Below, piece after piece: positions 1-64,000 of a DNA stretch of 64,000 bases. The position numbers and the translations under genes are program-made. The first letter of the stretch is position 1; each line of letters starts with the position of its first letter. This DNA comes from an uncultured Methanosarcinales archaeon (GTDB taxonomy: Archaea > Nanobdellota > Nanobdellia > Woesearchaeales > ARS49): the NCBI GenBank assembly GCA_964572035.1, contig CAZNDX010000002.1, positions 144,056 to 208,055 on the forward strand. The letters run 5' to 3'. The notes below the pieces were generated by a model that was not told the origin of the DNA, ran no database searches, and saw nothing but the letters and a program-made list of their open reading frames with translations.

Positions 1-50
1 AAAGAATAACAAGAACACTCATCGAAAATCCCGAAGGTCTCCAAAGATTA

Positions 51-314
51 ATGGAAAAAAGACTTCACCAGCCATTAAAACTAAACAAGGCGGCGCTTCA
101 CGAATTCCAGGAACAAACAAGACACATCAAAATCATAAGAAGCATAGAACTAATCACAATCGCATTTGAACTAGGACTATTGAACGACCTCGTGGTAAGC
201 ATACCAAACGCCCGACGAGAACTCCTTGAAAGCGCGCTCTGGGGAGCCAAAATGAACGGATGCTCAGTATCAGAAGAAGAAATAAACAAAATAGTAAAAA
301 TGCAAAAAATTTGA
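51..314 (+). CDS. hypothetical small protein (frame is open to the window edge, so possibly N-terminally truncated)
   Basis: 87-aa ORF; no recognisable motif. Confidence 0.3.
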   Translation: MEKRLHQPLKLNKAALHEFQEQTRHIKIIRSIELITIAFELGLLNDLVVSIPNARRELLESALWGAKMNGCSVSEEEINKIVKMQKI

Positions 315-433
315 ATACATACGAAAATTTTATAAGCAAGTTCTTATTAGAAAGTTAAATCAAACCAAGAGGACACAAAAGAAAAAAAGATGATTGATTT
401 CTCACCTTTTTCTGCCCTCTTAGAGGTACCAAA

Positions 434-1102
434 ATGACAGAACCACCCGAAAGACCCATAGTTCCACTGCCAAACAGTCTAGTCATCGCTAACCCAATAC
501 CATACGAATTCTACAGGACCATAGGAATCGGTCAAAGCCCATACCAGCAACACGCCGGAAGCTACCACGACGCAATGCGAAACGCAAGAGTAGAACTCGG
601 CAACATCATAGCGTACACCAGCATACTCCCATCAATCGCGAAAGAAATTCCAATACAACAAGGGGCCGCCCGAATAAGACACGGTTCAGAACTAAAAGTA
701 ATCCAAGCGGCAGCCCACGTTGACCTTGAAAAAGGAGAAAAAGCAGCAACCGCGGCAATTCTTTATGGCTGGCTAATACCAAAAAACAAAAGAAACGCCA
801 AACACGCCGGAGGACTCGTCTGCGAATACAACGGAACAGGATCTGAGAAAGACGCAATAGACAATCTGCGCGCCTGTCTAAATGACCTTTATCAAAAACC
901 AAACCCTGACGGATACAGCTTCTCAAAAGAATACAAGCTGAAAATAGACGAGCCGCTCGTCGCGAGAATTGAGCCAACAGTAAGATACGGAACAGCGCTC
1001 GCTGCCCTCGCGTTCGTTAGCTTCGTCGTTCCAGTAATCAACCACAACGTAAAAGGACTTTCTCAGAATCTTGAAGAAATAGTGGTTGAAAAAATACAAT
1101 AA
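434..1102 (+). CDS. pdaD: pyruvoyl-dependent arginine decarboxylase-like protein (PdaD family) with short C-terminal hydrophobic extension
   Basis: Residue patterns resemble PdaD: a ...AYTSILPSI... segment aligns to the conserved ...ISSIMPP... serine-containing self-cleavage region; HAGGLVCEYNG aligns to CGLIMEYEG and VRYGTALAALAF to GCAFAAAALW; assignment from memory of the family, not a search. Confidence 0.55.
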   Translation: MTEPPERPIVPLPNSLVIANPIPYEFYRTIGIGQSPYQQHAGSYHDAMRNARVELGNIIAYTSILPSIAKEIPIQQGAARIRHGSELKVIQAAAHVDLEKGEKAATAAILYGWLIPKNKRNAKHAGGLVCEYNGTGSEKDAIDNLRACLNDLYQKPNPDGYSFSKEYKLKIDEPLVARIEPTVRYGTALAALAFVSFVVPVINHNVKGLSQNLEEIVVEKIQ

Positions 1103-1110
1103 AAAAGATT

Positions 1111-1320
1111 TTATTTTTTACTTTTCTTCTTGAAGAACAGCAAGTAGATTATAGGCAAAATTCCCGCAGTATTGAATATTATCAGGACAACGTACCACGC
1201 AAGCTGTTTACCTCTAGCTGAGTGCCAAAGCGCGAAAGCCTTCAACACAAGCTCAAAAATGCCTATGACTGCGAACAGCCAAAAATACTGGATATACCAA
1301 GCTGGAATTTCTATCATCAT
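1111..1320 (-). CDS. small two-TM membrane protein of the type common in small-genome archaea/CPR
   Basis: 69 aa, two hydrophobic helices, ends in KKKSKK; W..ARGKQLAWYVVLIIFNTAGILPIIYLLFF resembles a recurrent small membrane protein family. Confidence 0.5.
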   Translation of the reverse strand: MMIEIPAWYIQYFWLFAVIGIFELVLKAFALWHSARGKQLAWYVVLIIFNTAGILPIIYLLFFKKKSKK

Positions 1321-1406
1321 TGTTCATACACCTCACAATTTATTCTCAACCAATGGTATAAAAACTTTGCCAAACTTTTAAGAATGATTACATTTGCCAA
1401 ACTTAT

Positions 1407-1799
1407 ATGGATATAGAAAAACTGGAAAAAACAGTCAAAGAAGAATTCGCGAAATTCTCACTTTTCAACGAAAAACAGCCATTGAACGTTTACAAAAACC
1501 ACGATGGGCAAATCTTCATAGACTATCAAACCGCAGGACCATTCGGGCACCATAAGTCAGAAGGGGTCAGCGTAACTTTTGTCATCGCAGGAGATATGGG
1601 AGCGCTCAATTATTTCTTTGTAAAAGAAGACCAGCGAAACAAAGGATACGGAAAGGAACTTGTTGAAATCGCGGAAAACATATTTAAAAAAGCGGGATGC
1701 ACATATTCCGAGGCGAAATCAGACAAAGAATTCGCTCCATTTCTGAGAAAATTCGGATATTCTGAGGAAGAACAAGGGTTCTACAGAAAACGCTGGTAG
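1407..1799 (+). CDS. GNAT-family N-acetyltransferase-like protein
   Basis: 130 aa; QRNKGYGKELV resembles the acetyl-CoA binding Q/RxxGxG/A motif of GNAT enzymes. Confidence 0.5.
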   Translation: MDIEKLEKTVKEEFAKFSLFNEKQPLNVYKNHDGQIFIDYQTAGPFGHHKSEGVSVTFVIAGDMGALNYFFVKEDQRNKGYGKELVEIAENIFKKAGCTYSEAKSDKEFAPFLRKFGYSEEEQGFYRKRW

Positions 1800-1837
1800 C
1801 ACAAGTATTATAAACCCTTTTTTTAGACGATTTTTCT

Positions 1838-2293
1838 ATGGCACAAAAGGTAAAGAAAGGCGACCACGTAACGGTCGAATACACCGGTACACTTGAAGAC
1901 GGAACTGAATTTGACAGCTCCAAAAACCACGGACCACTTGAATTTCACGCCGGAGTCGGCCAAATGATAAAAGGATTTGATGACGCCGTAATGGGAATGG
2001 AAGTTGGACAGGAAAAAACAGTCACAATACCCGCTGACGAAGCTTACGGACAACCAGACAAACGACTTGTTCACAAAGTACCAAGAGAATCGCTTCCAGA
2101 AGGACCAACACCTGAAGTTGACATGATGCTCACAGTAAATTTGCCGGACGGCAACCAAATACCTGCAAGAATAGTGGAAGTTAGTGAAAAAGAGGTAACA
2201 TTAGACTTAAACCACCCTCTCGCTGGAAAAGCGCTGACCTTTAAAATAAAGGTTTTAGACGCCCACAGCCACGAACATGGCCACGAACACTAA
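1838..2293 (+). CDS. FKBP-type peptidyl-prolyl cis-trans isomerase (SlyD-like, His-rich C-terminus)
   Basis: KGDHVTVEYTGTLEDGTEFDSS...GVGQMIKGFDDAVMGMEVG is a typical FKBP domain; C-terminal HSHEHGHEH metal-binding tail as in SlyD. Confidence 0.9.
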   Translation: MAQKVKKGDHVTVEYTGTLEDGTEFDSSKNHGPLEFHAGVGQMIKGFDDAVMGMEVGQEKTVTIPADEAYGQPDKRLVHKVPRESLPEGPTPEVDMMLTVNLPDGNQIPARIVEVSEKEVTLDLNHPLAGKALTFKIKVLDAHSHEHGHEH

Positions 2294-2915
2294 ACTTGAA
2301 ACGATAATAAAGGGAGCCGCAAAAGGAAATTCGTTTGTTCTTTCTCTTGATTCCTACACTAAAATCAATTATGAGAAAAACGGAAATGCAAGGCTTTTCG
2401 CGACGACGGTTCGCGGGGTTGAGATTCCACTGACAATGCCGATAGATCCAAGAGATCAACGACTTGAACACGATAAACAATCTAGTTTTTTGGACTCGTT
2501 GTACGTTGCAAGGGAATCATCTGGAAAACAGCTTGAATGGGCGCTCCGCTTTGGAGAATACACAAAAGATAAATCGATAATTCATACTTTGCTCAACTTT
2601 TTCACGCTCGGAAGCATCTCAAACAGGGAAAATGAGGTCCTTGACTCGATGGCGAAGTCATACCTCGCATGGTCAATGATAAACGAAACAGCGGAGACAT
2701 TGGCGCGAATTCCACAAATCGCCAAATTCTCGGAATTTTATGAGGAAATAACAAAAATATCAAAACCAATAGCCAAGAAAATGCACGCCGACTATTTGCA
2801 AATATCTTCGATGAAAGGCTTTGCCGACTCTGTTTACAAAGGAGATTTAGATATGTATAAAGTAAGCCTTCTTTTAGCAGCGAGAGAAAAGAAAAAAACA
2901 CAAATGCTCAAATAA
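2277..2915 (+). CDS. hypothetical protein
   Basis: 212-aa ORF overlapping the FKBP 3' end by 17 nt; no recognisable motif. Confidence 0.45.
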   Translation: MATNTKLETIIKGAAKGNSFVLSLDSYTKINYEKNGNARLFATTVRGVEIPLTMPIDPRDQRLEHDKQSSFLDSLYVARESSGKQLEWALRFGEYTKDKSIIHTLLNFFTLGSISNRENEVLDSMAKSYLAWSMINETAETLARIPQIAKFSEFYEEITKISKPIAKKMHADYLQISSMKGFADSVYKGDLDMYKVSLLLAAREKKKTQMLK

Positions 2916-3622
2916 TTATTTTCTTTTTCGAGCCAGATATTTTATTTTGTCGTGCTCTTTTTTGAGCAGCGCAGTCATCTCATATTCTTCAGATTTTATA
3001 GTCATCATCTGGTACATGATGTTTAACACCAAGTCCTCATTTTCTTCCTTCAACGCCATATACATTTCTTTGATTTGGTTGGGATGCGGATACCCTTTCA
3101 TTAATGAATAAAAGTCGTGTCTTATTTTTTTGAGCTTTTTTTCATCCTTTATTATTAACGCTTCCTTCACTGGAAAAATAAAATTGTACAAAGCAATTGC
3201 GCAGAAGCTTTTTGGAGAAATATTCTCAAAACTCATATATCTCCCAAGATGAATAGAGTCGATTATCTGCATTTCAAGACATTGAACGTAATCTTTTGTC
3301 GCTCGTTTTACACATTCTCTTGACAAAGATTCATCAAAAGTGTCGCCTGCATAAACTAAATCCTCCTCTGCGCCCAGTATTTTCAAGAGGTCGAGCGCGC
3401 TATCTGTGCGAAAATCCTGCATTGTAGGAGTGGGATTTTTGTTCCAAATCTCAAGAGCTGCATTTGTGACTATGGCTGAAAGAGGAAAATTTGGAGATAT
3501 TCTTGTCGCGACGGCAGAGCGTTTCCAGTTTTTCTCTCCCTTTGTTGAAAAAATAAGCGCGCTGCCCCTCAGTTCGTGAATACTTCCATTTAAAACTTCA
3601 AATATTGCGTTATCACTCATAA
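2916..3622 (-). CDS. hypothetical protein (start chosen at MSDNAIF; longer ORF to 3809 would overlap dys)
   Basis: The ORF-track start at 3809 overlaps the convergent DHS gene by about 140 nt; the internal ATG at 3622 avoids this. Confidence 0.45.
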
Positions 3623-3669
3623 GTAAAATCCTTAAAAAAGAGTTTATAAGAGTTTTGACACAAATGTGT

Positions 3670-4662
3670 CTATTTATTGAATGCCTTAGCGACGATAAGT
3701 GGGAACAAAATGGTCGCGTCGCCAAACACCTTAACAGAACGAGATTTTGGAATAAGCTTTCCCCAGCTAACAGCTTCTTCAGGTCTCGCGCCGCTGTCAG
3801 AGCCGTCAAACTCCTGCGCAGTGTTAATGTAAACTGCGAAATCCGCGCCGTTGCGCATCATATTCGTGTTTAGAATGTGGTGCTTAACAACACCCGCTCC
3901 CAAAATAATAACTCCTGTCTTTTTCGCGCTGAAAGTAATGTCGTTCAATTTTTTCATGTCACGAACAACATCAATCTTGAACTCTTTGTTCTTGAAGCCA
4001 GAAAAGTAAAGCATATCACCCATACTGCCGTCAGTAATCGCGGGACAGAAAACAGGAATTTTGTTCTTATGCGCCCAGTAATAAATCGATTCCTTGTTGT
4101 TTATTTCTCTTCCAAGCCTGTCAACAAACTCAGAAGGAGTAATGATTTCTCCTGTTTTCTTTTGCTCTTCGTTTAACTTGTTAAGAATCGGAGTGAGCCA
4201 GTCCTCAAAACGGCAGTAACGACTGTTTGGAACAAAAATATTACCGGTGCGGTTAATTCCTTTCTCTCTTAACATTTCGCCGTTCGCGTCAAAACTGCCA
4301 AGCAAAAAAGGATCAATGCATTTTATGATGTCCTCTTCAACACCGCCCGCGGTTGTGACAACAACGTCAACCATCTTGTGCTCAACCAAGTAGCGGAAAA
4401 TATCTCTCAAACCAGAAGTAACCATGTTTGAAGTGTAGCCGAGGTAGATAGTCGCGTTAGCCTTTCTCATTTCTTTTATGATTTCAACAGCCTGCGCGAA
4501 ATGAGTCGCCTGAAAACCAGTTGTAAAATAAGAATCGAGAATTTTATCGTAGTTCACGCCCTTGTTAAAATCATAGCCCTGAATCTTCGTAGAGTTTTTT
4601 GGCTCTTCAGATTCCCTGAGGACATTACTGTGACCTTTCTTCTTATTGTCTCCACCCTTCAT
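3670..4662 (-). CDS. dys: deoxyhypusine synthase
   Basis: GYDFNKGVNYDKILDSYFTTGFQATHFAQA..., NAD-binding TTAGGVEEDIIKC and C-terminal GAGVVKHHI... are hallmark DHS segments. Confidence 0.9.
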   Translation of the reverse strand: MKGGDNKKKGHSNVLRESEEPKNSTKIQGYDFNKGVNYDKILDSYFTTGFQATHFAQAVEIIKEMRKANATIYLGYTSNMVTSGLRDIFRYLVEHKMVDVVVTTAGGVEEDIIKCIDPFLLGSFDANGEMLREKGINRTGNIFVPNSRYCRFEDWLTPILNKLNEEQKKTGEIITPSEFVDRLGREINNKESIYYWAHKNKIPVFCPAITDGSMGDMLYFSGFKNKEFKIDVVRDMKKLNDITFSAKKTGVIILGAGVVKHHILNTNMMRNGADFAVYINTAQEFDGSDSGARPEEAVSWGKLIPKSRSVKVFGDATILFPLIVAKAFNK

Positions 4663-5069
4663 ACAAGAAAAAGCATAGTCTACAGTATATAAATGTAGCG
4701 ACTTTTAGATTTTAAACTAAAACAAAAAAATCCCGAGAAAGGCGGCCGCCAGTCTCAGCAATCAAAGGTTCCATCGGCGTGGATTTGAAGCTCTTCCACC
4801 TCAAGAGGCGAGAGTTCATCAAGCTCCTCAGCAGTGTAGAGCTTTCCGCGCCAATCTCTAAACAACAAGGTCACGGTTTCCCCCCAGGTAATCCGCAAAC
4901 CAATCATCTGTTTCCCACGTTTGCATAGATTTCACCCCAACAGGAATATATGTAATACAATGATATAATATTATGGCTTGAAAATTATATAAATTACTGA
5001 AAAATTTCCGGATTGACACAGGTGTGTCAAAACGTACTTTTTGTCACCACTATATAGTAATATTTATAA

Positions 5070-6560
5070 ATGGGCAGAAGTTTTATTCACGATATGGCGC
5101 TGGAAGAACTTACGGAAGTTTTAGGAAGAGAATATCGCTTCAAGCCGCACCATTCAACAAAATTAATTGAGTTCATTCAAAATACTGAGTCTCTGGCGGA
5201 CAGCGAGTTCAGATTCGGCTTTCACGTCTGCAGGGCAAGCGCTGAAAAATTTGTTTTGAAACAAATGCCCTCAAACCAACTTGAAAAATTGCTTCAATTC
5301 CACCAAGAAACACTTCCAAGAATAATGTTAAACGGACACGAAATGGGCTACAAAAGAGCGTCAACAATACACCAGGGAATCGCGAACATCTACTCAAAAA
5401 TGTTTGACAGAGATTCAAACCCTGATCATCTTGAAAAAGCAATTGAGCACAGCGTTAAATCGATGGAATACTCAAAATCAGAAGCTCACGAGTCTTACAC
5501 CTGCGGATTTATCGGCGAATACGCGAGAAAAATATTCCAGCAAACAAAAAACCTGCCATTTTCCGAGAAATCAATTGAAGCGTACCAGAAATCAAGAGAC
5601 TTATCCGTAAATGATTCTCACAGAGCGCACTGCTTGTCATACATGGGAGACATCTTTAGAGACAGATACGAAATAACAAAAGCGCTTTTCGACGCAGACA
5701 AAGCAATCAACAATTACATTAACAGCGCAGAGGAAATCAAAAAAATAAAACCAGCGCAGACATTTCACAACCTCTCATTCGCCGCTGACGTAGCGTTCTC
5801 AGTTTTCGCGAATACTGAAAACTTGAATTATCTTAAAAAATCACACTCTTTGTACCATATGGCACTAAGGGAATGCAAACAAGAAGAAAAAAGCGCTTAT
5901 GCCCGCATAAACATTCTTCGCGGCGCGTCAAAACTTTACGACAGACTACATGCGCCATCATTCGTGCAGGAGGCGTTTCATCAAACAATTCAAGCCATAC
6001 AACATAATTTAACCCCTAGATCAGAAACCTACATAATCGCCGTACTCTCAGACCTTTGCGTAAAACTTCCTCCGGACTTCGTTATATTACAAGACAACCT
6101 GCAAAAATTAGCGCCATTCGCGCAAAAATTTCCAGGAGACCATAGAGCTCATGTCCTTCTGTCAAGCATTTACAGAAACAAGTTCGCGCAAACAAAAAAT
6201 CCTGACGACGCGAACATAACATTTGAATCCCTTGACAAAGCGATAGAGACCGCCAACGACGAAAGACAAAAAGCGTTTAACAGTTCGTGGGCGGGAAGAA
6301 CAACGTACAACATATACACGACAACCAAAAATATTGACCACTTAGTGAAGGCTTATGACTATCACGAAAACGCGAGCGCAATAGCTGAGAAATCGCAATT
6401 TTACGCAGGACTCTGTGCTCAAGAACTTTATGACATAACTAAAGACGAGCAATGGAAAAACAAAGCGCTAAGCAAATACGTTCAATATTTAAACTCCAGT
6501 TCGCCAGACTTCAATAAGGCGAACAACGCAAAAGAACACATACAAGAGCTAACAGAATGA
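5070..6560 (+). CDS. large alpha-helical (TPR-like repeat) hypothetical protein
   Basis: 496 aa, repetitive helical hairpin-like segments rich in A/Y/K; 4-bp ATGA overlap with the next ORF. Confidence 0.55.
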   Translation: MGRSFIHDMALEELTEVLGREYRFKPHHSTKLIEFIQNTESLADSEFRFGFHVCRASAEKFVLKQMPSNQLEKLLQFHQETLPRIMLNGHEMGYKRASTIHQGIANIYSKMFDRDSNPDHLEKAIEHSVKSMEYSKSEAHESYTCGFIGEYARKIFQQTKNLPFSEKSIEAYQKSRDLSVNDSHRAHCLSYMGDIFRDRYEITKALFDADKAINNYINSAEEIKKIKPAQTFHNLSFAADVAFSVFANTENLNYLKKSHSLYHMALRECKQEEKSAYARINILRGASKLYDRLHAPSFVQEAFHQTIQAIQHNLTPRSETYIIAVLSDLCVKLPPDFVILQDNLQKLAPFAQKFPGDHRAHVLLSSIYRNKFAQTKNPDDANITFESLDKAIETANDERQKAFNSSWAGRTTYNIYTTTKNIDHLVKAYDYHENASAIAEKSQFYAGLCAQELYDITKDEQWKNKALSKYVQYLNSSSPDFNKANNAKEHIQELTE

Positions 6561-6841
6561 TAACCTACCAGCAAAGATGCGGAAGATGCAAGAAAAACTT
6601 CGTCATGGTAAGCAGAGGAGCTCAGTTTGTAACCTGCTATCCCTGCCAAAAGGCCGAGATGAGCGGCGAAATAAAAGACGCGGCGATGAAAAAAATGTTC
6701 AACATACCTGAAGAACTGTACATGAAAAACGCGTTCCTGCGCGACATAAAAATAAAATATCTGAGATTTGGAAGCCTTAGCGACAAACAAATAGAGACGT
6801 TCAAAAAAGTCGCCAAAGAATTAACTGAAGGAAAAAAATGA
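6557..6841 (+). CDS. small zinc-ribbon protein
   Basis: CGRCKKNF...CYPCQK provides a CxxC...CxxC ribbon; translationally coupled (ATGA) to the upstream and downstream ORFs. Confidence 0.5.
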   Translation: MITYQQRCGRCKKNFVMVSRGAQFVTCYPCQKAEMSGEIKDAAMKKMFNIPEELYMKNAFLRDIKIKYLRFGSLSDKQIETFKKVAKELTEGKK

Positions 6842-7053
6842 GCCTTGAGCAAACAATCCACTTTCTGACAAAAGGCGAAATAAACGAAGCTCTAAAAATA
6901 ATGAAAAAAGACGCGAAAGAGTTCAAAAACACCGCAGGAATAGAGTTTTACAACGCGTTCAAATACTTATTCCACCCGAACGCGCCGTACAAAGAAAACT
7001 TCCCTGAAATAGCCAAACTTTATTACGAAATTCTTCTATTGCCATACAAATAA
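6838..7053 (+). CDS. hypothetical small protein
   Basis: 71 aa; ATGA-coupled to preceding ORF. Confidence 0.4.
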   Translation: MSLEQTIHFLTKGEINEALKIMKKDAKEFKNTAGIEFYNAFKYLFHPNAPYKENFPEIAKLYYEILLLPYK

Positions 7054-7083
7054 TTTTTAAATCAACAAACAAAACTTTCTCAA

Positions 7084-7464
7084 ATGCGCATACCAAAAAA
7101 ATACGGACAATCACAAATAGCCAAATGTCCATTCTGCGGAATGATGAGCACAACAGTGAACGCTCAGAAGATTCCTACATGCGTAAAACACAAAGAAAGC
7201 TCACTCGATAACATGAAATGCGCCTGCGGCGGATATCTTGACTTAAAACACGGCAAATTCGGACCGTTTTTTACTTGCTTCAAGTGCGGAATTGTCAATA
7301 TGCGTAAAGCGCTTGACGTCAATTCTGGACAGTATAACGTTCAAGGTGTTAAAACACAAATAACTGCGGCAAAAACGCAAACAACTCAAACATCTTCTCA
7401 AACACAGCCAAAAACAGAGAAAAAAGAATTCAAATCAACCCTGCGATGGGAGGATATGGTTTAG
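7084..7464 (+). CDS. stand-alone topoisomerase-type C4 zinc-ribbon protein with Thr/Gln-rich tail
   Basis: CPFCG...C..H and CACGGYLDLKHGKFGPFFTCFKCG match the topoisomerase I-type Zn-ribbon pattern (C-x2-C...GRFG.F.gC..yP.C). Confidence 0.5.
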   Translation: MRIPKKYGQSQIAKCPFCGMMSTTVNAQKIPTCVKHKESSLDNMKCACGGYLDLKHGKFGPFFTCFKCGIVNMRKALDVNSGQYNVQGVKTQITAAKTQTTQTSSQTQPKTEKKEFKSTLRWEDMV

Positions 7465-7949
7465 TTCTCAGTCAAAAGCTCAATAATATTCTGCTTCAAC
7501 CTAAGCTCCCTGACCTTGCCGTGGGGAACAATCTCAATAAGATTTCTTGACTGCAAGTCCTGCACAACACGGTGCGCCTTAACCCTTGACATTCCCTGAA
7601 GACGGGAAACATCCGCCTGGGTCGCAAGACCATTCTTCTTAATCAAAAACTCAACAACCTGGCGCTCGGCAGGCTCCATAAACTGCAAGGCGGCGTTCAA
7701 ATATTCTTTTGACTCCTTTCGCTGTTTTTTCAGCTCACTCGCAAGCACTTGAGACCACACAAAGCCAAAGATTAGAGCCACAAAAATGGAAACAAGCATA
7801 ACAATCGTATGATTTCTCACAAAAAACAGCAATAAGGGAGAACTGATTGAGCCAGGATTATAGGTGGCCATTGATATAATTAAAGCGAAAACAAACAGCA
7901 CTGCCCACATCAAAAAACCCCAATTCTTATACCAGCGCATAGCGGTCAT
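7461..7949 (-). CDS. membrane-anchored winged-helix (MarR/TrmB-like) transcription regulator
   Basis: Two N-terminal TM helices followed by ...VVEFLIKKNGLATQADVSRLQGMSRVKAHRVVQDLQSRNLIEIV, a typical wHTH segment. Confidence 0.6.
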   Translation of the reverse strand: MTAMRWYKNWGFLMWAVLFVFALIISMATYNPGSISSPLLLFFVRNHTIVMLVSIFVALIFGFVWSQVLASELKKQRKESKEYLNAALQFMEPAERQVVEFLIKKNGLATQADVSRLQGMSRVKAHRVVQDLQSRNLIEIVPHGKVRELRLKQNIIELLTEN

Positions 7950-7983
7950 ACACCGACGGATTGTTACAGGACTATTTAAATAT

Positions 7984-8002
7984 TGTTTCAGCTATTGAAA
8001 CA
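7984..8002. promoter_or_regulatory. perfect inverted repeat TGTTTCA-N5-TGAAACA just downstream of a TTTAAATA TATA-like box (7975-7982) in the divergent regulator/MCO intergenic region
   Basis: Read directly; position overlaps the expected TSS of the MCO gene (start 8006). Confidence 0.45.
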
Positions 8003-8005
8003 ACC

Positions 8006-9835
8006 ATGAAACACATAATACTGGCAATAACACTTGCAGCACTCTTGGTTGGATGCGCGCAAACAGGTCAAAATATGCCTCAAATAAACGGAGGAGTGCA
8101 GGAGATTACCATAAAAGTAGTCGGACCAGAATTCGTGCCTTCTGACATAACAGTAACCAAAGGAGTGCCTGTAAGGCTAAATGTTGACGGAAGCAAGGCG
8201 GTAGGCTGTATGGTGTACTTCACAATACCTTCCCAAAACATAAATGTTGAACTAAAAAAAGGCGACAACTATTTTGAATTCACGCCTGAGGAAACAGGAA
8301 ACATACCATTCAGCTGCGGAATGAACATGGCAAGAGGAGTTATAAGAGTGGTTGAGGGGCCAGCGCCGCAGACAAATCAAGAAAAAACAGAACTCTCGCA
8401 AACTGAAGAAGACTTAAGTTCGCTGTCACTCGCGGCAGGACCAACAACAATTGACCTAAAAGACGGGCAGACATACAAACTTGAGGCAAGAGAAGTCAAA
8501 CAAACAATAAACGGCAAAGAACAAAAAGCGTACTCTTACAACGGACACATACCTGGACCAATCATTAGCGCAAAAAAGGGAAGCACACTCACAATACCAT
8601 TCACAAACAGCCTGAAAGAAAACACAACAATACACTGGCACGGACTCAGACACGACATAAAAATGGACGGAGTCCCAGACGTCTCACAATACGAAGTCGC
8701 TCCAGGACAAACATTTACTTACACAATAAAACTGCCTGACGCGGGAACATTCTGGTACCACCCGCACGTCCGCGAAGACAAACAACAAGACATGGGGCTC
8801 GCAGGAGTAATAATAGTTACGGACGGCGAAGCGCCAGTCAATAAAGAAGAAATTATTGTACTTGATGACATGCTAATTGAAAACGGAAAAAATGTTCCAT
8901 ACCCAACCGACGCGGCGAATTTCGCCATAATGGGAAGATTCGGAAACACAATGCTCGTCAACGGAAAAACGGACTATACGCTCCGGGTAAGCAAAGGAGA
9001 CGTTATCCGATTTACTCTGGTAAACGTCGCGAACGTAAGACCATTCAACATAAGCTTTAGCGGAGCACAAATGAAATTGGTCGGCACGGACATGAGCGAA
9101 TACGAAAGACAGGAATCGGTTGACAGCATAATAATATCTCCTGCTGAAAGGTACACAATAGATGTATTCTTTGACATAGAAGGAGAACACTTCATTGAAA
9201 ATAATAATCCTTTAATGTCGTATAGATTGGGAAAAATAGTTGTTCAAAACGCGCCAACAGCGCAAGATTATTCAAAGGAGTTTGAAGTTCTCAAAACAAA
9301 CACTCATATCTTATCAGACATAGCTCAATTCTCAAAAGAATACGACAGACAGCCGGACTACACTCTAAAACTTGACATAGACATGCCTGGAATGACAAAC
9401 ATGGCGCATTTGATGGAAGGCCACGAAATAGAATGGGAAGACACTATGTTTGAAATGAACAAAAAATTCACTTCAAAAGACCTAACCTGGTTTATATCTG
9501 ATGAAAAAGGAAATAAAAATATGGATTTCATGATGAACGCGAAAGTCGGGGACGTCATAAAAATCCGCCTTGTAAATAACGCTGAAAGCATGCATCCAAT
9601 GCAGCATCCAATACACCTCCACGGACAACGATTCATAGTCACGCACATCGACGGAAAACCAACAAACAACAAGGCATGGAAGGACACAACGTTGGTGCCA
9701 ATAGGAAGCACAGTCGACATACTTGTAGACGTAACAAACCCCGGCGAATGGATGATGCACTGCCACATCGCGGAACACTTAACATCAGGAATGATGACAT
9801 CGCTAATGGTATCTGAAAATGACGAACACACCTGA
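8006..9835 (+). CDS. multicopper oxidase (laccase/CueO-like) lipoprotein with N-terminal cupredoxin-like domain
   Basis: HWHGLRH, WYHPH, HPIHLHG and HCHIAEH copper-ligand motifs; N-terminal LLVGCAQ lipobox-like signal; N-terminal ~100 aa with C...CGMNM resembles a single cupredoxin domain; start moved to MKHIIL (8006). Confidence 0.9.
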   Translation: MKHIILAITLAALLVGCAQTGQNMPQINGGVQEITIKVVGPEFVPSDITVTKGVPVRLNVDGSKAVGCMVYFTIPSQNINVELKKGDNYFEFTPEETGNIPFSCGMNMARGVIRVVEGPAPQTNQEKTELSQTEEDLSSLSLAAGPTTIDLKDGQTYKLEAREVKQTINGKEQKAYSYNGHIPGPIISAKKGSTLTIPFTNSLKENTTIHWHGLRHDIKMDGVPDVSQYEVAPGQTFTYTIKLPDAGTFWYHPHVREDKQQDMGLAGVIIVTDGEAPVNKEEIIVLDDMLIENGKNVPYPTDAANFAIMGRFGNTMLVNGKTDYTLRVSKGDVIRFTLVNVANVRPFNISFSGAQMKLVGTDMSEYERQESVDSIIISPAERYTIDVFFDIEGEHFIENNNPLMSYRLGKIVVQNAPTAQDYSKEFEVLKTNTHILSDIAQFSKEYDRQPDYTLKLDIDMPGMTNMAHLMEGHEIEWEDTMFEMNKKFTSKDLTWFISDEKGNKNMDFMMNAKVGDVIKIRLVNNAESMHPMQHPIHLHGQRFIVTHIDGKPTNNKAWKDTTLVPIGSTVDILVDVTNPGEWMMHCHIAEHLTSGMMTSLMVSENDEHT

Positions 9836-10490
9836 CTGCTGCCCAAACGGCAATATAGGACCGCACGAAAAAATTCACGCCACACAATTTGTTTCAATAA
9901 TGATCATATTGATGGGGTTGCTTTTTTTGGCGGTAAATAACATTTCTTACCTAAAACCATTTTCCACATACCTCGTTTATCTATCAATATCAACCTTAAT
10001 TGTCACTCTGGCGCTGATTTATTTCAGCACGCAAAAAGGAAACATAACCTCAATGACAGGAATGATGGTGGGAATGACAATAGGCATGATAGCCGGATTC
10101 CTGCTTGGCGGAGCGTTCGCGCTACTAAACGGCTACTTTTTTGGAACAATAATAGGAATGACACTTGGCTGTCTGTTCGGCGCTTACGCCGGCAAACGAA
10201 CAGGAGTAATGGGAGTAATGGAAGGACTAATGGCAGGAGCGATGGGAGGCAGCATGGGAGCAATGCTCACAATAATGATGCCTATCGACAAAGTGCCATA
10301 CTTCATGCCATTTTTTATCGGCGTTAACTTCATAATTTTGGTCGGACTCTGCTACCTAATCTGCAGATACTGCGGAGACTGCGAAAAAAGAAAACACAAC
10401 TTCTTCAAAACCTTAATGATTTGCGCGGCAATTTTAATCGCGCTTATTTCTCTCGCGATAACACTGCCAAAAAACATAGCAATAATTTAG
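9819..10490 (+). CDS. Met/Gly-rich polytopic membrane protein with N-terminal CC and C-terminal CxYCGDC cysteines (possible copper-handling partner of MCO)
   Basis: MTGMMVGMTIGM...MGVMEGLMAGAMGGSMGAM segments; overlaps MCO stop by 17 nt. Confidence 0.6.
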   Translation: MTNTPDCCPNGNIGPHEKIHATQFVSIMIILMGLLFLAVNNISYLKPFSTYLVYLSISTLIVTLALIYFSTQKGNITSMTGMMVGMTIGMIAGFLLGGAFALLNGYFFGTIIGMTLGCLFGAYAGKRTGVMGVMEGLMAGAMGGSMGAMLTIMMPIDKVPYFMPFFIGVNFIILVGLCYLICRYCGDCEKRKHNFFKTLMICAAILIALISLAITLPKNIAII

Positions 10491-10510
10491 AAATCGCCCG
10501 GGCGGTGATG

Positions 10511-11368
10511 CTAATGCTGTTTTCCAACAATTTCGTAAAACGCGTCGAAAACATTCATACCTGTATCAAAACTGTAGAATTTAACCCCTGCTTCCTCGCA
10601 CGCGTGCTTAACTTTCTGAATATGGTCACTCAACATTTGAGTGTATTGTTTTCTCGCGTAAGGATTCATAAAAGTTCTCAAAGTGTCGCCAGTTTCCAAA
10701 TCGCGTAATTTATAGTCGCCCTCAAGCTCCAAATTTCGCTCAAGCTTGTCAAGAACCTGAATAAAAATTGTCGTGTGATTTTTGAAATACGCCAAACTGC
10801 GTTTAATTTCTTCAATAGGATACAAAAAGTCGCTAATAACAACAACATATGCCCTGGAGCCGATAAGCTTTCTGTAACCGCTCAATGAGCCCTGAAGATT
10901 CGATAAACCTGTAGCCCGCTTCTTGTTGAGAAACTCAACCATCGCCATAAGTTGGGCGCGACCTTTTTTTGGCTTGAAAACTTCCAATTCGTTAGCGAAA
11001 GTTGACATAACAAACTTCTCGTTGTTCTTCAAAGCGAGATAAGCGAAACCAATTCCTAGCATACCGCCATAATGCGCTTTGCTAACTGACGAGCCAAACT
11101 GCATACTTCCAGAATAGTCCATAATTACGTGAACAGTAAGATTGCGCTCCTCCTCGTAGCGCTTGACGTACAACCTGTCAGTTCTCGCGAAAACACGCCA
11201 GTCAACAGAACGAAAATCCTCGCCCGGCTCATATTGAATATGATCCTTGAAAATCAAACCCTTGCCAGTCGCCTTGGAAAAACGCTCACCAACATAATTA
11301 GAAGTAATTCTCTTGTTAACAATCAAGCTAAACCTGTCAAGCTGCTTCAAAAATTCAGTCGTTATCAT
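10511..11368 (-). CDS. DUF58-domain protein (MoxR-associated vWA-like)
   Basis: GERFSKATGKGLIFKDHIQYEPGEDFRSVDWRVFARTDRLYVKRYEEERN...VIMDYSGSM is the canonical DUF58 N-terminal region. Confidence 0.85.
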   Translation of the reverse strand: MITTEFLKQLDRFSLIVNKRITSNYVGERFSKATGKGLIFKDHIQYEPGEDFRSVDWRVFARTDRLYVKRYEEERNLTVHVIMDYSGSMQFGSSVSKAHYGGMLGIGFAYLALKNNEKFVMSTFANELEVFKPKKGRAQLMAMVEFLNKKRATGLSNLQGSLSGYRKLIGSRAYVVVISDFLYPIEEIKRSLAYFKNHTTIFIQVLDKLERNLELEGDYKLRDLETGDTLRTFMNPYARKQYTQMLSDHIQKVKHACEEAGVKFYSFDTGMNVFDAFYEIVGKQH

Positions 11369-11388
11369 ATGAAAATAAAATAACTAAA

Positions 11389-12330
11389 TTACTTTAGTAG
11401 CTGTTTGATGACATCATCAACGTGCAAGCCCTGTCTCTCAGCCTCAAAGCTCAAAATAATTCTGTGACGCAGCACTGGGAAAGCCATCTTGTAAATATCG
11501 TCCTTGCTGACAAACTTTCTGCCCTCAATTAATGCGCGCGCTTTCGCGGCCAAAATAAGACCAATACTCGCTCTAGGAGACGCTCCAAACTCAATAAGGT
11601 CTTTTTTCTGACGGGTCTTCGCAACAAGCTCAATGGCGTGCTTTTTGATGTCATTCGCGATAGGAATTTGCCTCGTCATATTTTGAAGGAAAACAAGATT
11701 GTCCTTGTTCAAAACAGGCTTAAGCTGAACCTTCTTGCTGCTCTCAGCGACACGGCTAACGATTTCCATTTCTTCATCAAACGAAGGGTATTCAACTTTA
11801 ATCTTCAACAAGAAACGGTCGGCCTGCGCCTCAGGAAGCGGATAGGTACCTTCCTGCTCAATCGGGTTCTGAGTCGCAAGGACAAAGAAAGGCTCATCTA
11901 ATTTGTACGTGGCGTTGCCCACGGTAACCTGCTTTTCCTGCATTGCCTCCAACATAGCGGACTGAGTCTTAGGAGTAGCTCTGTTAATTTCGTCCGCGAG
12001 CACAATGTTCGCGAAAATTGGACCCGGCTGGAACTTGAAATTTCGCTTTCCAGACGTGGTTTCCTCAATAACGTAAGTACCAGTAATATCTGACGGCATA
12101 AGGTCAGGCGTGTTCTGAATACGTGAAAATTTGAGGTCAAGAAGCTGAGAGAGAGTTCTAATTGTCAAGGTTTTAGCTAGACCTGGGTAACCTTCAAGCA
12201 AAGCGTGAGAATCCGCAAGAAGCGCGCAGTTAACCTGCTTCAACATTTCCTGCTGTCCAACGACAACTTTACCCATCTCGCTAAAAACGTAATCAAATGT
12301 CTTTTTCGCATCCTCAAGGCGCATATTCAA
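11389..12330 (-). CDS. MoxR-family AAA+ ATPase
   Basis: VVGQQEM...LLEGYPGLAKT (Walker A), VLADEINRA (Walker B), MQEKQVTV; typical ~310-aa MoxR. Confidence 0.9.
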   Translation of the reverse strand: MNMRLEDAKKTFDYVFSEMGKVVVGQQEMLKQVNCALLADSHALLEGYPGLAKTLTIRTLSQLLDLKFSRIQNTPDLMPSDITGTYVIEETTSGKRNFKFQPGPIFANIVLADEINRATPKTQSAMLEAMQEKQVTVGNATYKLDEPFFVLATQNPIEQEGTYPLPEAQADRFLLKIKVEYPSFDEEMEIVSRVAESSKKVQLKPVLNKDNLVFLQNMTRQIPIANDIKKHAIELVAKTRQKKDLIEFGASPRASIGLILAAKARALIEGRKFVSKDDIYKMAFPVLRHRIILSFEAERQGLHVDDVIKQLLK

Positions 12331-12390
12331 TCCCTCTTTACCGGTTTTTTAATGGTCCATTCATATATAAATATTGTGACTCTGTGAATA

Positions 12391-13218
12391 TTATGAAGTC
12401 TTGGTGATCTCAGTAAAGTAAGTCTTAACGATCTTCTGATACTGCTTTGGAATGTCGTCTTGATAGCTGGCGTCGCTTTGCGCCAATATCTCCCTAGGAG
12501 GCACTTCACGGAAGCTTCTCTCTTCAGGATCTCTCACCTTGCCAATAACAACATCGCTTTTGAGAGGATTAAGCTGCAAGTCAAGTTGCTGTTTTCCAAG
12601 CTCATTGATGCTTTTCTCGCCCAAAATTTCGCTCAAGTTGGTTCCTTCCTCATACTCAAGCAATTCTTCGTTGATGTCATATTCACCGGGGCGGAAATCA
12701 CGAATTTCCTTCACAGCGTCGCCAATATCCAAAAATTTGACGTTAAACGCCGAAGAACCAATAATAATGAACGAAACAACAAGCATAACTATAAGCTCCC
12801 TTGAAAGGCGGCCAAAATCCAAAAAGTAAGAAGTTCTAATCTCCTTCATCATCAGTAAAACTTCAGCGTTAAGCTGCTCAACAACAGGATTATCATCCTT
12901 CCAATTGTCCGCGACAGTTGTTAAACGCTCTTTGAGAGCAGGAACACGCTCCTCAATCTTGGCAAAGGAAACCTGCTGCAAATTGCCCCTAGTGTGAATA
13001 ATCGCGTAAGCAAAAGCGGGAACAACCGCGTACCAATTCGGCAACGTGAACAAAAGGCAAACAAGCAAGCCAAGAAGATAAACAACCAAAGTATCAACTG
13101 CTGAGGTCAAAATAGCGATTTGCATTAAAGTAGAATGCGCCTCTTTTAGAGCCAGACCAATGGGTTTTCTCTGAGGTTTGGCTTTCACATTCACCGCTTT
13201 TTTATCCACAGGAGTCAT
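12391..13218 (-). CDS. membrane protein of MoxR/Bat-like cluster
   Basis: 275 aa with several TM helices; placed between MoxR and vWA genes. Confidence 0.55.
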   Translation of the reverse strand: MTPVDKKAVNVKAKPQRKPIGLALKEAHSTLMQIAILTSAVDTLVVYLLGLLVCLLFTLPNWYAVVPAFAYAIIHTRGNLQQVSFAKIEERVPALKERLTTVADNWKDDNPVVEQLNAEVLLMMKEIRTSYFLDFGRLSRELIVMLVVSFIIIGSSAFNVKFLDIGDAVKEIRDFRPGEYDINEELLEYEEGTNLSEILGEKSINELGKQQLDLQLNPLKSDVVIGKVRDPEERSFREVPPREILAQSDASYQDDIPKQYQKIVKTYFTEITKTS

Positions 13219-13737
13219 TTAACAAGTACACTGCGCTTTGGCAGCCTCACAAGAATCGCGCTGCTGTTTGTACTGGTCCCGCAGGTCTTCACAAACATCA
13301 AGTTTGGTGTCAAGCTGGGCGTTTTCAGCAGTCAAAGCGTTAACCTGATCTTTTTTCGCGCTAAGCTCATTTTGGGTATCGCGAAGAAGCATTTCGCTAT
13401 TTTCGAGCTCTTCTTCAAGCTGTTCAGCAGTCATTTCAAGCTGTTTTTTCTGAGTCGCAAGCTGTTCAGCAGTGGTCTTAACCTCTGAAAACTGCTCTCC
13501 GAGCTTTTCCTCACGCTCCTCCTTAACTGAAATCTCAGACTCAAGTTTGCTCAGCAATGTTTGCTTGGTTTCAAGGTCTTTGCTGATTTTATTAAGTTCT
13601 GCCAACTTTGAATTATACTCCTCATTAATTCTATCAAAATTAGACTGGAAGAACACAGTCGCCGCGACAAGACTCGTCGAGCTAAGAACTATCAAAAAAA
13701 GCAAAATCATATTCGCGTTTTTAGTAATGAACGCCAT
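13219..13737 (-). CDS. N-terminally anchored coiled-coil protein ending in Cys-rich CEAAKAQCTC
   Basis: One TM then a long heptad-like E/K/L/Q-rich sequence; adjacent stop/start with neighbours. Confidence 0.55.
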   Translation of the reverse strand: MAFITKNANMILLFLIVLSSTSLVAATVFFQSNFDRINEEYNSKLAELNKISKDLETKQTLLSKLESEISVKEEREEKLGEQFSEVKTTAEQLATQKKQLEMTAEQLEEELENSEMLLRDTQNELSAKKDQVNALTAENAQLDTKLDVCEDLRDQYKQQRDSCEAAKAQCTC

Positions 13738-13738
13738 A

Positions 13739-16126
13739 TTACTCTTTTCTCACCACTCTTCTTATAAATATTTCCACAAGATAAATAATTATCGCAAGAG
13801 CGATAAACGGCCATCTCAAATATTCCCTTGAATTAATGACTCTCTTCGCCTTGGTCTTCGCGAAATCAGCAATACCATCGTAATCAGACGCGTCAAACAT
13901 TTTTCCGCCTGTTGAAGCCACAATTCTCGCAAGCTCAGGATTGATTCCAACTTCCTCATATTCGCGCTCATAATTTACCGCGAAAGAAGTTCCCGCAACC
14001 TCCTGGAAGCCAACTTCTTTTGGAATTAAACTGCCAGTGTAAATGTCTTCATCAATCTTGTAAAAGGTAACGCCCTCGGCGACAGGAGGAATTTCGCTTT
14101 TGACAGTAATCTCGGCAGGCTCGCCAAGACGGGTATCCTTAACATCAATGAAACTTGCGCTCTTTCTTTCAGGGTCGCCAATCGCCCAATTCATAGTTCT
14201 CGCGATAAGTTTGCTGCCCTGCGCCCCAAGCAAAGAACCAGCCCATTTGCTTCCGTCATCGGTGGAAACAGCGGCAACACGGCCAAGACCAAGCCTCCAA
14301 ACTGTAAGAACTGGGTCGCCGGTTGAAGTAACCGCTAGAAGACGTCCCGCGCCCTTTGGAGACACTTGGTTGAAACCATATAAGGTTGAGTTTGGTTCAA
14401 GACCTGAGGTTATAAAGTGGTTTTTGTTAAGTATTACCAATTCCATTTGACCGGACTCAGGCAAATTTTCATCAGTAGGGCCAAAGATAATGTTTAATCT
14501 CGACTCCTCAGTAGCCCTAAAGTAAATTCCGTTGGTCAGTTCGGCGATGTCAATCATAGTTTGCTCATCAGTTGTCGGACCAACGCCAACAGTGTAAATC
14601 TTAATTCCCGCGTTCGCGGCATACCTCGCAGCCTCATAAGCGGCAGCAGTGCCCTGCGTTTTGCCGTCGGACAACAAAACAATATTCTTACTGCCGGCGT
14701 AATCACCAATAACGCTAACAGCCTTCAAAATACCGGCAGCGATATTTGTTCCGCCTCCAAAATTAATTCTGCTAATCAAATCATCAACACCCTGCTTCTG
14801 GAAAACAGGAGTAGGCTCGGACAACAAGTACGCTTGAGTATTGAAAGCCAAAACTGCAACTCTGGTGTCAAGCTTAACACCTTGCATGATTCCTATCGCA
14901 GCAGCTTTTTCAAAATCAGCCGTACTGGCAAACCTTCCGAACGGAGCTCCAGCGGAACCTGAAATATCCATAACAATCGCGATAACAACATCTCCTTCAT
15001 CCTTCTCGGGCGCGCCAACAACAACAGGAAGCATAGTCTCAAACAAACTATTGCGATAACCTCCCTTATCATAAGAGTGCTCACCGCCGAATACAACCAT
15101 TCCGTTGCCATCAGCGACGAAATCATTCAGAACATCAGTCGCCGAATTCATCTCCTGCGCGGTCCTGTCGTTAACAACAACAGCGTAATAATTCGCCAAT
15201 GAAGCGGGCAAAGTTGTAGCAACATCAACCACGAAAAGCTGGTCAAGCAAAGTCTTCAACGGACTTCCACTTTCAGAAAGCATCAAAACCCTCGGCCTTG
15301 GAACAACCTTAATCGTCATATAAAACGCGTTATTGTTCGGGAAATAATCATTGGACTCAATTCTCGCCGTAATTTTGTGAATGCCCGGCGTTAAACGCCT
15401 CGTGAAAGAAACAACAGGCTCAGTGGTCAACTGATTGTGAATAGTTTCCCCATCAAGCTGAACAACAAGAGGGACGCTTTGAATATTTCCAACACGGTTT
15501 AGAAGGACCGAAAACGAAGCGTCAGAACCTTCCAAAACTTTCGCCGGGCCAACCATCGCCACAGAAACATCATCCTTAATCGCGTTCAGATTAACTGCGT
15601 TAATCGTCGCGTTAACCTTGGACGCGTAAAGGGCAACGTCACCCAAATCAGCGCCACTGTTAACGTTACCATCTGAAACCAGCAAAATACTTCCGTGCGA
15701 CTCCAAATTTTGCAAAACAGAATCGCCAATATTCGAAATTGTGCCCTGGCCAACAGTTTTACTCTCAGTATTCATCCTGTTTTTCAGGCCACTGACGAGA
15801 TTACTGGAAACATCTTGGAAAACAGACATAGAAGTGCTGTTGTCAGTTAACACTTGAATGAACGGGTCACCTTCGATAATTTTCTCAGTCTCAATAAAGG
15901 GAGACGAGAGAGCGACAAGTAGCAAGAAAATCATCATAATACGGGTAAACATCATGATCTTGCGCGTCTTTCTCTTGGAAGCTCGAGATTCCGCGTCATC
16001 TCTCACTTCAATGAAAGTTTTTTTCAACATCCAAACAAGCAAAGGAATAGCAGGAATAATCAGCAGAACTACCCAAGGATGCTCGAAATACTGATAGACA
16101 ACTCTTAAAACATCAGTAAGGCTCAC
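13739..16126 (-). CDS. large vWA-domain membrane protein (BatA/BatB-like)
   Basis: N-terminal two TM helices, vWA MIDAS-like IAIVMDISGSAG; 795 aa. Confidence 0.8.
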   Translation of the reverse strand: MSLTDVLRVVYQYFEHPWVVLLIIPAIPLLVWMLKKTFIEVRDDAESRASKRKTRKIMMFTRIMMIFLLLVALSSPFIETEKIIEGDPFIQVLTDNSTSMSVFQDVSSNLVSGLKNRMNTESKTVGQGTISNIGDSVLQNLESHGSILLVSDGNVNSGADLGDVALYASKVNATINAVNLNAIKDDVSVAMVGPAKVLEGSDASFSVLLNRVGNIQSVPLVVQLDGETIHNQLTTEPVVSFTRRLTPGIHKITARIESNDYFPNNNAFYMTIKVVPRPRVLMLSESGSPLKTLLDQLFVVDVATTLPASLANYYAVVVNDRTAQEMNSATDVLNDFVADGNGMVVFGGEHSYDKGGYRNSLFETMLPVVVGAPEKDEGDVVIAIVMDISGSAGAPFGRFASTADFEKAAAIGIMQGVKLDTRVAVLAFNTQAYLLSEPTPVFQKQGVDDLISRINFGGGTNIAAGILKAVSVIGDYAGSKNIVLLSDGKTQGTAAAYEAARYAANAGIKIYTVGVGPTTDEQTMIDIAELTNGIYFRATEESRLNIIFGPTDENLPESGQMELVILNKNHFITSGLEPNSTLYGFNQVSPKGAGRLLAVTSTGDPVLTVWRLGLGRVAAVSTDDGSKWAGSLLGAQGSKLIARTMNWAIGDPERKSASFIDVKDTRLGEPAEITVKSEIPPVAEGVTFYKIDEDIYTGSLIPKEVGFQEVAGTSFAVNYEREYEEVGINPELARIVASTGGKMFDASDYDGIADFAKTKAKRVINSREYLRWPFIALAIIIYLVEIFIRRVVRKE

Positions 16127-17934
16127 AAGTCACCCCTCCACTTAATGAAAAACACCTCAAACAAAAGAAAAACAAGCGCGATAACGATGAGCCAAATCGT
16201 CCAAGGAAACTCACGAGTCTCCTTAACCGGCAAAAGCTCATAATCAGCACTCTTTGTACCAACATCACGCTTCATATTTATAGAAGATTCCAAATCACTA
16301 AGCAAACTAGCGGTTACAATGTAATCCTTAAGCTCGTAAGCTCCAGAATCGTCCATAACAATAGCTGAACGAACAACAGTCCTCTTCGGAGTCACAACTC
16401 GCTGTTCGTTGTCCAAGATTAAGGTATGGCCGGTTTTGAAATTAAGATTTCTAACATCCTGCCTTTCAGTCAAAGATTTCAAAAGCTCAGTCCAAAAAAT
16501 AGGGTAATGAGGAGAGTATCTAAACTCGCTAGCTTCAGGAATACCGAAATAAACAACCTTCCCCGCGCCAACAGGCTTAATCGAAACCACAGGAATTTCA
16601 TTAATTGAAGCTATAACTGTCTGCTCCCCGACAGGTTCGGCCCTGAAAACCTGCTCTGAAGCGCCAAATTCGACATTTTTTGTAAACGTGTTCAACTGGT
16701 CAATCTGAATAAAACCGCCATCAACCTTAGGGCCAAGCTTCACAGGAAGCAAACCCTCGTAATCTATACCGCCTGAATCTTCCTGCATCGCGACAACCGC
16801 TGACGCGCCATTCTCAACCTGCCTCAAAACGTCGCCGAAAGTTCCAGGCAAAACTTTGCCAACACTGACGAGATCAACAACAATAACCTCATAATTACCG
16901 TCTTCGATAACAGGAGGCTCTGAAATAGTAAGGTCAATTTCACCGGAAGCGATAAGCGCGTTTTTCAAAAAAGAAGTCGCGTTGTTAGTAATAAGAAGAA
17001 CTTTCGCTTTGCCACCGGCGGGAGCTGAAAGATACGCCACATTATCCGCAGCGAAATCATCGTTAACATCAATCTCGATTTTGGTAACGCCAGGAGGAGT
17101 CTGGAAAGTAAAAGTCTCAACGCTGTTTGGATTGATGTTTAATGTGGTTTTGGACGAGCCAACCGCAAGAGGAACTGAAACTCTCTGCTCCTCGAAATTT
17201 TTAACGTGGACTGTCGTCTGCGCGTTGCCCGCCTCAAGCTCAATAATTCCAATATTTCTAGCAGGAGACTCGGCGACGTTAATGAAATCAACAACCAATC
17301 CTTTGTTTTCGAGAACGGTTTTAGCAATGTCTGGGTCTTGTCCGCCCGTGTTTATGAAGTCGCTAAGAACAACAACTCTGCCCTCACTGCCAAGAGTTTC
17401 ACCGGCAAGAATAACAGCTTCACCGATCTTTGAAGTAGATTCAGTGGGAGCGGCGCTCGCCAAATATTTCAAAGCGTCGTCAGGGGAGGCGTCTTGAACC
17501 GCAATAAACGGAGTTTCCTTTGCAAGAATAATTGTATTCTTTGAACCAAGAACTTTTCTCGCTTGAGACATTGCAAGATCAAAACGAGTAGAAGAGCCAA
17601 CCTTGGCCTGCATACTCCCGCTAACGTCAAGAACAACAACAGTGTTGGACGCGGTAACATCGTGCTGGTACATATTGAACGGGTCCGAGAAAGTCAAAGC
17701 AAGAGCTAAAAGCAGGAGCAACTGGATAAGGAAAAGCCAGTCTTTAGTAAACTGCTTAAGAAAACTAGTCAATTTTCTTGCGCCGTTAGACTTCATAAAA
17801 AACATCAAACTGGGAATTTGAAGCTGTTTAGGCCTTGGACGAATAAGATAGAGTAAAATCAGGGGAACAAGCGCAAGAAGAGCCCAAAGCCCCTGCGGAT
17901 TACCAATTGTTATAGGACCTAACGTTAACGCCAT
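16123..17934 (-). CDS. vWA-domain membrane protein (BatA-like), start refined to MALTLGPITIGNPQG
   Basis: VVVLDVSGSMQA...STRFDLA vWA motif, C-terminal TM anchor; the ORF-track N-terminal 53 aa lack protein character and the ATG at 17934 gives the typical BatA N-terminus. Confidence 0.8.
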   Translation of the reverse strand: MALTLGPITIGNPQGLWALLALVPLILLYLIRPRPKQLQIPSLMFFMKSNGARKLTSFLKQFTKDWLFLIQLLLLLALALTFSDPFNMYQHDVTASNTVVVLDVSGSMQAKVGSSTRFDLAMSQARKVLGSKNTIILAKETPFIAVQDASPDDALKYLASAAPTESTSKIGEAVILAGETLGSEGRVVVLSDFINTGGQDPDIAKTVLENKGLVVDFINVAESPARNIGIIELEAGNAQTTVHVKNFEEQRVSVPLAVGSSKTTLNINPNSVETFTFQTPPGVTKIEIDVNDDFAADNVAYLSAPAGGKAKVLLITNNATSFLKNALIASGEIDLTISEPPVIEDGNYEVIVVDLVSVGKVLPGTFGDVLRQVENGASAVVAMQEDSGGIDYEGLLPVKLGPKVDGGFIQIDQLNTFTKNVEFGASEQVFRAEPVGEQTVIASINEIPVVSIKPVGAGKVVYFGIPEASEFRYSPHYPIFWTELLKSLTERQDVRNLNFKTGHTLILDNEQRVVTPKRTVVRSAIVMDDSGAYELKDYIVTASLLSDLESSINMKRDVGTKSADYELLPVKETREFPWTIWLIVIALVFLLFEVFFIKWRGDL

Positions 17935-18024
17935 CCTCTCTTTTACACCGCTTTTCTCAAGCCGTCCTGCATTTATATAGTTTGTGCAACAAAAGAGTTT
18001 ATAAATCTGGAAAATACAACAAAT

Positions 18025-18741
18025 TTGATGGTGAGGGAAGACTACGTATTTAGACAACCCAATGGAGAAAAAGGAATTTACGAAGAATTCCATACGGGTT
18101 CTGCGGTATTCTACTCAATAGCCAGAGAAAGTAAAACCGCGATGCTCGCGTTCGGGCTGTCGGAAATCCCACTGTTCGCGCGAATTTTGGCGAATTATGA
18201 AAAACTGCCGATAAAATACAAAGGCGATGTAGACTGCTTTGACATATTCTTAGGTCCAATTGAAGTAACAATTCCAGACTTAAAAGAAACATTGGAAGAA
18301 AGAACTCACCTTCAAAGAAGCCTGCAACAATGCGACGCGGGCAATTATTTGAACAGAGAAGTAGCGTATCTAAATTTGGGAGACTCGATAGAAAAATACG
18401 CGGACGCGTTTGAAACACAATGTCAAATCCATACTTGCAGAACATTTAGCGATATCCCAACTTCAGACCTTCGAGCGTACTTTAAAGCGTTTATATTAAA
18501 ACCCTTAAACTATTCGCAAACAGAACAAGGAAAAACAGGATTACTTATGGACTTTGAACGATTCATGGAAACATATCCTGTAAGCGAGCATGTAAAAATA
18601 TTCTGCGAGGAAGCCTACAAAAACCCAAAATCAAGCGTTCTAACATATTACTCAAGAATTTTTGAGGACATAAAGAAAGAAAAATACGAAAAAGTAAGCG
18701 ACAGACTCAAAAAAGTCAGTTCGCGTTTGCAATCCGTTTAG
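18025..18741 (+). CDS. hypothetical protein
   Basis: 238-aa ORF, no motif recognised; convergent with cbf5 and overlapping its 3' end. Confidence 0.45.
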   Translation: MMVREDYVFRQPNGEKGIYEEFHTGSAVFYSIARESKTAMLAFGLSEIPLFARILANYEKLPIKYKGDVDCFDIFLGPIEVTIPDLKETLEERTHLQRSLQQCDAGNYLNREVAYLNLGDSIEKYADAFETQCQIHTCRTFSDIPTSDLRAYFKAFILKPLNYSQTEQGKTGLLMDFERFMETYPVSEHVKIFCEEAYKNPKSSVLTYYSRIFEDIKKEKYEKVSDRLKKVSSRLQSV

Positions 18742-19711
18742 GATATACATTCGGACGCATAAATACTCTGTTAATCTTAACGCACATTCCCTTTTGCTCT
18801 TTGAAAATCTGCTCGGAATTAATAAACGAATTTCCAAGAGCGACAAGCTCGCCCTTTAATGACATAACCGCGACAAGGTCGCTCTTTTGGATACCGGAGT
18901 GCAATCTGACAACACCAGGAACATTTAAACTCGCCCCGTGGCAAATGCTGTCAATAGCTGAATCGTGAATCCACACTTTAGGCAAATGATCAACTGCGAT
19001 TTCCATAGGCTTCACGCAATGGCGCAAAAACTTCTCATTGTTTTCTTCTTTCCAAAACGCGTAAGCGTCTTCCAAATCCTGCAAAGTAACCCACGTCTTG
19101 TCGGAAAAAGGACCTGCCTTAGTTCTAATCAGCTCAGACATATGCGCTCCGCAGCCAAGCATCTCGCCGACATCGTGGCAGACTTTTCTGACATAAGTCC
19201 CGGCTTCACAACCCATTTTGAACAAAACGTCACGGCCGTCAATCTCCAAAATATCAAGATAGTAAACTTCACGCTCGCGCTCCTTTCTGACAACGGCGGA
19301 CTTCACCGGAGGAAGCTGAGTGATTTTGCCAACAAACTCCCTCATAACTTCGCGAATTTTTTCCTCAGGAACGTCATCGTGAACGTGCATAATGCAAACG
19401 TATTCCTTTCCTGCCGGCAAAAGGGCCTGCGTAACTCTTGTAGCGCTTCCCAACGCGACTGGAAGAACACCAGTAACCGCGGGGTCAAGCGTTCCACTGT
19501 GGCCGGTTTTCTCAACGTGAAGAATTCTTTTAACATAATCAGCAACCATATGAGACGTAGGACCTTTAGGCTTGTTCAAACAGACAATGCCTGAATCAAG
19601 CAAATCAGGAATTTTTCTCTTGAAAGGATCACAGCCGAATTTTGGGTCGGAGACAGCATCAGTCTTGACAAGAATTTCACGCTTCACGTTTTCAAAAGGA
19701 AGATTAGTCAT
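18716..19711 (-). CDS. cbf5: tRNA/rRNA pseudouridine synthase Cbf5 (TruB family with PUA domain)
   Basis: GIVCLNKPKGPTSHMVADYVKRILHVEKTGHSGTLDPAVTGVLPVALGSATR is the TruB catalytic core; C-terminal PUA-like segment. Confidence 0.9.
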   Translation of the reverse strand: MTNLPFENVKREILVKTDAVSDPKFGCDPFKRKIPDLLDSGIVCLNKPKGPTSHMVADYVKRILHVEKTGHSGTLDPAVTGVLPVALGSATRVTQALLPAGKEYVCIMHVHDDVPEEKIREVMREFVGKITQLPPVKSAVVRKEREREVYYLDILEIDGRDVLFKMGCEAGTYVRKVCHDVGEMLGCGAHMSELIRTKAGPFSDKTWVTLQDLEDAYAFWKEENNEKFLRHCVKPMEIAVDHLPKVWIHDSAIDSICHGASLNVPGVVRLHSGIQKSDLVAVMSLKGELVALGNSFINSEQIFKEQKGMCVKINRVFMRPNVYPKRIANAN

Positions 19712-19734
19712 AAAATAAAATCACAGAGGCGTCA

Positions 19735-20778
19735 TTATAATGATTGCGGTTCCGCCGGCTGAAGCTCAACCGCCCTAAGCCTATCCGAATTATTATCGTA
19801 CTTCTCACGCTCGAGATAAACTTTCTCGGTTTTGTCAAAATAAGAAGACTGCCCTCTTTCCTTCGAGTATCTTCTGTCAAAATACTCAATCACGTCAACA
19901 GAATACTTGAACCTTTGCCTTAACATTCCTGCGAGCTTGCATTCCTCGAAAAATTTCCTTGAACGCTTTTTCATATTATATCCTTTTGAAAAAATGTATC
20001 CCTCGATTAATCTCAACTGGTCCTCTCTTGACGCGTTTTTGAAAGGAGGTATGTTTTCCTCAATGCAGTGCTTAATCGCCCAGTAAGTGACGTTGTCATT
20101 TGACCAGTCCCTTCTGAATTCCCAGGGGTGCAAATGCCTTTTTCTTGTCAAGTCAAACCAGCTCGACTGCTTTTTTTCCTTTGACATCTTTTCGTCAAAC
20201 CACTTTAGAAGCTGGTATGGGCTTCTGTCAGACGAGTAGACGCCCTGATTTAGAAATCCGGCAAGACCGTGTGAATTCAGCCATTTGCCTATTCCGGCAT
20301 CATCGGCGCCGTCATAAGTGGCTTTAATATTGGAGTCGATGATTTCGATTTGATCGTCCCTTCCCATTTCATAGAATCCTGGGAAATGATAATTGAACGC
20401 AGCCTTCAAAAGAGTGTATCCGTTTTTCGGACTAATCTGCAGACCTGGAACTAATTTTGGAGCTCCCTCTAAAACACGCAAATAACTTTCCTTAATAGTT
20501 TTTTCAGACATGTCAAACAACGAACAAAAAACGTTGTCTTCAGAAATATCTCCAAAATTTCTTTCCGCCCTTGCCCTGTCAAAAACCAGAATGTCGTCAA
20601 TGACTTTATGTTTCGCCCCTGTCTCTATTAGAGACTCAACAGCCATGCGGATGTTTATTGGGTACTGGCTCGGCCTCAAATTGTAAATTTCAATCGCGTC
20701 CTCGTAAGATATCTCTTTGGAAAGCCTTTTGCTCAAAAGTTCAGAGCGCTGTTCCAGCGTCAAAGGTTTAGGTCTCAT
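19735..20778 (-). CDS. hypothetical protein with internal SKE(K/R)xQSS(W/Y)FDxT repeat
   Basis: 347 aa; two copies of ...SKEKKQSSWFDLTRK... / ...SKERGQSSYFDKTEK... Confidence 0.5.
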   Translation of the reverse strand: MRPKPLTLEQRSELLSKRLSKEISYEDAIEIYNLRPSQYPINIRMAVESLIETGAKHKVIDDILVFDRARAERNFGDISEDNVFCSLFDMSEKTIKESYLRVLEGAPKLVPGLQISPKNGYTLLKAAFNYHFPGFYEMGRDDQIEIIDSNIKATYDGADDAGIGKWLNSHGLAGFLNQGVYSSDRSPYQLLKWFDEKMSKEKKQSSWFDLTRKRHLHPWEFRRDWSNDNVTYWAIKHCIEENIPPFKNASREDQLRLIEGYIFSKGYNMKKRSRKFFEECKLAGMLRQRFKYSVDVIEYFDRRYSKERGQSSYFDKTEKVYLEREKYDNNSDRLRAVELQPAEPQSL

Positions 20779-20853
20779 AAGCCACCACGACGATAAAGCT
20801 CAAGAAGGGTATAAAAAGCTTTCGGAAAAATAGTCACTTAAAAGTAGTATAAT

Positions 20854-21285
20854 TTATGCGGTTTTGACGGGTGCTTCTTTCTTAACCGCCTTCTTTGGCG
20901 CCGCTTTTTTGGCAGGCTCTGCCTTTGGAACTTCCGCCTTCACTTCGGCAGGCTTTTCAGATTTCACTTCAGCTTCGGCAACTGCCTTTTTCGCCGGCGC
21001 TTTTTTCTTCGCGACAGGTTTTTCGAAAGGAATACCAAACAGTTGAGCGGTTACAACTCCCTTGTCATCTTTCTTTACGTTGATTTTTACACGTGAAGGA
21101 GGATTCTTAATTCCGTGATGCCAAATAGCGACGTTAAGTTCGGACAAAATCCGAACGTCCTCGCTTTTCATGTGGCGGACTAGGAATTCGCGTAAAACTC
21201 TAACTGCCTTCTTCGCGCGCTTGTAGCGAGGGGACTTCAAAAATCCTCTTCGCAATGGAACCACATATGTTCTTTCAACTGCCAT
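20854..21285 (-). CDS. rpl31e: ribosomal protein L31e with ~55-aa Lys/Ala/Glu/Pro-rich C-terminal tail
   Basis: ERTYVVPLRRGFLKSPRYKRAKKAVRVLREFLVRHMK...RILSELNVAIWHHGIKNPPSRVKI is conserved L31e; tail AKKKAPAKKAVAEAEVK... Confidence 0.85.
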   Translation of the reverse strand: MAVERTYVVPLRRGFLKSPRYKRAKKAVRVLREFLVRHMKSEDVRILSELNVAIWHHGIKNPPSRVKINVKKDDKGVVTAQLFGIPFEKPVAKKKAPAKKAVAEAEVKSEKPAEVKAEVPKAEPAKKAAPKKAVKKEAPVKTA

Positions 21286-21286
21286 T

Positions 21287-21460
21287 TTAGACCTTCAACT
21301 TCTGCCTGCGCCAGTTGCGCTTTATTTTAGTGTGACGACCAGGGTGAACACGGCGGGTCTTGCCGTAAATTTTTGGAACAGACCAAAAAGGAGCCCATCT
21401 AGTTTGACGGCCACGCTTCACTAAGCGCTTCTTTCTCGCTCTTGGCTTATTACTCGGCAT
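21287..21460 (-). CDS. rpl39e: ribosomal protein L39e (57 aa; below ORF-track length cutoff)
   Basis: Minus-strand translation MPSNKPRARKKRLVKRGRQTRWAPFWSVPKIYGKTRRVHPGRHTKIKRNWRRQKLKV matches the L39e family; sits between rps19e and rpl31e as in many archaea. Confidence 0.8.
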   Translation of the reverse strand: MPSNKPRARKKRLVKRGRQTRWAPFWSVPKIYGKTRRVHPGRHTKIKRNWRRQKLKV

Positions 21461-22028
21461 TTTTTACCTCAGGCGCTTTTTCAGATGACTCTTCAGCTTT
21501 CACAGCTTTCTTTTTTGGAGCTGCTTTCTTCTTCGCGACTTTCTTTTCAACTTCAACTTTTTCCTCGACCGCAGGTTTTGGCAAAGAAGCGAGAACAATT
21601 CCCTGCTCCTTCATAATCGCGTTAGCCGCGGTTTCAAGAATCTTCATACCTTGAGGAGTAACAATACGACCTTTGTGAACACCCTTTTCAGTCTGCTTGG
21701 CAAGGCCTGCTTTCTCAAGCTGCTGCAAAATCTTTCTCAAATGACTTCCACCCGCAGGGAAGAAATGCTCAGGAGCCATACCCATATTTTTTCTGCCACC
21801 GTACTTGGTTCGAAGCTTCTCGGTGCCAATTGGGCCGTCCTTGAAAATGCGTCTTAAAACAGAAGCTGCTCTGATGTGCCACCAGTCCTTCTGCATAGGC
21901 TGGCGCTCACGGCTCATACCGGTCTTCACGAAACTTGCCCAAACAGGAGGCTTGATAGCGTCAACTTTCTTGAGCTCTTCCGCCGTTCTCTGCACGAGCA
22001 ATTGAGGATTTACATCATATATTCCCAT
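21450..22028 (-). CDS. rps19e: ribosomal protein S19e with Lys/Ala/Glu-rich C-terminal tail
   Basis: PPVWASFVKTGMSRERQPMQKDWWHIRAASVLRRIF...GGSHLRKILQQLEKAGL is conserved S19e; tail KKVAKKKAAPKKKAVKAEE. Confidence 0.9.
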   Translation of the reverse strand: MGIYDVNPQLLVQRTAEELKKVDAIKPPVWASFVKTGMSRERQPMQKDWWHIRAASVLRRIFKDGPIGTEKLRTKYGGRKNMGMAPEHFFPAGGSHLRKILQQLEKAGLAKQTEKGVHKGRIVTPQGMKILETAANAIMKEQGIVLASLPKPAVEEKVEVEKKVAKKKAAPKKKAVKAEESSEKAPEVKNAE

Positions 22029-22125
22029 TGTTTTTCACGTCCAACCTTTCGGTTGATTATGAACGACGTATCGTTCAGAATAACACTTGAACACAGGAGG
22101 GGGTTTATAAAGATTGCTTTTTTAG

Positions 22126-22458
22126 TTACTCTTTTGGCTTGCCGTCTGAAATAATATTGTAATTCTTCATATCCTCCAAGCGATAAATTTGTTTTGCCTG
22201 ACTTTCAGGCATTTTTCCCCATTCAGAAAAAGGAATAATTTCCGCGCAAGTAATAATGTCATATTTCTCAAACTCGAAACACATCTTATTGACAATTCCG
22301 GTGATTTTATTTTCTTCATCGTCAAAAGAAACAATAAAACCAGGATTGATTCTTTTCTTGGTGATTCTTTCTATTAAATTTCTCGTATCAGGATTTTCAA
22401 GAAGACTTCTTGCTATCTTTCTTCTTTCCTCAAACGGAAGGATGTCATCTATTGTCAT
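22126..22458 (-). CDS. hypothetical protein
   Basis: 110-aa ORF, ATGA-coupled downstream of the Nudix gene. Confidence 0.45.
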   Translation of the reverse strand: MTIDDILPFEERRKIARSLLENPDTRNLIERITKKRINPGFIVSFDDEENKITGIVNKMCFEFEKYDIITCAEIIPFSEWGKMPESQAKQIYRLEDMKNYNIISDGKPKE

Positions 22459-22961
22459 GAGTATAATTTGTCAATAACGTGCGCAAGCTCGGGATGAATA
22501 AGCTCGTTCTTTCTGACCATCTCGCGAACGTCAGCAACGCTAAACCATTTGCCATTCGCAGCCTCATCAGGATTCAAATCAAAAGGACCTTCGCTAACCG
22601 CGCGAAAAACCTCCAAAAACTTTCTCATCTTATAATGGTCATAAGGAGTCTCAAGAATTCTAGTCAACTGCAAATCAACCCTTAAAGCGTTTTTTAATTC
22701 GCGCGCGGCCGCTTTTTCGTAAGTCTCTCCAGTCTGAACATGGCCTTCAGCGCTGGTTGACCAATGGCCAGGACAGAACTTCTTTTTCGCCGAACGCTGC
22801 TGCAAAAAGATTTCGCCCTTATCGTTAAAAACAAGAACGTGGACAATTCTGTGATTTAACCGCTTCTCGTAAATCTCTTCAAACTTCGCGACGCTAACAA
22901 CCTCGTTTTTGTCATTCACAACATCAAGTAATTCTTCCATCACCAAAAAACGAACATTCAA
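22455..22961 (-). CDS. Nudix hydrolase
   Basis: GHWSTSAEGHVQTGETYEKAAARELKNALRVD approximates the Nudix box GX5EX7REUXEEXGU. Confidence 0.75.
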   Translation of the reverse strand: MNVRFLVMEELLDVVNDKNEVVSVAKFEEIYEKRLNHRIVHVLVFNDKGEIFLQQRSAKKKFCPGHWSTSAEGHVQTGETYEKAAARELKNALRVDLQLTRILETPYDHYKMRKFLEVFRAVSEGPFDLNPDEAANGKWFSVADVREMVRKNELIHPELAHVIDKLYS

Positions 22962-22990
22962 AGTATTTAAAGATTGCAGAACTGCAAAAC

Positions 22991-23671
22991 CTATTTTTCC
23001 ATCGCCCGCTTTTTGAGGCTCGCGGGCATTTTTTCAATCGCATATCTTAGGGCCGTGCGCGGCATGTCTTTTTTGTTTTTCATAACAAACTCAAAAACTT
23101 CATCCTGAAATTTTTTGCAACCCTCCTTCAAAAGCCAGCCGTAGCCTTTCTGAACCAAATCGTCATTGTCTTTCAAAAGCAAACTCGCGACCTCAAACAT
23201 GTGCTCCTTGTAAAGTCCCTTTCTAACAGGAACGATAAATGAAACGGCAGCAGCTCTACGTTTCCATCTGTTCGTTGATTTTGTCCACGACTTAACTCGT
23301 TCGATATGCTCCGGTTTTACAATAAGCAAATGGCCAAGAACTCCACAACATAATTCATCAACGTGCGCCCAATTCTTCAAATACTTGTAAACCCAAGTCT
23401 CAAGCATAAAAAATTCGTAAAGCTTCGCTTTTTTCACCCACTGAATCGCTATACTTCCCTCTTCCTGATATCCTGAGGACCACAACGCGTCACAAGCGTC
23501 AATTAATTCACATTCAGGACAAGTTGGGAAGAACTTCCTCGCTATCTTTTTCACAACGGGATAACGCACATTGTAAGATTTAATCGGCTCCTTAAACCAG
23601 CGCTGAACATTATAAGAAGGGTCGCTGTTTTTTCTCAATTCAATCCGAATGGAATCAATAAGATTTGTCAT
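22991..23671 (-). CDS. DNA alkylation repair protein (AlkD-like HEAT-repeat glycosylase family)
   Basis: ...WAHVDELCCGVLG... and WTKSTNRWKRRAAAVSFIV resemble the DNA_alkylation family; start uncertain (23671, 23698 or 23719). Confidence 0.7.
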   Translation of the reverse strand: MTNLIDSIRIELRKNSDPSYNVQRWFKEPIKSYNVRYPVVKKIARKFFPTCPECELIDACDALWSSGYQEEGSIAIQWVKKAKLYEFFMLETWVYKYLKNWAHVDELCCGVLGHLLIVKPEHIERVKSWTKSTNRWKRRAAAVSFIVPVRKGLYKEHMFEVASLLLKDNDDLVQKGYGWLLKEGCKKFQDEVFEFVMKNKKDMPRTALRYAIEKMPASLKKRAMEK

Positions 23672-24854
23672 TAACAGTTTGTCCAAGAACAACAGCATAA
23701 TAATTCTTTCCAATTCCAAAATAATTCAAAACTTTCGCGACGCACTCTATCTGACTTCCGGAAGTCCTGACATCGTCTAAAATTATCACGTTGTCAGGAT
23801 TTGAGCTGTATTCCGGCTTCGCACCAAGGGATAAAAGATTGAAATCACGATTTCTATTGTTAGTTTCGGACGCTTTAGGCTTTGGCAAAGTTCTGTAAAT
23901 AATCCTTTTTTCAGGATTGTATAATTCTTTGTTTTTCAAAATATGACTGACTTCAAGCGCCAACATTTCGTTCGGAAAACTCCTATAACAATACCGCGGG
24001 TTAGAGTTAGGCGCGGGAACAAGAAGAGTGGAGCCTTCAAGCTCCGCTTCTTCTATAATTTTCGCGACCTCTCTCGCGAAATAAACCAGAGTTGAGCTGT
24101 AATATTCCCAACCCATAATTCTCTGTTGCTTTGTGCTGAAAAATTGGATAATCGCGCGGTTGATATCTTGAGGCCAAACTTCCTTGATATTCTTGTAGTT
24201 CAAAATATTTGACGAAAACTTATCTCCTCCTTCAGAATAAGGAATGTAGTCTCCAACAGCAGCCCATTCGATTTCGGGTGGAAATTTATTGAATTCCTTG
24301 TCAGGCATATATTCAAATTCTTTTGGCAGTTTGAATTGAGACAATTCAACTTTTCCAGACTCGACATCTTCAAGAATTGACAAAAGATCTTCAACGTTTT
24401 TCGCGGTTTTAGTCGGCTCTGACAACGCCAAATAATCAGCAGACAATTCTTGATACCAAGTAGTGCCAATTGAAATTATGTTAAGAAGATGCGCAGGCAA
24501 AACATCCTTCGGAGAATCGCCAATCATAACAAAATCTTTTCCACTTTCACCAACTAAATTTTCAAGCGAACCAAACCAAGGCTTTTTGGCTGAGCCGATG
24601 ACAGGAACAGCAGGAAAATTATGCTTTTTCAAAACAGCGGTGGCGTAATCTTTTGGAGAATTTGTAATCACTGTGACTTTTCCCTGCTCATGGTATTTTT
24701 TCACAAGGTCAACAAGTCGCCTGTCAACTAGACGGGTGGGAAGCCTGTCAATATTTTCAGTAACGAATTTTCTGCCGCTGGGAGTCTTTCTATAAACTCT
24801 CAACTGCGAAGTTTCAACCAAGCAGTCATCCAAATCAATGAGAAGATGCTTCAT
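23655..24854 (-). CDS. fusion protein: N-terminal HAD-like hydrolase + C-terminal phosphoribosyltransferase (ComF/PRT-like) domain
   Basis: N-term LIDLDDCLVET (HAD motif I DxD), ...VITNSPKDYA (motif II), MIGDSPKDV (motif III-like); C-term VIILDDVRTSGSQIE is a PRPP-binding PRT motif. Confidence 0.6.
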   Translation of the reverse strand: MKHLLIDLDDCLVETSQLRVYRKTPSGRKFVTENIDRLPTRLVDRRLVDLVKKYHEQGKVTVITNSPKDYATAVLKKHNFPAVPVIGSAKKPWFGSLENLVGESGKDFVMIGDSPKDVLPAHLLNIISIGTTWYQELSADYLALSEPTKTAKNVEDLLSILEDVESGKVELSQFKLPKEFEYMPDKEFNKFPPEIEWAAVGDYIPYSEGGDKFSSNILNYKNIKEVWPQDINRAIIQFFSTKQQRIMGWEYYSSTLVYFAREVAKIIEEAELEGSTLLVPAPNSNPRYCYRSFPNEMLALEVSHILKNKELYNPEKRIIYRTLPKPKASETNNRNRDFNLLSLGAKPEYSSNPDNVIILDDVRTSGSQIECVAKVLNYFGIGKNYYAVVLGQTVNDKSY

Positions 24855-25767
24855 ACTTCACGACACCCTTTTGTTTTGTCCATTCAAAATTTCTTTTGAA
24901 ATTAACATCCAGTGCGTAAACAGTTTTTCCCCGTTTAAGAGCCTTATTGACGGCGTGCATAGTTCCGCTCTTGTCCGGCGCGAAAATAACTAGAACTTCA
25001 TCACTTAACAAAGCTTGAGTTAAATCACGATGAACAAAAGCTCTGCCACTCCTGTCGTAAGTATCGCATCCAACAGGAAACTGGGAAACAACACATTGAG
25101 ATTCCGCCATTCTCTGCTGCAAAATTTTGTTTTCTTTCGGATAATACTGGCTAAGTCCAACTCCTAGGATTCCGACAGTTTTTCCTCCAAACTTCATAGC
25201 GTAAGAATGCGCCAAAGTGTCACAGCCCTTCGCCAGACCGGAAATCACGACTTTGCCGTTTTTAACGATATCTTTCAGCGCATTTCCTGCGAGATAAACA
25301 ATCCCGCTGAAATCGGGCTGCTCTTCCAAAGACCGCGAGCCGATAACAGCGATTGAAGGCTGACTGAGATATTCAGTTTTTCCCTGCATGTATAAAACAG
25401 GGCTTCCCTCAACTTTCAAGCGCTCCGGAAAATTCTCATCAACAACTGTTGTCAAAGAAAAATTGGTGTTTTCCAAATGTTTCAATTCCTTTTTCAAATT
25501 TCCAGCAATTGAAGGGATATTGTAAAACAAAGGAAACAATCTTTGATAAATTTTTTCAAATGAACCATGTTCTTTAAGCAACTTTCTTAGCTCATTATCT
25601 CCGGATTCCGATTTCCATTTTATATGGTCTTCTTTAATTAATGCGAGATGAAAAAAACATTCTCGCTTCTCTTTATTGTTTAGAATAACTTCCAACCCTT
25701 CCATAAGATATTGTGACGAATTCACATATATAAATGTGACTCCTATGAAGTAAATAAAATAAATCAC
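24835..25767 (-). CDS. dprA: DprA/Smf-like DNA-processing protein (Rossmann domain)
   Basis: IAVIGSRSL...VISGLAKGCDTLAHSYAMKFGGKTVGILGVGL..YYPKEN...VVSQFPVG....RAFVHRDLTQALLSDEVLVIFAPDKSGTMHAVNKALKRGKTVYAL follows the DprA pattern; start may be an internal ATG. Confidence 0.7.
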   Translation of the reverse strand: MIYFIYFIGVTFIYVNSSQYLMEGLEVILNNKEKRECFFHLALIKEDHIKWKSESGDNELRKLLKEHGSFEKIYQRLFPLFYNIPSIAGNLKKELKHLENTNFSLTTVVDENFPERLKVEGSPVLYMQGKTEYLSQPSIAVIGSRSLEEQPDFSGIVYLAGNALKDIVKNGKVVISGLAKGCDTLAHSYAMKFGGKTVGILGVGLSQYYPKENKILQQRMAESQCVVSQFPVGCDTYDRSGRAFVHRDLTQALLSDEVLVIFAPDKSGTMHAVNKALKRGKTVYALDVNFKRNFEWTKQKGVVKYEASSH

Positions 25768-25804
25768 GACAATCTTTTTAAACAGGGCAAGGTCACTTTA
25801 ACCT

Positions 25805-27700
25805 ATGATAACCATCACACTGCCGGACGGCAGCAAAAAACAATTCGAGAGCGGAATAACAGGACTACAAATAGCTGAAAGCATAGGAAAAAGACTCGCG
25901 AAAGACGCGCTAGCGATAAAAGTAGACGGCGAAATAATTGACCTATCTCGGCCAATAGAAAAAAACGCCAACATAGAAATTCTAACATTCTCAAGCAAAG
26001 AAGGAAAAGACGTTTTCAGACACAGTTCCGCGCATATTTTGGCTCATGCGATTAAACGACTGTTTCCGGAAGCCAAACCAACAATCGGACCGCCGGTAGA
26101 AAACGGATTCTTCTACGATTTTGATGACCTAAAAATCTCAGCTGACGACTTCGCGCGAATAGAAGAAGAAATGCAAAAAATAATCTCCGCAAATTATCCT
26201 TTCAAGCGACACGTTTGGAAACTCGCCGACGTAAAAAAATTAGGAAATCCCTACAAACTTGAACTCGCGTCCGAATTTTCAAAAAACGGATGGGAACTCA
26301 CAGCGTACGAAGACGGCGACTTCATTGACCTATGCGAAGGACCGCACGTTCCATCAAGCGGAATGATAAAAGCGATCAAGCTAACAAAAATCAGCGGAGC
26401 GTTCTGGAAAGGAGACCAAAAAAACAAGCAGCTCACCAGAATATACGGAGTATCATTCCAATCGGCGAAAGAACTTGATGAGTTCCTGAAATTACAGGAA
26501 GAAATAACAAAAAGAGACCACAGAAAAATAGGACAGGAATTGCAATTATTCATGTTCCACGAATGGAGCCCCGGCTCGCCATTCTTCCTGCCTCGAGGAA
26601 CAATAATTTACAACGAACTGCAGAAATTCATTCGCGAGGAATACTGGAAGCGAGGATACAACGAAGTCATAACTCCACAACTATTCAACAAAGCGCTCTG
26701 GGAACAATCAGGACACTGGGCGCACTACAAAGACGACATGTTCGTCCTTGAAGTAGACGATGAAGAGTTCAGCATAAAGCCAATGAACTGTCCATCGCAC
26801 GTATTAATATTCAAATCACAAACAAGAAGCTACAGAGACTTGCCCCTACGTATCGCGGACTTCTGTTTCCTTCACCGTAATGAAGTTCGCGGAGCACTTG
26901 GCGGGCTGACACGAGTGCGAAAATTCGCGCAGGACGACGCGCACATATTCTGCACTCCAGAACAAGTTGAAAGCGAAATAAAACAAGTAATAGAATTTGT
27001 CAAATTTGTATATCACGACGTTTTCAAACTGCAGTTCAAGTTGAAGCTCTCAACAAAACCTGAAAAAGCGATGGGAGCGCCAGAACTTTGGGAAAAAGCG
27101 GAAGCATCACTACAAAAAGTTTTGGAGAGTTTGAAAGTTGACTTTGAAATCAAAAAAGGAGAAGGCGCGTTTTACGGGCCAAAAATAGACATAGACGTAA
27201 AAGACGCATTAGGCAGAGACTGGCAGCTCGCGACAGTACAGCTCGATTTCCAAATGCCGCTGCGAATGGGAGCTGAATTTGAAGGACAGGACGGCAAAAA
27301 ACACACAGTGGTAATGATACACCGCGCGATGCTCGGAAGCATAGAGCGCTTCATCGGAGTACTAACAGAACACTTCGCAGGAAAATTCCCGCTATGGCTG
27401 TCACCAGAACAAGTGAGAGTTTTGGCTGTTTCGGATAAATTCATGATTCCAGCCGCGAAATTCGTGGAGGAACTGCGAAAACAACACATCCGCGCGACAC
27501 TCGACGCGACAGCGGAGACAATCAACAAAAAAGTACGCAACGCGCAACTCGACCAAGTTAATACTATTATAGTATTCGGCGAACGTGAAGCGAACGGCGA
27601 ACCATTAACAATCAGAACACGAGACAACAAAGTAACAGGACCAATTTCAAAAGAACAATTCATCAAAGACTTGCTTTTTGAAATACACGAGAAAAGATAA
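25805..27700 (+). CDS. thrS: threonyl-tRNA synthetase
   Basis: N-terminal TGS domain (ITITLPDGSKK...), class II motifs (FRHSSAHIL..., RDHRKIG, GGLTRVRKFAQDDAHIF), C-terminal anticodon-binding domain. Confidence 0.95.
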   Translation: MITITLPDGSKKQFESGITGLQIAESIGKRLAKDALAIKVDGEIIDLSRPIEKNANIEILTFSSKEGKDVFRHSSAHILAHAIKRLFPEAKPTIGPPVENGFFYDFDDLKISADDFARIEEEMQKIISANYPFKRHVWKLADVKKLGNPYKLELASEFSKNGWELTAYEDGDFIDLCEGPHVPSSGMIKAIKLTKISGAFWKGDQKNKQLTRIYGVSFQSAKELDEFLKLQEEITKRDHRKIGQELQLFMFHEWSPGSPFFLPRGTIIYNELQKFIREEYWKRGYNEVITPQLFNKALWEQSGHWAHYKDDMFVLEVDDEEFSIKPMNCPSHVLIFKSQTRSYRDLPLRIADFCFLHRNEVRGALGGLTRVRKFAQDDAHIFCTPEQVESEIKQVIEFVKFVYHDVFKLQFKLKLSTKPEKAMGAPELWEKAEASLQKVLESLKVDFEIKKGEGAFYGPKIDIDVKDALGRDWQLATVQLDFQMPLRMGAEFEGQDGKKHTVVMIHRAMLGSIERFIGVLTEHFAGKFPLWLSPEQVRVLAVSDKFMIPAAKFVEELRKQHIRATLDATAETINKKVRNAQLDQVNTIIVFGEREANGEPLTIRTRDNKVTGPISKEQFIKDLLFEIHEKR

Positions 27701-27718
27701 TAACTCGTGTAAAACCAT

Positions 27719-27734
27719 ACGCAACATTTAAATA
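27719..27734 (+). promoter_or_regulatory. promoter element ACGCAACATTTAAATA (BRE-like + TATA box) upstream of pilin-like gene
   Basis: Identical 16-mer also at 30344-30359 upstream of the surface operon; TATA centre ~27 nt upstream of the inferred TSS, followed by GGAGGT SD and ATG 27785. Confidence 0.5.
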
Positions 27735-27784
27735 ACACATTCTCTAAATAAATACAAAAAGTTGTGATTTTAGGAGGTCATACT

Positions 27785-28486
27785 ATGAAAAGAGGTCAAT
27801 CAGGAATCGGACTTGTCATTCTAGGCGTTGTAGCAATCATCGCTGTAATAGGGCTCGTCTTGCTATTCACGCGAGCGGGATCAGAAGGAGCAATGACAAG
27901 CTACACAGACACATACTTCTCAAGCTATCAAGGAGTAGGAAATCCATACGGCCCAGGAGAAATGGGAATCGGAGGACAATACCCAGTTCCACCAGTATAC
28001 AGACAACAAGGCGGAGTGGTCCAAGGACCAATGACGCAAATGCCAGCATACGGCTCAGCGGCAACAACAACAGCGCAGCCACCAGTAGTGGTAATGTTCC
28101 AAGGAGACTACGGCGCAGTTGACACCACAACATACTGCTACAGAGACCTATTCTCAACAAACCAAGCAGCACCACAGGACTTTTACAGATGCTTCGTCAC
28201 AGACCCAAGAGGAGTTGAAGACCCAGCAGTAGGATTTTTCCCACCGAGCAGCCCAGCATACGCGAAAGTACCAGCTGGATTGAAAGGACGAGGAGGAAGA
28301 GTATTCTGCTTCGCACCAGCGGGCTATGACAGAGACGGCATCGTAAGCAGACTAGAAGCTTCACTTGTCAACAGACCGGACCGAAGCGACAGATGGTCAG
28401 TCATAACAACCAACGACGGAAGAAAAGCGCTATTGTGTGAAGCCGGAGCGGCCACAGCATCAGGCGACTTCATCTTCCCACAATAA
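27785..28486 (+). CDS. type IV pilin-like protein (class III signal peptide, Gly/Pro/Tyr/Gln-rich mature domain)
   Basis: MKRGQSGIGLVILGVVAIIAVIGLVLLF has basic residues, RGQ cleavage-site motif and a ~22-aa hydrophobic helix like archaeal EppA/PibD substrates; strong SD GGAGGT 7 nt upstream of ATG 27785. Confidence 0.7.
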   Translation: MKRGQSGIGLVILGVVAIIAVIGLVLLFTRAGSEGAMTSYTDTYFSSYQGVGNPYGPGEMGIGGQYPVPPVYRQQGGVVQGPMTQMPAYGSAATTTAQPPVVVMFQGDYGAVDTTTYCYRDLFSTNQAAPQDFYRCFVTDPRGVEDPAVGFFPPSSPAYAKVPAGLKGRGGRVFCFAPAGYDRDGIVSRLEASLVNRPDRSDRWSVITTNDGRKALLCEAGAATASGDFIFPQ

Positions 28487-28514
28487 ATTTTTTTATTCTT
28501 ATTTTCTTTTTCTT

Positions 28515-28862
28515 ATGAACTACAAGCAAGTAATTCTGGTTCGCGCTGATTTGAAGCTAACAAAAGGAAAAATGGCCGCGCAAGTCGCGCACGCAAGCGT
28601 AGACGCCGCGTTTAAGTCAAGTGAAACACTCGTTAAAAAATGGCGAGCGGAAGGAATGAAAAAAGTATGCCTGTCAGTAGCGAACAAAGACGAGCTTTAC
28701 AAATACGCGCAACAGGCAAAAGATGAAGGATTAACTGTTGCCATAATAACAGACGCGGGCCACACCCACCTTGAACCGGGAACAGTAACCTGCGCGGCAA
28801 TAGGCCCCGGGAAAGAAGAAGACATAGACAAAGTAACAGGCAAGCTAAAACTGATTTCTTAA
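28515..28862 (+). CDS. pth2: peptidyl-tRNA hydrolase, archaeal type (Pth2)
   Basis: VILVRADLKLTKGKMAAQVAHASV and C-terminal ...TVTCAAIGP match Pth2; start moved to MNYKQ. Confidence 0.9.
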   Translation: MNYKQVILVRADLKLTKGKMAAQVAHASVDAAFKSSETLVKKWRAEGMKKVCLSVANKDELYKYAQQAKDEGLTVAIITDAGHTHLEPGTVTCAAIGPGKEEDIDKVTGKLKLIS

Positions 28863-28927
28863 CCACACATATTCCACACACAATCAATAACGAAACGTTT
28901 ATAAATCACCCCTGAAGACACACGCCT

Positions 28928-29317
28928 ATGGTCAGTTTTAAACTCGTCATAGGAACCAAAGAAGGCAAATGCCTCCAAAAAGACGCGCAGGAAGCGGAAG
29001 CTCAAGTCTTTTTGGGCAAGAAAATCGGCGACGCCATCTCAGGAGACAAAATCGGCTTCGCTGGATATGAATTCGTCATAACCGGCGGGTCAGACTATTG
29101 CGGATTCCCTATGAGAAAAGACGTAGACGGACTAAACAGACGACGCATTCTCGCAGTTCAGGGCATCGGAATGAAGATGCAGAACAAAGGAGTCAAGCAG
29201 CGAAAAACAGTCTGCGGAAACACCATACACCCAAAAATCGTCCAAATAAACCTCAAAGTCACAACACCGGGCAAAGACCCGCTTCCATTCCCAGTAAAGG
29301 AAGAGAAGAAAGAATAA
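28928..29317 (+). CDS. rps6e: ribosomal protein S6e
   Basis: FKLVIGTKEGKC..., GKKIGD...GYEFVITGGSDYCGFPMRKDV...RRRIL...RKTVCGNTIHPKIVQINLKV conserved S6e. Confidence 0.9.
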   Translation: MVSFKLVIGTKEGKCLQKDAQEAEAQVFLGKKIGDAISGDKIGFAGYEFVITGGSDYCGFPMRKDVDGLNRRRILAVQGIGMKMQNKGVKQRKTVCGNTIHPKIVQINLKVTTPGKDPLPFPVKEEKKE

Positions 29318-29376
29318 TTCTACAAAAGACTTATAAAGTTCATTTTCTTGAAATTGACTTGATAAAAGAGTGAAAA

Positions 29377-30282
29377 ATGGTTGACCAAAGAATACAAAAA
29401 TTCATAGAACTGCACGCGCAAGCTGAAAGACTTGTTGAACAATCACAAGTGCTTGAAGCGAAACAAAAATACCTCGAAGTTCTCGCAGCATATCAAGCAA
29501 TTGACAAAAGCGATCTTGACAAAATACATAAGGACATCGCGTACGAGCAAGTAACTTCACTTTTCAAAAAAGTGAATTCAGCTAAGGAAAAAGTTCAGAT
29601 ACCAGTAAATATGATAATCGCCGCGGTGTTGGTGATTGGATTCTCAACTTTAGTGTTTTTTGATCCAAGCATAGTTGGACTCGCAGGATTTGAAGACGTT
29701 GTCCGGGAAAAAGTCAATTTGACAATAGACAGCTCAAAACTTATTTCCTTGACGCTAAAAGACAGGCCTCTAAGCTTCAAAATAAGCGGAAACATAACAG
29801 GGGGAATATCAAAACTTTACGTTAAACAAGGAGAAAAATTAGAGCTAATATTTGACAGCGAAAAAAGCTTTTTGACACAAGACGGACAATTTTCCGAAAT
29901 TTGCGAAGAAACCTGCGAAATAAATGTCGATAACAATATCGTTGAGTTATTCGCTCAAGTGGAAGGCGGAGTTTTGAATGTCAATGAAATCATTTACACA
30001 ATAAAACGAACAAGCAACACGCCCCCGCGATATGTTGGGCAATCACAAATATTCAACGCGAAAACAGGGGAAGACCTTGCTTTAAATCTTGACGAGTATT
30101 TCATTGACGACAACGGCGATAAATTGACCTACCTCTCAACAAAAGATGAAGGGCTGGAGACACAAGTTTATGACAACTATGTGACATTAAGACCAACAAG
30201 CGCGGGAACAAAACACATAATGTTCGCCGCTTCAGACCTGCAGGACGTCACAAGAGTTCCAATAACAGTTGAAGTAAGCTGA
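29377..30282 (+). CDS. single-pass membrane protein with C-terminal Ig/cadherin-like beta domain
   Basis: TM VNMIIAAVLVIGFSTLVFF after a ~90-aa cytoplasmic helical part; C-terminal segment with beta-strand periodicity (TPPRYVGQSQIF...TYLSTKDEG...VPITVEVS). Confidence 0.55.
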   Translation: MVDQRIQKFIELHAQAERLVEQSQVLEAKQKYLEVLAAYQAIDKSDLDKIHKDIAYEQVTSLFKKVNSAKEKVQIPVNMIIAAVLVIGFSTLVFFDPSIVGLAGFEDVVREKVNLTIDSSKLISLTLKDRPLSFKISGNITGGISKLYVKQGEKLELIFDSEKSFLTQDGQFSEICEETCEINVDNNIVELFAQVEGGVLNVNEIIYTIKRTSNTPPRYVGQSQIFNAKTGEDLALNLDEYFIDDNGDKLTYLSTKDEGLETQVYDNYVTLRPTSAGTKHIMFAASDLQDVTRVPITVEVS

Positions 30283-30343
30283 TTTTTTGAAATTTTGAGT
30301 GATTTTATTTAAAAATAATCAAAAAACTTATTCTCGATAACCA

Positions 30344-30359
30344 ACGCAACATTTAAATA
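30344..30359 (+). promoter_or_regulatory. promoter element ACGCAACATTTAAATA (second copy) upstream of the large surface-protein operon
   Basis: Exact 16-nt identity with 27719-27734; followed by AAGGGTGG SD-like and GTG start. Confidence 0.5.
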
Positions 30360-30399
30360 CTGTAACGCTGTTTTAAATACAATAAAAAGGGTGGATTTA

Positions 30400-32553
30400 G
30401 TGACAAAAAAGGGACAGATAACAGTCTTCATAATCATCGGCATAATAATCGTTGTCCTTATCGGAATCGCTCTCTATTTCTTCAGAACAGGCGAAATCGG
30501 AAGATTTGAAGCCGCGCGACCATCCCTTGAGGAGTTGCCACAGGAAGTCGCGCCCCTGCGAGAACAAGTACACTCTGCGATGAGACAAGTCGCTGTAGAC
30601 GCATTGCGAAGAATAGGCCAAAGCGGAGGATACGTGGACACAACATTTCTTGCGTCAAACTACTACAACCCAACAGAAGGCGACAGCGTTTCATTATTCC
30701 CTGACGGAGAACCTACAGCTTACTGGTACTACATGAAAAGCAGGAACAGCTGTGAAAGCGGTTGCGAATTCACATCCAAACGACCAGCACTTTATCGCGA
30801 ACAAGGCGGAATAAACATTGAAAGCCAACTGGATAATTACGTTTCAGAAAATCTGCCTTTATCGGTAAATTTTGAAAGCGCAGTGCCAAACTGCGATGTA
30901 ACAGTATTGGACAGTCCAGTTGTAACATCAACAATCTCTGAAAATGACGTATTCTTTGTCGCGAAATGGCAACTGCGAGCGAATTGCGGAGGAGCGACAT
31001 ATACTGTCGACGAATTTTACGTTCCACTCGATGTAAACTTGAAAGAGATTTATGACGTCGCGACAGAAATAACAAACATGCAAGCGGACAACCAAATGCT
31101 CGAACAAGCGACAAAAAACATAATCGATTTGTTCTCCCAAGTAAACAGCAAAAAACTTCCACCAACACGAGATTTGGAAATAGGAATATTTGACCCTGGA
31201 GAAATGTGGATAAAATATGACGTAACACAAAACTTGAAATCAACACTCGCTTCATACATCCCATTCATGCAGGCGTTCGGCACACGAAACTATGACTACG
31301 TCGTTTCACCAACAGACGCAAGAGACGCAGAACTTTACGAAAACATATACAACAGACACTTCTTAGTCCCACTTGAAGGATTCCATCCAGACCTCGAAGT
31401 ACGCTTCGCATACTACGACACATGGGAACCATACTTTGATTTGAACTGCAACGGACAAATATGCCGAGCAGACAGCGCCCAAGTAATGATTCCCCCATTG
31501 TTCATGACGATAAACAGATATAACTTCCCATATGATTTGAGCTATCCGGTGCAGGTTGAACTTCGCAATCCATATGCTTTGAACGGAGAAGGATACGTAT
31601 TCAACATAATGCTGGAACAAAATTTACGAAACACAGAGCCCGCAGTATTAGGCCAGCCATTCAATTTGACACTGCCAGCACGCGAACCATCATTATTCTG
31701 CGACCCGGGACAAAAAACAGCGGGACCAATAACCTTGACTGTTAAAAACGGACAAACAGGACAGCCAATACAAGACGCTAATGTCGCTTACTTGTGCGGG
31801 GAAGACATTTGCTCAATTGGAAAAACCGGAGCGGACGGAAAATTAATTGAGAAATACCCATTATGCCTCGGAGGCAATTTGCGAGTCGTAAAACAAGGAA
31901 TGCCATCCGCGAACTTACAGCTTGACTTAGTTGATGAAACAGAATATAATTTCACAGTAAACTTACAGCCTGTCCGAAATTTGAACGCAAGCATACGTAA
32001 TTATTTGTTCACAAAACAAAGCAAAAGAGGACAATGGTCTGTTGAATCAGGACCGCCAGTAAGACCGGAAGACTATCAACAAAGCATAATCACGCTTACA
32101 AAAGAGACACTCGCCAACGAAGAGCCGTTTGTTGTTGCGGCAATAATTGAAGGAGATGGAACGGCAAACCTAGAACTCGTTCCAGGAAAATACCACGTAA
32201 CAATTACAAGCCTGTTGCGCACGAACATAACAATACCAGTAGACGAACGATGCACTAAAGGCAAAAAAATCGGCGGAATAATAAAAGTTAGCGACGAAAA
32301 ATGCTACAAAGTTCCAACAGAACCGATAGTATTCGATGACACAAAACCATTCCCCTACTCAATGACACAATTCGATTGGGAAGTTACAAACTCAATGCTG
32401 GCCGGCAAAAACAGAATACAATTCAGACAATTCGTCATAGCGATAGACAAAGTCCCTCAAAATCAACGCGTGGTTGAAGACCTGACGCAAATTGAGAAAG
32501 TACAATTGTTCACGGAAGCAAGCAAAAACAGAATATTACCGGTGCTAACATGA
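30400..32553 (+). CDS. large (~717 aa) protein with type IV pilin-like class III signal peptide; paralog of 37956-40013
   Basis: N-terminus (M)TKKGQITVFIIIGIIIVVLIGIALYF (GTG start at 30400; alternative GTG 30391); shares motifs with the 685-aa paralog (GQSGGYVD/GTQGGYIN, L.NY..E.LP..VNF). Confidence 0.75.
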   Translation: MTKKGQITVFIIIGIIIVVLIGIALYFFRTGEIGRFEAARPSLEELPQEVAPLREQVHSAMRQVAVDALRRIGQSGGYVDTTFLASNYYNPTEGDSVSLFPDGEPTAYWYYMKSRNSCESGCEFTSKRPALYREQGGINIESQLDNYVSENLPLSVNFESAVPNCDVTVLDSPVVTSTISENDVFFVAKWQLRANCGGATYTVDEFYVPLDVNLKEIYDVATEITNMQADNQMLEQATKNIIDLFSQVNSKKLPPTRDLEIGIFDPGEMWIKYDVTQNLKSTLASYIPFMQAFGTRNYDYVVSPTDARDAELYENIYNRHFLVPLEGFHPDLEVRFAYYDTWEPYFDLNCNGQICRADSAQVMIPPLFMTINRYNFPYDLSYPVQVELRNPYALNGEGYVFNIMLEQNLRNTEPAVLGQPFNLTLPAREPSLFCDPGQKTAGPITLTVKNGQTGQPIQDANVAYLCGEDICSIGKTGADGKLIEKYPLCLGGNLRVVKQGMPSANLQLDLVDETEYNFTVNLQPVRNLNASIRNYLFTKQSKRGQWSVESGPPVRPEDYQQSIITLTKETLANEEPFVVAAIIEGDGTANLELVPGKYHVTITSLLRTNITIPVDERCTKGKKIGGIIKVSDEKCYKVPTEPIVFDDTKPFPYSMTQFDWEVTNSMLAGKNRIQFRQFVIAIDKVPQNQRVVEDLTQIEKVQLFTEASKNRILPVLT

Positions 32554-35500
32554 AAAGAACAATACTACTGAGATATTCCGCGATTTTCATGGCTATCTTG
32601 ATAGTGACGCTTCCAGTAGCTTTCGCTCAAGAGTTGAATGTGAACAAGTATTCAGGCATGGACAACGCGAACGGGGCGATAAAGTCAGAGGATAATCTGA
32701 CAATCGAGGTTCGCGCGCAAATACCAGGCGACCCAACAATAATGAAAGACCAAGTGCGCCTCGTTTTGGGAACAGAATTTTTGACATTCGACAATTGCGT
32801 AAAAACAGCGGAGCCAAACTATTACACCTGCACATTTGAAGACGAGGTTGAAGTTTTTGAAAGCCTTCCCTTTTCCATAGAATTATGGAATGATGACAAC
32901 CAAAAAATTAAAACAGCCAATGCCAGCATTATAGTTGACGCCCTCGCGCCGACTGTCAAAAATTTCAGCGTAACGCCAGAAATGAGCAACGGAAATGTTG
33001 ATATTTCTTTCAAGATTGAAGATTATGGACTAAATTCTGCCGTCGCGGCGCAATGCTCAGGAGTAAAATCAGTCCTGATTGTTTCACAGCAAGGCGATGT
33101 GAACACAACAGTCGCGACAAGAACAGGAACATCAGGAACTTGCCTGCTTGAAGATGAATTCCCAGTCACACTAACGACATCAGGAGAACAGACGATTTGT
33201 CTTTACACAAAAGATTTCGTCAACTATGACGCGCCACCAAAATGTGTCGAAATTGTTGTAGACCACACACCGCCGAACATTTCCGCAATAAGCATAGTTA
33301 ACCACTTAGGAGATGATATAACTCACGTTCACTCAGGATACGAAATACCGGCGAATATTCACGCTCTGATAACGGATGACGGACAAATTGACACAACACA
33401 AGTATTCGCCGACTTTAACAAGTTAAGCCCCGCTTACGGGATGAATGCTCCTGCAGATTACAATACGGGAAGCATTTACACTTGGTCACAAATACCGGTC
33501 AAAGAAGTAAGTCCGTGCAGCCTGACAATTAAAGCAACAGACACTCTTGGAAACACCGCGGTGCAAACAATCGACTGTTCGATAAGAGCTGACGACGCGG
33601 CGCCAATATTTGTAAGGCACAAACCGCAAGCTCTGCGCGGAAATATCTCACTCTTAGGATATGATACTCCCTTTATCCTTGAATTCGACGAAAAAGACAA
33701 CACAGGCGCAAAGGGAATTGGAATGAGCTTGATTAATTCGTATTTAGATATGTCAGATATTGGCTTGACAAACTTTGAAAGAGCAGACACTTGTTATGAA
33801 ACAGAAGGAACAAAATGGGAATGCGCCTGGTATGTAAAACCTCCCGCATCAGTATCGCAAGGAGCATACACTTTCACACTAGTAGAAGGAACATCGGACG
33901 ACCTTGATAACTTCGCAACATTCGGTCAAACATTTGACGTCGTTTATGACAATGACGGGCCGGACGGAGCAGTGATTAAAGAATTCGCGATAATCTCACA
34001 AGAAGAAGCGCCTTTGAAAGAAGGAGCGATAATGGGCGACAGTTTATCATTCGTCGTCAGCGCGGCGAACTTCACATCAGTAACGGCGAACTTCTCAGAC
34101 TTCGGCGGAGACCAAAAGGCAACTCCTGTGCAGGTGGGTTGCAGTTCAGACAACAACACAGTGGACTGCGAATTCGTGCAACCAATAGAATTAGAAGGAC
34201 CATACACAGGAAATGCGACCTTCACATTCGTAGATGACGCCAATAACAGAGCGGTAGTTTCGAAACAAATAGAAATTTACGGAGTAGGCGGCGAAACATC
34301 GGCAAACTTCTGGACAGTACACAGCATAGACTGCACGCCAAGACTGATAGATAGAGAAGTGGCGAGCGCAAGACCTCCATACGTTTCTTGCAGAATAACT
34401 TTGAGAACGCCACGAACGGATATAACACCATTAAGTGTGGTCTCGTCAACAGATCCATTGACTGATTGTACAGGAAATACGACGTACCTTCGCGATGTTT
34501 ATGTAACGAATGATATTGTCGGTAAAAAAGATCCTTACTTGTTTTATGTACTTGAACCAACTAATTACGACATAAATCAACTAAATATTTCATGCCCACT
34601 AATAGTTCGCTCACTAAAAACAAATAGCACAGGGAAATTTGCGATACCAGGAAGTCAAACAATCAAAGTTAACACGACATTTGAGTTCTACAACAATCCA
34701 GCAGGAGAAGCCTTTGCGAACGTAGACAGCAAAATACAGCGCTCGCTAAACAACGGTTTCGCAATGCAAGACTGGCTAGGGCAATTACAAAAGATTTTGT
34801 TTTATGCGCAACAAATATGCACATTATTCAGCACGATATCTGTTGTGTTGAATGCGATAGCGCAAATAACCACTGCGTTTGGAGTAACAGGAAGCGTACT
34901 CAAAAAGGTGCCGTACGGACAGGCAGCAGGTCAATCACTTGAAAACACCGCTTCAACTTTCTGCAATACTGAAGTCACACTTGAAGATAGCATTTATGGC
35001 GAAACCGTAAAGCCAATACTAAACACAATTTGCGGACTCGCAACCTGCCAGTCAGCAGCAGATGACAACTGGTCACCAGACATAAATTGGCTTGGAGGAG
35101 GAGTCCCATGGTGTAGAGGAGAATTTAACCTTGGAACATGGGGAATTCCGGCACTAGAACAATTGGGTGCTTCATCACAAGATGTCAATATTCGCGACTC
35201 GCTAGTTCTAAGCACTGCGTGTTTGTGCCTGCCAGGAATAATTTATAATTTGGAAAAAATGAGGCAAATTTACTGCTTTGAAGCTGTATGCTACCACGAT
35301 ATGGTCAAAGAAAACGGTTATCCAGTAAGCTTCTGCAATGGACAATATAACTATATGTGGTGCACTTTCGTGATTAATGAAGTATTCGCTGGAGCGCCAT
35401 TCGTTGGACTATTCAATAGGATGATGGACATGGCGCTAAGCATAGTAAGCAATCCATTAATTGGAGTCGGAATCGCTTTTGGTGCGTATTGCCGAACAGC

Positions 35501-35702
35501 CTGTCCAAAATTCCCTGCAGATGGTGCGGTTGCTTCAGCGGAATTTATGGCATGCTCGGCATACAAACTATTTGGAGCACTAATGGAAGGAGTCAGCGTA
35601 TTCTGGGCAATGGCGGAATCTGGAAGCGAATTCTGGAGACCAGTACAAAATAACTATTGCTCAAGAGCTGAAGATATACGGGACGATTATGAGGAAGATT
35701 AA
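32550..35702 (+). CDS. 1050-aa secreted Cys-rich surface protein with C-terminal hydrophobic/Cys domain shared with the 2280-aa protein
   Basis: Signal peptide MKRTILLRYSAIFMAILIVTLPVAFAQ; ATGA overlap with upstream gene; C-terminal ...ACLCLPGIIYNLEKM... aligns with ...RCICLPAVISYLQLW... of the giant protein. Confidence 0.8.
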   Translation: MKRTILLRYSAIFMAILIVTLPVAFAQELNVNKYSGMDNANGAIKSEDNLTIEVRAQIPGDPTIMKDQVRLVLGTEFLTFDNCVKTAEPNYYTCTFEDEVEVFESLPFSIELWNDDNQKIKTANASIIVDALAPTVKNFSVTPEMSNGNVDISFKIEDYGLNSAVAAQCSGVKSVLIVSQQGDVNTTVATRTGTSGTCLLEDEFPVTLTTSGEQTICLYTKDFVNYDAPPKCVEIVVDHTPPNISAISIVNHLGDDITHVHSGYEIPANIHALITDDGQIDTTQVFADFNKLSPAYGMNAPADYNTGSIYTWSQIPVKEVSPCSLTIKATDTLGNTAVQTIDCSIRADDAAPIFVRHKPQALRGNISLLGYDTPFILEFDEKDNTGAKGIGMSLINSYLDMSDIGLTNFERADTCYETEGTKWECAWYVKPPASVSQGAYTFTLVEGTSDDLDNFATFGQTFDVVYDNDGPDGAVIKEFAIISQEEAPLKEGAIMGDSLSFVVSAANFTSVTANFSDFGGDQKATPVQVGCSSDNNTVDCEFVQPIELEGPYTGNATFTFVDDANNRAVVSKQIEIYGVGGETSANFWTVHSIDCTPRLIDREVASARPPYVSCRITLRTPRTDITPLSVVSSTDPLTDCTGNTTYLRDVYVTNDIVGKKDPYLFYVLEPTNYDINQLNISCPLIVRSLKTNSTGKFAIPGSQTIKVNTTFEFYNNPAGEAFANVDSKIQRSLNNGFAMQDWLGQLQKILFYAQQICTLFSTISVVLNAIAQITTAFGVTGSVLKKVPYGQAAGQSLENTASTFCNTEVTLEDSIYGETVKPILNTICGLATCQSAADDNWSPDINWLGGGVPWCRGEFNLGTWGIPALEQLGASSQDVNIRDSLVLSTACLCLPGIIYNLEKMRQIYCFEAVCYHDMVKENGYPVSFCNGQYNYMWCTFVINEVFAGAPFVGLFNRMMDMALSIVSNPLIGVGIAFGAYCRTACPKFPADGAVASAEFMACSAYKLFGALMEGVSVFWAMAESGSEFWRPVQNNYCSRAEDIRDDYEED

Positions 35703-37073
35703 ATGAAAAAAGCAATATTCACGATAGGAGTAATTTTAATGTTCTCCATCATAGCAATAGCTCAGCCGGTTTATGATGATGTTCCAATAGATGGAGGTCA
35801 AAGTCCAAGTGAGTCTGCACCAATTCCACAAACAACACCTCCTCAAACACCCGCTCCAACCGCTTCTCCTGCTTCTCAGCCATCGCAAGGACTTCCATAT
35901 AATCCGTTCCCATCAACAATTCCACACAAACCAACAGGATACAAGATAGGAAAAGAACAGAAATATTCTGGCTATACTGGATTTAATATGAACCCGCAGA
36001 CAGGACAAAGAACAGGATATACCTACTATGGTACGGATGGAAGCAGCGTTGCCAGAGTAAGTCCCAGCGGTTATGAAACTTGGGACGGAAGCAAATGGAC
36101 AACGACAACATACCAAGGAATGAGAGACAAAATTTTGGAGTACGAAAATCAATACGTTGACAAAACGGTAACAGATCCCGCCCAAAGAGAAGCGCTCAGA
36201 GGAAAAGCGAACGAAAACGCCAATGACGCAGCAAAACGCATGGAAAACCAAGCAGTAGCCGGAGGATACGTATCCCAGTGCGCGAATCCCTGGAGATGCA
36301 TGGGCAACATGATGAAAGCATATGATGAATACAGCGGAATTGGAGAAGCAACAGCGATGTTTTTCCCATCGTATCAACAATGGACCAGAGATGTCAGAAG
36401 AACAATCAGCCAAACATTCTGCGGATTTGTAAGCATACAAAACTGCTTTGAGAGTTTGATATGCGGTGCGGTGTTAGATATCAGTTCAGGAAATGTAATC
36501 TCAGGAAATGTTCTTCTTGGAAGAAATGCGCAAGGACAGCCAATTCCAGCAGGACATTTAAGTGCTGAGAGGTCGTTACCAATCGTTCTGAAAGGATTGG
36601 AAAGAGAACTTCTACTTGATATAATAGGCACTGAAATCGCAGTCATAAACGGTAAAGTTGTAAACATTTCTGAAGTTAACCTTGAAGAACTACCTGCAAC
36701 AGAATTAAGACTTTACAGAATACAATACAGTATAACAAACAGTCACACGGATAAGGATTTGAAATTTAACCTTGAGGTAAAAGGACAAACAACAAGAAAC
36801 TTCTTTTCAAATGATAAAACCTTGAAGCCAGGACAAACGGCGACACAAACAATAGAAGTGTACAGCGCGACAAAATATGAAGATATTTGTTTAACTTTTA
36901 ATCCGTCATTGCCGGCAGGAACAGGAAGCACTTTAATAGTAGCTCCAAAAATGGTAAGCCAACTCTGCAAACCAATAGTTGAATACGCGGGAGGAGCTAC
37001 CTCAGTAGGAAATTACGCCGCTCAAGAAAAAGAATCACAACAGAGCGGAACACCACAAGGGGGATTCATATGA
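35703..37073 (+). CDS. 456-aa secreted protein with Pro/Thr/Ser-rich linker
   Basis: Signal peptide MKKAIFTIGVILMFSIIAIAQP, then PQTTPPQTPAPTASPASQPSQ linker; start abuts upstream stop (TAAATG). Confidence 0.75.
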   Translation: MKKAIFTIGVILMFSIIAIAQPVYDDVPIDGGQSPSESAPIPQTTPPQTPAPTASPASQPSQGLPYNPFPSTIPHKPTGYKIGKEQKYSGYTGFNMNPQTGQRTGYTYYGTDGSSVARVSPSGYETWDGSKWTTTTYQGMRDKILEYENQYVDKTVTDPAQREALRGKANENANDAAKRMENQAVAGGYVSQCANPWRCMGNMMKAYDEYSGIGEATAMFFPSYQQWTRDVRRTISQTFCGFVSIQNCFESLICGAVLDISSGNVISGNVLLGRNAQGQPIPAGHLSAERSLPIVLKGLERELLLDIIGTEIAVINGKVVNISEVNLEELPATELRLYRIQYSITNSHTDKDLKFNLEVKGQTTRNFFSNDKTLKPGQTATQTIEVYSATKYEDICLTFNPSLPAGTGSTLIVAPKMVSQLCKPIVEYAGGATSVGNYAAQEKESQQSGTPQGGFI

Positions 37074-37945
37074 ACACTAAGCTAATCTCGATTGCAGTTA
37101 TAATAGTCGCGGCCGCGGCATACTTCATGAAAATACCTGGCGCAATAATACTTGGAGCCATAGGAATACTTATGTTATTGCTCCCAACAAAATACATTTC
37201 AGACTTAATCACAAAATACTTCAACGTGCTCAAACAATACAAAAAATTAGCGTCAATAGTCGCTTACGACGCGCTATTCTGGGCGGCAGTATCTGGTTTT
37301 GCTTTAATTTATCAAAATTTATTTGAGAAAAAACTTTTGGCCGAATACGCCGAAACAGGATTCAGCAAAGAAGCGCTGCTTGACCCTGCCTCAACGGCGG
37401 TACTCGCAGAATCACTTCGTGGAATAATAATTTACACTTTAGGTGGACTCGCAATATTCGTTTTGCTAACATTTATCGCGTATACGATTAGCAGATATTA
37501 CATCTGGACAGAATTATCATCGCAAAAACGCAGCAAAAAAATATTTTGGGCCTATGCCAGATTAACAGGCGTATGGTGGGCGATATTAATAATTCCCGCA
37601 GTTGTAATAATAGCAGCCGCGACAAAAACACCACAGGTGGCTGCTTTGGTTTTGATATTTTTTATCGCCGCAGGACACTTCACAAACTTCCTATACACAA
37701 ACTTAGTCAAAACAAGCAAAGCAGGACAATCTCTCACAATGGGAATAGCTATGGGACTTTCCAAAGTTCATAGGGTAATTGTTCCATACGCGATAATATT
37801 CGCCACATGGTGGGCGCTAAGCACAATAGCAAGCATAGTTAGTTATATGCACCAAGGAGCTGCCACAGCAGTAACGCTTTTATTCGCACTAACAATACTA
37901 GCGATAAGCAGAGCATACCTATACACAATCATCAAATCATTGTAA
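37070..37945 (+). CDS. polytopic integral membrane protein (about 7-8 TM)
   Basis: 291 aa, repeated 20-aa hydrophobic stretches; ATGA overlap with upstream gene. Confidence 0.7.
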   Translation: MNTKLISIAVIIVAAAAYFMKIPGAIILGAIGILMLLLPTKYISDLITKYFNVLKQYKKLASIVAYDALFWAAVSGFALIYQNLFEKKLLAEYAETGFSKEALLDPASTAVLAESLRGIIIYTLGGLAIFVLLTFIAYTISRYYIWTELSSQKRSKKIFWAYARLTGVWWAILIIPAVVIIAAATKTPQVAALVLIFFIAAGHFTNFLYTNLVKTSKAGQSLTMGIAMGLSKVHRVIVPYAIIFATWWALSTIASIVSYMHQGAATAVTLLFALTILAISRAYLYTIIKSL

Positions 37946-37955
37946 AAAAGAGGAA

Positions 37956-40013
37956 ATGAAAAAGAGCAACAGAAAGGGCCAATTAACGGTCTTCATAATA
38001 ATAGGACTCCTTATACTGATTAGCATCGCGACTATCATTTACTTCACGCAAGTCCGAACAACAGCTCCATTACAGAGAGTAGTCGCGGTACCGGAAGACA
38101 TACAACCAGTATACGACCACATAGCCCAATGCTTGAACGACATAAGCAAAAGAGGACTTGAACGACTGGGAACACAAGGCGGATACATCAACATGCCACC
38201 ATACATTTCAAACAATCCAAACGCGCACATCAAAAATGATGCGCTAGGAGTATCACAAACAGCACTATGGTACTACGAAGGCGAAGACAGAACACCAACA
38301 ATAGAATTCATGCAAAAAGAATTACAGGATTACATCAAAGCGGAACTGCCAGCGTGCGTAAACTTCATAGCATTCGCGGACAGATACGAAATACAAGTCG
38401 CGTCGCCACTAACAAGCATCGTGACATTCACAGACAACCAAGTAATCGCTGAAGCAAGATGGTTGCTGAACATTAAAGTCGGAGAAAAAATAATACAACA
38501 CGACGAATACGTCGCGCAGCACAACCTCGCCTTCGCGCCAATAGTCCGCCTCGCGACTGAAACAATGAAGTATGAAAATGAAAACGAATGGTTTGAAGAT
38601 TTGACAATACAATTATTGACATCAAATCCAGAAATTCCATTCGACGGTCTAGAATTCTTCTGCGGAACCAAAAAATGGCAAGTCAGACAAGTTAAAAGTG
38701 AAATACAAAACACGCTCGCAACAAGCATGCCTCTGATAAGAATAGCGGGAACAAACTATCCTGCTCCACTCGCGTCACCAAGCGTTTACAGAAATCTCAA
38801 AGATGAAGCGGAAGATATACGCGACGACTTGAACGAAGGAAAAGAACCGGATTGGCCAACAAACGTGCCAGCGGACGTTTTCGAAATGAACAGAATGATG
38901 CTCGACATAGGAATACCATCAACAAACTTGGTCGCGGGATTCGTCTACCAGCCACACTGGACAACATACATGGACGTCCAGCCAAGCCAAGGCGGAATGA
39001 TGTCAACAGCACAAATGAAAGGACCCAAACAATACCTGAGATTCCTATGCATGAACCAATGGCATTTCACTTACGACTTGATTTATCCAATAAAAATGAT
39101 GATACGAGACAACTCGGCGTTTGACGGACAAGGATACATATTCAACTTCGGATTCCCAGTAATAATAGAAGACAACGCCGAAAGCAGAAACGTATTCGGA
39201 GTAAGAAGATTTGACGTGCCAATAGAAGGAGTAGACTTCTGCGACAGAATAGGAACAGAAGCGCTTGACGTCCGCGCGACAGGATTCGTAGAAGGAGGTT
39301 TCACCGCGGAAGAGTTGGCTGACGTAAACATAACATATTCCTGCGGACCGCAAGCCTGCGTCCTTGGAAAAACATACAGCGACGGAAGCGGAGCAATAAG
39401 ATTACAAACACTTCTCCCAGAAGGATGCGCAAATCCAGGAATAACAGGAACAAAAGACGGATACTTATCAGACACGAAATTCGCGCTAACAAACAGAGTA
39501 GACTTGCAGCTAACAAGACTCAAACCAATGAACATTACACTACAAATAGTTCCATACTACGAAGTTGTAAATCCACAAAACCCCATGAGCGCATCCCAAC
39601 AAAGATGGCTTGACGAGCAAACAACAAGCAGATTCACACAATCAATGAAAGCGACAGTTGCCATCAGCGCGACAAACAAAAACTATGACCAATACTTGAT
39701 GTATCCATTATCAAAAGATGAAAAGGACGCTGGACTTGGCGGAAACATTAACTTAATTTATGACACAGCGCAATACGACATTGACGTAATATTATTCCAA
39801 GGCGACACGCCAATCGGCGGATACCACGCTGAAAACATCACAATAACGTACGATGAACTTGCGGCGACAAACAACATGATATTAAACGTCGTTGAATACA
39901 GACCAAAACCAACACAGCCATACCAAGAAGCGGGAATGTTCATATTCCTATACGAAAGAGGAGAAAAAGACGGACAACCGTACTATTTGGCGCTTAAGCC
40001 AACATTCACATGA
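37956..40013 (+). CDS. 685-aa protein with type IV pilin-like class III signal peptide; paralog of 30400-32553
   Basis: MKKSNRKGQLTVFIIIGLLILISIATIIYF; SD AGAGGA upstream; shared motifs with first paralog. Confidence 0.8.
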   Translation: MKKSNRKGQLTVFIIIGLLILISIATIIYFTQVRTTAPLQRVVAVPEDIQPVYDHIAQCLNDISKRGLERLGTQGGYINMPPYISNNPNAHIKNDALGVSQTALWYYEGEDRTPTIEFMQKELQDYIKAELPACVNFIAFADRYEIQVASPLTSIVTFTDNQVIAEARWLLNIKVGEKIIQHDEYVAQHNLAFAPIVRLATETMKYENENEWFEDLTIQLLTSNPEIPFDGLEFFCGTKKWQVRQVKSEIQNTLATSMPLIRIAGTNYPAPLASPSVYRNLKDEAEDIRDDLNEGKEPDWPTNVPADVFEMNRMMLDIGIPSTNLVAGFVYQPHWTTYMDVQPSQGGMMSTAQMKGPKQYLRFLCMNQWHFTYDLIYPIKMMIRDNSAFDGQGYIFNFGFPVIIEDNAESRNVFGVRRFDVPIEGVDFCDRIGTEALDVRATGFVEGGFTAEELADVNITYSCGPQACVLGKTYSDGSGAIRLQTLLPEGCANPGITGTKDGYLSDTKFALTNRVDLQLTRLKPMNITLQIVPYYEVVNPQNPMSASQQRWLDEQTTSRFTQSMKATVAISATNKNYDQYLMYPLSKDEKDAGLGGNINLIYDTAQYDIDVILFQGDTPIGGYHAENITITYDELAATNNMILNVVEYRPKPTQPYQEAGMFIFLYERGEKDGQPYYLALKPTFT

Positions 40014-43000
40014 AATTGAACAAACTAAACAGACACATATCAATAATGCTTATCTGGTTAGTAATGACTCTGCCATTCGCTTCAGCTCAAGCGACAAGCC
40101 CGCCAACAGTCACAATATCAAACGTTCAACTAAACCACGGCGCGCAAACAGTCATAACATGGCAAACAAACGTTTTAGCCAACGGATACGTTGAATGGGG
40201 AAACACAAGCGCTCTAGGAACAAACACGACAACGCCGCAAGGAACACTACACACCGCGACTTTGAATACAGTCGCTGGACAAACATACTATTATAGGGTT
40301 GTAAGCTGCGAAACAACCTGCGCAAGCACACAAACAGACTCGTTCACAGCAGGACCGCTCTTCATTACGACAAGCATAGCGCCATACGTCAGAACAGCAA
40401 ATATAGACATACCGGGAAGAACAAGAGCAGGAGCAAGAGTAGACCTTTACGTGAACTCAGTAATGGTTCGCTCACAAAACACTTCGACGGAAGCGTTTGT
40501 TTTCAGAGGAGTGCAATTACAACCGGTAAATAACGTAACACTTCGAGCATTCTACAATAATGAACAAGCTGAAAAAAGCTTCACATTGCGGGTTGACAGT
40601 GAACCGCCAAGAATAACAGTTGATATGCCAAGAATCGCGACACAACCTTCAGTCGTCGCGCGGGTCACAACAACAGAACCGGTAAACATCAGCGTAACAA
40701 CAAGAAGGGTTGACGCGTCGCCGCCAGGAAGACCAACGGCGCTGACACTTCAAGGATCCACAAACAACAGAGTTGAATTAGCGTGGACAAACGCAAGCGG
40801 AGCAACAGAATATTTGGTGCGAAGAGACGGAATAATAATCGGCAAAACAACATCAAACACATACGCGGATACGACTGTTGGCGCGGACAGACAATACGAT
40901 TATGAAATACTCGCCGTGAATGCCGCGTGCATGCAAAGCGAGCCATCTGCAACACTCGCAGTAACAACACCAGGCGGAACAAACACACAAGGGCCAGTTG
41001 TTGAAGTAAAAGCGAGCTGTGAAAGAGACGCGCAAAGCTATTTGGTAACGGCAAGCGCGGATATAACAGTAAATTTAGTTGAAGGCGAGAATTTGGTTAC
41101 GTTCACCGCAACAGACGCCGCAGGATTTGAAAGCATAATAGAAGAAACAGTAATTTACGATTTGGCGCCACCACAATTCTTGGAACAAAACTTGGACTCG
41201 CTGACTCCGTCGTATTCTCCGCAAGTAGTGGTTCGCGGTAAACTATCAGAAAAAGGAAGTGTTACCGTTTTTGTAAACGATAGAGCGGCGGCGACAAAAG
41301 CGACAGAAGACGATGGAAGTTTCACAATACCAGTACTTCTCGACAGAAGCGTGCAAGTAAAAACGGACGTGCTGGCAGCAGGATTGGATACCGGCGTCGG
41401 ATACAGCAACAAAATGCAACTAGAAGCGACAGACGCAGTAGGACAAAAAACAAGAACAGAACAAGTAGACGTCGTATACGCAATCTGCGGATTCGGAACA
41501 GACTTTGACATTAAAATATCAAACCCAGTCCCGGACGTTCTCAACCCAAGATTAATGCACGAAGGACTGCAACAACTAGGAATATCATTCTCATACGAAT
41601 ACAAAGGAGGAAACAACGCGGTTGTCGCTCCCGGAGCAGTTCGCGTAACACCAATACAATTGGCGCCAGCAGTCGCGAAAGAATATGATAATAGTTTAGT
41701 TACAATAAGTTCTCAGACACAGGGCAAAAGAGGCTCGCAAAACGCAGGAGAAGGATACGTACAAGTAACATTTACTCCAATAACAGACCCGTGGACACAA
41801 TTCGGTGAAGGCAAAAAACCAAACAATCCAACTTTGTACGATATAGAAGACGCGATAGCAAGCCACAGAATGGCGTACAAAGATTTGAAAATCAAAGAGT
41901 GCAAAACGCCGGGAGTCGGATGCTACCGGTTGTTCATGAAATTAGAAATACCATACCAGATATCAACACAATCACAACAGTATTTACCTGAGCAGCCATT
42001 CGCAGGACAATTACAACCCGAGAATAAAGTCCAACAAACCTGCATCGATGTTGAAGTCGCGATAGACAGAAGAATAGACCCTGCGCATTTACCACAAGGC
42101 TTCTTGAAGGGAATGAGCGAAACATTAGGAGCAATAATAGAAGGAGTCGACACAGTATTGAAACCACTCAGGACGATTTATCAGTATTTATTCTACACTT
42201 GCATCGCGGGATGGTTTATTAGTTATGTTCCAACATTCCTAGAACAATACAATTGCAAATATTCGGTAATTGCTACCGCGGTCAGTGGAGAAGGCAAATT
42301 CGACGAGGGGGTCGCCGCGATAAACGCGTGCAAGACAGAATATCAAGGACAACAGGAGAGTTTGGACAACTGCGAAGCCTGCGCGACATGGAAGAAAAAC
42401 AAAAAATGGGTAGCGGACGTTTACAAACAAATCTGCGACAGAGTCGCGTGCCCAGCGGCGCCGTCATTGCAACACTACATAAAATCACGAGCAAATCAAC
42501 AGTTAACAGCAGTCAATGCACCAAAAGCAACTGCTCAAATGACTCAATACACCGCGAAAACGGGCGGCAAATTGTATCAAGGCTCGGATTGCGCGGCGTG
42601 GATGCAGGAAAGAAATAAACAAATAACTGGACAGGACGCTAAGAAACCGCCAAGTCTAGTTTTCACGACATCTGAAATAGAAGGAATTTACAATGACTGG
42701 CTAAAACACCGCTCAGACACAAGAACAGCAGATGAACAACAAGGAGTAGTCAACTGCGCGGCGCCACACCCAGCGACACCCGAGTGCTGCGGATATGAAT
42801 ACATGGACCAGTGGGGCTCAGCCTGCGGAATCGGAGGAACACTTGTTGGACAAGGAATAGATACGTTCGATGAAATTCAGGAAAGCACGTGCCTAGCGAT
42901 GGAAAAAGCGAACAAGCAACAAATCGGTTCAGGCGATACTGCGGTCTCGTGCGGCGGAATATCAAACGCTCTCGCAGGATTCTGCACAGCGGAAGGAGGA

Positions 43001-46000
43001 ACGCCGCTAGATTACATCAAAGTCACAACATTCAGCGGAAGCGCGACAGAAAACACAGGAAAACTCGCTGAACTTGGAATAGGAAAAGCTTCAGACCACT
43101 ATTTGTACATATTACTCGTTCCACAAACAGGAGCAGGAGCAACACAAGATTACTCGATTAAATTAGGATACATCGTTGAAGACATAGAATTCGCCCAAAC
43201 AGAACAAAGCAAAACAGTTTCTGACGAAAGCAAATATGACGTAAACAAAAGAATGAGAGCGGTTGAATTGCAAGGATATGATGTTCAAAAGTATTTCTCA
43301 CAAGATAATATTGACAAATATTACGCAGGCAATCTCAACACCGCCGTCTATACTGATTTGGCCAATACACTTTGCGCCGCGGCAGATAAAGGCGGTAACT
43401 GTGTAAACGGCAAAACAATGTATGACGCTGTGATAAACAAAATAGGAAAACCCGATCAGGAGTATATTATCGACCCGAGAAAAGGAATAATCAACGCGAT
43501 AAGATGCATTTGCCTGCCCGCTGTAATAAGTTATTTGCAGTTATGGAGAAACATTATGGCTGCTGTCAAAAACTGCGTTGACACAATAAGATTCACTGGC
43601 GACGGAAACCCAGGAGTCTGTCAAGAAATGATATCCAAATATGCTTGCGACTTGATTTACGAAGCTCTTGCCTGTTTCACTGAAAAATTCAGCGTCGGAG
43701 GAGGAAGACCCGGAGGTCGAGACCTCTTTGGAGCGTTGACATCAGCAGGAACGGAAATGAGCAATGACATCCAAGGAAGATATGGAGGAACAACAACATA
43801 CCAAGCAATGTTCACCCAAGGACAAATCGTAAAGTCTGTATGTAATTTCGCGTTTACTGGAACTTGGAGCTTGGACTTCGCGGCAATAGCGGATTCAAGC
43901 ATAGATGACTTCCCAATCGAAAGCCAGAGCTTCCTGTACCCATGCGACAGAAGATTCGTAAGTTTCAACCCGCTAACTTCTCCGCCAGGAATGACCACCT
44001 GGATATACCATTTCGGCGTATTCATCGCGCCAGGAGCGGACATTGACATAGAATTCGCTTTGAAATGCAGCGGCGGATACAAATGCAGCGAAAACGACGG
44101 ATTCGAACGCGGCAAATGCGACTGTGACACAGAAAAAACACTTTCAATCGCTCCAACAGACTTGCCAACAAGAGCAACCAAAGGAGAAATAGTTGACAGC
44201 GCGGTATATTATACTGTAGCAGGAAACCCTGGCGGAACGATACGTTATGATAAGGCAGTTCTAACATACAAATGGAAAGACAGCACAGGAAAGGACGCAA
44301 GCAAATCACTAGAGTGCAGAATCAACCAACTCGGCGGAGCTCCAAACTTCTGCAGATTTGACATGTTTAGCGGAGCGTATAGATGCCAATTCGGACCTGA
44401 ACAGGGCGGAATACAACTCGGAGCTCCAGAAGTAAGCTATTCGCACAACGTATCAGTAACAGCGGGAAGTCCGCCACTCGGAGTCTACGCATTAAATGAA
44501 AACTTGAACATCAACGTACCAATCAGACAAGCGTATATGGGAGAAGTCTCAGAAACCAAATTCCTCCAATGGGAAATATTAGGACCGGGAGGAGCGATGG
44601 TCGCCAACAATTCAGCAAGCATAACAAAACTTGACACCAACGGCGACTACATGAAAAACATTGGCTCAAGCACATTCGATCCAAAAGTTCCACTCAAAAA
44701 AGAATGGTTCGGAGGCGCGACATCGGCCGGCGGACAAACAACAACATCAACATACTGGCACACAGGACTAACAACCCCAACAACAGGAAACTGGATAGCA
44801 AACGCGCAGTACCTTGAGAACGGCGCAGCGTACCAAGGAAACAAACAGTTCGTCGTTGAAAAAGAAGGAACAACATACCGAGTATACAACGCAGGACCAC
44901 AAACAGGTGTGAACGCCCAAGTAGGATTCACAAGCAAAGGAACAAGCGCGTGCACACCAACAGTATTGCCGAATACACTTGACTGCACAATTGCCCCAGG
45001 CGCAAACGAAGTCAACCCGCCAACAAGAAGATTACTGGTAACATTGGGACAAACATTCCCGGCACAGCCAAAAATACAGGCGCACATAAACATCGGACTA
45101 ATAACGGCATCCGGAGACTTCTGCACGGGAGACAACAGATACAAACCAGTAACGTTCACAGTAAAAATCGCGGCGTACGATGGAAACGAACTCGGACAAA
45201 TAACAGACATGATCGCGATAAATCCAACAACAAACGAAGAAGCGAGAACAACAGCCACGTTCCAAGCAATGTGCGTAGACGCGACGGACCAGAAGTTCAA
45301 GGATATGGAAAAAATGGTTGGAACAATGTGTCCTGTTGGCTATGCTGATGGCACAACAACCGGATGCTTCGCTCAAAAACCAAGCGATGAATGGACTCCG
45401 GTTCAGGCAAGTTGCGTAACAGGAATCTGCTATCAGGCAAAGCAACAAATTACAGTTGACAATGCGCCTTATGTTCCTAATATGAGAGTCGAACTTAAAC
45501 CCGTCAATGTGGTCTTTAAATTACCATTATTAAAAGAAACAGATTCTGACAAGCCAACCATAGTGCTCAGCGCAGGAATAATGGGAATTAATTTGGATCC
45601 GCAATCAGACACTTTCTCAAATAATATGAGAACAACAACGTTTAATTTTGACACTTCAACTTTAACAGCACAAACTCCTCTATTCTTGAGATATAAACTA
45701 ACAAATAAAGAAGAAACTTACACTCCATTAAATTTCACTTATGCCCAAACAATTGATACGGCAAAAACTCAACTGCTTAACGACCTCAAAGCAGACCTTC
45801 TTAAACAAGCAGATCAAAACATACAAACTCCTACACATGGAAGATACTTCAAAATACTCGCGGCAAGAAATCCTGCATCTTGGAGCGACAATAACAAAGC
45901 AGACGTCTTGAATAGAGTGAATGGCGCTCTCGTATCATATCAAGCAATGAAAATAAAACTTGACACGGCGATGAACGCGCTTACAGCTCAGGATAGGGCA

Positions 46001-46852
46001 TATCTTCAAAACGCGCAAACAAATATTGATTCATTAGTAGGTAAACTAAATTTGGCCAAGTTAGACTTGCAAAGAACGACAGTTCCTGTGGAGTATCTTA
46101 ACTGGGGAGAATATCTCTCTGAAACAATCGCAGACCTTAGCACTACGATGGATACAGTTTTCGTTAACTACTTGAGCGCATACGACCAACTCGCAGGAGG
46201 TTCATTCAAGGTCAATGGAAAAACACAGCCATTCGTTCTTCAACCAAAAGAAACTCTCACTGTTTCACAAAATTCATGGGACATATATCCACAGGGAGCT
46301 CATTACTTCACTAGTGAAAAGCACTTCTCATCATCACAGGCTTTATTCCCGACTTATTTGACAACATATGGGGCAAAAGAAATAAGAGGAACTTCACTTG
46401 GACCATTCAGCTGGACAAATCCAGTCATTGTGACATTTGAACTGCCTGCCTTGAATACGCAAATAAATCCAGTGGTCCAATACGCAGTTCAGTCGGGAAC
46501 ACAGTACAATTATGCCAACGTTCCCCAAATAAGTGGAATTTATCAGGTCCCAGTTAACTTCGCGATTTTTGACGCTCGCATCACAGTTCCAGGCGCGAAT
46601 TTCCAAGCGGGAGGCAATATTTGCTTCCAAGACAATTCACAAGGCAACCCTCCACAGAATCCGTCAGGATTAATCAAATATTGCAAATCATTAACATACT
46701 CTACTCAAAATAATGAATTCACTTCTCTTGACATTAATCCTTCAATAGTCACTCAAAATCTTGGCCGCAACAAACAATATGTCTTTTTCATGACGTACGA
46801 ATCAGGCGGGGCGCAATATAAAACCAACAATTTCCCAATAATTTTCCAATGA
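40010..46852 (+). CDS. giant (2280 aa) secreted multidomain surface protein with FN3-like domain and Cys-rich regions
   Basis: Signal peptide MKLNKLNRHISIMLIWLVMTLPFASAQA; FN3-like PPGRPTALTLQGSTNNRVELAWTNASGATEYLVRRDG...YDYEILAVN; many Cys; Thr/Gln/Asn-rich C-terminal third; ATGA coupling. Confidence 0.85.
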   Translation: MKLNKLNRHISIMLIWLVMTLPFASAQATSPPTVTISNVQLNHGAQTVITWQTNVLANGYVEWGNTSALGTNTTTPQGTLHTATLNTVAGQTYYYRVVSCETTCASTQTDSFTAGPLFITTSIAPYVRTANIDIPGRTRAGARVDLYVNSVMVRSQNTSTEAFVFRGVQLQPVNNVTLRAFYNNEQAEKSFTLRVDSEPPRITVDMPRIATQPSVVARVTTTEPVNISVTTRRVDASPPGRPTALTLQGSTNNRVELAWTNASGATEYLVRRDGIIIGKTTSNTYADTTVGADRQYDYEILAVNAACMQSEPSATLAVTTPGGTNTQGPVVEVKASCERDAQSYLVTASADITVNLVEGENLVTFTATDAAGFESIIEETVIYDLAPPQFLEQNLDSLTPSYSPQVVVRGKLSEKGSVTVFVNDRAAATKATEDDGSFTIPVLLDRSVQVKTDVLAAGLDTGVGYSNKMQLEATDAVGQKTRTEQVDVVYAICGFGTDFDIKISNPVPDVLNPRLMHEGLQQLGISFSYEYKGGNNAVVAPGAVRVTPIQLAPAVAKEYDNSLVTISSQTQGKRGSQNAGEGYVQVTFTPITDPWTQFGEGKKPNNPTLYDIEDAIASHRMAYKDLKIKECKTPGVGCYRLFMKLEIPYQISTQSQQYLPEQPFAGQLQPENKVQQTCIDVEVAIDRRIDPAHLPQGFLKGMSETLGAIIEGVDTVLKPLRTIYQYLFYTCIAGWFISYVPTFLEQYNCKYSVIATAVSGEGKFDEGVAAINACKTEYQGQQESLDNCEACATWKKNKKWVADVYKQICDRVACPAAPSLQHYIKSRANQQLTAVNAPKATAQMTQYTAKTGGKLYQGSDCAAWMQERNKQITGQDAKKPPSLVFTTSEIEGIYNDWLKHRSDTRTADEQQGVVNCAAPHPATPECCGYEYMDQWGSACGIGGTLVGQGIDTFDEIQESTCLAMEKANKQQIGSGDTAVSCGGISNALAGFCTAEGGTPLDYIKVTTFSGSATENTGKLAELGIGKASDHYLYILLVPQTGAGATQDYSIKLGYIVEDIEFAQTEQSKTVSDESKYDVNKRMRAVELQGYDVQKYFSQDNIDKYYAGNLNTAVYTDLANTLCAAADKGGNCVNGKTMYDAVINKIGKPDQEYIIDPRKGIINAIRCICLPAVISYLQLWRNIMAAVKNCVDTIRFTGDGNPGVCQEMISKYACDLIYEALACFTEKFSVGGGRPGGRDLFGALTSAGTEMSNDIQGRYGGTTTYQAMFTQGQIVKSVCNFAFTGTWSLDFAAIADSSIDDFPIESQSFLYPCDRRFVSFNPLTSPPGMTTWIYHFGVFIAPGADIDIEFALKCSGGYKCSENDGFERGKCDCDTEKTLSIAPTDLPTRATKGEIVDSAVYYTVAGNPGGTIRYDKAVLTYKWKDSTGKDASKSLECRINQLGGAPNFCRFDMFSGAYRCQFGPEQGGIQLGAPEVSYSHNVSVTAGSPPLGVYALNENLNINVPIRQAYMGEVSETKFLQWEILGPGGAMVANNSASITKLDTNGDYMKNIGSSTFDPKVPLKKEWFGGATSAGGQTTTSTYWHTGLTTPTTGNWIANAQYLENGAAYQGNKQFVVEKEGTTYRVYNAGPQTGVNAQVGFTSKGTSACTPTVLPNTLDCTIAPGANEVNPPTRRLLVTLGQTFPAQPKIQAHINIGLITASGDFCTGDNRYKPVTFTVKIAAYDGNELGQITDMIAINPTTNEEARTTATFQAMCVDATDQKFKDMEKMVGTMCPVGYADGTTTGCFAQKPSDEWTPVQASCVTGICYQAKQQITVDNAPYVPNMRVELKPVNVVFKLPLLKETDSDKPTIVLSAGIMGINLDPQSDTFSNNMRTTTFNFDTSTLTAQTPLFLRYKLTNKEETYTPLNFTYAQTIDTAKTQLLNDLKADLLKQADQNIQTPTHGRYFKILAARNPASWSDNNKADVLNRVNGALVSYQAMKIKLDTAMNALTAQDRAYLQNAQTNIDSLVGKLNLAKLDLQRTTVPVEYLNWGEYLSETIADLSTTMDTVFVNYLSAYDQLAGGSFKVNGKTQPFVLQPKETLTVSQNSWDIYPQGAHYFTSEKHFSSSQALFPTYLTTYGAKEIRGTSLGPFSWTNPVIVTFELPALNTQINPVVQYAVQSGTQYNYANVPQISGIYQVPVNFAIFDARITVPGANFQAGGNICFQDNSQGNPPQNPSGLIKYCKSLTYSTQNNEFTSLDINPSIVTQNLGRNKQYVFFMTYESGGAQYKTNNFPIIFQ

Positions 46853-47634
46853 AAACCCTTAATCTAACTTGGAACGCAATAAAAAATCACAAACTAAACT
46901 TCATTCTATCAATTCTTCTAGATTTTGTATTCATAACTGCGCTAGTTTTAGTTCAATACGCTTTCCTCGTTCCCACAATTGAAGCGCAAATGAAAACACT
47001 TGAGATAATAAACGCTGAAACAGCCAAACTGCCAACAGCGGAATACTACCAGCTGGACAGCATACTGACGCAAAACGAGGAATTTGAGGGCGCGTGGGCT
47101 GTTGTGAAAACATTCATCATAATGTTTTTGTTAACCGGATTTGGCGAGTGGATAATATTCAAAACACTTGCGTGGTGGCTGTCGCTTAAAACAATTTACA
47201 ACAAAGTCCCGTTTTCAGAAATAGCGTACAAGTTCCCACTGCTTTCATTATTTTGGTTTGTAGTTTTGTTTGTTGGCTTTGTTATATATTCAACCAGCAC
47301 AAGCTCATTGATTCCAATCGTATCTCCAACAATCGGCGCAGTACTTTATGGGGTCTTTTTCTTGGTTGTTATATATTTCGCGAGCGTCAGTTTCTCTCTT
47401 ATTCCGGCACGACAAACCTTTAAAAACACATTCGTCTTAGGATGGAAACATGCCAAGAAAATCCTGCCGGCATACGTCACAAACATTGTTCTCATTAGCG
47501 CGGTCTTTTACTTGCTATACCTCGCGGCAAAAGCTCAAACACCTGCAGCAGCATTCCTATTCATCCTACTGCTTATTACATTCGCGTTCGCAAGAACACA
47601 CATTATCGTAGCAACATGGCAAAAGCATCAATGA
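46849..47634 (+). CDS. polytopic integral membrane protein (about 6 TM)
   Basis: 261 aa, hydrophobic helices; ATGA overlap with giant gene. Confidence 0.7.
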   Translation: MKTLNLTWNAIKNHKLNFILSILLDFVFITALVLVQYAFLVPTIEAQMKTLEIINAETAKLPTAEYYQLDSILTQNEEFEGAWAVVKTFIIMFLLTGFGEWIIFKTLAWWLSLKTIYNKVPFSEIAYKFPLLSLFWFVVLFVGFVIYSTSTSSLIPIVSPTIGAVLYGVFFLVVIYFASVSFSLIPARQTFKNTFVLGWKHAKKILPAYVTNIVLISAVFYLLYLAAKAQTPAAAFLFILLLITFAFARTHIIVATWQKHQ

Positions 47635-48221
47635 CAAACATTGTAATTATCGTATTATTGCTGGTGATACTTGGAGTGCTCTTGATTTTGGCGATACAAA
47701 CTCCGCCATTACAAACAACTCCAGTAGAACAGCCAACACCAAAAGCGCCGTGGCTGGATGAACAGGTGATAGTAGTTGAAGAACCAACAACTCCAACACC
47801 AGACGCGCCAGAACCAACAGAGCCGGAGGGCGTTCCATTTGAAAGAGTTTACGCCCAAACAGTACAATTTTTTGTCAATAACATAAGAGTAGGGCTTGTA
47901 GACACTTATGATTACATCCCAATAAAGAAAAGTCAAGTGAAAACATTCGCAGGAACCTTTGGTCCTTACGCCCAAGACCCAACAGAATACATTCGCGTTG
48001 AACTTTGCGCAGAACTGGTTGATTTTCCGGCAAAACCCGCTTGTGAAGTCGTTCCAGTATTATACAGAGACGGTTATGTAAGCTTCGCGCGCGGATACAA
48101 ATACGACGAATACATTGGAGCGCAGGCAGCGAAAGATTACACCGCATACTATACTGTTTATGTCGGCGACACAGTCGTCGCTAACGGACCAAGAGCCAGA
48201 ATAAGAACAGTCAACGATTAA
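47616..48221 (+). CDS. N-terminally anchored secreted protein with Pro/Thr/Glu-rich linker
   Basis: MAKASMTNIVIIVLLLVILGVLLILAI then PPLQTTPVEQPTPKAP...EEPTTPTPDAPEPTEPE; overlaps upstream gene by 19 nt. Confidence 0.65.
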   Translation: MAKASMTNIVIIVLLLVILGVLLILAIQTPPLQTTPVEQPTPKAPWLDEQVIVVEEPTTPTPDAPEPTEPEGVPFERVYAQTVQFFVNNIRVGLVDTYDYIPIKKSQVKTFAGTFGPYAQDPTEYIRVELCAELVDFPAKPACEVVPVLYRDGYVSFARGYKYDEYIGAQAAKDYTAYYTVYVGDTVVANGPRARIRTVND

Positions 48222-48300
48222 AATTCGGTAATTTTTGAAAATTTTACAATTTTTACTGGCAAACACATTTTAAGCCAAAAAGAAAGAATTTTCTTGCTTG

Positions 48301-48346
48301 CCTGTCTTGCAACAAGGTGCTCCGCAAGGCAGGCGGGCATTTTATT
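48301..48346 (+). terminator. candidate terminator hairpin (CCTGTCTTGC-N13-GCAAGGCAGG, one G-U pair) followed by CGGGCATTTTATT
   Basis: Read directly in the 230-bp gap after the surface operon; GC-rich stem plus T-tract. Confidence 0.35.
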
Positions 48347-48392
48347 GAACTTATCTTCTGCGACATATGTTCGTCGATTTTCAATCGACTGA

Positions 48393-48415
48393 GTCAAAGC
48401 AGGCTTTGACTTTTG
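48393..48415 (+). terminator. perfect 8-bp inverted repeat GTCAAAGC-AG-GCTTTGAC followed by TTTTG (terminator or operator), preceded by second IR GTCGATT-TTC-AATCGAC at 48373-48389
   Basis: Read directly; lies ~40 nt upstream of the Nog1-like gene start and just upstream of a TTTTTAAA TATA-like box. Confidence 0.35.
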
Positions 48416-48451
48416 CCAACCTTTTTAAACCCATCACAGGAATAATACATT

Positions 48452-49411
48452 ATGACTCTATACAGCCTGAACAAAATAGACAAATGGGACAAAATAATAG
48501 ATATGGCTTTCAAAAACGGAGCCCAAGCGGCTGAAGGAGTCCGAGACACAAGAGCAAGAGACAAGCTCACAAAAAGCAAACACATAGAGTCAACAAGAAT
48601 ACAGGCGATAAGCAAGTCGCTCTGCAGAACACTGGACAACATAGTTCACTCATTTCCAAACTTTGACGGAGTAGACCCGTTTTATCAGGACTTAATGAAC
48701 TGCACGTTGGACGTTGGAAACCTGCGAAAAAGCCTCGGAGGACTAACCTGGGCCAAAAAACAAATACAAACACTGACTACGCAGGCGGTAACAGACATAA
48801 GAAAACAGGCCAAATTAGAATACATCAACAAAAGAAGAACCGCGTTCTTAGGTAGAGTAAGCAGTTTGATTAAACAGGTCAAAGTCAATCTCGAAAACTT
48901 GGAACAAGCCAGACTAATAATGAAAGACTATCCTTCCCTGAAAACGGGAAGGCCAACAATAGTAATCGCCGGAGCGCCAAACGTAGGCAAATCGACACTT
49001 TTGTCAGCCATAACAGGCGCGGAGCCAAAAACAGCGCCGTATCCATTCACAACACAACAACTGAATTTAGGATACGACAAAGAAGGCAATCAATATGTAG
49101 ACACCCCTGGACTTTTGGACAGGCCAATTGAAAAAAGAAACCCGATTGAAAGGCAGGCCATATTGGCGCTAAAACATCTAGCGAAACTCATAATTTTCGT
49201 TATAGACCCGACGGAACACTGCGGATATCCAATAAAAGACCAAGAACACCTGTTGAAAGAAATACGCAACATGTTCAAATTACCGATAATAATCGTTGCG
49301 AACAAAGCGGACGAAGGAAAAGAATACAAAAACGCAGTGCTTGTCAGCGCAAAAAACAAAACAGGAATAGACGAACTAAAAAAGAAGATAGATGAAGTTG
49401 TAAAAGAATAG
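48452..49411 (+). CDS. Nog1-family GTP-binding protein (archaeal NOG1-like GTPase)
   Basis: G1 GAPNVGKST, G2/G3 FTT...DTPGLLD, G4 ANKAD; N-terminal helical Nog1-type domain. Confidence 0.85.
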   Translation: MTLYSLNKIDKWDKIIDMAFKNGAQAAEGVRDTRARDKLTKSKHIESTRIQAISKSLCRTLDNIVHSFPNFDGVDPFYQDLMNCTLDVGNLRKSLGGLTWAKKQIQTLTTQAVTDIRKQAKLEYINKRRTAFLGRVSSLIKQVKVNLENLEQARLIMKDYPSLKTGRPTIVIAGAPNVGKSTLLSAITGAEPKTAPYPFTTQQLNLGYDKEGNQYVDTPGLLDRPIEKRNPIERQAILALKHLAKLIIFVIDPTEHCGYPIKDQEHLLKEIRNMFKLPIIIVANKADEGKEYKNAVLVSAKNKTGIDELKKKIDEVVKE

Positions 49412-49870
49412 TTAATGCCTCACTTTCTCAGACCAATACCACAACGCGCAGCCAAGAACAATATAAATTCCTGCCAAAAGCCACGCGCTGGGAACATATT
49501 CCTGAACCCATTCTTTGACAAAAGGCGCTTTTGAAAAATAGCCGAGCAACTGCGCTTTTCGCATAGGACCCATAAATGAAAAAACAACCGCTAAAAAACC
49601 AGGAATCAAAGTCATAAAACCAAGAGCTCGAAGCGCGACCTTTTTTGACTTTGTGAAAATATAAACAATAAAAAAGCTGACAACAATCAAAACAGAAGCG
49701 ACAATCAAAGAATTCCTCGCCCCAATTAAATCAAACGGAGAAAAAACAAGAGGAATCAATGGAATCAAAAGCGCAAGACCTGCGAAGTAAATAATCTTTG
49801 CAACTGTAGTAATTATCTCATAAATGGCGAATTCCCAAACCTTCCTTTTAATCTTCTTTTTGAACGTCAT
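49412..49870 (-). CDS. membrane protein (4 TM)
   Basis: 152 aa hydrophobic; last gene of the minus-strand surface operon. Confidence 0.5.
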   Translation of the reverse strand: MTFKKKIKRKVWEFAIYEIITTVAKIIYFAGLALLIPLIPLVFSPFDLIGARNSLIVASVLIVVSFFIVYIFTKSKKVALRALGFMTLIPGFLAVVFSFMGPMRKAQLLGYFSKAPFVKEWVQEYVPSAWLLAGIYIVLGCALWYWSEKVRH

Positions 49871-49874
49871 AGAA

Positions 49875-51341
49875 TTATGTAACAGTCGGCTTATTTATAG
49901 GGTAATCGTGCGCAGCTTTCCAGCAAATATCAACTCTATTAGAAGTTTTGCTTTTAAGCGTAAAAAGAAGATAATCGGCTTTTCCTGACGCGAAAGGGTT
50001 CGATTCAAATAAAAGACCGTCACGCATAGGATAATTATGCTGCTGTGAGATTAAAGTTCCAAATAATTCTCTTGTCGGCTGACTCGCGAAAACAACCTTC
50101 AAATTAGTTGAAGTCACAGGACCAAAAGGATTCACCAAATAAACACTGGCGAACAAAGTCGGCTGACCTGCCGCGTTTAATTGTACAATGTTATACTGCC
50201 ACGGGTGAAGCAGTCCAAGGTTAAAACTCGCCTCGTTTCCAGTAGTATCTACCCAAGTTGGCGGACAAATAAATGATGTACTGACTTGCTGAACACATAA
50301 ATCGCCCTGCCTGACAAAACCAGGATCGCAAACAATTGTGCAATTTGTACAAATCGCGTTCGCAGGAGTTGTAGAAGGGCCATCACACTCTTCAGCGCCT
50401 TCTCTTACGTTATTACCGCAATATTGCTGAACTGGAGGCTCCTCAGACACAGAAGGAATGCAAGAACAGTTTTGGTTGCAAAAGCCAGCGGTGCCATTAA
50501 CGTTACTGCAGGCATAAATCGCGGCAGTCGGAGGCAAAGAACTCATAGGGTTGTAAGGCGGCTCGCAATCCTCTCCAACTTCCAATCTATTGTTACCGCA
50601 AACTTGAACAGGTGTTGGAACGCAAGACTTGCAGTCATTAGCGCAAACATACTGAACTGAAGAGCCTAATGAAGGCTTAACTGATGTTTGAGATATAACT
50701 GAAGTTTGACCTGTCTGAGCAGAAATAATCGAAGAGCCATTAGCTGTTAATTGTTGAATAGGACAAAGCTGTCCAGGAGGATCGCAAACTTCCTTTGAAG
50801 AAACAAAACTGTCGCCGCAAACGCCAACCTGTTCAAAAGCGCCCAAAAGCCATTTCGCCCCATTACAATCCCACAACTTGCTTCCCTGAGCATTATATCC
50901 ATTGTCAGCGCACCAATAAACAACAACATAATTCAAGCCAGCAGGGAATTTCTGAGGATTAACAGGAACAGAAAACACTGCCTTATTCATATGCCATTTA
51001 TTTCCCTTCAAAACACCGCTTTGTGAAGGTTCAGAAAATCTCTGATCCCACATATTATATTGACGATTAAACTCATACATCGTTCCAAAAATGTAAAGTT
51101 CGCGAGTATCCGAAGCAGGACGTTCAACAGTAACCTTAATTGTGTCGCCTGATTTGACAAATTCAGGAGTGATATCGGTATATTTTAACGGAGCAGCCCA
51201 ATTTGGAAACGCGCCAATAGGAATTCCGCCAAGCGCCATGCCAACGGCCGCTTCACCAGGGCGATTTGGTTCTGGAGGAAACTCCTGTCTTTCGCAGGCA
51301 AACAGAAATAAAATGATGAAAAGAAAAACAAAACGCTTCAT
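49875..51341 (-). CDS. lipoprotein, paralog A, with shared N-terminal domain and Myxococcus-type Cys-rich repeats (CGNN...E.GE.C)
   Basis: Signal + Cys (LFLFAC-E); conserved domain ...NWAAPLKYTDITP...NYVVVYWC...WDCNGAKWLLGAFE; repeats VQVCGNNRLEVGEDCEPP and QYCGNNVREGAEECDGP. Confidence 0.75.
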   Translation of the reverse strand: MKRFVFLFIILFLFACERQEFPPEPNRPGEAAVGMALGGIPIGAFPNWAAPLKYTDITPEFVKSGDTIKVTVERPASDTRELYIFGTMYEFNRQYNMWDQRFSEPSQSGVLKGNKWHMNKAVFSVPVNPQKFPAGLNYVVVYWCADNGYNAQGSKLWDCNGAKWLLGAFEQVGVCGDSFVSSKEVCDPPGQLCPIQQLTANGSSIISAQTGQTSVISQTSVKPSLGSSVQYVCANDCKSCVPTPVQVCGNNRLEVGEDCEPPYNPMSSLPPTAAIYACSNVNGTAGFCNQNCSCIPSVSEEPPVQQYCGNNVREGAEECDGPSTTPANAICTNCTIVCDPGFVRQGDLCVQQVSTSFICPPTWVDTTGNEASFNLGLLHPWQYNIVQLNAAGQPTLFASVYLVNPFGPVTSTNLKVVFASQPTRELFGTLISQQHNYPMRDGLLFESNPFASGKADYLLFTLKSKTSNRVDICWKAAHDYPINKPTVT

Positions 51342-52252
51342 TGCTTCACAAGGTCAGACGGGTACTTCTTCAAATACGCGTCAATAACCTCCTTATTCGC
51401 ATCATTGCCGTAGGTTTGCACGTAAATAATTTTTTTACCACTGGTCCAAACCGCAATTCTATGATTCTCAACAGATTGGAACAACGCCAAATTATTTCCA
51501 CTATGGAATTTCCATCCTTCCTTAATTATGTCGCCAAAGAATGTTTTCGCGGTAAACATAACGTCTTCCCTGTTATCGAAATCAAACACGTGCACAAGAA
51601 CAGTCAAGCCGCCACCTTCTGGGGTAGTGTATTTCGCGTCATAACGCACACATTCAACTTGATGTCCTCCGAACTCATCATACTCGGCCAAAGTTCCAGA
51701 CATTGTGAAAGGAGTAATTTCGCTTACAACAATCTGAGGAATATTCGCTGATTCAGGAATCTTAACAGCAGCGGTGTCCTCGAGGTTAAACTCCAAAAGC
51801 ATCCACTTGTTGCCGTTGCATTCCCACGCCGCGTCAACTTTTGTACAGCCGTAAACTACGACAAAATTTTTGCCAGGAGTGAATTTCATTTCAGAGATGT
51901 CGACGCTGCCGACAGCGCTTCCCTGAATCCAACTCTGAACTTTTTTACCTGAAAGGTCAAAACGCTCCCAAGTTCTTGAATTAGAATTGAAAAGGTAAGC
52001 TGAAGAATAAACATAATCATAATTAGTAACTGACAAAATCGCGCTATCGCCATATTTAACATCAAGAGGAGTCAAAGTCGCGAATTTCGCCTGAGCTGCC
52101 CAAGAGGGCATTCCTGCAGCCATGCCCGCAATTGCCTGACCGGCAACACTTCCGCCAGGAGGCGGAGGACTTGGCGGCAATTCATCGCCACACGCAGTAA
52201 GAAGTAATAGTGAAACCAACGCCGTAATTAGTGCAAGCCTTCTCATAGTCAA
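51338..52252 (-). CDS. lipoprotein, paralog B (shared N-terminal domain, distinct C-terminal domain)
   Basis: LLLTACGDELPPSPPPPGG lipobox + Pro-rich; ...SWAAQAKFATLTP...NFVVVYGC...WECNGNKWMLLEFN aligns with paralogs A and C; ATGA overlap. Confidence 0.7.
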   Translation of the reverse strand: MTMRRLALITALVSLLLLTACGDELPPSPPPPGGSVAGQAIAGMAAGMPSWAAQAKFATLTPLDVKYGDSAILSVTNYDYVYSSAYLFNSNSRTWERFDLSGKKVQSWIQGSAVGSVDISEMKFTPGKNFVVVYGCTKVDAAWECNGNKWMLLEFNLEDTAAVKIPESANIPQIVVSEITPFTMSGTLAEYDEFGGHQVECVRYDAKYTTPEGGGLTVLVHVFDFDNREDVMFTAKTFFGDIIKEGWKFHSGNNLALFQSVENHRIAVWTSGKKIIYVQTYGNDANKEVIDAYLKKYPSDLVKQ

Positions 52253-52283
52253 CCTCTTTTTTGTTTTATAACGGCACTGCCAT

Positions 52284-53129
52284 TTATAAAGGTTTACTTG
52301 GCGGCGCGTTCATAACTTCATTAATAATATCATCAGACCAACCGGAAGCTTTAAGGTGCATCTTCAGCGTTTCAAGGCGATATCCTTGCTTTTGATAATT
52401 TATCAAATACTGTTTGAGCAAACGCTTAGACTCCTCTCTCTCGTGCTTTCTTTGAATGATGAGTGAAGCAAAATAACCGCAAATGATTAACAAAATGAAA
52501 ATGGAAAGCGAGACGCTCAAAATTGTGTTCCATTTTATTCCGTCTTGAAGTTCCTGCGCGTTAAACGGCATCTGCTGCTGCGGAAGTCTTCTCATTTCAT
52601 TTTGCAACGCCTGAACAGAACTCTCAAGAGCGGAAATTCTCTGATCAAACGCGCCAACATTTCTCGCCATGGCTTCAGCGTCATTAACACGCTGTTCAAG
52701 CATAACAAGAGAATCAAGCGCTCTTAGTTTAAACTCAATGGCTTCCAATCTCGCCTCAATTGAAGAGGCGCTGGTAGTTGAAGGAGCCTGACCAAGAATT
52801 TGGGAAACATCACTCGTGCCAGAAGAGCCAGCCGCGCAAGTGCGAAGAGTGCCGGGCTTGCTAACACTAGTTCCGCAATTATTTTTGTCAGTGCAAGTTC
52901 TTGTTTGCTGACCATTATAACAAGAGCTCCAAGAACCGCAATCCCAGTTTTCAGTACAAGACGGCTGGGAGGGCTGTTGTTGCTGAGAACCATCCATTCC
53001 AGGAGGAGATGGAGGAGCAGGCAAATCAGCGGCGGTAAGCATACCGGTAAAACTAGCGTAGCCATTAAGCAAAACAAGCCCAAAGGCCACGACGGCCAAA
53101 CTTAAAATCACTGCGGCTCTTTTTTCCAT
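52284..53129 (-). CDS. secreted/anchored protein with small disulfide module (CTENWDCGSWSSCYNGQQTRTCTDKNNCGT), coiled coil and C-terminal TM
   Basis: Signal peptide, Pro-rich segment, Cys module, heptad region (LEAIEFKLRALDSLVMLEQR...), TM SVSLSIFILLIICGYFASLII. Confidence 0.65.
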   Translation of the reverse strand: MEKRAAVILSLAVVAFGLVLLNGYASFTGMLTAADLPAPPSPPGMDGSQQQQPSQPSCTENWDCGSWSSCYNGQQTRTCTDKNNCGTSVSKPGTLRTCAAGSSGTSDVSQILGQAPSTTSASSIEARLEAIEFKLRALDSLVMLEQRVNDAEAMARNVGAFDQRISALESSVQALQNEMRRLPQQQMPFNAQELQDGIKWNTILSVSLSIFILLIICGYFASLIIQRKHEREESKRLLKQYLINYQKQGYRLETLKMHLKASGWSDDIINEVMNAPPSKPL

Positions 53130-53130
53130 C

Positions 53131-55422
53131 TTACTTCTCCTTGTGAACTATATTTAACAATGTTATGATAAATATTCCCAAAGACGCGATAAGAACAATC
53201 GCCAGTTGAGTTGCCTTTGAATTCGCGACATCATTTAGTGAGACAGCGCCTGTAATAGCCGGAACATTTGAAATTGGGAACTGAGGCTCAGCGAACTGAA
53301 CTTGGGACATGGTGGTTGGCTTGCAGGCGACTAGATATCTAGTCTGACTTGGGTCATTATAACAGAAATCATCCATATTTGATAATGAGCAAGAGCTTCC
53401 AACATTGGTTGGGCCAATACATCTATTATTAGGGCAACGAACTCCTTGAGAACCACTTGAAGAACATTCTAAGTGTTCTTGCCAAGAATACGCAGTAACG
53501 CTTGTAACGTCACCACATTGAGCGAGAACATAGGTATCAGGATTTCCACCTTGATCAACTTTTTTCGCTTCACCTTTAGTTGAACAAGATTTACCTAAGT
53601 CGTTTTCATTAATGTCTCCAGGAGGACAAGCTGCCGCACACATGGAACCTTGACATTGAGGAGTACTGCAAACGCCTTGAACGAGCCACCTTAAATCCTG
53701 AGGAACGGTAGGCCCGGAACCAGTCGCTTGAGCGACACATTGAAGCAGAGGAATGGTTCCGCTTCCAGTATAGCCACTAGAGTCGACGCAGTAATCTCCA
53801 ACTTGCGATGACGAACAGGAAGACCCAATTCCGACACTCATCGCTCCACAATCTCCTCTTTGAGAAGGACATGAAGGACCAGGGGGAATTGGAGCGCAGG
53901 CGCCAGAACTCTGCCAACTGTATGTTGTTGTGGACTGCACCTGACAAGTGTAAACATATTGATTGGCAAACGAACAGGTCTGGTTCAGACCAAAACACTG
54001 TCTTCCTTCAGGATCGCTTCCTGACAGCGGGCATTGAGTTGGGCACTGACCGAAAATCTGACCGCAAGTACTTGTTCTGTGCCACGCTAAATTCTGCTGA
54101 ACCTGAACACACTGGTTTCCTGATTTCGCGTAACCAGAATTGCAAGTGATTGTGCAATTAGAGGTGCATACTCCATTTGTAATGTTGCCGGGAGGGTCGC
54201 ACTGCTCAGTTCCGTTAATTATATTGTCGCCGCAGTAAAGTCCGGAAGTTTGATTAGTTTGATTTGACGCGTTTAATGAAGGGGTTGATGCGGTGATATT
54301 CATACTAAAGTCAACAAGCGCATATTCCGTCTGAACGGCAGTTCCAAACGTTGTTCCACAAGCCTTGTTGTCTTTGTTCTTGTAAACTTGCATTCTCATT
54401 TGGTAAATTCCCTGCGATAAATTTCTTGGAATTTCTAAGGAGCCCAGGAATACTGAAAGTTCATTATTTGGAAGATTAACATCTGAAACGTCAGAGAACC
54501 AGCCATTTGAAATTTCATTACCGGTTGACATATCGTGACCGCCGACAATAATGTTGTTCTGCTGAGCTGTTGGATTGCAATAACTTCCGGTTGGGGCGCT
54601 CAAACATTTAATCTGGGTTCTGAAGCAAATATCGGTGCCGGTTGGATTTGCCGCTGTGTTATTCACTCCGATGTAAACGTCATCTTTTTCACCTGCAATT
54701 GCAGGAGCCGGAAGCAAAATATCCGCTTTCTTACCGCTCGCCATAATCTGCGCTTCAAGAACTGCAGCTCTTTGCTCTTCAGGAGTCATACACATACAGG
54801 ATGAACAAGATTTTCCGCTTGAACAATCAGAATCGCGCTCGCACTGCTCGTCAGCGTCAAGATAGCCGTCACCGCAGTTAATCCTCAGAGGTTTGTACTC
54901 GAACGCGCCAATCTTCCACTTGCCACCTTCACAATCCCAAGTTCCATTCGCGACAGCCCTGCCGCAATAGTAAACAAGGAAAAAGTTCTTTCCATCGGCA
55001 AGGCGAGCATCCATTGTCAGCTCGAAAACGCCTTTGTCAAGCTTCCAAGGAGCGTTAGTCGCGGCTTGCGCTCCACTTAACGTGTTCGAAGCCGCAAGCT
55101 GAGTCCAAGTTTTTGACTGCGCGTTGTAAAAATATGCCTTATCATAAATAACGAATTGAGCTTGAGAGCCTTGATAGAAAGCAGGTTTTTGAGTTGTGAT
55201 GACTAGTTTTTCACCGGTTTGAAGAAGATCCTTGTTTATCGTAGTGTATTTAATCGGAGACGCCCAGCTTGGCACGGTTCCAACATCGGAAATTGCCCTT
55301 CCGTACAATTGCTCGCCACCGGGAGCTGGAGGATTAGGAGGCAAATCGAAAGAAGACTCTTGAACTTGGGAACAAGCGACTAAGGCTACCGCGAATAACA
55401 CTATATATAGTGACCGTTTCAT
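53131..55422 (-). CDS. large lipoprotein, paralog C, with shared N-terminal domain, extensive Cys-rich repeats and C-terminal TM anchor
   Basis: LVACSQ lipobox; ...SWASPIKYTTIN...NFFLVYYC...WDCEGGKWKIGAFEYK; repeats INCGDGYLDADEQCERDSDC and LYCGDNIINGTEQCDPPGN; C-terminal LAIVLIASLGIFIITLL. Confidence 0.75.
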   Translation of the reverse strand: MKRSLYIVLFAVALVACSQVQESSFDLPPNPPAPGGEQLYGRAISDVGTVPSWASPIKYTTINKDLLQTGEKLVITTQKPAFYQGSQAQFVIYDKAYFYNAQSKTWTQLAASNTLSGAQAATNAPWKLDKGVFELTMDARLADGKNFFLVYYCGRAVANGTWDCEGGKWKIGAFEYKPLRINCGDGYLDADEQCERDSDCSSGKSCSSCMCMTPEEQRAAVLEAQIMASGKKADILLPAPAIAGEKDDVYIGVNNTAANPTGTDICFRTQIKCLSAPTGSYCNPTAQQNNIIVGGHDMSTGNEISNGWFSDVSDVNLPNNELSVFLGSLEIPRNLSQGIYQMRMQVYKNKDNKACGTTFGTAVQTEYALVDFSMNITASTPSLNASNQTNQTSGLYCGDNIINGTEQCDPPGNITNGVCTSNCTITCNSGYAKSGNQCVQVQQNLAWHRTSTCGQIFGQCPTQCPLSGSDPEGRQCFGLNQTCSFANQYVYTCQVQSTTTYSWQSSGACAPIPPGPSCPSQRGDCGAMSVGIGSSCSSSQVGDYCVDSSGYTGSGTIPLLQCVAQATGSGPTVPQDLRWLVQGVCSTPQCQGSMCAAACPPGDINENDLGKSCSTKGEAKKVDQGGNPDTYVLAQCGDVTSVTAYSWQEHLECSSSGSQGVRCPNNRCIGPTNVGSSCSLSNMDDFCYNDPSQTRYLVACKPTTMSQVQFAEPQFPISNVPAITGAVSLNDVANSKATQLAIVLIASLGIFIITLLNIVHKEK

Positions 55423-55536
55423 ATCTCCTCTTTATACTGGATTTCTAGCACCCTGCAGTATTTAAATGTTACCAGCCAAAAATTATGACTTTTTTGTCGC
55501 AAAATGTTAAATTCTGGGTTGTCTTATTACTGAATA

Positions 55537-55554
55537 GTATGACAAATATGTCAT
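55537..55554. promoter_or_regulatory. perfect inverted repeat TATGACA-AATA-TGTCATA immediately upstream of SD/ATG of 55565 ORF
   Basis: Read directly; 7-bp arms, 4-nt spacer, ends 10 nt before the ATG. Confidence 0.45.
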
Positions 55555-55564
55555 AGGAGTAAAA

Positions 55565-55768
55565 ATGGCAAACGAAGAACAAATCGGATTCCATAAAGGC
55601 GCCCTAACGACACTTGCGAAAGAAAGACAGGAGCTTTCACGAATACTGCAAATCGTAGAGCAATTAATGCAGGCACACCTGAAAGCGCTAAAAGATATGG
55701 GCGTAGACCTAGAAGCCGAAGCCAAAAAGGCAGCGCCAAAACTTGAAGACGCTCTGAGAAAAGCATAA
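55565..55768 (+). CDS. small coiled-coil protein
   Basis: 67 aa, GGAGT SD 6 nt upstream; TAATG stop/start coupling with next gene. Confidence 0.45.
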   Translation: MANEEQIGFHKGALTTLAKERQELSRILQIVEQLMQAHLKALKDMGVDLEAEAKKAAPKLEDALRKA

Positions 55769-56508
55769 TGTACAATAACCAAACGCTCGGATATGAAAAT
55801 TTGAAAAACGATAATTATATCGCTAGAGAAATTTACAAATCACAGACATTTGGATACCAACCAATTCAACAATACTTCAGCTCATCACAAATTGAAAACG
55901 CGTACTTTGGAAACAATCAATACTTTTCACGCGGCGAAGACATACACAACGCGATAACAGACCTGTTTCTCGCGCCAAACAGACCAGCAACTCCGTTAGT
56001 TTCAGAATTCGGCGCGGTAAAAGAAATAACGGAAGAAACTTACAAATTATTGACAGAGCAGGATTTTCCACATGAATCGGTAAAAGTTTTTGTTCTGCCT
56101 GAACTTGCTTTCAAAAAAGTTTTTACTGCTACAGGAAATTACTGGAACGAAGGAATACAGGGATTCAGCCTAAACAGATACGGACACGGAATATCAGAAA
56201 TATTCATACGCGAAAACAACCTTGACTCAGTTCTGCTGACACTTGGTCACGAACTTGGCCACATTTTGTCAAAACCACTTCCAAATTTAAAAGATGAAGA
56301 AGCAAAAGCTCACGCGTTCAGCATAGCGTGGATGAACACAATAAGAGACAACAACATCTCAGGACTAAAACCAAACATAGTGTTGAACCCCGCGAAAAAT
56401 GGAATACACGATGCGGGATTAGAAATTGTAGACTATTTGATGAGCTCAGGAATAAGCGCGCTCGACGCGTTCAAAACACTGGCTCACGGACTAACAAGCA
56501 GAATCTAA
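55768..56508 (+). CDS. putative zinc metallopeptidase-like protein (HEXXH)
   Basis: LLTLGHELGHILSK contains HELGH; otherwise unassigned. Confidence 0.5.
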   Translation: MYNNQTLGYENLKNDNYIAREIYKSQTFGYQPIQQYFSSSQIENAYFGNNQYFSRGEDIHNAITDLFLAPNRPATPLVSEFGAVKEITEETYKLLTEQDFPHESVKVFVLPELAFKKVFTATGNYWNEGIQGFSLNRYGHGISEIFIRENNLDSVLLTLGHELGHILSKPLPNLKDEEAKAHAFSIAWMNTIRDNNISGLKPNIVLNPAKNGIHDAGLEIVDYLMSSGISALDAFKTLAHGLTSRI

Positions 56509-56520
56509 GAGGTAACAAAA

Positions 56521-58392
56521 ATGGCAAAAAAAGATTACAAAGAAGCAAAAGAAACTGACAAAAAAGAAACAAAACAAGAAGACGCATTAGCGCTGCCACC
56601 AAACTTGCCGCCAGAAGTCGCTGACAAGCTAAAACATATCAAAGAAAAGCTAGAAAAATTTCAAAAAAGCATAGTTGAAAAGTTTGATAAATATATTGTC
56701 GGTGTCGCGTTATTGCCTCCGCCAAGACCTCCCTCTCAAAACACGCCTCCTGAAATCTTTGAAGAAGAAAAGAAAAGATATGATGCTGAAAAAGACAAAT
56801 ATCATACGCTGGTTTTAATCGACGATTCAGAACCGACAAAAATGACAAAACAAGAGCTAAAAGACAAGCTCTCAACAATAATCGACAAATCGGCTGAGGA
56901 AATTGACAAAAATATACTTCCACAAACAATACTGCTTTCTGAACTATGGCAAAATTGTTACGATGCGAAATACGATTTATTGCAACTTATCGGAATGAGC
57001 GCTCCAATTTACGATACCGGAATGCTCGGCGCGATACGCATAGCTGAAATTCACAAAACAATGGTTCTCAAGAAATTTGAGAAGTATATTGTCGCTTACG
57101 TCATGGCTGGCTCATTAATACAAGGACGCGCGACAAAAGACTCAGACATAGACGTATTCATTGTAATTGACGACACGGACGTCAAAAAAATGACTCGAAC
57201 AGAACTTCGCGACAAACTGCGAGCAATTATCATCGGAATGGGAATGGAAGCAGGAGAAATGACCGGCATCCGCAACAAATTAAACATCCAGATTTACATT
57301 TTGACAGACTTCTGGGACAGCATCAGAGAAAGCAATCCTGTCATCTTTACGTTTTTGCGCGATGGAGTTCCATTTTATGACAGAGGAATATTCATGCCGT
57401 GGAAACAGCTATTGAAGATGGGCAAGATAAGACCATCAACAGAAGCCATCGACATGTTTATGCAGACAGGAGAACAAGCGTTATCTCGAGTCAATTTGAA
57501 GCTGAAAGACATTGCGACAGAAGATTTCTTCTGGGGAATCCACACTCCAACACAAGCAGCACTAATGCTGTACGGCATACCGCCACCAACTCCAAAAGAA
57601 ACTTGCGATGTCCTTCGCGAGGTATTTGTCAAAAAAGAAAAACTTCTAGAGGAAGAGTATGTTAAAATTCTAGAGAACGTGATAAAAGTCCGCAAAGACA
57701 TAGAACACGGAACAAAAACAGAAATAACAGGCAAAGAAATCGACAAACTGCTAACTGACTCGGACAAATACATGAAACGCCTGAAAAAATTGTTCACTCA
57801 AATTGAAAAAATAAAGGAAGAAGAAAGCGTGCTGCACATACACGACACAGCTGTAACAGTGGTTCGCGACGCGCTAAAATTAGAAGGCGAAGAAAAAGTC
57901 AGCGATGAACAGCTCGTTAAGAAATTTGATGACAAACTAGTCCACACAGGAGGAGTTCCATCAAAATACAGCAGAGTGTTTAGCGAAATAATCAAGACCA
58001 AAGAAAAATACACAGAAGGCAAGCTAAGCAAAACGGATGTGGACAAAATAAGAAAAGACAGCAACGAACTCATCCGCGCGCTGGTTGACTATATACAACG
58101 CAAACGAGTAGGAGACTTAGAAAGAGCAAGACTCCGCATAAAACACGGAGACAATATAGGAGAAGTAACTGTGCTTGGCAAAACGGCGTACATACTGCGC
58201 AACGTTGATGACAAGCAAATGGAAAAAGCAAGCATACAGCCAGACGGCTCCCTGTGGAACATATCTCCCTGCACGCTTGAAGAATACGAAAAAGCGCTCG
58301 CCAAAATGGCTCCACAAAGAATTACCCTAAAAAACACGTTTTTGGAAGGACTGAGGGCAATATTTGGGGCAGACTTCGAAGTGCTTGTTTAA
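56521..58392 (+). CDS. protein with tandem Pol-beta-type nucleotidyltransferase-like domains (first degenerate, second with GS...DxD) and long helical C-terminal region
   Basis: Copy 2 KYIVAYVMAGSLIQGRATKDSDIDVFIVIDDTD; copy 1 KYIVGVALLPPPRPP...YHTLVLIDDSE aligns but lacks GS and the Asp pair. Confidence 0.6.
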   Translation: MAKKDYKEAKETDKKETKQEDALALPPNLPPEVADKLKHIKEKLEKFQKSIVEKFDKYIVGVALLPPPRPPSQNTPPEIFEEEKKRYDAEKDKYHTLVLIDDSEPTKMTKQELKDKLSTIIDKSAEEIDKNILPQTILLSELWQNCYDAKYDLLQLIGMSAPIYDTGMLGAIRIAEIHKTMVLKKFEKYIVAYVMAGSLIQGRATKDSDIDVFIVIDDTDVKKMTRTELRDKLRAIIIGMGMEAGEMTGIRNKLNIQIYILTDFWDSIRESNPVIFTFLRDGVPFYDRGIFMPWKQLLKMGKIRPSTEAIDMFMQTGEQALSRVNLKLKDIATEDFFWGIHTPTQAALMLYGIPPPTPKETCDVLREVFVKKEKLLEEEYVKILENVIKVRKDIEHGTKTEITGKEIDKLLTDSDKYMKRLKKLFTQIEKIKEEESVLHIHDTAVTVVRDALKLEGEEKVSDEQLVKKFDDKLVHTGGVPSKYSRVFSEIIKTKEKYTEGKLSKTDVDKIRKDSNELIRALVDYIQRKRVGDLERARLRIKHGDNIGEVTVLGKTAYILRNVDDKQMEKASIQPDGSLWNISPCTLEEYEKALAKMAPQRITLKNTFLEGLRAIFGADFEVLV

Positions 58393-58438
58393 TTGCTAAA
58401 TCTTTTTATATTATTTCTTTATTTTTCTAACTATACAT

Positions 58439-59167
58439 ATGGCGAAAGGCAAAAGACAAGAAGAACCGCAGGAAATCAGCGGGCGAGAAGTCACAAAATA
58501 CATGTTCATAGCTATCGGCGCGATAATCGCGGTAGGGCTTCTAATGGCTGGCGGATTAAATTTGTATTTTATGATCGCGAAAACAGAATCAACAGGACCA
58601 CAACCACCAGTTGAGACTGTGGAAGTAACGCCAATCGTTGAAAAGCCAGTCGCTGAAGAACCAGTAGTTGAGCCAACAATTAATGAAACTGTGGCTGAAA
58701 ACACCACAGTGAATCAAACCGTTGAACAAAACATAACGCAAACAAATCAAACTACAACAAACGAAACTGTAACTCTCGAAGTCACGAACACGCAAAACAC
58801 GACAAACACATCATCAGTAGTAAAATACAACTTTGACCAATTAAACATCAAATTCCCTGGAACGCTAAATTATACAAAAATGGGAAAAATGAGCCACCAC
58901 TACATTAATGTCACAGAGCCAGACAACACTCCGACATTGAACAGCGAAGGATTTGATGTGGAAGTAACACTGAAACCAGCTCAAGGAATGTCAACTCAAA
59001 TAATTCCTCAATATGAAAAAGGACAATGGCTGATAAGCTTTTACTCGACAGCTCAAGGAGTCAACACACTCATAGTAACGGTCGGATGCAAAGACTCAGT
59101 AAACTATTGCAGCAGAATATACAGCGGAACGCCAAAAACAGAACAAACACAGTTTACGGTTTCTTAA
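58439..59167 (+). CDS. N-terminally anchored surface protein with dense N-x-T/S sequon tract
   Basis: TM VTKYMFIAIGAIIAVGLLMAGGLNLYFMI; NETV, NTTV, NQTV, NITQ, NQTT, NETV, NTQN, NTTN, NTSS within ~50 aa. Confidence 0.6.
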   Translation: MAKGKRQEEPQEISGREVTKYMFIAIGAIIAVGLLMAGGLNLYFMIAKTESTGPQPPVETVEVTPIVEKPVAEEPVVEPTINETVAENTTVNQTVEQNITQTNQTTTNETVTLEVTNTQNTTNTSSVVKYNFDQLNIKFPGTLNYTKMGKMSHHYINVTEPDNTPTLNSEGFDVEVTLKPAQGMSTQIIPQYEKGQWLISFYSTAQGVNTLIVTVGCKDSVNYCSRIYSGTPKTEQTQFTVS

Positions 59168-59221
59168 GTCACTCCCTAGTTGTTCATAACATTAATAAAT
59201 TTGAAACATATTGAACTTTTT

Positions 59222-59674
59222 ATGTACAGGTTAAAAACGGGGTATAGCGTTGGAGACGCGATGACTGTCAATCCGGTAACGATTTCTTCAAAGAAAACAC
59301 TCCGCGACGCCGCAAAATTGATGGCGAAAGAACACGTTGGTTCGCTTCTGGTTAAAGACGACGATAAAATAGTCGGCATAATAACTGAAAAGGACATTAC
59401 GCGAAAAGGAGTCGGACAGCCGGGAAATCCGGCGACGAAAAAAGTCAAGGAAATAATGGCCGAAAACTTGGTAACCTGCGCGCCTGACGAAGACATATTT
59501 GAAGCTCTTCGAATAATGAGGGATTACGATTTCAGACACCTGCCGGTTTTTCACGATAAAAAATGTGTAGGTTTGATTACAATGAAAGATATTTTGAAGA
59601 TAGAGCCTGACTTGTATGAAATTCTTGTAGAGAAAATAACCATACGAGAGATGGAAAGAAAGCCGGTTAAGTAA
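59222..59674 (+). CDS. CBS-domain pair protein
   Basis: Two CBS motifs (VGDAMTVNPVTIS...GSLLVKDDDKIVGIITEKDI and ...LVTCAPDEDIFEALRIM...RHLPVFHDKKCVGLITMKDIL); start moved to MYRLKTGY. Confidence 0.85.
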   Translation: MYRLKTGYSVGDAMTVNPVTISSKKTLRDAAKLMAKEHVGSLLVKDDDKIVGIITEKDITRKGVGQPGNPATKKVKEIMAENLVTCAPDEDIFEALRIMRDYDFRHLPVFHDKKCVGLITMKDILKIEPDLYEILVEKITIREMERKPVK

Positions 59675-60761
59675 ACAATTTTTTAATTTCTTCAAGCGGC
59701 GCAGTGGTCCTTAAGCATTCTTTGCCAAAATGGGACATTTTAGCTAAATATCCTTTCTTTTTCAGAGAATCGAGCAAACCTTTTTGCTTTGGAGAATTTT
59801 TCCCAAGAACACTCGCTAGTCTGGGCAGGGAAAAAGTTCCAAAAGAAGAGATTTCACTCTCTTTCTCAATTGTTTTCGCCAAATCATTTGTTTCAGGATA
59901 AACCTCGCAAAACTTGGCGACATTTTTCGCCAATTTACTGTCCCATAAATTTCCAAGCCATAAGGGGCCTGCAACTTCTGTAAGGATATTGCAACAATTT
60001 TTTGGCTCGTTGAATTTAGAGGTGAATCTTTCCAAACATCGAGGGCAATAATGAACAAAACCGTGCCGGTGCAAAACATCTTTCGCCTTTTCAGCGCCAG
60101 CTTCGCACTTAAAGTAAGCTCTCATATAGTGTTTTGTTGAATGGCAGTAAATTGGAATCAGCGCTTTTTCGTGCTGAGCGCCAATCTCCTGAACTTTTTT
60201 TATTAGGATGCGCATGCCAATCTCGTGCATCATCTCGCCGTGCATTGGCCTCGCGTTGTATTTTCTTACGCAAGCGGCAAAACTAGCGCCGGACAACGCA
60301 GCGGTGTCAGTCGCGGCAACCGCGAGAATTCCATTGTTGGCAAGCCTTCGCATTGAGGTATCAAGAAAAGGAACAGGACTTCCAAACGGATCAATGTCAA
60401 TGTAGTCGATAAGGTTAAGACTCATTAAGAATAAAGTTGCTTCATTGTTAGATACTTTGACTTTTGAAACTTTATTTGTTTTAAGGTTTTTTTTTATCAA
60501 CTCAACAGCTTTTTTGTTTATGTCGTTGATAAAAACCTCTTTTATGGCGTTTTTTGGAGCTTCTTTCAGCAAACGAACAGTTCTTGCTCCAGTCCCTCCC
60601 AAAACATCAGCCATTCTCAAATTTTTTCTGTCGAGAGAAGAAATTACTGCGATTCCAATGTCTCTTGAGATCTTAGCGTCAGGATTATAGAACGCCTCAG
60701 CGTTTTTTCTCGGCGCGCCGGCAGGAACGTTAAGAGTGGCCTTACCTTCAGTAAGTTTCAT
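59667..60761 (-). CDS. trm1: tRNA (guanine(26)-N2)-dimethyltransferase Trm1
   Basis: LNVPAGAPRKNAEAFYNP...DVLGGTGARTVRLLKE...IDIDPFGSPVPFLD are conserved TRM1 blocks; C-terminal Cys cluster. Confidence 0.9.
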   Translation of the reverse strand: MKLTEGKATLNVPAGAPRKNAEAFYNPDAKISRDIGIAVISSLDRKNLRMADVLGGTGARTVRLLKEAPKNAIKEVFINDINKKAVELIKKNLKTNKVSKVKVSNNEATLFLMSLNLIDYIDIDPFGSPVPFLDTSMRRLANNGILAVAATDTAALSGASFAACVRKYNARPMHGEMMHEIGMRILIKKVQEIGAQHEKALIPIYCHSTKHYMRAYFKCEAGAEKAKDVLHRHGFVHYCPRCLERFTSKFNEPKNCCNILTEVAGPLWLGNLWDSKLAKNVAKFCEVYPETNDLAKTIEKESEISSFGTFSLPRLASVLGKNSPKQKGLLDSLKKKGYLAKMSHFGKECLRTTAPLEEIKKLFT

Positions 60762-60796
60762 ATCATAGAATTACTTTGTAGTGTATAAAAATGTGA

Positions 60797-61273
60797 CTAA
60801 ATTAATTTAGGCTTAGAAACTCTCTCATATCTGTGATAAGTAAAATCTGGGTAAAATGTTGTCGATTGAACCATCCAATCTAATATGTCAAACTTTGGAA
60901 AAAACGCATCGCCTTCATACTTTTCCTTAATCCAAGAAAGATGAAGCATATGCGCATAAGGAAAAGCCTGCTCGTAAATTTTCTGACCGCCAATGACGAA
61001 CAAATCCTCAAAAACAGAAGCCTGTTTCAAAGCATCCTCGAGAGTTTTAACAACTTGAATTTCAGAAGAACTCTTAAGAGTTGAGCTCACAACAATATTT
61101 TCCCTGTTTGGAAGAGGGCGGCCAATACTTTCATACGTCTTTCTGCCCATCACCAAGGCATGGCCCTCGGTAATTTCCCTAAACAGACGCAAATCATTTT
61201 TAATCTTCCAAGGAATCTTATTATCTTTTCCGATGACAAAATCTTCAGTCAGCGCCGCGATTATGTGTATCAT
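60797..61273 (-). CDS. folA: dihydrofolate reductase
   Basis: MIHIIAALTEDFVIGKDNKIPWKIKNDLRLFREIT...VMGRKTYESIG...LHLS DHFR signature. Confidence 0.9.
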   Translation of the reverse strand: MIHIIAALTEDFVIGKDNKIPWKIKNDLRLFREITEGHALVMGRKTYESIGRPLPNRENIVVSSTLKSSSEIQVVKTLEDALKQASVFEDLFVIGGQKIYEQAFPYAHMLHLSWIKEKYEGDAFFPKFDILDWMVQSTTFYPDFTYHRYERVSKPKLI

Positions 61274-62151
61274 ACTGCAATGGGGAACTCAATTTTTGGA
61301 TGAGACTCGTAATTCTTTATTTTCGCGTTTCTTGAATCAAACGTCAAAAGCGACTCAAAGTTATTTAATTTCAAGTTTGGAAGAACGAATTCTTTTCCCC
61401 GTCTTGACAGTTGCTCTTTCGCTCCATCAAGGTGGTTTTCATAAATATGCAAATCGCCAAGAGAAATCATCAATCTTCCTGCAGAATAGCCGGTTTCCTT
61501 CGCGAACAATTCAAGCAAGTAACCGTATCCCGCAAGATTGAATGGAAGTCCAAGCATTGTATCAATAGAGCGCATATTGCAAATCAAATTGATTTTTTTG
61601 TCGGTTACGGTCAATTGGAACGCGTAATGGCACGGAGGAAGACCCATTTCATCAAGATGAGAAGGGTTCCAAGCGCTGACAAGAATTCTGCGGTCGCCAG
61701 GAGATTTTTTTACTTTTTCGACGGCTTTAACCAATTGGTCAATGCCCTGCCCGTCGTAATTTGCTTCATATCCTTTGTATTCCGCCCCAAAATGGCGCCA
61801 CTGAAAGCCGTAAACAGGACCTAAATCTCTTTCTTCAAACATTCTTTTTTTGGACTCCGCATCGTTTCCGTAAGGTACTTTTTTCTGCCAAGCCCACTCA
61901 TCCCATATGTGGTTGTTTCTATCCTGGAGCCATTTTTTGTCCGTTAGGCCTTTGATAAAAAACTCCATCTCAGAAAACGCGTTCTTATACGCGACTTTTT
62001 TGGTCGTTAGAAGAGGAAAACCTTCATTCATATCGTGGTCAATCATTCGGCCAGCCACAGTGTAAGCGGCTACGCCGGTTCTGTTCTCTTTTCTCCATCC
62101 TTTGCTCAGCACATCATCAACAAGACCAAGGTATTTTTCATCAAGCGACAT
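61270..62151 (-). CDS. thyA: thymidylate synthase (ThyA, folate-dependent)
   Basis: ...RTGVAAYTVAGRMIDHDMNEGFPLLTTKKV..., RRILVSAWNPSHLDEMGLPPCHYAFQ with active-site Cys; ATGA overlap with folA. Confidence 0.95.
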   Translation of the reverse strand: MSLDEKYLGLVDDVLSKGWRKENRTGVAAYTVAGRMIDHDMNEGFPLLTTKKVAYKNAFSEMEFFIKGLTDKKWLQDRNNHIWDEWAWQKKVPYGNDAESKKRMFEERDLGPVYGFQWRHFGAEYKGYEANYDGQGIDQLVKAVEKVKKSPGDRRILVSAWNPSHLDEMGLPPCHYAFQLTVTDKKINLICNMRSIDTMLGLPFNLAGYGYLLELFAKETGYSAGRLMISLGDLHIYENHLDGAKEQLSRRGKEFVLPNLKLNNFESLLTFDSRNAKIKNYESHPKIEFPIAV

Positions 62152-62337
62152 AGTTCATTCCCCCTCTTTCATGAATTCAACCTATTACAACTCATTTAAA
62201 TTCATTTAGAAATTGCAAAATAGAAGTCACAAAATTTAAACCATATAAAATAAAAGATTATCAAAAATAGCAAATTAGAACAATTAACTAAAGAGTGGTA
62301 ATGAACGATTATATTAGATGTTTCTTTTAGTCCCGAA

Positions 62338-62784
62338 ATGTCGAAAAAAGTGTTGGCCTTTGGCGCCTTTGATGGAGTACATTTAGGACATCTTTATTAT
62401 TTGAAAAAAGCCAAAAGATACGGAAGGCTGATTGTTGTTATAGCGAGGGACAGATCGGAATGGCGGCCTAATGAGTTATACGGATTCTCTGAAAACGAAA
62501 GGAAAAAATTGGTCGAGGAACTGAAAATTGCCGATAAAGTAATTCTTGGAGGACTCAAAAGCGCATTTGAAAAAATAAAAAAAGAAAATCCAGACTACAT
62601 AGTTATAACTCCATTCCATCATGTTGACTCAAAACTTCTTCAAATTGACTTAAAACAACACGGTCTTAAAACAAAAGTGATTCTTCTTCCAATGTATAAG
62701 CCGCGCATTTACAAGTCATATTTTGGATTTGACGAAAGAAAACTTCCAAAAGTAATGCGGCTAAAAATAAAAAAAACATTCTAA
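62338..62784 (+). CDS. ribL: cytidylyltransferase-fold nucleotidyltransferase, archaeal FAD synthase RibL-like
   Basis: KKVLAFGAFDGVHLGHLYYLKKAKRYGRLIVVIARD matches the (H/T)xGH nucleotidyltransferase motif as in RibL / glycerol-3-P cytidylyltransferase. Confidence 0.6.
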   Translation: MSKKVLAFGAFDGVHLGHLYYLKKAKRYGRLIVVIARDRSEWRPNELYGFSENERKKLVEELKIADKVILGGLKSAFEKIKKENPDYIVITPFHHVDSKLLQIDLKQHGLKTKVILLPMYKPRIYKSYFGFDERKLPKVMRLKIKKTF

Positions 62785-62785
62785 A

Positions 62786-63835
62786 TTACTTGGTTCTGGT
62801 TTTATTATACTTGACAATCTCCTGAAACATCTGCTTGTGCTTGTCGTCAGTAGACAAGTCAGCGACATGATTCAAAGCGTCCTTTTCCAAGGCGACCATG
62901 TCATCCTGCACCATTTGACGGATTTTCTTCTTTTCTATAAGTTCAAGAACAAATTTTAAATCAGCATCAGTGGCCTTACTGTTTCCAAAAATTTTCTTCA
63001 GCTTTGCGGCTTCATCATCAGAAGCTTCCTCAAACAAGTGAAGCCTGAAAAGAGTTTTCTTGTCATCTTTAATGTCGCCAAGAACAGACTTGCCAGTTTC
63101 CTTCTCAGTGCCAAACAAGTTAAGCTCATCATCTTTAACTTGGAACATAATTCCCAAAGACTCGCCAAGCTCGTCAAGATTTGTAAGCTCCATATCGCTT
63201 TGTTCAGCGAGTTTCGCGCCAAGAACCAAAGGCAAGGAGAAGGTATACCTTGCCGCCTTGTATTTGTGAAGATAAAACACGTCAGCAGCGCTGGTCTTTT
63301 TCTCGCTGGCTCCAAGATACAAATCCTGCATTTGCGCAACCGCCACATTAGTAAATTCTTTAGAGAACAACTCTATCATTCTGGGACGCATTTTAGACTG
63401 TAAAGTAGAAAGCAACTCGTACGAAAGGAAGAAACAAATATCTCCCGCGCAAACACCCATATTCTCGCCAACACGCCTCGGATTCGCGAGCTTCTCTTTT
63501 TCCGCAAGATCAGCGTATTGAATGAACACTGTTTTTTTACCCCTGCGCAGAACGTCAGCGTCCATAATATCATCCTGAATCAAAAGACCGGAATGAATAA
63601 TTTCAAGCGCAGCAGCCGCCTTAATCGCGTCGGCGTCAATCTTGTCATTATACATCTCATAAGCAGTAGCTAGAAGACAGCCTCTCAAAAGTTTTCCACC
63701 GGAGCTTAATTCCTGGATTCTTCCGATAACATCAGAACCCCAGCGGTTTATTTTTCCAAGCTCCTCTTTCTTTTCATTCAGAAACGCGTTCAGCACTTTA
63801 TGAATCGCGTCCCTGTGCTTGTACACCCTTTCCAT
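62786..63835 (-). CDS. idsA: polyprenyl (geranylgeranyl) diphosphate synthase
   Basis: First DDxxD LLIQDDIMDAD, second FQVKDDELNLFG; trans-IPPS fold length. Confidence 0.9.
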   Translation of the reverse strand: MERVYKHRDAIHKVLNAFLNEKKEELGKINRWGSDVIGRIQELSSGGKLLRGCLLATAYEMYNDKIDADAIKAAAALEIIHSGLLIQDDIMDADVLRRGKKTVFIQYADLAEKEKLANPRRVGENMGVCAGDICFFLSYELLSTLQSKMRPRMIELFSKEFTNVAVAQMQDLYLGASEKKTSAADVFYLHKYKAARYTFSLPLVLGAKLAEQSDMELTNLDELGESLGIMFQVKDDELNLFGTEKETGKSVLGDIKDDKKTLFRLHLFEEASDDEAAKLKKIFGNSKATDADLKFVLELIEKKKIRQMVQDDMVALEKDALNHVADLSTDDKHKQMFQEIVKYNKTRTK

Positions 63836-64000
63836 ACTCCGAAATTTACCACATCCCTTTAAAAGCGTTGCGCTTAAATAAATAATAAATAACTAATTCA
63901 GAACCCAAATGCAATAAGTCAAATATGTCGCGAAAGTAACCCACAAGGCATAAGGCAACAACAACAAAGCTGAAATTCTTTGCTTCTTCCACAACGCGAA

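Follow-up and report, generated by a model that had tools for sequence, protein, structure and literature searches.

The exact 16-mer ACGCAACATTTAAATA occurs twice in the 64-kb window (the whole stretch of DNA analysed here), at 27719–27734 (P1) and 30344–30359 (P2), both on the + strand, and each copy is most probably an ordinary core promoter, consisting of a BRE and a TATA box at the optimum of the organism's general consensus, rather than a dedicated regulatory site. Both copies are intergenic, that at P1 lying 50 nt 5' of the ATG at 27785 of the gene for a small protein and that at P2 40 nt 5' of the GTG at 30400 that begins an eight-gene operon (Table 1). The repeat had been pointed out in an earlier note on this DNA, and it is indeed exact and limited to these two copies, with none found in the rest of the window or in approximately 15 kb of same-species flanking sequence (approximately 79 kb of the organism's genome scanned in all).

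Table 1. Features of P1, P2 and related promoters in the 64-kb window, and the genes downstream
Feature	Position	Strand	Remarks
Deoxyhypusine synthase promoter, TCGCTACATTTATATA(CTGTA)	4686..4701	-	18/21 match to P2, vs 17/21 for P1–P2
P1 BRE, ACGCAACA	27719..27726	+	AA 27723–27724 at -34/-33; TAC..AA invariant in 8 orthologous promoters; fits high-information positions of the generic matrix
P1 TATA box, TTTAAATA	27727..27734	+	-30 to -23; invariant in 8 relatives; top matrix score in window
P1 A/T-rich proximal element and initiator, TAAATACAA	27749..27757	+	Predicted TSS A 27756–27757, from leaderless genes
P1 Shine-Dalgarno, GGAGGT	27773..27778	+	Predicted leader about 28 nt; invariant in 8 relatives
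Small membrane-anchored protein gene	27785..28486	+	233 aa; N-terminus MKRG-QSGIGLVILGVVAIIAVIGLVLLF, C-terminus FPFPQ
P2 conserved upstream block, AAAACTTATTCTCG	30323..30336	+	P2 only; unchanged in 6 close relatives, not present in L146 or L147
P2 BRE, ACGCAACA	30344..30351	+	AA 30348–30349 at -34/-33; 5' part TAGT or TAGC in relatives
P2 TATA box, TTTAAATA	30352..30359	+	AACATTTAAATACT invariant in 6 relatives; TTTATATA in L146 and L147
P2 A/T-rich proximal element (TTTTAAATA) and initiator	30371..30382	+	TTT.AAA conserved; predicted TSS A 30381–30382, from leaderless genes
P2 SD-like, GGGTGGA	30389..30395	+	Predicted leader about 18 nt; AAAAGGGTGGA conserved in close relatives
Eight tightly packed or overlapping genes	30400..48221	+	717, 1050, 456, 291, 685, 2280, 261 and 201 aa; all exported or membrane proteins
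Third promoter of the same class, TGGTAACATTTAAATA(CTG)	55459..55474	-	Predicted to drive lipoprotein-like cluster 49875–55422 (-)

By length alone, a 16-nt repeat in 64 kb is not above chance. The window contains two exact direct repeats of at least 16 nt, and identical 16-mer pairs numbered 2.4 on average in second-order Markov simulations, 79 % of which had at least one. Hence, the numbers are those that a functionless chance repeat would predict, and it is the placement that is non-random: both copies are in promoter position, oriented with the downstream gene, and have the top scores with a promoter matrix, and both have been retained in orthologous regions with diverged flanks, which contradicts a chance origin and makes it extremely unlikely. 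When up to 3 mismatches were allowed, 5 sites were found in the window vs 1.49 expected, a count reached in 4 of 100 shuffles.

The position of the 16-mer relative to the transcription start site (TSS) was calibrated using the leaderless genes in the window, of which there are at least 10, with the start codon 22–23 nt 3' of the TATA box. This spacing places the predicted TSS at about 27757 for P1 and about 30382 for P2, and relative to these positions the 16-mer extends from -38 to -23; the AA of GCAACA falls at -34/-33 and TTTAAATA occupies -30 to -23 (centre at -26.5), so that the whole 16-mer would be accounted for as BRE and TATA. Both promoters thus have an 8-bp A/T-rich box approximately 26–27 nt 5' of the predicted TSS, and the AA pairs fall where the BRE part of the window matrix has the most information. 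The BRE definition and the textbook positions of archaeal promoter elements are from PMC8553660. The proposal that a TATA box is preceded by ACGCAAC in the position of a BRE was therefore borne out, both by this calibration and by conservation in relatives, and the SD-like sequences followed by a start codon were found as described, in short predicted leaders. A second block common to P1 and P2, TAAATACAA (27749–27757 and 30374–30382), which was not remarked on in the earlier note, lies 15 nt 3' of each 16-mer in the same register and covers the predicted TSS.

P1 and P2 do not differ in architecture from the archaeal BRE-TATA core promoter that depends on TBP and TFB in Sulfolobus, Pyrococcus, Methanocaldococcus and Haloferax, which has the same A/T-rich box of 8 bp with its centre near -26/-27, the same purine-rich BRE directly 5' of it with AA at -34/-33, the same A/T-rich region near -10 with a pyrimidine-purine initiator, and the same mix of leaderless and SD-leadered transcripts (predicted here). 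What is local is the BRE flavour, C-[G/A]-[C/A]-A-A-C. Judged by sequence, P1 and P2 are previously unannotated instances of this known promoter type, in an uncultivated Woesearchaeota-type DPANN genome.

On this model, TBP would bind the 8-bp TATA box and TFB the element directly 5' of it, and the direction of transcription would be set by the BRE, the TATA core (ATTTAAAT) being a palindrome. Transcription would begin with the A of TACAA, approximately 23 nt 3' of the TATA box. P1 would produce a monocistronic mRNA for the small membrane-anchored protein (oligo-T tracts are found after its gene, at 28487–28514), and P2 an eight-gene mRNA of roughly 17.8 kb for exported proteins, both with short leaders that include a Shine-Dalgarno sequence. 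The two promoters would be identical because both are at the optimum of the general BRE/TATA consensus, and both are presumably strong promoters of abundant envelope proteins. Abundant archaeal surface proteins (S-layer, pilin and archaellin genes) have strong consensus promoters, and P1 and P2 resemble these in combining a near-perfect BRE/TATA for exported proteins with a predicted SD-bearing leader. A second TATA-like box at 30372–30379 was considered as the main promoter, with GTG 30400 as a leaderless start, and was rejected; it has a poor BRE, a spacing of 20 nt vs 22–23 nt, and degenerates to TTTAAAA in relatives. An Rfam search of the window recovered no RNA family, and a scan for sigma-70 promoters and intrinsic terminators, which is irrelevant for an archaeon, was at background level.

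The evidence that the 16-mer is generic comes from a matrix trained on 28 other promoters in the window, with the P1 and P2 copies left out. Its consensus is nC[G/A][C/A]AA[C]n-TTTAWATA, and the 16-mer has the first- or close-second-choice base at 16/16 positions. When both strands were scanned (128,000 positions), the two copies of the 16-mer scored highest, at 16.8 bits, and nearly all of the 20 sites with at least 12 bits were 5' of genes. Near-copies are found 5' of the genes for deoxyhypusine synthase, a MarR regulator and MoxR, and of the lipoprotein cluster, whose promoter has a strain variant, AAGCAACATTTAAATA, that matches at 15/16 positions. Though the identity of the two copies was read in the earlier note as a sign of co-regulation, with the proviso that a generic promoter consensus would count against it, the 16-mer is the best match to just such a consensus, and that reading is not supported. 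Some similarity of P1 to P2 beyond the generic consensus may nevertheless exist, as among 210 promoter pairs compared across 46 nt these two are the most alike (29 matches vs a mean of 17.7; next pairs 27), the expectation of 16/16 identity between any two of approximately 29 promoters is only about 0.002 (under an independent-position matrix), and a shorter 12-mer, AAC[AC]TTTA[AT]ATA, was seen in approximately 150 kb of the clade only 5' of envelope-protein genes.

Both promoters are retained in the orthologous intergenic regions of syntenic Woesearchaeota relatives. At P1, 8 relatives, the least similar with approximately 33 % protein identity, all have TAC..AA..TTTAAATA and GGAGGT unchanged, though the TAAATACAA block is not kept in L024 or L025. 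At P2, 6 relatives all have G.AACATTTAAATACT between diverged flanks, and the distant relatives L146 and L147 have only similar purine-rich tracts (AAAAAAAGGTGG and AAAAGGGTGA) 3' of the TATA box. The 5' ACGC of the P2 copy is replaced by TAGT in L024 and L025 and by TAGC in L146 and L147. Deep conservation is thus limited to G-AAC-TTTAWATA, the non-generic bases are not conserved at both promoters across species, and 16/16 identity between P1 and P2 is confined to the sub-lineage that comprises the window, L020/L021 and L022; in the outgroups P1 remains ACG[C/T].

This distribution is what would be expected if P2 had taken on the P1 sequence in the recent lineage (window, L020/L021 and L022), through gene conversion or because a promoter cassette was duplicated, and the TAAATACAA block provides a second identical stretch in the same register. 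However, the 14-nt spacer between the two blocks matches at only 1/14 positions, ruling out a recent duplication, the flanks are unrelated, the TAAATACAA block itself varies among strains (L006 and L022), and only 2–3 point changes are needed to make the P2 copy identical, of which one brings a base to the C of the generic consensus. Such an origin of the P2 copy is, hence, very unlikely. A hexamer, ATTCTC, shared by P1 (3' of the TATA box) and P2 (5' of it) was dropped, as a 6-mer is expected approximately 30 times in the window.

The cross-archaeal sample was obtained by scanning GTDB genomes for the exact 16-mer, which gave at least 120 matches, the source species not being among those listed. 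Among the matches listed, 43 are archaeal, mostly DPANN, and the identical 16-mer is in promoter position of genes for the proteasome beta subunit, RNase HII, Rpp14, Gar1, VapB, CopG and an AAA ATPase. In one genome, CAYVTQ01, the 16-mer is found twice, and the two downstream genes are unrelated. From their N-termini, only approximately 8/32 of the downstream ORFs in other archaea, again among the matches listed, look exported. The bipartite pattern (16-mer, N14, TAAATACAA) had 0 matches in metagenome contigs, P1 and P2 themselves not being recovered, so that the collection is evidently without this species and uninformative on a regulon.

A different reading would be that there is a dedicated cell-envelope promoter class, defined by the extended BRE/TATA either alone or together with the initiator block. 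It would be read by a specific TFB/TBP paralogue or activator, and would place the lipoprotein cluster and the giant operon under common control with the small anchored protein. P1 and P2 being the most similar promoter pair is consistent with this, as are the finding that all three window promoters with AACATTTAAATA precede genes for exported proteins, the restriction of the 12-mer class to envelope genes in relatives, and the fact that no more than a few kb separate the small gene from the operon even in distant relatives. However, this synteny also spans ThrRS, PTH2, S6e, S19e and L31e and is not specific to the two loci, the enrichment was noted post hoc, and the promoters of the relatives are orthologous and thus not independent. 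The 16-mer is also the generic consensus, its distal ACGC is not retained at P2, and the identical sequence is found 5' of housekeeping genes elsewhere; neither in the approximately 79 kb of the organism's own genome nor in other archaea is the motif confined to functionally related genes, and its reading as a regulon marker is not supported. A dedicated envelope class is, therefore, unlikely. The AAAACTTATTCTCG block upstream of P2 is a candidate regulator site, and it is a correspondingly speculative suggestion that this block, or a TFB paralogue, makes P1, P2 and the lipoprotein-cluster promoter a lineage-specific Woesearchaeota class coordinating a pilin-like small protein with the giant operon. 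Were a promoter class reserved for surface structures, it would link a widely conserved small protein to a giant surface operon, which could help a DPANN symbiont to attach to its host. With P1 and P2 as ordinary core promoters, the finding matters little in itself, being that of an uncultivated DPANN archaeon with textbook BRE/TATA promoters, for which many leaderless mRNAs, together with SD-leadered mRNAs for envelope genes, are predicted. The promoter matrix and the TSS rule (3' end of TATA + 23) should be usable in annotating such genomes.

It was also suggested that the small protein is a major pilin and the large proteins are minor or tip subunits, and these roles are unproven. Searches of Pfam and NCBIfam gave no match to families of pilins or class III signals such as DUF361, nothing significant was found for the small protein or the operon proteins in Pfam, NCBIfam or PDB sequence searches, and none of the roughly 55 proteins of the window is a prepilin peptidase, assembly ATPase or platform protein. 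In the EppA-type type IV pilins (DUF361) of Methanococcus maripaludis, Glu at +5 is used as a criterion (PMC3875500); here, position +5 is G or F. The AF2 model of the small protein (mean pLDDT 59.6) has a helix at 5–34, a disordered segment at 34–94 and a small alpha/beta domain, and the best Foldseek match of this low-scoring model to the PDB had E=0.59. On this model, the small protein would differ from the EppA-type pilins in its disordered linker of approximately 60 residues after the helix and the lack of a pilin fold match; the large proteins differ in their size of 685–717 aa. Like those pilins, the proteins have a short basic signal with Gly as its last residue, followed by Gln at +1 and a hydrophobic helix (MKRG-Q..., VTKKG-QITVF... 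and RKG-QLTVF...), that is, an N-terminus of pilin type, short and charged, ending in G/A and followed by a hydrophobic helix of approximately 20 residues. The proteins of 717 and 685 aa, which are paralogous and have the N-termini KG-Q(I/L)TVFIIIG, fit the strict FlaFind pattern; the small protein does not. In 46 homologues of the small protein, K2, G4, Q5 and the helix are invariant or nearly so.

The earlier note had described a single 16-nt sequence in front of both a small-protein gene and a large operon, and an exact search of the 64-kb window bore this out. ACGCAACATTTAAATA is present in exactly two copies, both on the + strand, with the 3′ end of copy 1 lying 50 nt before ATG 27785 of the gene for a 233-aa protein (promoter P1) and that of copy 2 lying 40 nt before GTG 30400 of the first operon gene (promoter P2). 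An SD-like sequence is found just 5′ of each start codon. P1 and P2 also have a second block in common, TAAATACAA, at an identical distance of 15 nt 3′ of each copy; the intervening 14 nt agree at 1 position only. By length the repeat is unremarkable, as second-order Markov simulations gave a mean of 2.4 identical pairs (at least one pair in 79 % of simulations) and the window contains two exact direct repeats of at least 16 nt. The non-random feature of the 16-mer is its location. Besides ACGCAACATTTAAATA, one exact 16-nt direct repeat is present, CAAGCTGTTCAGCAGT, with copies 42 nt apart within a coiled-coil protein gene.

Coordinates of promoter elements, genes and other features in the window
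Feature	Position (strand)	Sequence	Remark
16-mer, P1	27719–27734 (+)	ACGCAACATTTAAATA	
16-mer, P2	30344–30359 (+)	ACGCAACATTTAAATA	
Second common block, P1	27749–27757	TAAATACAA	
Second common block, P2	30374–30382	TAAATACAA	
SD-like, P1	27773–27778	GGAGGT	
SD-like, P2	30389–30395	GGGTGGA	
P1 spacer motif	27738–27744	CATTCTC	between TATA box and TSS
Second box, P2 leader region	30372–30379	TTTAAATA	20 nt before GTG
Block upstream of P2	30323–30336	AAAACTTATTCTCG	8–21 nt upstream of BRE
Deoxyhypusine synthase (DHS) promoter		TCGCTACATTTATATACTGTA	18/21 identical to P2 (P1 vs P2: 17/21)
MarR-type regulator promoter		AAACAATATTTAAATA	
MoxR ATPase operon promoter		TCACAATATTTATATA	
Lipoprotein-like cluster promoter		TGGTAACATTTAAATACTG	
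Starts 22–23 nt past TATA box (examples)	28928, 4662(-), 48452, 25805, 7949(-)		
16-nt direct repeat	13416–13473	CAAGCTGTTCAGCAGT	
Coiled-coil protein	13219–13737 (-)		
DprA (DNA-processing protein A)	24835–25767 (-)	TTTATATA box	2 kb upstream of small-protein gene; box precedes ATG 25692, the likely true start
ThrRS	25805–27700		
Small protein, 233 aa	27785–28486		
PTH2	28515–28862		
S6e	28928–29317		
301-aa membrane protein	29377–30282		
Operon	30400–48221		eight genes, tightly packed or overlapping
Lipoprotein cluster	49875–55422 (-)		four adjacent genes

A promoter matrix was trained by EM on aligned sequences 5′ of the other genes in the window, with P1 and P2 left out, and yielded the generic motif nC[G/A][C/A]AA[C]n, then TTTAWATA. 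In at least 10 genes, including those for S6e, DHS, NOG1, FKBP, ThrRS, MarR, Trm1, GNAT and polyprenyl synthase, the start codon lies exactly 22–23 nt past the TATA box; they are thus leaderless, which calibrates the transcription start site (TSS) at the TATA 3′ end + 23. SD-bearing leaders of 18–40 nt were seen at the envelope genes and the MoxR operon. By this calibration, the predicted TSS is the A of TACAA at approximately 27757 (P1) and 30382 (P2), so that the TATA box spans −30 to −23 (centre −26.5) and the AA of GCAACA occupies −34/−33. An archaeal TATA box and TFB-recognition element (BRE) canonically lie at just these positions (PMC8553660), so all 16 nt are explained by 8 nt of BRE and 8 nt of TATA box. 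The earlier note's reading of a promoter with a sequence in the BRE position was right. TAAATACAA spans the A/T-rich −10 region and initiator. The second perfect TTTAAATA, in the P2 leader region, has a poor BRE and decays to TTTAAAA in relatives; its most likely role is that of the A/T-rich −10 element, not of a second promoter.

At each of the 16 positions the base is one that the generic matrix ranks first or a close second, and when all positions on both strands were scored with it P1 and P2 ranked first at 16.8 bits, followed by the S6e promoter at 15.7 bits. Twenty sites on the two strands of the window reached at least 12 bits, nearly all of them directly 5′ of genes. Exact matches to the 16-mer, sought in one genome per GTDB species, numbered at least 120 loci. 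Among the matches listed 43 are archaeal, mostly DPANN, with the 16-mer in promoter position and the start codon often 21–22 nt downstream. Genes following it, again among the matches listed, include those for proteasome beta (three genomes), RNase HII (two), Rpp14/Pop5, Gar1, VapB antitoxin, CopG and an AAA ATPase, and the CAYVTQ01 genome has two copies before the unrelated genes for Rpp14 and a membrane protein. Approximately 8 of 32 downstream ORFs in the matches listed encode membrane or exported proteins, judged from N-termini read by eye, which is roughly the proteome-wide share. Because the downstream functions are mixed across archaea, the 16-mer is a recurrent optimal archaeal promoter and not a marker of a single function. 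It is the best form of this organism's general BRE–TATA consensus, and P1 and P2 are a fresh instance of a well-known kind of promoter. The proposal that identity of the two copies signals co-regulation or a regulon is thus unsupported, since the sequence matches the generic matrix and precedes unrelated genes elsewhere. The matrix, the TSS rule and a conserved small-protein family are by-products.

Some signal is left over that could point to a lineage-specific class of envelope promoters. An exact 16/16 match between any two of approximately 29 promoters has an expectation of approximately 0.002 (our calculation, independent-position matrix), and among 210 promoter pairs compared over 46 nt none is as similar as P1–P2 (29 matches; mean 17.7, sd 3.6; next pairs 27). 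Across approximately 150 kb of window, flanks and relatives, AAC[AC]TTTA[AT]ATA is found only before envelope-protein genes, namely the small protein, the operon, the lipoprotein cluster (15/16 in the strain variant L149) and a 298-aa membrane protein (in the relative L147), though this enrichment is post hoc and most of the promoters counted are orthologues of one another. We consider such a class improbable. It is simpler to suppose that the promoters of abundant envelope proteins are the strongest and the closest to consensus. From the sequence, the BRE–TATA consensus heads two, probably three, envelope gene units predicted to be strongly expressed. The four proteins of the cluster, lipoproteins or secreted proteins, resemble one another in their N-terminal regions (lipobox-like ...AC, then PPxPP...P.WA..K[YF]); the first gene is driven by a third AACATTTAAATA promoter, and L149 has a variant of 730 aa whose promoter reads AAGCAACATTTAAATA.

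The locus is syntenic in the Woesearchaeota relatives L020–L025 and L146–L148, with small proteins 88 % to 31 % identical. L146 and L147 keep the order ThrRS, small protein, PTH2, S6e, 301-aa, 715-aa and ~1030-aa protein (window 25805–35702) with a small protein just 31–33 % identical to the window's, and L148 retains only ThrRS, small protein, PTH2 and S6e, with insertions. An extra ~205-aa protein is inserted in some relatives. At P1, TAC..AA..TTTAAATA, GGAGGT and ATG are invariant in 8/8 sequences while the remaining intergenic DNA diverges; at P2, six close relatives show no change in G.AACATTTAAATACT, the A/T-rich −10 region or the SD region. The distal bases in relatives are ACGC, ACGT, ACAT or ACAC at P1, and at P2 TAGT (L024, L025) or TAGC (L146, L147, where the TATA box is TTTATATA). 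Hence, as P1 and P2 differ in these bases outside the window's own sub-lineage, the 16/16 identity is recent. P2 needs just two or three point changes to reach it, one of which (A to C, position 2) is toward the generic consensus base carried by 61 % of promoters. Recent duplication of P1/P2 was ruled out by the unrelated spacer and flanks. The TAAATACAA block is unstable: L006 has TAAATCCAA, L022 has TAAAACACA, and L024 and L025 differ yet again. The strain variant L006 (4170–4292; sample DRR859893) has 10 differences from the window in the 120-nt P2 intergenic region, none in the 16-mer or AAAACTTATTCTCG, three in the TATA–TSS spacer and one in TAAATACAA. This pattern shows purifying selection on two functional core promoters, with no shared specific site shown. 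AAAACTTATTCTCG, a possible regulator site that neither P1 nor the distant relatives carry, is invariant in the six close relatives, a conservation equal to that of the core promoter.

The window also encodes PTH2, ribosomal proteins S6e, S19e and L31e, NOG1, DHS and Trm1, among other archaeal genes, and homologues of the small protein bear Woesearchaeota names; the organism is accordingly a member of the DPANN archaea. The family N-terminus is nearly invariant over 31 residues (MKRGQxGIGLVILGVVAIIAVIGLVLLFTRA) and FPFPQ at the C-terminus is fully invariant, the remainder being ~36 % identical across the family. The small protein has a [KR]G-Q motif similar to EppA-type archaeal pilins, in which Gly is at −1 and Gln at +1 (PMC3875500), but is without Glu at +5. 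Its AlphaFold model has a helix (5–34), a disordered linker (34–94) and a small alpha/beta domain. Searches of PDB gave neither a fold match nor a sequence relative, and no Pfam/NCBIfam pilin family was matched. The linker is of low complexity (~60 residues) and the small domain carries Cys. In the operon, the 717-aa and 685-aa proteins are paralogues (E = 7e-34) with the N-terminal motif KGQ[I/L]TVFIIIG; both match the FlaFind pattern and neither has a known domain. Sec-type signals are present on the remaining large proteins. Two modules in tandem seem to make up the operon, the first with proteins of 717 aa (class III-like), 1050 aa (Sec signal), 456 aa and 291 aa and the second with proteins of 685 aa (class III-like), 2280 aa (Sec signal), 261 aa and 201 aa, and the large Sec proteins of the two share no detectable similarity. 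The window contains no gene for a prepilin peptidase, assembly ATPase or platform protein. What stands of the pilin-like description is a plausible class III-type N-terminus; major-subunit and tip-subunit roles are speculation.

Two other DPANN genomes have the identical 16-mer (L055, about 2279–2294 +; L100, 5549–5564 +) before genes for 164–168-aa proteins that have just the N-terminal helix in common with the small protein (~61 % identity over 31–33 residues) and unrelated C-termini. Judged by sequence, the small-protein relatives look like a modular family around a conserved N-terminal helix.

Follow-up and report, generated by a model that had tools for sequence, protein, structure and literature searches.

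The window (the whole 64,000-nucleotide stretch of DNA that was analysed) contains eight co-oriented ORFs, g1 to g8, spanning approximately 18 kb of the + strand (30400-48221), and a possible accessory gene, g0. The genes and main features are as follows.

29377-30282, + strand: g0, 301-aa protein, possible accessory gene
30352-30359 and 30372-30379, + strand: two TATA-like boxes, TTTAAATA, upstream of g1
30391/30400-32553, + strand: g1, 717/720-aa anchor of module A
32550-35702, + strand: g2, 1050-aa giant protein of module A
35703-37073, + strand: g3, 456-aa protein with a Sec signal
37070-37945, + strand: g4, 291-aa polytopic membrane protein of module A
37956-40013, + strand: g5, 685-aa anchor of module B
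40010-46852, + strand: g6, 2280-aa giant protein of module B
40010..45334, + strand: g6 residues 1-1775, conserved part with a Cys-rich core homologous to g2
45335..46852, + strand: g6 residues 1776-2280, hypervariable C-terminal region of ~505 aa
46849-47634, + strand: g7, 261-aa 6-TM membrane protein of module B
47616-48221, + strand: g8, 201-aa TM-anchored protein

The g1 ORF opens at a GTG at 30391, and a GTG at 30400, which follows GGGTGG, is the likelier start. ATGA overlaps couple g1 to g2, g3 to g4, g5 to g6 and g6 to g7, the g2/g3 junction reads TAAATG, and g4 and g5 are separated by a 10-nt gap containing GAGG. The overlap between g7 and g8 is 19 nt, and becomes ATGA if g8 starts at 47631. 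On the + strand from 27734 to the window end, the sole matches to the TATA-like sequence are those at 30352 and 30372, with none inside 30400-48221, and the two boxes are a candidate single promoter for the operon. T-rich stretches lie 3' of the g8 stop codon. The original prediction of one translationally coupled eight-gene operon behind a single recognisable promoter is therefore upheld, all of the ORFs and the ATGA and TAAATG junctions being as described.

Synteny in related genomes agrees with this organization: the order g1-g2-g3-g4-g5-g6-g7(-g8) is kept in tens of 80 related genomes (Woesearchaeota/Nanoarchaeia), and persists down to 26% g5 identity. The operon neighbours are the housekeeping genes ThrRS, PTH2, S6e and NOG1, and synteny beside ThrRS/NOG1 is conserved among relatives. 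The GC content of the operon (0.41-0.45) is similar to that of the flanks. A cluster derived from a mobile element or virus was rejected on the lack of PHROG matches, the GC content and the conserved synteny. Apart from weak Ig/FN3-like matches, no Pfam, NCBIfam, PHROG or PDB relative was found for g1-g8.

A duplicated module of anchor, giant and membrane protein

Pairwise comparison indicated that the two ~700-aa proteins are true paralogs, as had been predicted (g1 versus g5, BLASTP E 6e-34; hhalign probability 100%, E 3e-89). The giant g2 aligned with residues 1-1295 of g6 (hhalign E 3e-10). Because g4 and g7 are also paralogs (hhalign E 3e-17), the operon is, as judged from these alignments, a tandem duplication of a three-gene module (anchor, giant and 6-TM protein) plus g3 and g8. 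In relatives, module B was also found without an adjoining module A.

The anchor g1 begins with MTKKG followed by QITVFIIIG (KGQITVFIIIG at 30409-30441), and g5 begins with MKKSNRKG followed by QLTVFIIIG (KGQLTVFIIIG at 37974-38006). The N-terminal motif of the anchor family is [KR][KR][G/A/S]-Q-[IVL]-[TS]-x-F-I-I-x-G. Across ~100 anchor homologs, position -1 is exclusively G, A or S, position -2 is K/R, with basic residues at -2/-3, and Q+1, F+5 and G+9 are near-invariant. Gln +1 is present in all sequences with the [KR]G motif (23/23 and 57/57) and also in the A/S variants, while Phe occupies +5 in 78 of 80 sequences, in place of the Glu typical of EppA substrates. Class III signals have a short basic leader, G/A at -1 and a hydrophobic H-domain of ~20 aa, and the N-termini of g1 and g5 agree with this, their H-domain being ~21 aa long. 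The processing sites of Methanococcus EppA substrates are KGQI, KGQL, KGQV and RAQI, and Gln is required at +1 (PMC4371748); the anchor-family sites (KGQI, KGQL, RAQ[ILV]) match them at -2 to +2. Searches of the full-length proteins against the Pfam Class_IIIsignal, N_methyl and TadE models gave nothing at E<=1, and with the 42-aa N-termini the lone match to a pilin model was PF13400 Tad (TadE/G-like), below threshold at E 0.14. The EppA-type class III signal originally assigned to both proteins thus stands from -2 to +2, where the agreement is exact, and falls short at +5 and against the Pfam class III model.

The g1 protein starts with a single TM helix, which is followed by an alpha/beta ectodomain and, towards the C-terminus, by beta-sandwiches. 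An AF2 model of g5 (pLDDT 85.7) places a TM helix at residues 7-36, followed by a flexible linker and a globular part, comprising an alpha/beta domain (47-410), which has no counterpart among the PDB/BFVD matches listed, and transthyretin/CnaB-like sandwiches (436-650). In this model, the TM helix is split from the globular domain by a low-confidence, Pro-containing linker, and appears not to continue into it like a pilin alpha1; no type IV pilin is among the structural matches listed. Neither g1 nor g5 is enriched in N-glycosylation sequons, and none of the operon proteins showed a DUF2341, vWA or lectin domain. In public data, the anchor family falls into about 9,000 clusters at the 50% identity level, none of them annotated. 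A 300-aa short form, containing only the N-domain, adjoins a different Sec protein of ~1010 aa in three related loci (L008, L012 and L014), which suggests that the KGQ N-domain pairs with large secreted proteins more generally.

The proteins g2, g3 and g6 carry Sec-type signal ends of the form A-x-A before Q (VAFA before QE in g2, FASA before QA in g6). The giants g2 and g6 lack a terminal TM, hence a membrane anchor of their own. A structure model of g2 contains about 7 Ig-like beta-sandwiches in residues 28-715, followed by a Cys-rich helical C-terminal domain (720-1050), and among 36 orthologs 27 columns are invariant, 17 of them Cys. The Cys-rich region contains the motif CLCLPGIIYNL in g2 (residues 891-901, 35220-35252) and CICLPAVISYL in g6 (residues 1166-1176, 43505-43537). 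The prediction that the giants share a C-terminal Cys-rich domain is correct in its homology, which extends far beyond the motif (g2 1-1019 aligns with g6 1-1295), and correct in its placement for g2; in g6 the domain is central. An FN3-like module, as proposed for g6, is present at residues 229-324 (nt 40694-40981), with weakly supported matches; PDB profile and sequence searches gave weak FN3/Ig matches in the giants, and g6 orthologs carry fn3, Big_7, Big_13 and Glucodextran_B domains. With ~7 sandwiches in g2 and fn3/Big domains in g6 orthologs, both giants are Sec-type proteins with tandem beta-sandwiches of the kind found in Ig/FN3-array surface adhesins.

The structure model of the Cys-rich core is of very low confidence (pLDDT 30-45), with long helices predicted there. 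Hydrophobic helices in the core (Kyte-Doolittle ~1.7; g2 749-774 and 961-979, g6 1160-1178) include the invariant LCLPGIIYNL-type motif, and might enter a membrane. The g2 protein has 15 N-glycosylation sequons and no TM, and g6 is sequon-depleted (9 observed vs 20 expected). Compared with a close relative (L086), g6 1776-2280 has 32% aa identity, against 81-90% elsewhere, and no blastn match, whereas the other operon proteins, g3 apart, have 76-90% identity; g5 and g2 have no comparable conservation cliff. The hypervariable region comprises a helix-rich stretch (coiled-coil-like by eye) and, after it, a C-terminal ~240 aa.

The remaining operon proteins are as had been described. The g3 protein has a Pro/Thr/Gln linker (35802-35888), and its C-terminal ~250 aa are conserved; its family is confined to module A, with lengths of 318-1479 aa among relatives. 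The g4 protein has a conserved core of 6 TM, and the polytopic paralogs g4 and g7 have no conserved polar or catalytic-type residues, and no conserved Asp or Cys. In relatives, MNT/HEPN-like cassettes are inserted at the g6/g7 junction. In g8, a TM anchor at the N-terminus leads through a Pro/Thr/Glu linker (47703-47828) to a globular domain at the C-terminus that is conserved (54% identity to the ortholog in locus L002). In the g0 protein, a single TM connects a cytoplasmic helix to a beta-rich ectodomain; its gene is found upstream of or near g1 in 12 closer relatives and is missing from distant ones.

A proposed cell-surface complex

From sequence, we infer the surface location, cleavage and subunit contacts of the g1-g8 products as follows. 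The anchor signal would be cut after G/A/S, leaving the Q-x-T-x-F-I-I-x-G N-terminus as a membrane anchor. The giant, with its Ig/FN3-like array and disulfide-rich helical core, would be held at the surface by the anchor ectodomain, and the 6-TM protein may support the anchor helices as a base or scaffold in the membrane, with near-equimolar subunits supplied through translational coupling. The C-terminal ~505 aa of g6 may be the distal exposed part, touching a partner cell or substrate, or a virus target. The complex itself would not be a type IV filament, and any peptidase or assembly factor would be encoded elsewhere. As a single proposal, we tentatively favour, at slightly under an even chance, a vertically inherited surface complex of Woesearchaeota-type DPANN archaea that is anchored, forms no filament and functions in adhesion or in recognising a partner. 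A role in adhesion or recognition, suggested in the original prediction, gains support from the hypervariable region of g6. No published description of the operon was found in the literature, and no characterised relative of its parts, consistent with the earlier view of the system, and the operon appears undescribed.

It is unlikely, in our estimate, that the operon encodes an S-layer or envelope scaffold, in which g2 and g6 would form the lattice 'canopy' and g1 and g5 (with g4, g7 and g8) the anchors, like SlaA/SlaB. The operon is widespread in Woesearchaeota-type genomes, in a core-genome position beside ThrRS, and near-universal conservation beside core genes fits an envelope layer equally as well as an adhesin; a hypervariable outer face is also expected of a virus-exposed lattice. 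The eight coupled genes and two 6-TM proteins are, on the other hand, far more parts than in known archaeal S-layers, g6 is depleted and g1/g5 unenriched in sequons, and neither sequence nor profile searches linked the proteins to an S-layer family. To our knowledge, a Cys-rich helical core is not typical of S-layers. MJ1_0160, which has been proposed as a DPANN S-layer protein, has 1000 aa, 15 sites and 5 Ig-like folds and lacks a TM; g2, with 1050 aa, 15 sequons, ~7 Ig-like folds and likewise no TM, is similar to it in general features. For DPANN, no S-layer protein has so far been determined (bioRxiv 10.1101/2023.10.27.564410). The duplicated module, 6-TM partners and Cys-rich helical core set the operon apart from SlaA/SlaB, MJ1_0160 and NEQ300, and the anchor of SlaB (Sulfolobales) is C-terminal, in contrast to the N-terminal anchors here.

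Pilus machinery and the proposed filament

The original prediction was of a filament, in which the 700-aa proteins would be giant minor pilins or tip adhesins, with the major pilin, ATPase, platform and EppA-like peptidase encoded elsewhere and the giants decorating the filament. We now consider this quite unlikely. TadG is a large class III protein. Archaeal T4P loci contain DUF2341 PilY-like proteins in which, as in the anchors, a class III N-terminus carries a large surface/tip module (PMC4858521), and modular pilins are known in bacteria (PMC8179133), PilB/PilC of Streptococcus sanguinis likewise combining a class III N-terminus with a large module. The exact EppA-substrate match at -2 to +2, the short leader and ~21-aa H-domain, and the weak TadE/G-like N-terminal match (E 0.14) also fit a filament, as does a pilin-sized ORF with a KRGQ N-terminus 2 kb upstream of the operon. 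The DUF2341 PilY-like proteins, PilB/PilC and TadG, however, keep a pilin moiety and have an ATPase, platform and pilins nearby, whereas the operon has none in cis across 80 genomes.

The absence of assembly machinery in cis, already pointed out for the operon, extends to its surroundings. Pfam scans of window ORFs of at least 150 aa revealed no assembly ATPase, platform protein or peptidase, and none is among the Pfam-annotated genes within ~10 kb beyond either window end; ATPase, platform and peptidase genes are also missing from the recurrent neighbour families of 80 related loci, and 1.4 Mb of these loci contain no GxGD-type polytopic ORF as an A24 peptidase candidate. The KGQ-type N-terminus in the 1.4 Mb is nearly confined to the anchor family and its 300-aa short form, and no pilin-sized subunit with the g1/g5 motif was found there or near the operon, and the Q-x-T-x-F-I-I-x-G helix is shared by no small subunit in these loci. 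Together with the flexible Pro-containing linker that the model shows in place of a continuous alpha1 helix packed on a sheet, the lack of a type IV pilin among the structural matches listed and the Phe at +5, these results argue against the filament claim. The EppA-processed Epd pilins of Methanococcus maripaludis are like the anchors in their short basic leader, KGQI/KGQL/KGQV/RAQI sites, Gln +1 and H-domain, and differ in being pilin-sized, compared with 650-720 aa including a linker and large ectodomain, and in having Glu at +5; neither EppA, EpdL/J/K nor a major pilin was found near the operon. According to a preprint, DPANN genomes lack T4P components, which also speaks against a filament; a peptidase that cleaves the anchors may therefore not exist, and the motif might rather serve as a conserved signal-anchor packing against g4/g7.

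The Sulfolobus bindosome, like the anchors, comprises non-pilin, membrane/envelope-associated surface proteins with class III signals, which here bind sugars (PMC4371748), but has an SBP fold and ABC genes where the operon has giant Sec and 6-TM partners. Binding proteins of an ABC transporter or bindosome, named earlier as the alternative, were rejected, with no SBP or ABC domain in g1-g8 (Pfam, NCBIfam).

Possible host contact and significance

By analogy, the operon could encode a host-contact apparatus that bridges the partner membrane or breaks through it, in which the hydrophobic, disulfide-rich core of g2/g6 inserts in the host envelope, and anchors and 6-TM proteins provide the base for a conduit that passes lipids or metabolites, a proposal that we hold to be very unlikely. 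It draws on the hydrophobic core helices (~1.7) with their invariant LCLPGIIYNL-type motif, the long helices predicted in the core, the hypervariable targeting region of g6, and the organism being a reduced-genome DPANN archaeon, whose cultured relatives form cytoplasmic connections (PMC11420986). Against it, the core model is of very low confidence, g4/g7 lack the conserved polar or catalytic residues expected of a channel, no ATPase or energy source lies in cis, and the argument is one of composition and analogy only. A related picture, of a host-contact machine of Woesearchaeota-type DPANN in which anchors and 6-TM bases would hold the giants, the hypervariable head pick the partner and the core engage or penetrate the partner membrane with no T4P ATPase, would make the complex a novel type of surface apparatus, and we rate it as improbable.

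The P1-P40/P90 ('Nap') operon of Mycoplasma pneumoniae, a reduced-genome, host-dependent cell, encodes surface proteins of very large size that assemble into a hetero-oligomeric complex for attachment, in which the exposed regions are variable. Its likeness to the operon is an analogy only, the two differing in domain of life, folds, C-terminal TM anchoring and secretion signals.

Returning to the anchored, non-filament complex that we favour, Woesearchaeota and related DPANN are abundant, uncultured archaea with small genomes, thought to be partner-dependent, and we know of no attachment or S-layer protein of DPANN that has been experimentally determined. The ~18-kb operon would occupy roughly 2% of a ~1-Mb genome, a size estimated from related contigs, the longest of which reach 875 kb. 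Because of this share, the gene order conserved in the clade and an anchor family that is large yet unannotated, the operon can be put forward, in a form open to testing, as a candidate for the principal surface complex of the Woesearchaeota-type group. If this is true, EppA-type class III signals would extend to large non-filament proteins.

Operon architecture and the duplicated module

Eight consecutive ORFs, g1 to g8, occupy positions 30391-48221 on the + strand:

30391/30400-32553, +, g1, 720 aa, anchor protein
32550-35702, +, g2, 1050 aa, giant protein
35703-37073, +, g3, 456 aa
37070-37945, +, g4, 291 aa, six-TM protein
37956-40013, +, g5, 685 aa, paralog of g1
40010-46852, +, g6, 2280 aa, giant protein
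46849-47634, +, g7, 261 aa, six-TM protein
47616-48221, +, g8, 201 aa

ATGA overlaps join g1/g2, g3/g4, g5/g6 and g6/g7, the g2/g3 junction is TAAATG, and a 10-nt spacer containing GAGG separates g4 from g5; g7 and g8 overlap by 19 nt, or by ATGA if g8 starts at 47631. Two + strand copies of the TATA-like octamer TTTAAATA, at 30352 and 30372, lie immediately 5' of g1; the operon contains no further one on that strand, and T-rich runs are present 3' of the g8 stop codon. The ORFs, their junctions and the position of the octamer confirm the original prediction of an eight-gene coupled operon, with the octamer as candidate single promoter. The g1 ORF begins with GTG at 30391, and the alternative GTG at 30400, which follows GGGTGG and yields MTKKGQ..., fits the family consensus better. 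Neighbouring genes encode ThrRS, PTH2, ribosomal protein S6e and a NOG1-type GTPase, indicating that the window belongs to an archaeon.

Two further ORFs lie upstream. The first, g0 (29377-30282, +, directly upstream of g1), encodes 301 aa: a helical N-terminus on the cytoplasmic side, a single TM segment and a beta-rich ectodomain. In 12 closer relatives a member of the same family precedes g1 or lies near it, whereas in distant relatives g0 is absent and ThrRS abuts g1; g0 may be an accessory ninth gene. The second, between ThrRS and PTH2 (27764-28486, +), encodes a pilin-sized protein of 240 aa whose N-terminus, MKRGQSGIGLVILGVVAIIAVIGLVLLF, resembles a class III signal with Gln at +1; it is not among the recurrent neighbour families of related loci. 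Pfam, NCBIfam and PHROG scans of both ORFs gave no significant match.

None of g1-g8 had a significant match in Pfam, NCBIfam or PHROG, and the Pfam and NCBIfam scans, in which no SBP or ABC domain appeared, ruled out a bindosome. The two proteins of about 700 aa, g1 and g5, proved to be true paralogs, as had been proposed (BLASTP E 6e-34, 25% identity over ~520 aa; hhalign probability 100%, E 3e-89). The giant proteins g2 and g6 carry the motifs CLCLPGIIYNL and CICLPAVISYL, respectively, and match each other by BLASTP at E 0.014; with family profiles, g2 1-1019 aligns with g6 1-1295 (probability 96.7%, E 3e-10). The predicted homology of a shared C-terminal Cys-rich domain thus held and extends beyond the motif, but its location did not, the motif being C-terminal in g2 and central in g6. 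By profile alignment, therefore, g6 is a g2-like protein with ~1000 additional C-terminal residues. The membrane proteins g4 and g7 are also homologous: independent HMMs cross-match 37/41 and 34/42 members over their full length (best E 2e-26), and hhalign gives a probability of 98.9% (E 3e-17). In their family profile six TM segments are conserved and alternate loops are K/R-rich; no catalytic-type residue is conserved. A peptidase or sortase role was ruled out for g4 and g7 since neither protein contains Cys and no Asp, His or Ser is conserved; Pfam searches with 49 members returned scattered noise only.

With its three paralogous pairs, the operon is thus a three-gene module (anchor, giant protein, six-TM protein) duplicated in tandem, with g3 as an extra gene in copy A and g8 in copy B. 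No relation of g3 or g8 to each other or to the remaining operon proteins, g2 and g6 included, was detectable. Apparent g1-g2 and g5-g6 fusion ORFs in two related loci (L017 3-4976; L026 9810-17666) are artefacts, with ~34 X codons (masked N) exactly at the junctions in the stored records, and so provide no Rosetta-stone evidence.

Conservation and genomic setting

A word-indexed search returned 78 clusters of the g5 family, every one annotated as hypothetical protein. Searching 1.84 billion representatives with the g5 profile yielded 8,933 proteins at E<=1e-3, of which 1,823 reach E<=1e-30, and 434 stretches (one genome per GTDB species) encode a relative. Homologs with an organism name come from MAGs of Candidatus Woesearchaeota, Nanoarchaeia or Nanoarchaeota. 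The order g1-g2-g3-g4-g5-g6-g7(-g8) is repeated in tens of genomes (80 loci kept), down to 26% g5 identity, and some genomes carry module B without an adjacent module A. The upstream neighbour in many loci is ThrRS or a member of the g0 family. This conserved order with recurrent neighbours indicates a vertically inherited core operon and not a mobile element. The GC content of the operon is the same as that of its flanks, which, with the lack of PHROG matches, ruled out a prophage or mobile-element origin.

In several relatives, the g6/g7 junction is the exact insertion point of small gene pairs encoding an MNT nucleotidyltransferase and a HEPN-like protein:

L002, 19305-20265
L004, 19072-20614
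L086, 17353-19679
L087, 14742-17068

In L086, the initial 150-180 nt of g7 is duplicated at each insertion (17347-17502, 18496-18676). The window has the ATGA overlap and no such insert at this junction.

Three other loci in the window were recorded:

49875-55422, -, second secreted Cys-rich cluster: paralogs of 763, 304 and 488 aa with 43, 1 and 23 Cys
10511-18093, -, MoxR AAA ATPase / DUF58 / DUF7502 / coiled-coil / VWA (795 aa) / BatA-VWA-DUF7406-8 (656 aa)
7961-9835, +, 624-aa multicopper oxidase with an additional N-terminal cupredoxin-like domain

The Cys-rich paralogs have lipobox-like signals (...AC/...TAC), and a 281-aa coiled-coil TM protein is encoded among them; the cluster has no Pfam match and no sequence relation to g1-g8. 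The MoxR cluster resembles a Bat/aerotolerance-type operon, and a divergent MarR-type regulator (7461-7949) lies upstream of the oxidase.

N-terminal signal and predicted structures

The N-terminal logo of the g1/g5 family is [KR][KR][G/A/S]-Q-[IVL]-[TS]-[VIL]-F-I-I-[IL]-G, after which a hydrophobic stretch runs to about Tyr+21; the shortest leaders have three or four residues. Only small residues occur at -1, and those that follow are near-invariant, a pattern that a peptidase site would give. EppA substrates of Methanococcus maripaludis are processed at RAQI, KGQV, KGQL and KGQI, with Gln+1 required (PMC4371748). The g1/g5 families are identical to these at -2 to +2, but have Phe at +5, where EppA substrates usually have Glu. 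No curated model of class III signals or pilins matched g1 or g5, apart from a single sub-threshold TadE/G-like match (E 0.14). The EppA-type signal proposed for g1 and g5 is thus borne out around the site, but not at +5 or by the curated models.

Across 1.4 Mb of related DNA, KGQ-type N-termini are almost confined to the g1/g5 family and a 300-aa short form corresponding to the N-terminal domain of g5 only. The short form is paired with a different Sec-type Cys-rich protein of ~1010 aa, which ends in a cupredoxin domain and weakly matches Peptidase_M64; the divergent pair adjoins the operon in L008 (5381-9300, -) and is also found in L012 and L014. This pairing suggests a general role for the KGQ N-domain as the membrane partner of large secreted proteins.

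An AF2 model of g5 (43-sequence alignment, mean pLDDT 85.7) places a TM helix at 7-36, then a linker that contains Pro and is of low confidence, an alpha/beta domain (~47-410, mostly pLDDT >90) and beta-sandwiches (436-650). The g2 model (11 sequences, pLDDT 57.8) predicts about seven Ig-like sandwiches (28-715), with the C-terminal 330 aa helical; this Cys-rich core is modelled unreliably. Across 36 g2 orthologs 17 Cys are invariant, mostly in the core, which points to an extracellular disulfide-stabilised domain. FN3, Big_7, Big_13 and Glucodextran_B-type matches were found for g6 and its orthologs. In PDB searches, run with profiles for the families g1/g5, g2 and g4/g7 and with the individual sequences of g6 and g3, only weak Ig/FN3-like matches appeared. 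The Sec-type signals of g2 and g6 end in A-x-A|Q, and neither protein has a terminal TM segment; unless the two are released, some other component must therefore keep them at the surface.

Variable regions and the nature of the proposed complex

The window was compared with L086, a close relative.

Protein identity, window versus L086
NOG1, 93%
g1, 90%
g5, 87%
g7, 85%
g8, 84%
g6 residues 1-1775, 81%
g6 residues 1776-2280, 32%

By blastn nothing matched 45312-46842, and similarity returned at the g7 start. The g6 cliff also occurs in two other relatives; g5 and g2 have no comparable one. The variable part, read by eye, appears to consist of helix-rich, coiled-coil-like sequence and then a final ~240 aa. 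Such a contrast between a conserved body and a rapidly evolving end is what exposed recognition domains typically show. A milder mosaic is seen in g2 (32550-35702): of the relatives P0081, P0084 and P0086, two are ~90% identical over 1-600 and 50-75% over 600-1050, the third is reversed, and blastn against L086 leaves a gap at 34740-35087. Intragenic recombination may account for it.

We tentatively favour, at somewhat less than even confidence, an anchored hetero-oligomeric cell-surface complex of two paralogous modules. In such a complex, g1 and g5 would be anchored through the conserved N-terminal helix, which a class III-type peptidase from another locus would probably cut; g4 and g7 would form the membrane base, g2 and g6 would be held outside the cell, and the variable g6 end would be turned toward a partner or the environment.

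An S-layer or envelope scaffold, which we consider unlikely, would accord with the clade-wide conservation and with the general resemblance of g2 to the proposed DPANN S-layer protein MJ1_0160, no DPANN S-layer protein having yet been determined (bioRxiv 10.1101/2023.10.27.564410); the number of parts, the six-TM partners, the Cys-rich core and sequon depletion in g6 argue against it. The original prediction of a filament, with g1 and g5 as giant minor pilins or tip adhesins, is doubtful: the signal-peptide evidence is strong, but no further defining feature was recognised. The A24 peptidase motif was not found in 1.4 Mb of related loci, no pilus machinery was detected within ~10 kb beyond each window end, and the recurrent neighbour families of related loci include no secretion ATPase, platform protein or peptidase; one preprint also reports T4P components missing in DPANN genomes. 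A host-membrane-engaging apparatus, suggested by hydrophobic helices in the poorly modelled core and by analogy with attachment structures of cultured relatives (PMC11420986), would be a long shot.

Literature searches found no paper describing the operon or the g1-g8 families, and nothing on Woesearchaeal prepilin peptidases; published surveys describe many of the families specific to DPANN lineages as membrane-bound or extracellular, without predicted function (PMC8204110). The components of the operon are without characterised relatives; in kind, the operon would stand with archaeal surface structures employing class III signals, with an anchor-plus-canopy logic.

Follow-up and report, generated by a model that had tools for sequence, protein, structure and literature searches.

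A five-gene cell-envelope locus of a Woesearchaeales-type DPANN archaeon, probably encoding a lipid-anchored surface or adhesion complex

A life in attachment to other cells is assumed for DPANN archaea. To our knowledge, almost nothing is known of their surface proteins, and we know of no DPANN S-layer protein or adhesin that has been determined experimentally. Several described systems come close to the locus treated here in one part or another. AliA/AliB-dependent lipoproteins of Haloferax volcanii, which are predicted to be extracytoplasmic, have signal peptides that run from a short positive n-region through a hydrophobic core to the lipobox L-x-[AGS]-C at their end, and both lipobox lipoproteins and AliA have been reported for DPANN (PMC12462473). 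In the SlaA/SlaB system of the Sulfolobales, a coiled-coil protein with a C-terminal transmembrane (TM) helix goes along with large glycosylatable β-rich surface proteins. Myxococcus and CPR bacteria have large, secreted Cys-rich proteins that bear tandem repeat arrays (PMC4736985). [quoted passage not shown]

The window analyzed here—the whole stretch of 64,000 nucleotides—carries five ORFs within 49412–55422, all on the minus strand and named A to E. The cluster is conserved and belongs to a tiny, Woesearchaeota-like DPANN archaeon of the symbiotic type. On balance we favor the reading that A–E form a cell-envelope set, probably a lipid-anchored surface or adhesion complex, of a Woesearchaeales-type DPANN archaeon. 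Its features are the following:

49412–49870, minus strand: gene E, 152 aa (ORF)
49875–51341, minus strand: gene D, 488 aa (ORF)
51338–52252, minus strand: gene C, 304 aa with TTG start (ORF)
51338–52246, minus strand: gene C, 302 aa with ATG start at 52246, the start used by orthologs and public gene calls
52284–53129, minus strand: gene B, 281 aa (ORF)
53131–55422, minus strand: gene A, 763 aa (ORF; paralogy; family HMM E 1.7e-49)
53146–53202, minus strand: C-terminal TM helix of A, aa 741–759, ending ...GIFIITLLNIVHKEK
53323–54315, minus strand: hypervariable Cys-rich ectodomain of A, aa ∼370–700 (strain comparison)
54895–55290, minus strand: predicted N-terminal β-sandwich of A, aa ∼45–176, with Cys pair C153/C164 (alignments)
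55318–55344, minus strand: LPPNPPAPG motif of A, starting 10 residues past the lipobox Cys
55423–55564, no strand: divergent intergenic region 5' of A (sequence inspection)

The ORF sizes given by the sequence-only reading (488, 304, 763, and 281 aa, minus strand) were found exactly, and A, C, and D are indeed packed with a coiled-coil/Cys-module membrane protein (B) and a small membrane protein (E). The tight spacing it described holds for A–B (1-nt gap) and C–D (4-bp overlap), but B and C lie 31–37 nt apart and D and E 4 nt. On sequence inspection, a TATA-like element, TTTAAATA, and a GAGGAG element precede the ATG of A, and the B–C gap (52247–52283) contains a second TATA-like element, TTATAAAA; both TATA-like elements are putative promoters. 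Bacterial promoter/terminator scans carry no information for archaeal DNA. A prophage or mobile-element origin found no support in the G+C profile, which runs without a marked shift across the cluster, or in the tRNA scan, which gave no tRNA.

A, C, and D begin alike: a short signal peptide is followed by a lipobox Cys, an [LF]PPxPxxPG motif, and an Ig-like β-sandwich. Their N-terminal ∼170 aa are paralogous, with every BLASTP comparison significant (2e-28 for A/D, 6e-19 for D/C, and 2e-9 for A/C). This bears out the earlier proposal of three paralogous lipobox proteins with a common ∼130-aa domain and a Pro-rich motif, and the alignment contains all motifs quoted for it (SWA..IKYT, NF.VVY.C, and W[DE]C.G.KW...F). 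The signal peptides of A (MKRSLYIVLFAVALVAC; LVAC), C (MRRLALITALVSLLLLTAC; LTAC), and D (MKRFVFLFIILFLFAC; LFAC) have a basic n-region, then a hydrophobic h-region, and lastly a lipobox of the form [LVI][ASTVI][GAS]C, whereby the Phe at −2 in D is off-consensus. Lipobox and PP motif keep a fixed spacing: L-x-[GAS]-C is present in 124 of the 161 sequences examined, and the PP motif begins 4–5 residues past the lipobox Cys in 104. In the window, B also bears the PPxPxxPG motif; no further ORF of at least 100 aa has it. In the favored reading, A, C, and D are exported by Sec and probably lipid-anchored via the lipobox Cys, on which an archaeal AliA-type pathway would act. In n-region, hydrophobic core, and lipobox, they resemble the H. 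volcanii lipoproteins; unlike these, their signal peptides are of Sec-type, not Tat-type, and lead into the fixed [LF]PPxPxxPG and Ig-like start, a unit for which no description was found in any characterized lipoprotein.

In the AF2 model of D, this N-domain reaches a pLDDT of 93–98, and the PP-motif block reaches 90 versus 57–71 for its neighboring residues. The shared domain is a high-confidence Ig-like β-sandwich. The domain contains one conserved Cys pair. For A, the same fold is predicted on the basis of the C and D models. Neither Pfam nor NCBIfam scans of aa ∼40–175 of A, C, and D gave anything significant at E ≤ 1, PDB sequence searches showed no relative of the domain, and Foldseek against the PDB returned generic Ig matches only (TM ≤ 0.45). 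Ig-like and PsbP-like folds, taken alone, are not informative as to function.

Beyond this start, the proteins diverge. C (LTAC, LPPSPPPPG, Ig-like N-domain at aa ∼48–160) continues into an α/β C-domain at aa ∼175–300. D (LFAC, FPPEPNRPG, N-domain at aa 45–171) continues into three CG(D/N).....E.C repeats at aa 175–351 and a β-rich C-terminal domain at aa ∼355–488 without a C-terminal TM helix; outside the N-domain, its AF2 models are of low confidence (pLDDT < 50–60). A—lipobox signal peptide (LVAC, Cys17), LPPNPPAPG, and Ig-like domain—bears two such repeats, a CGDG repeat ahead of a central β-rich region and a CGDN repeat (aa 397–438) behind it, the latter followed by four six-Cys modules of ∼60 aa (aa 446–705) and the C-terminal TM anchor. 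This TM helix is part of a conserved anchor module, which is also present in many large family members. Even numbers of Cys lie beyond the lipobox Cys in A (42 of 43 in total) and in D (22), and A has 11 N-X-S/T N-glycosylation sequons. Pfam matches of A to GEVED (18.7 bits) and a Kelch_4 fragment (16.5 bits) fall below cut-off and were not used.

The repeats had been likened to the Myxococcus type. Both A and D carry repeats of that kind, which open with CG(D/N)(G/N)-x5-7-E-x-C-(D/E) and continue with more Cys as in TIGR02232, and their tandem arrangement recalls the Myxococcus and CPR proteins. In both proteins, however, they score 15.7 bits (aa 396–425 of A and aa 306–325 of D; E ∼0.01) against the TIGR02232 cut-off of 20.8 bits, and a Pfam scan gave no match. 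Unlike TIGR02232, they are without the DDGN...DGC core and have extra Cys, for example, in CGDG....EQCE...DC..G..C..C.C. The orthologs P0027 and P0017 gave 15.3 bits and no match, respectively. Similar weak myxo_disulf_rpt matches have been reported in CPR bacteria (PMC4736985). We assign the A and D repeats to myxo_disulf_rpt because bona fide copies occur in proteins of the same family: P0020 (40.5 bits), P0036 (43.4 bits), and P0041 (41.3 bits) lie above cut-off and all have the same N-terminal module as A, C, and D. The repeats were also thought unusual for an archaeon; in this lineage they are not, as they recur in many family members.

B is built differently. An N-terminal TM/signal anchor is followed by DLPAPPSPPG, a six-Cys module at aa 58–98, a coiled-coil-like helix at aa ∼119–190, a TM helix at aa 207–225, and a ∼55-aa tail predicted to be cytoplasmic. 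The helical stretch is heptad-like, with a sub-threshold match to the Pfam coiled-coil family DUF7310 (E 0.0015); for the Cys module, Pfam and NCBIfam scans found no family. In every related locus, the gene immediately upstream of C is the B ortholog, and a protein identical to B is present in public assemblies.

The N-terminal module defines a large family. An exhaustive HMM search yielded 746 clusters at E ≤ 1e-3—a lower bound, with clusters defined at 50% identity—and 298 at E ≤ 1e-10; a word-index search had undercounted the family, giving 9 relatives, and was replaced. The module almost always matches at residues 1–∼160, in proteins of 150–1300 aa. Every named member belongs to Woesearchaeota/Nanoarchaeota, which suggests, from few named records, that the family might be restricted to them. 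The order of B, C, and a large N-domain protein (X) is kept in at least 10 diverged loci/MAGs with NOG1 54–58% identical, and C is a conserved core lipoprotein of this cassette. The outer domains of the large partner differ completely from genome to genome. A lineage-specific expansion had been suggested for the locus; this applies to A alone, which is a recent, genus-level addition, but not to the core of B, C, and large protein, which is syntenic across diverged Woesearchaeales.

A is mosaic between near-identical strains whose B proteins are the same. Compared with the DNA of L024, the 5' end of A, the flanks, and B are 99–100% identical, and the Cys-rich middle is 50–60% identical with indels. 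In L026, the central region of A is swapped for a different Cys-rich array, while D matches over its full length at 76% identity; the D ortholog P0017 is 79% identical. Overall, the variation amounts to 40–50% divergence, large indels, and gain or loss of whole modules. From strain to strain, the Cys-rich outer part of A is thus exchanged or diversified, which would fit contact with host cells, surfaces or particles, or viruses. By analogy only, this recalls the Giardia VSPs in the variable Cys-rich ectodomain, conserved C-terminal TM helix, and very short charged tail; organism and sequence are unrelated, A additionally starts with the conserved lipobox and Ig unit, and the variation observed in it lies between strains and shows no sign of switching within a gene repertoire.

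In the favored reading of a lipid-anchored surface or adhesion complex, the [LF]PPxPxxPG motif and the Ig-like β-sandwich would form a common membrane-proximal base that displays different outer parts: an α/β domain like that of PsbP or the PknH sensor in C; disulfide-rich CG(D/N)...E.C repeats and a β domain in D; and CG(D/N) repeats plus four six-Cys modules in A, whose C-terminal TM helix is a second anchor. B would be a bitopic or hairpin membrane protein with Pro motif, extracellular coiled coil, and small cytoplasmic tail. It constantly accompanies C and the large N-domain protein and would most likely serve as stalk or organizer of the complex. The variable Cys-rich head of A could then make adhesin- or receptor-like contacts with host cells, surfaces, or viruses. 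A bolder version is speculative and in our view rather improbable: the lipobox–[LF]PPxPxxPG–Ig unit and B would be a Woesearchaeales-specific display system, with hundreds of ectodomains on one lipid-anchored base that docks onto the B coiled coil via polyproline motif and Ig domain; the A head would be a host- or partner-recognition determinant in putative episymbionts; and the C-terminal ...TG.A...Q-TM-LLNF-H[KR][DE] would be a second, undescribed archaeal anchoring/sorting signal.

Three things come out of this locus: a large unannotated family of at least 746 clusters whose N-terminal anchoring unit is fixed; a core of three genes (B, C, and a large variable protein) that is conserved; and A as a concrete candidate contact protein under rapid diversification. 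All three give testable targets for host-recognition and envelope studies, and the profile is useful for annotating Woesearchaeal genomes. With its many members, the family also lends itself to tests of the archaeal lipoprotein pathway that was recently discovered.

Other explanations have to be weighed against this. The variation in A could be the work of a diversity-generating retroelement (DGR) or other programmed mutagenesis, as its variable region has sharp bounds and DGRs are described as frequent in DPANN genomes (PMC8144416, PMC5758913). However, no direct DNA repeat of 40 bp or more occurs in the window, and thus no template/variable repeat pair, on which ground we reject a DGR; the changes are module-scale indels and 40–50% divergence instead of adenine-specific substitution in a ∼100-bp tract, and the proteins scanned showed neither a C-type lectin fold nor a reverse transcriptase. 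This explanation is largely refuted and keeps hardly any probability. The cassette might also be an S-layer or cell-wall scaffold, with B as a SlaB-like membrane-anchored stalk and C, D, or X/A forming the lattice. B does resemble SlaB as a coiled-coil protein with a C-terminal TM helix encoded beside large glycosylatable β-rich surface proteins, but it has an extra N-terminal hydrophobic helix and a cytoplasmic tail, and no sequence similarity to SlaA/SlaB or to any other S-layer protein was found. The structural matches are generic Ig, and the large proteins are highly variable—their outer domains change wholly between genomes, unlike those of a lattice subunit—and have lipid and TM anchors of their own, so that A and X, doubly anchored, would not need a stalk. 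We regard a scaffold as unlikely.

Doubtful to a further degree is a role of C, and of the N-domain/second-domain unit of the large proteins, as a lipoprotein for ligand binding or uptake. Its α/β domain might capture, for example, lipids of the host or precursors of the envelope, with B as membrane partner. The second domain of C can be likened to PsbP/Mog1-like and PknH_C-like domains (PknH 4esq, TiME 7cu8, TM1622 1vr8, and Mtc28 4pws), although at 9–13% sequence identity and without a profile match; Pfam and NCBIfam scans gave no family for it, and unlike in PknH-type sensor systems, no kinase or other signaling partner is present. The JGI name "lactoylglutathione lyase-related" of the C ortholog P0001 is without Pfam support and was discarded. 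A–E could also be accessory to the neighboring type IV pilin-like/giant-protein operon (27764–48221, plus strand), helping to assemble or anchor that structure. That neighborhood encodes giant secreted proteins and has class III-like signal peptides in the ORFs at 27764, 30391, and 37956, and the >1000-aa protein, p261, p201, NOG1, E, and the cassette are syntenic in several relatives. On the contrary, the two gene sets are convergent with the housekeeping NOG1 GTPase between them, and inspection of the A–E N-termini showed no prepilin peptidase site ([KR]-G-[hydrophobic run]). In L001 and L002, the B–C–X order is kept with different flanking genes: ribosomal-protein genes adjoin, and no such operon lies within 10 kb. 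The functional link to this operon that had been suggested therefore falls back on synteny among fairly close relatives, which at this divergence may be mere inheritance, and we consider an accessory role very unlikely.

E, 4 nt downstream of D, is basic (pI 10) with four hydrophobic segments and is outside the conserved core of the cassette. Pfam and NCBIfam scans found no family for it, and in L001 it was not found within ∼10 kb of the cassette. In related loci, E orthologs adjoin NOG1, with other genes parting some of them from the cassette; in L004, X and E are kept apart by genes on the opposite strand.

The five closely spaced minus-strand ORFs at 49412–55422 form a conserved cassette that encodes a new, well-populated, and uncharacterised variant of predicted archaeal surface lipoproteins and is not a one-off local expansion.

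Genes of the predicted surface-protein cassette
53131–55422, minus strand, gene A, ORF of 763 aa
52284–53129, minus strand, gene B, ORF of 281 aa
51338–52252, minus strand, gene C, ORF of 304 aa from TTG or 302 aa from the ATG at 52246
49875–51341, minus strand, gene D, ORF of 488 aa
49412–49870, minus strand, gene E, ORF of 152 aa

For C, the ATG at 52246 (302 aa) is the start used by orthologs and public gene calls. Gaps of 1 nt (A–B), 31–37 nt (B–C), and 4 nt (D–E) separate the genes, and C and D overlap by 4 bp; judging from the sequence, C may have an internal promoter of its own. The G+C content of the cluster (0.41–0.45) matches that of the remaining window, and the flanks are archaeal housekeeping genes (NOG1 GTPase, Trm1, ThrRS, and thymidylate synthase). 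Proteins identical to those of the window are also present in Logan assemblies, and all named relatives are Candidatus Woesearchaeota or Nanoarchaeota MAGs. TATA-like elements lie before A (TTTAAATA, within 55423–55480) and before C (TTATAAAA, within 52247–52283)—each followed by a GAGG-type ribosome-binding site.

A, C, and D are paralogs, as had been proposed: over the first ~170 residues, BLASTP aligns A with D at 2e-28 (30% identity), D with C at 6e-19 (35%), and A with C at 2e-9 (27%), and every conserved motif noticed earlier recurs in this alignment. The lipobox-like N-termini hold up as well. Short signal peptides, basic and hydrophobic, end in LVAC (A), LTAC (C), or LFAC (D), followed by the Pro motif [LF]PPxPxxPG and a domain of ~125 aa—the N-domain—with two conserved cysteines (Y.C ... 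W[DE]C.G.KW). Among the ORFs of the window, the family profile matches A, C, and D alone (E 1e-49 to 1e-156), and the Pro motif is confined to A, B, C, and D. B bears it as DLPAPPSPPG directly after its N-terminal hydrophobic helix, yet lacks the N-domain. The AF2 model of C (mean pLDDT 78, 12 sequences) comprises an all-beta N-domain (aa ~48–160) and an alpha/beta C-domain (aa ~175–300). For D, an 80-sequence alignment gives pLDDT 93–98 for the N-domain and low confidence outside of it; the Pro-motif block reaches 90 versus 57–71 in the adjoining blocks, which suggests that in the model this motif packs onto the N-domain and is not a free linker.

Pfam and NCBIfam scans and PDB sequence searches gave no match to the shared N-terminal region. 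A word-index search returned only nine C orthologs of ~300 aa. Searched exhaustively with the family profile, 1.84 billion representatives yielded 746 family clusters at E ≤ 1e-3, of which 298 reach ≤ 1e-10 and 45 reach ≤ 1e-30. The match nearly always covers residues 1 to ~160, in proteins 150–1300 aa long. An L-x-[GAS]-C lipobox is present in 124 of the 161 sequences examined, and in 104 of the 161 the Pro motif starts exactly 4–5 residues past the lipobox Cys. Further downstream the members differ widely and carry Cys-rich arrays, DUF11/CLIPPER, LamG, tandem N-domain copies, or up to four copies of the second domain of C. P0001, a C ortholog (92% identical), bears the JGI name 'predicted enzyme related to lactoylglutathione lyase', which is probably spurious, with no glyoxalase match in Pfam or NCBIfam.

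The cassette had been taken for a lineage-specific expansion. A simple local expansion does not fit the gene context in more than 10 loci of diverged Woesearchaeales/Nanoarchaeota MAGs (identity to the window 54–58% for NOG1, 48–55% for C, and 28–46% for B), across which the order B–C–X is conserved. Here, p623, p246, and p67 point away from B, C, X, and the more distant E, which are followed in the opposite orientation by NOG1, p201, and p261. X is a protein of 650–1280 aa (where complete) that has an N-domain and variable outer regions, and usually also a second domain resembling that of C; the X proteins examined have a TM anchor at the C-terminus. In L001 and L002, the surroundings of B–C–X are different, with genes for ribosomal proteins next to the trio and no E, which marks the trio as a putative functional core. 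The window and its genus-level relatives L022–L027 have D in the X slot—without second domain and TM—and A as an extra paralog upstream of B. In the related locus L010, three paralogous genes (1726–7061) between p67 and B encode mucin-like membrane proteins, in which the signal peptide is followed by (PTST)n repeats of great length, a short stretch rich in Cys, and a TM at the C-terminus. Upstream of B there seems to be a hot spot of genes for surface proteins. B itself lacks the Cys module in L010 and has a CGDG...EECE repeat in its place in L004. The predicted cytoplasmic tail of B (52287–52454) holds a ~35-aa motif, L..YL.NY...GY....L..HL...GW....I.E, in all orthologs examined, which gave no profile match. 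Most relatives keep the divergently transcribed p67/p246/p623 trio (55565–58392, plus strand) in synteny with the cassette; p67 is a small helical protein (69–88% identical across genomes), p246 has a HELGH zinc-protease-type motif and no Pfam match, and p623 has an NTP_transf_2 domain (71–86% identical).

The repeats of A (two copies) and D (three), CG(D/N)(G/N)-x-E-x-C-(D/E) plus further Cys, had been likened to the Myxococcus type, and only TIGR02232 (myxo_disulf_rpt, NCBIfam) detects them. With 15.7 bits in each protein (E ~0.01; cut-off 20.8) and orthologs scoring no higher, A and D are outside TIGR02232 membership by the curated criterion. Canonical copies of 40–43 bits do occur in P0020, P0036, and P0041, proteins with the same N-terminal module, inside arrays of the divergent type; hence, the A and D repeats are best read as divergent relatives. 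The module had been called unusual for an archaeon; it is not unusual in this lineage, and similar weak matches described for extracellular, Cys-rich proteins in CPR bacteria (PMC4736985) argue that it is not exotic in ultra-small symbiont lineages. A also contains 11 N-X-S/T sequons and four six-Cys modules of ~60 aa each (W-x4-5-C...CP...C...GS.C...C...C), which other family members share. The cysteines that follow the lipobox Cys number 42 in A and 22 in D, both even and consistent with full disulfide pairing.

A varies strongly between strains, as the related locus L024 illustrates, whose B protein is 100% identical to that of the window.

DNA identity of L024 to the window
A, 5' end (aa 1–100): 93–100%, most 90-nt windows 99–100%
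A, aa ~370–700: 50–60% in most 90-nt windows, some up to 86%, with indels
A, last ~60 codons: 90–100%
B: 97–100%

One of these indels is an extra ~100-aa Cys module. In L026 (identity 77% for C, ~80% for B, and 76% for D), A keeps its N-domain (70%) and last ~250 aa (52%), and the central ~300 aa are a different Cys-rich array. This variation probably arose by recombination or by the replacement of cassettes. A DGR origin is ruled out within the window, as the changes are of module scale and no repeat of 40 bp or more occurs in the 64 kb. L026 also has a gene for a 144-aa secreted protein between A and B (6665–7099), without counterpart in the window.

A ends in a conserved ~50-aa module (53146–53310), [ILV]TG.[AV] ... 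[KS]..Q-(TM: ..IA..GIL.ITLLNF)-H[KR][DE], which NCBIfam does not recognise. Of the 60 family members with 600 aa or more, 15 have this module, and its carriers include P0014, P0015, P0018, P0020, P0023, P0039, P0058, and P0062. It is a candidate for a new archaeal anchoring or sorting signal. Short [ILV]TG[x][AV]-type motifs beside membrane anchors—'SFTGM' in B (52998–53080), 'AITGAV' in A (53205–53225), and 'SITGAQV' in L010—may recur by chance.

The best-supported reading of the cassette is a putative lipid-anchored cell-surface complex. Lipobox Cys, Pro motif, and Ig domain would form a common membrane-proximal base carrying different ectodomains, with B as conserved coiled-coil membrane partner and A as a contact protein that evolves fast, is stabilised by disulfides, and has a further anchor at its C-terminus. 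In archaea, DPANN included, both lipobox lipoproteins and the lipidation enzyme AliA have been documented (PMC12462473). No S-layer protein of a DPANN archaeon has so far been determined (bioRxiv 10.1101/2023.10.27.564410). Less support goes to an S-layer scaffold with B as SlaB-like stalk and to a ligand- or lipid-binding role of C. The same holds for the proposed link to the adjacent pilin-like operon, to which the cassette would be an accessory: inherited synteny is its only basis; the two clusters are convergent, separated by NOG1, and uncoupled in L001/L002. The observations of the sequence-only reading are confirmed, and its interpretation is supported only in part. The cassette would be relevant mainly to DPANN cell biology and archaeal lipoprotein research.

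Class III (type IV pilin-like) N-termini in the neighbouring operon
27764–28486, plus strand, ORF N-terminus KRGQ/SGIGLVILG
30391–32553, plus strand, ORF N-terminus KKGQ/ITVFIIIG
37956–40013, plus strand, ORF N-terminus RKGQ/LTVFIIIG

At 720 and 685 aa, two of these three ORFs have a length unusual for pilins, and the same operon encodes giant proteins with Sec signals, one of 1050 aa (31 Cys) and one of 2280 aa (50 Cys).
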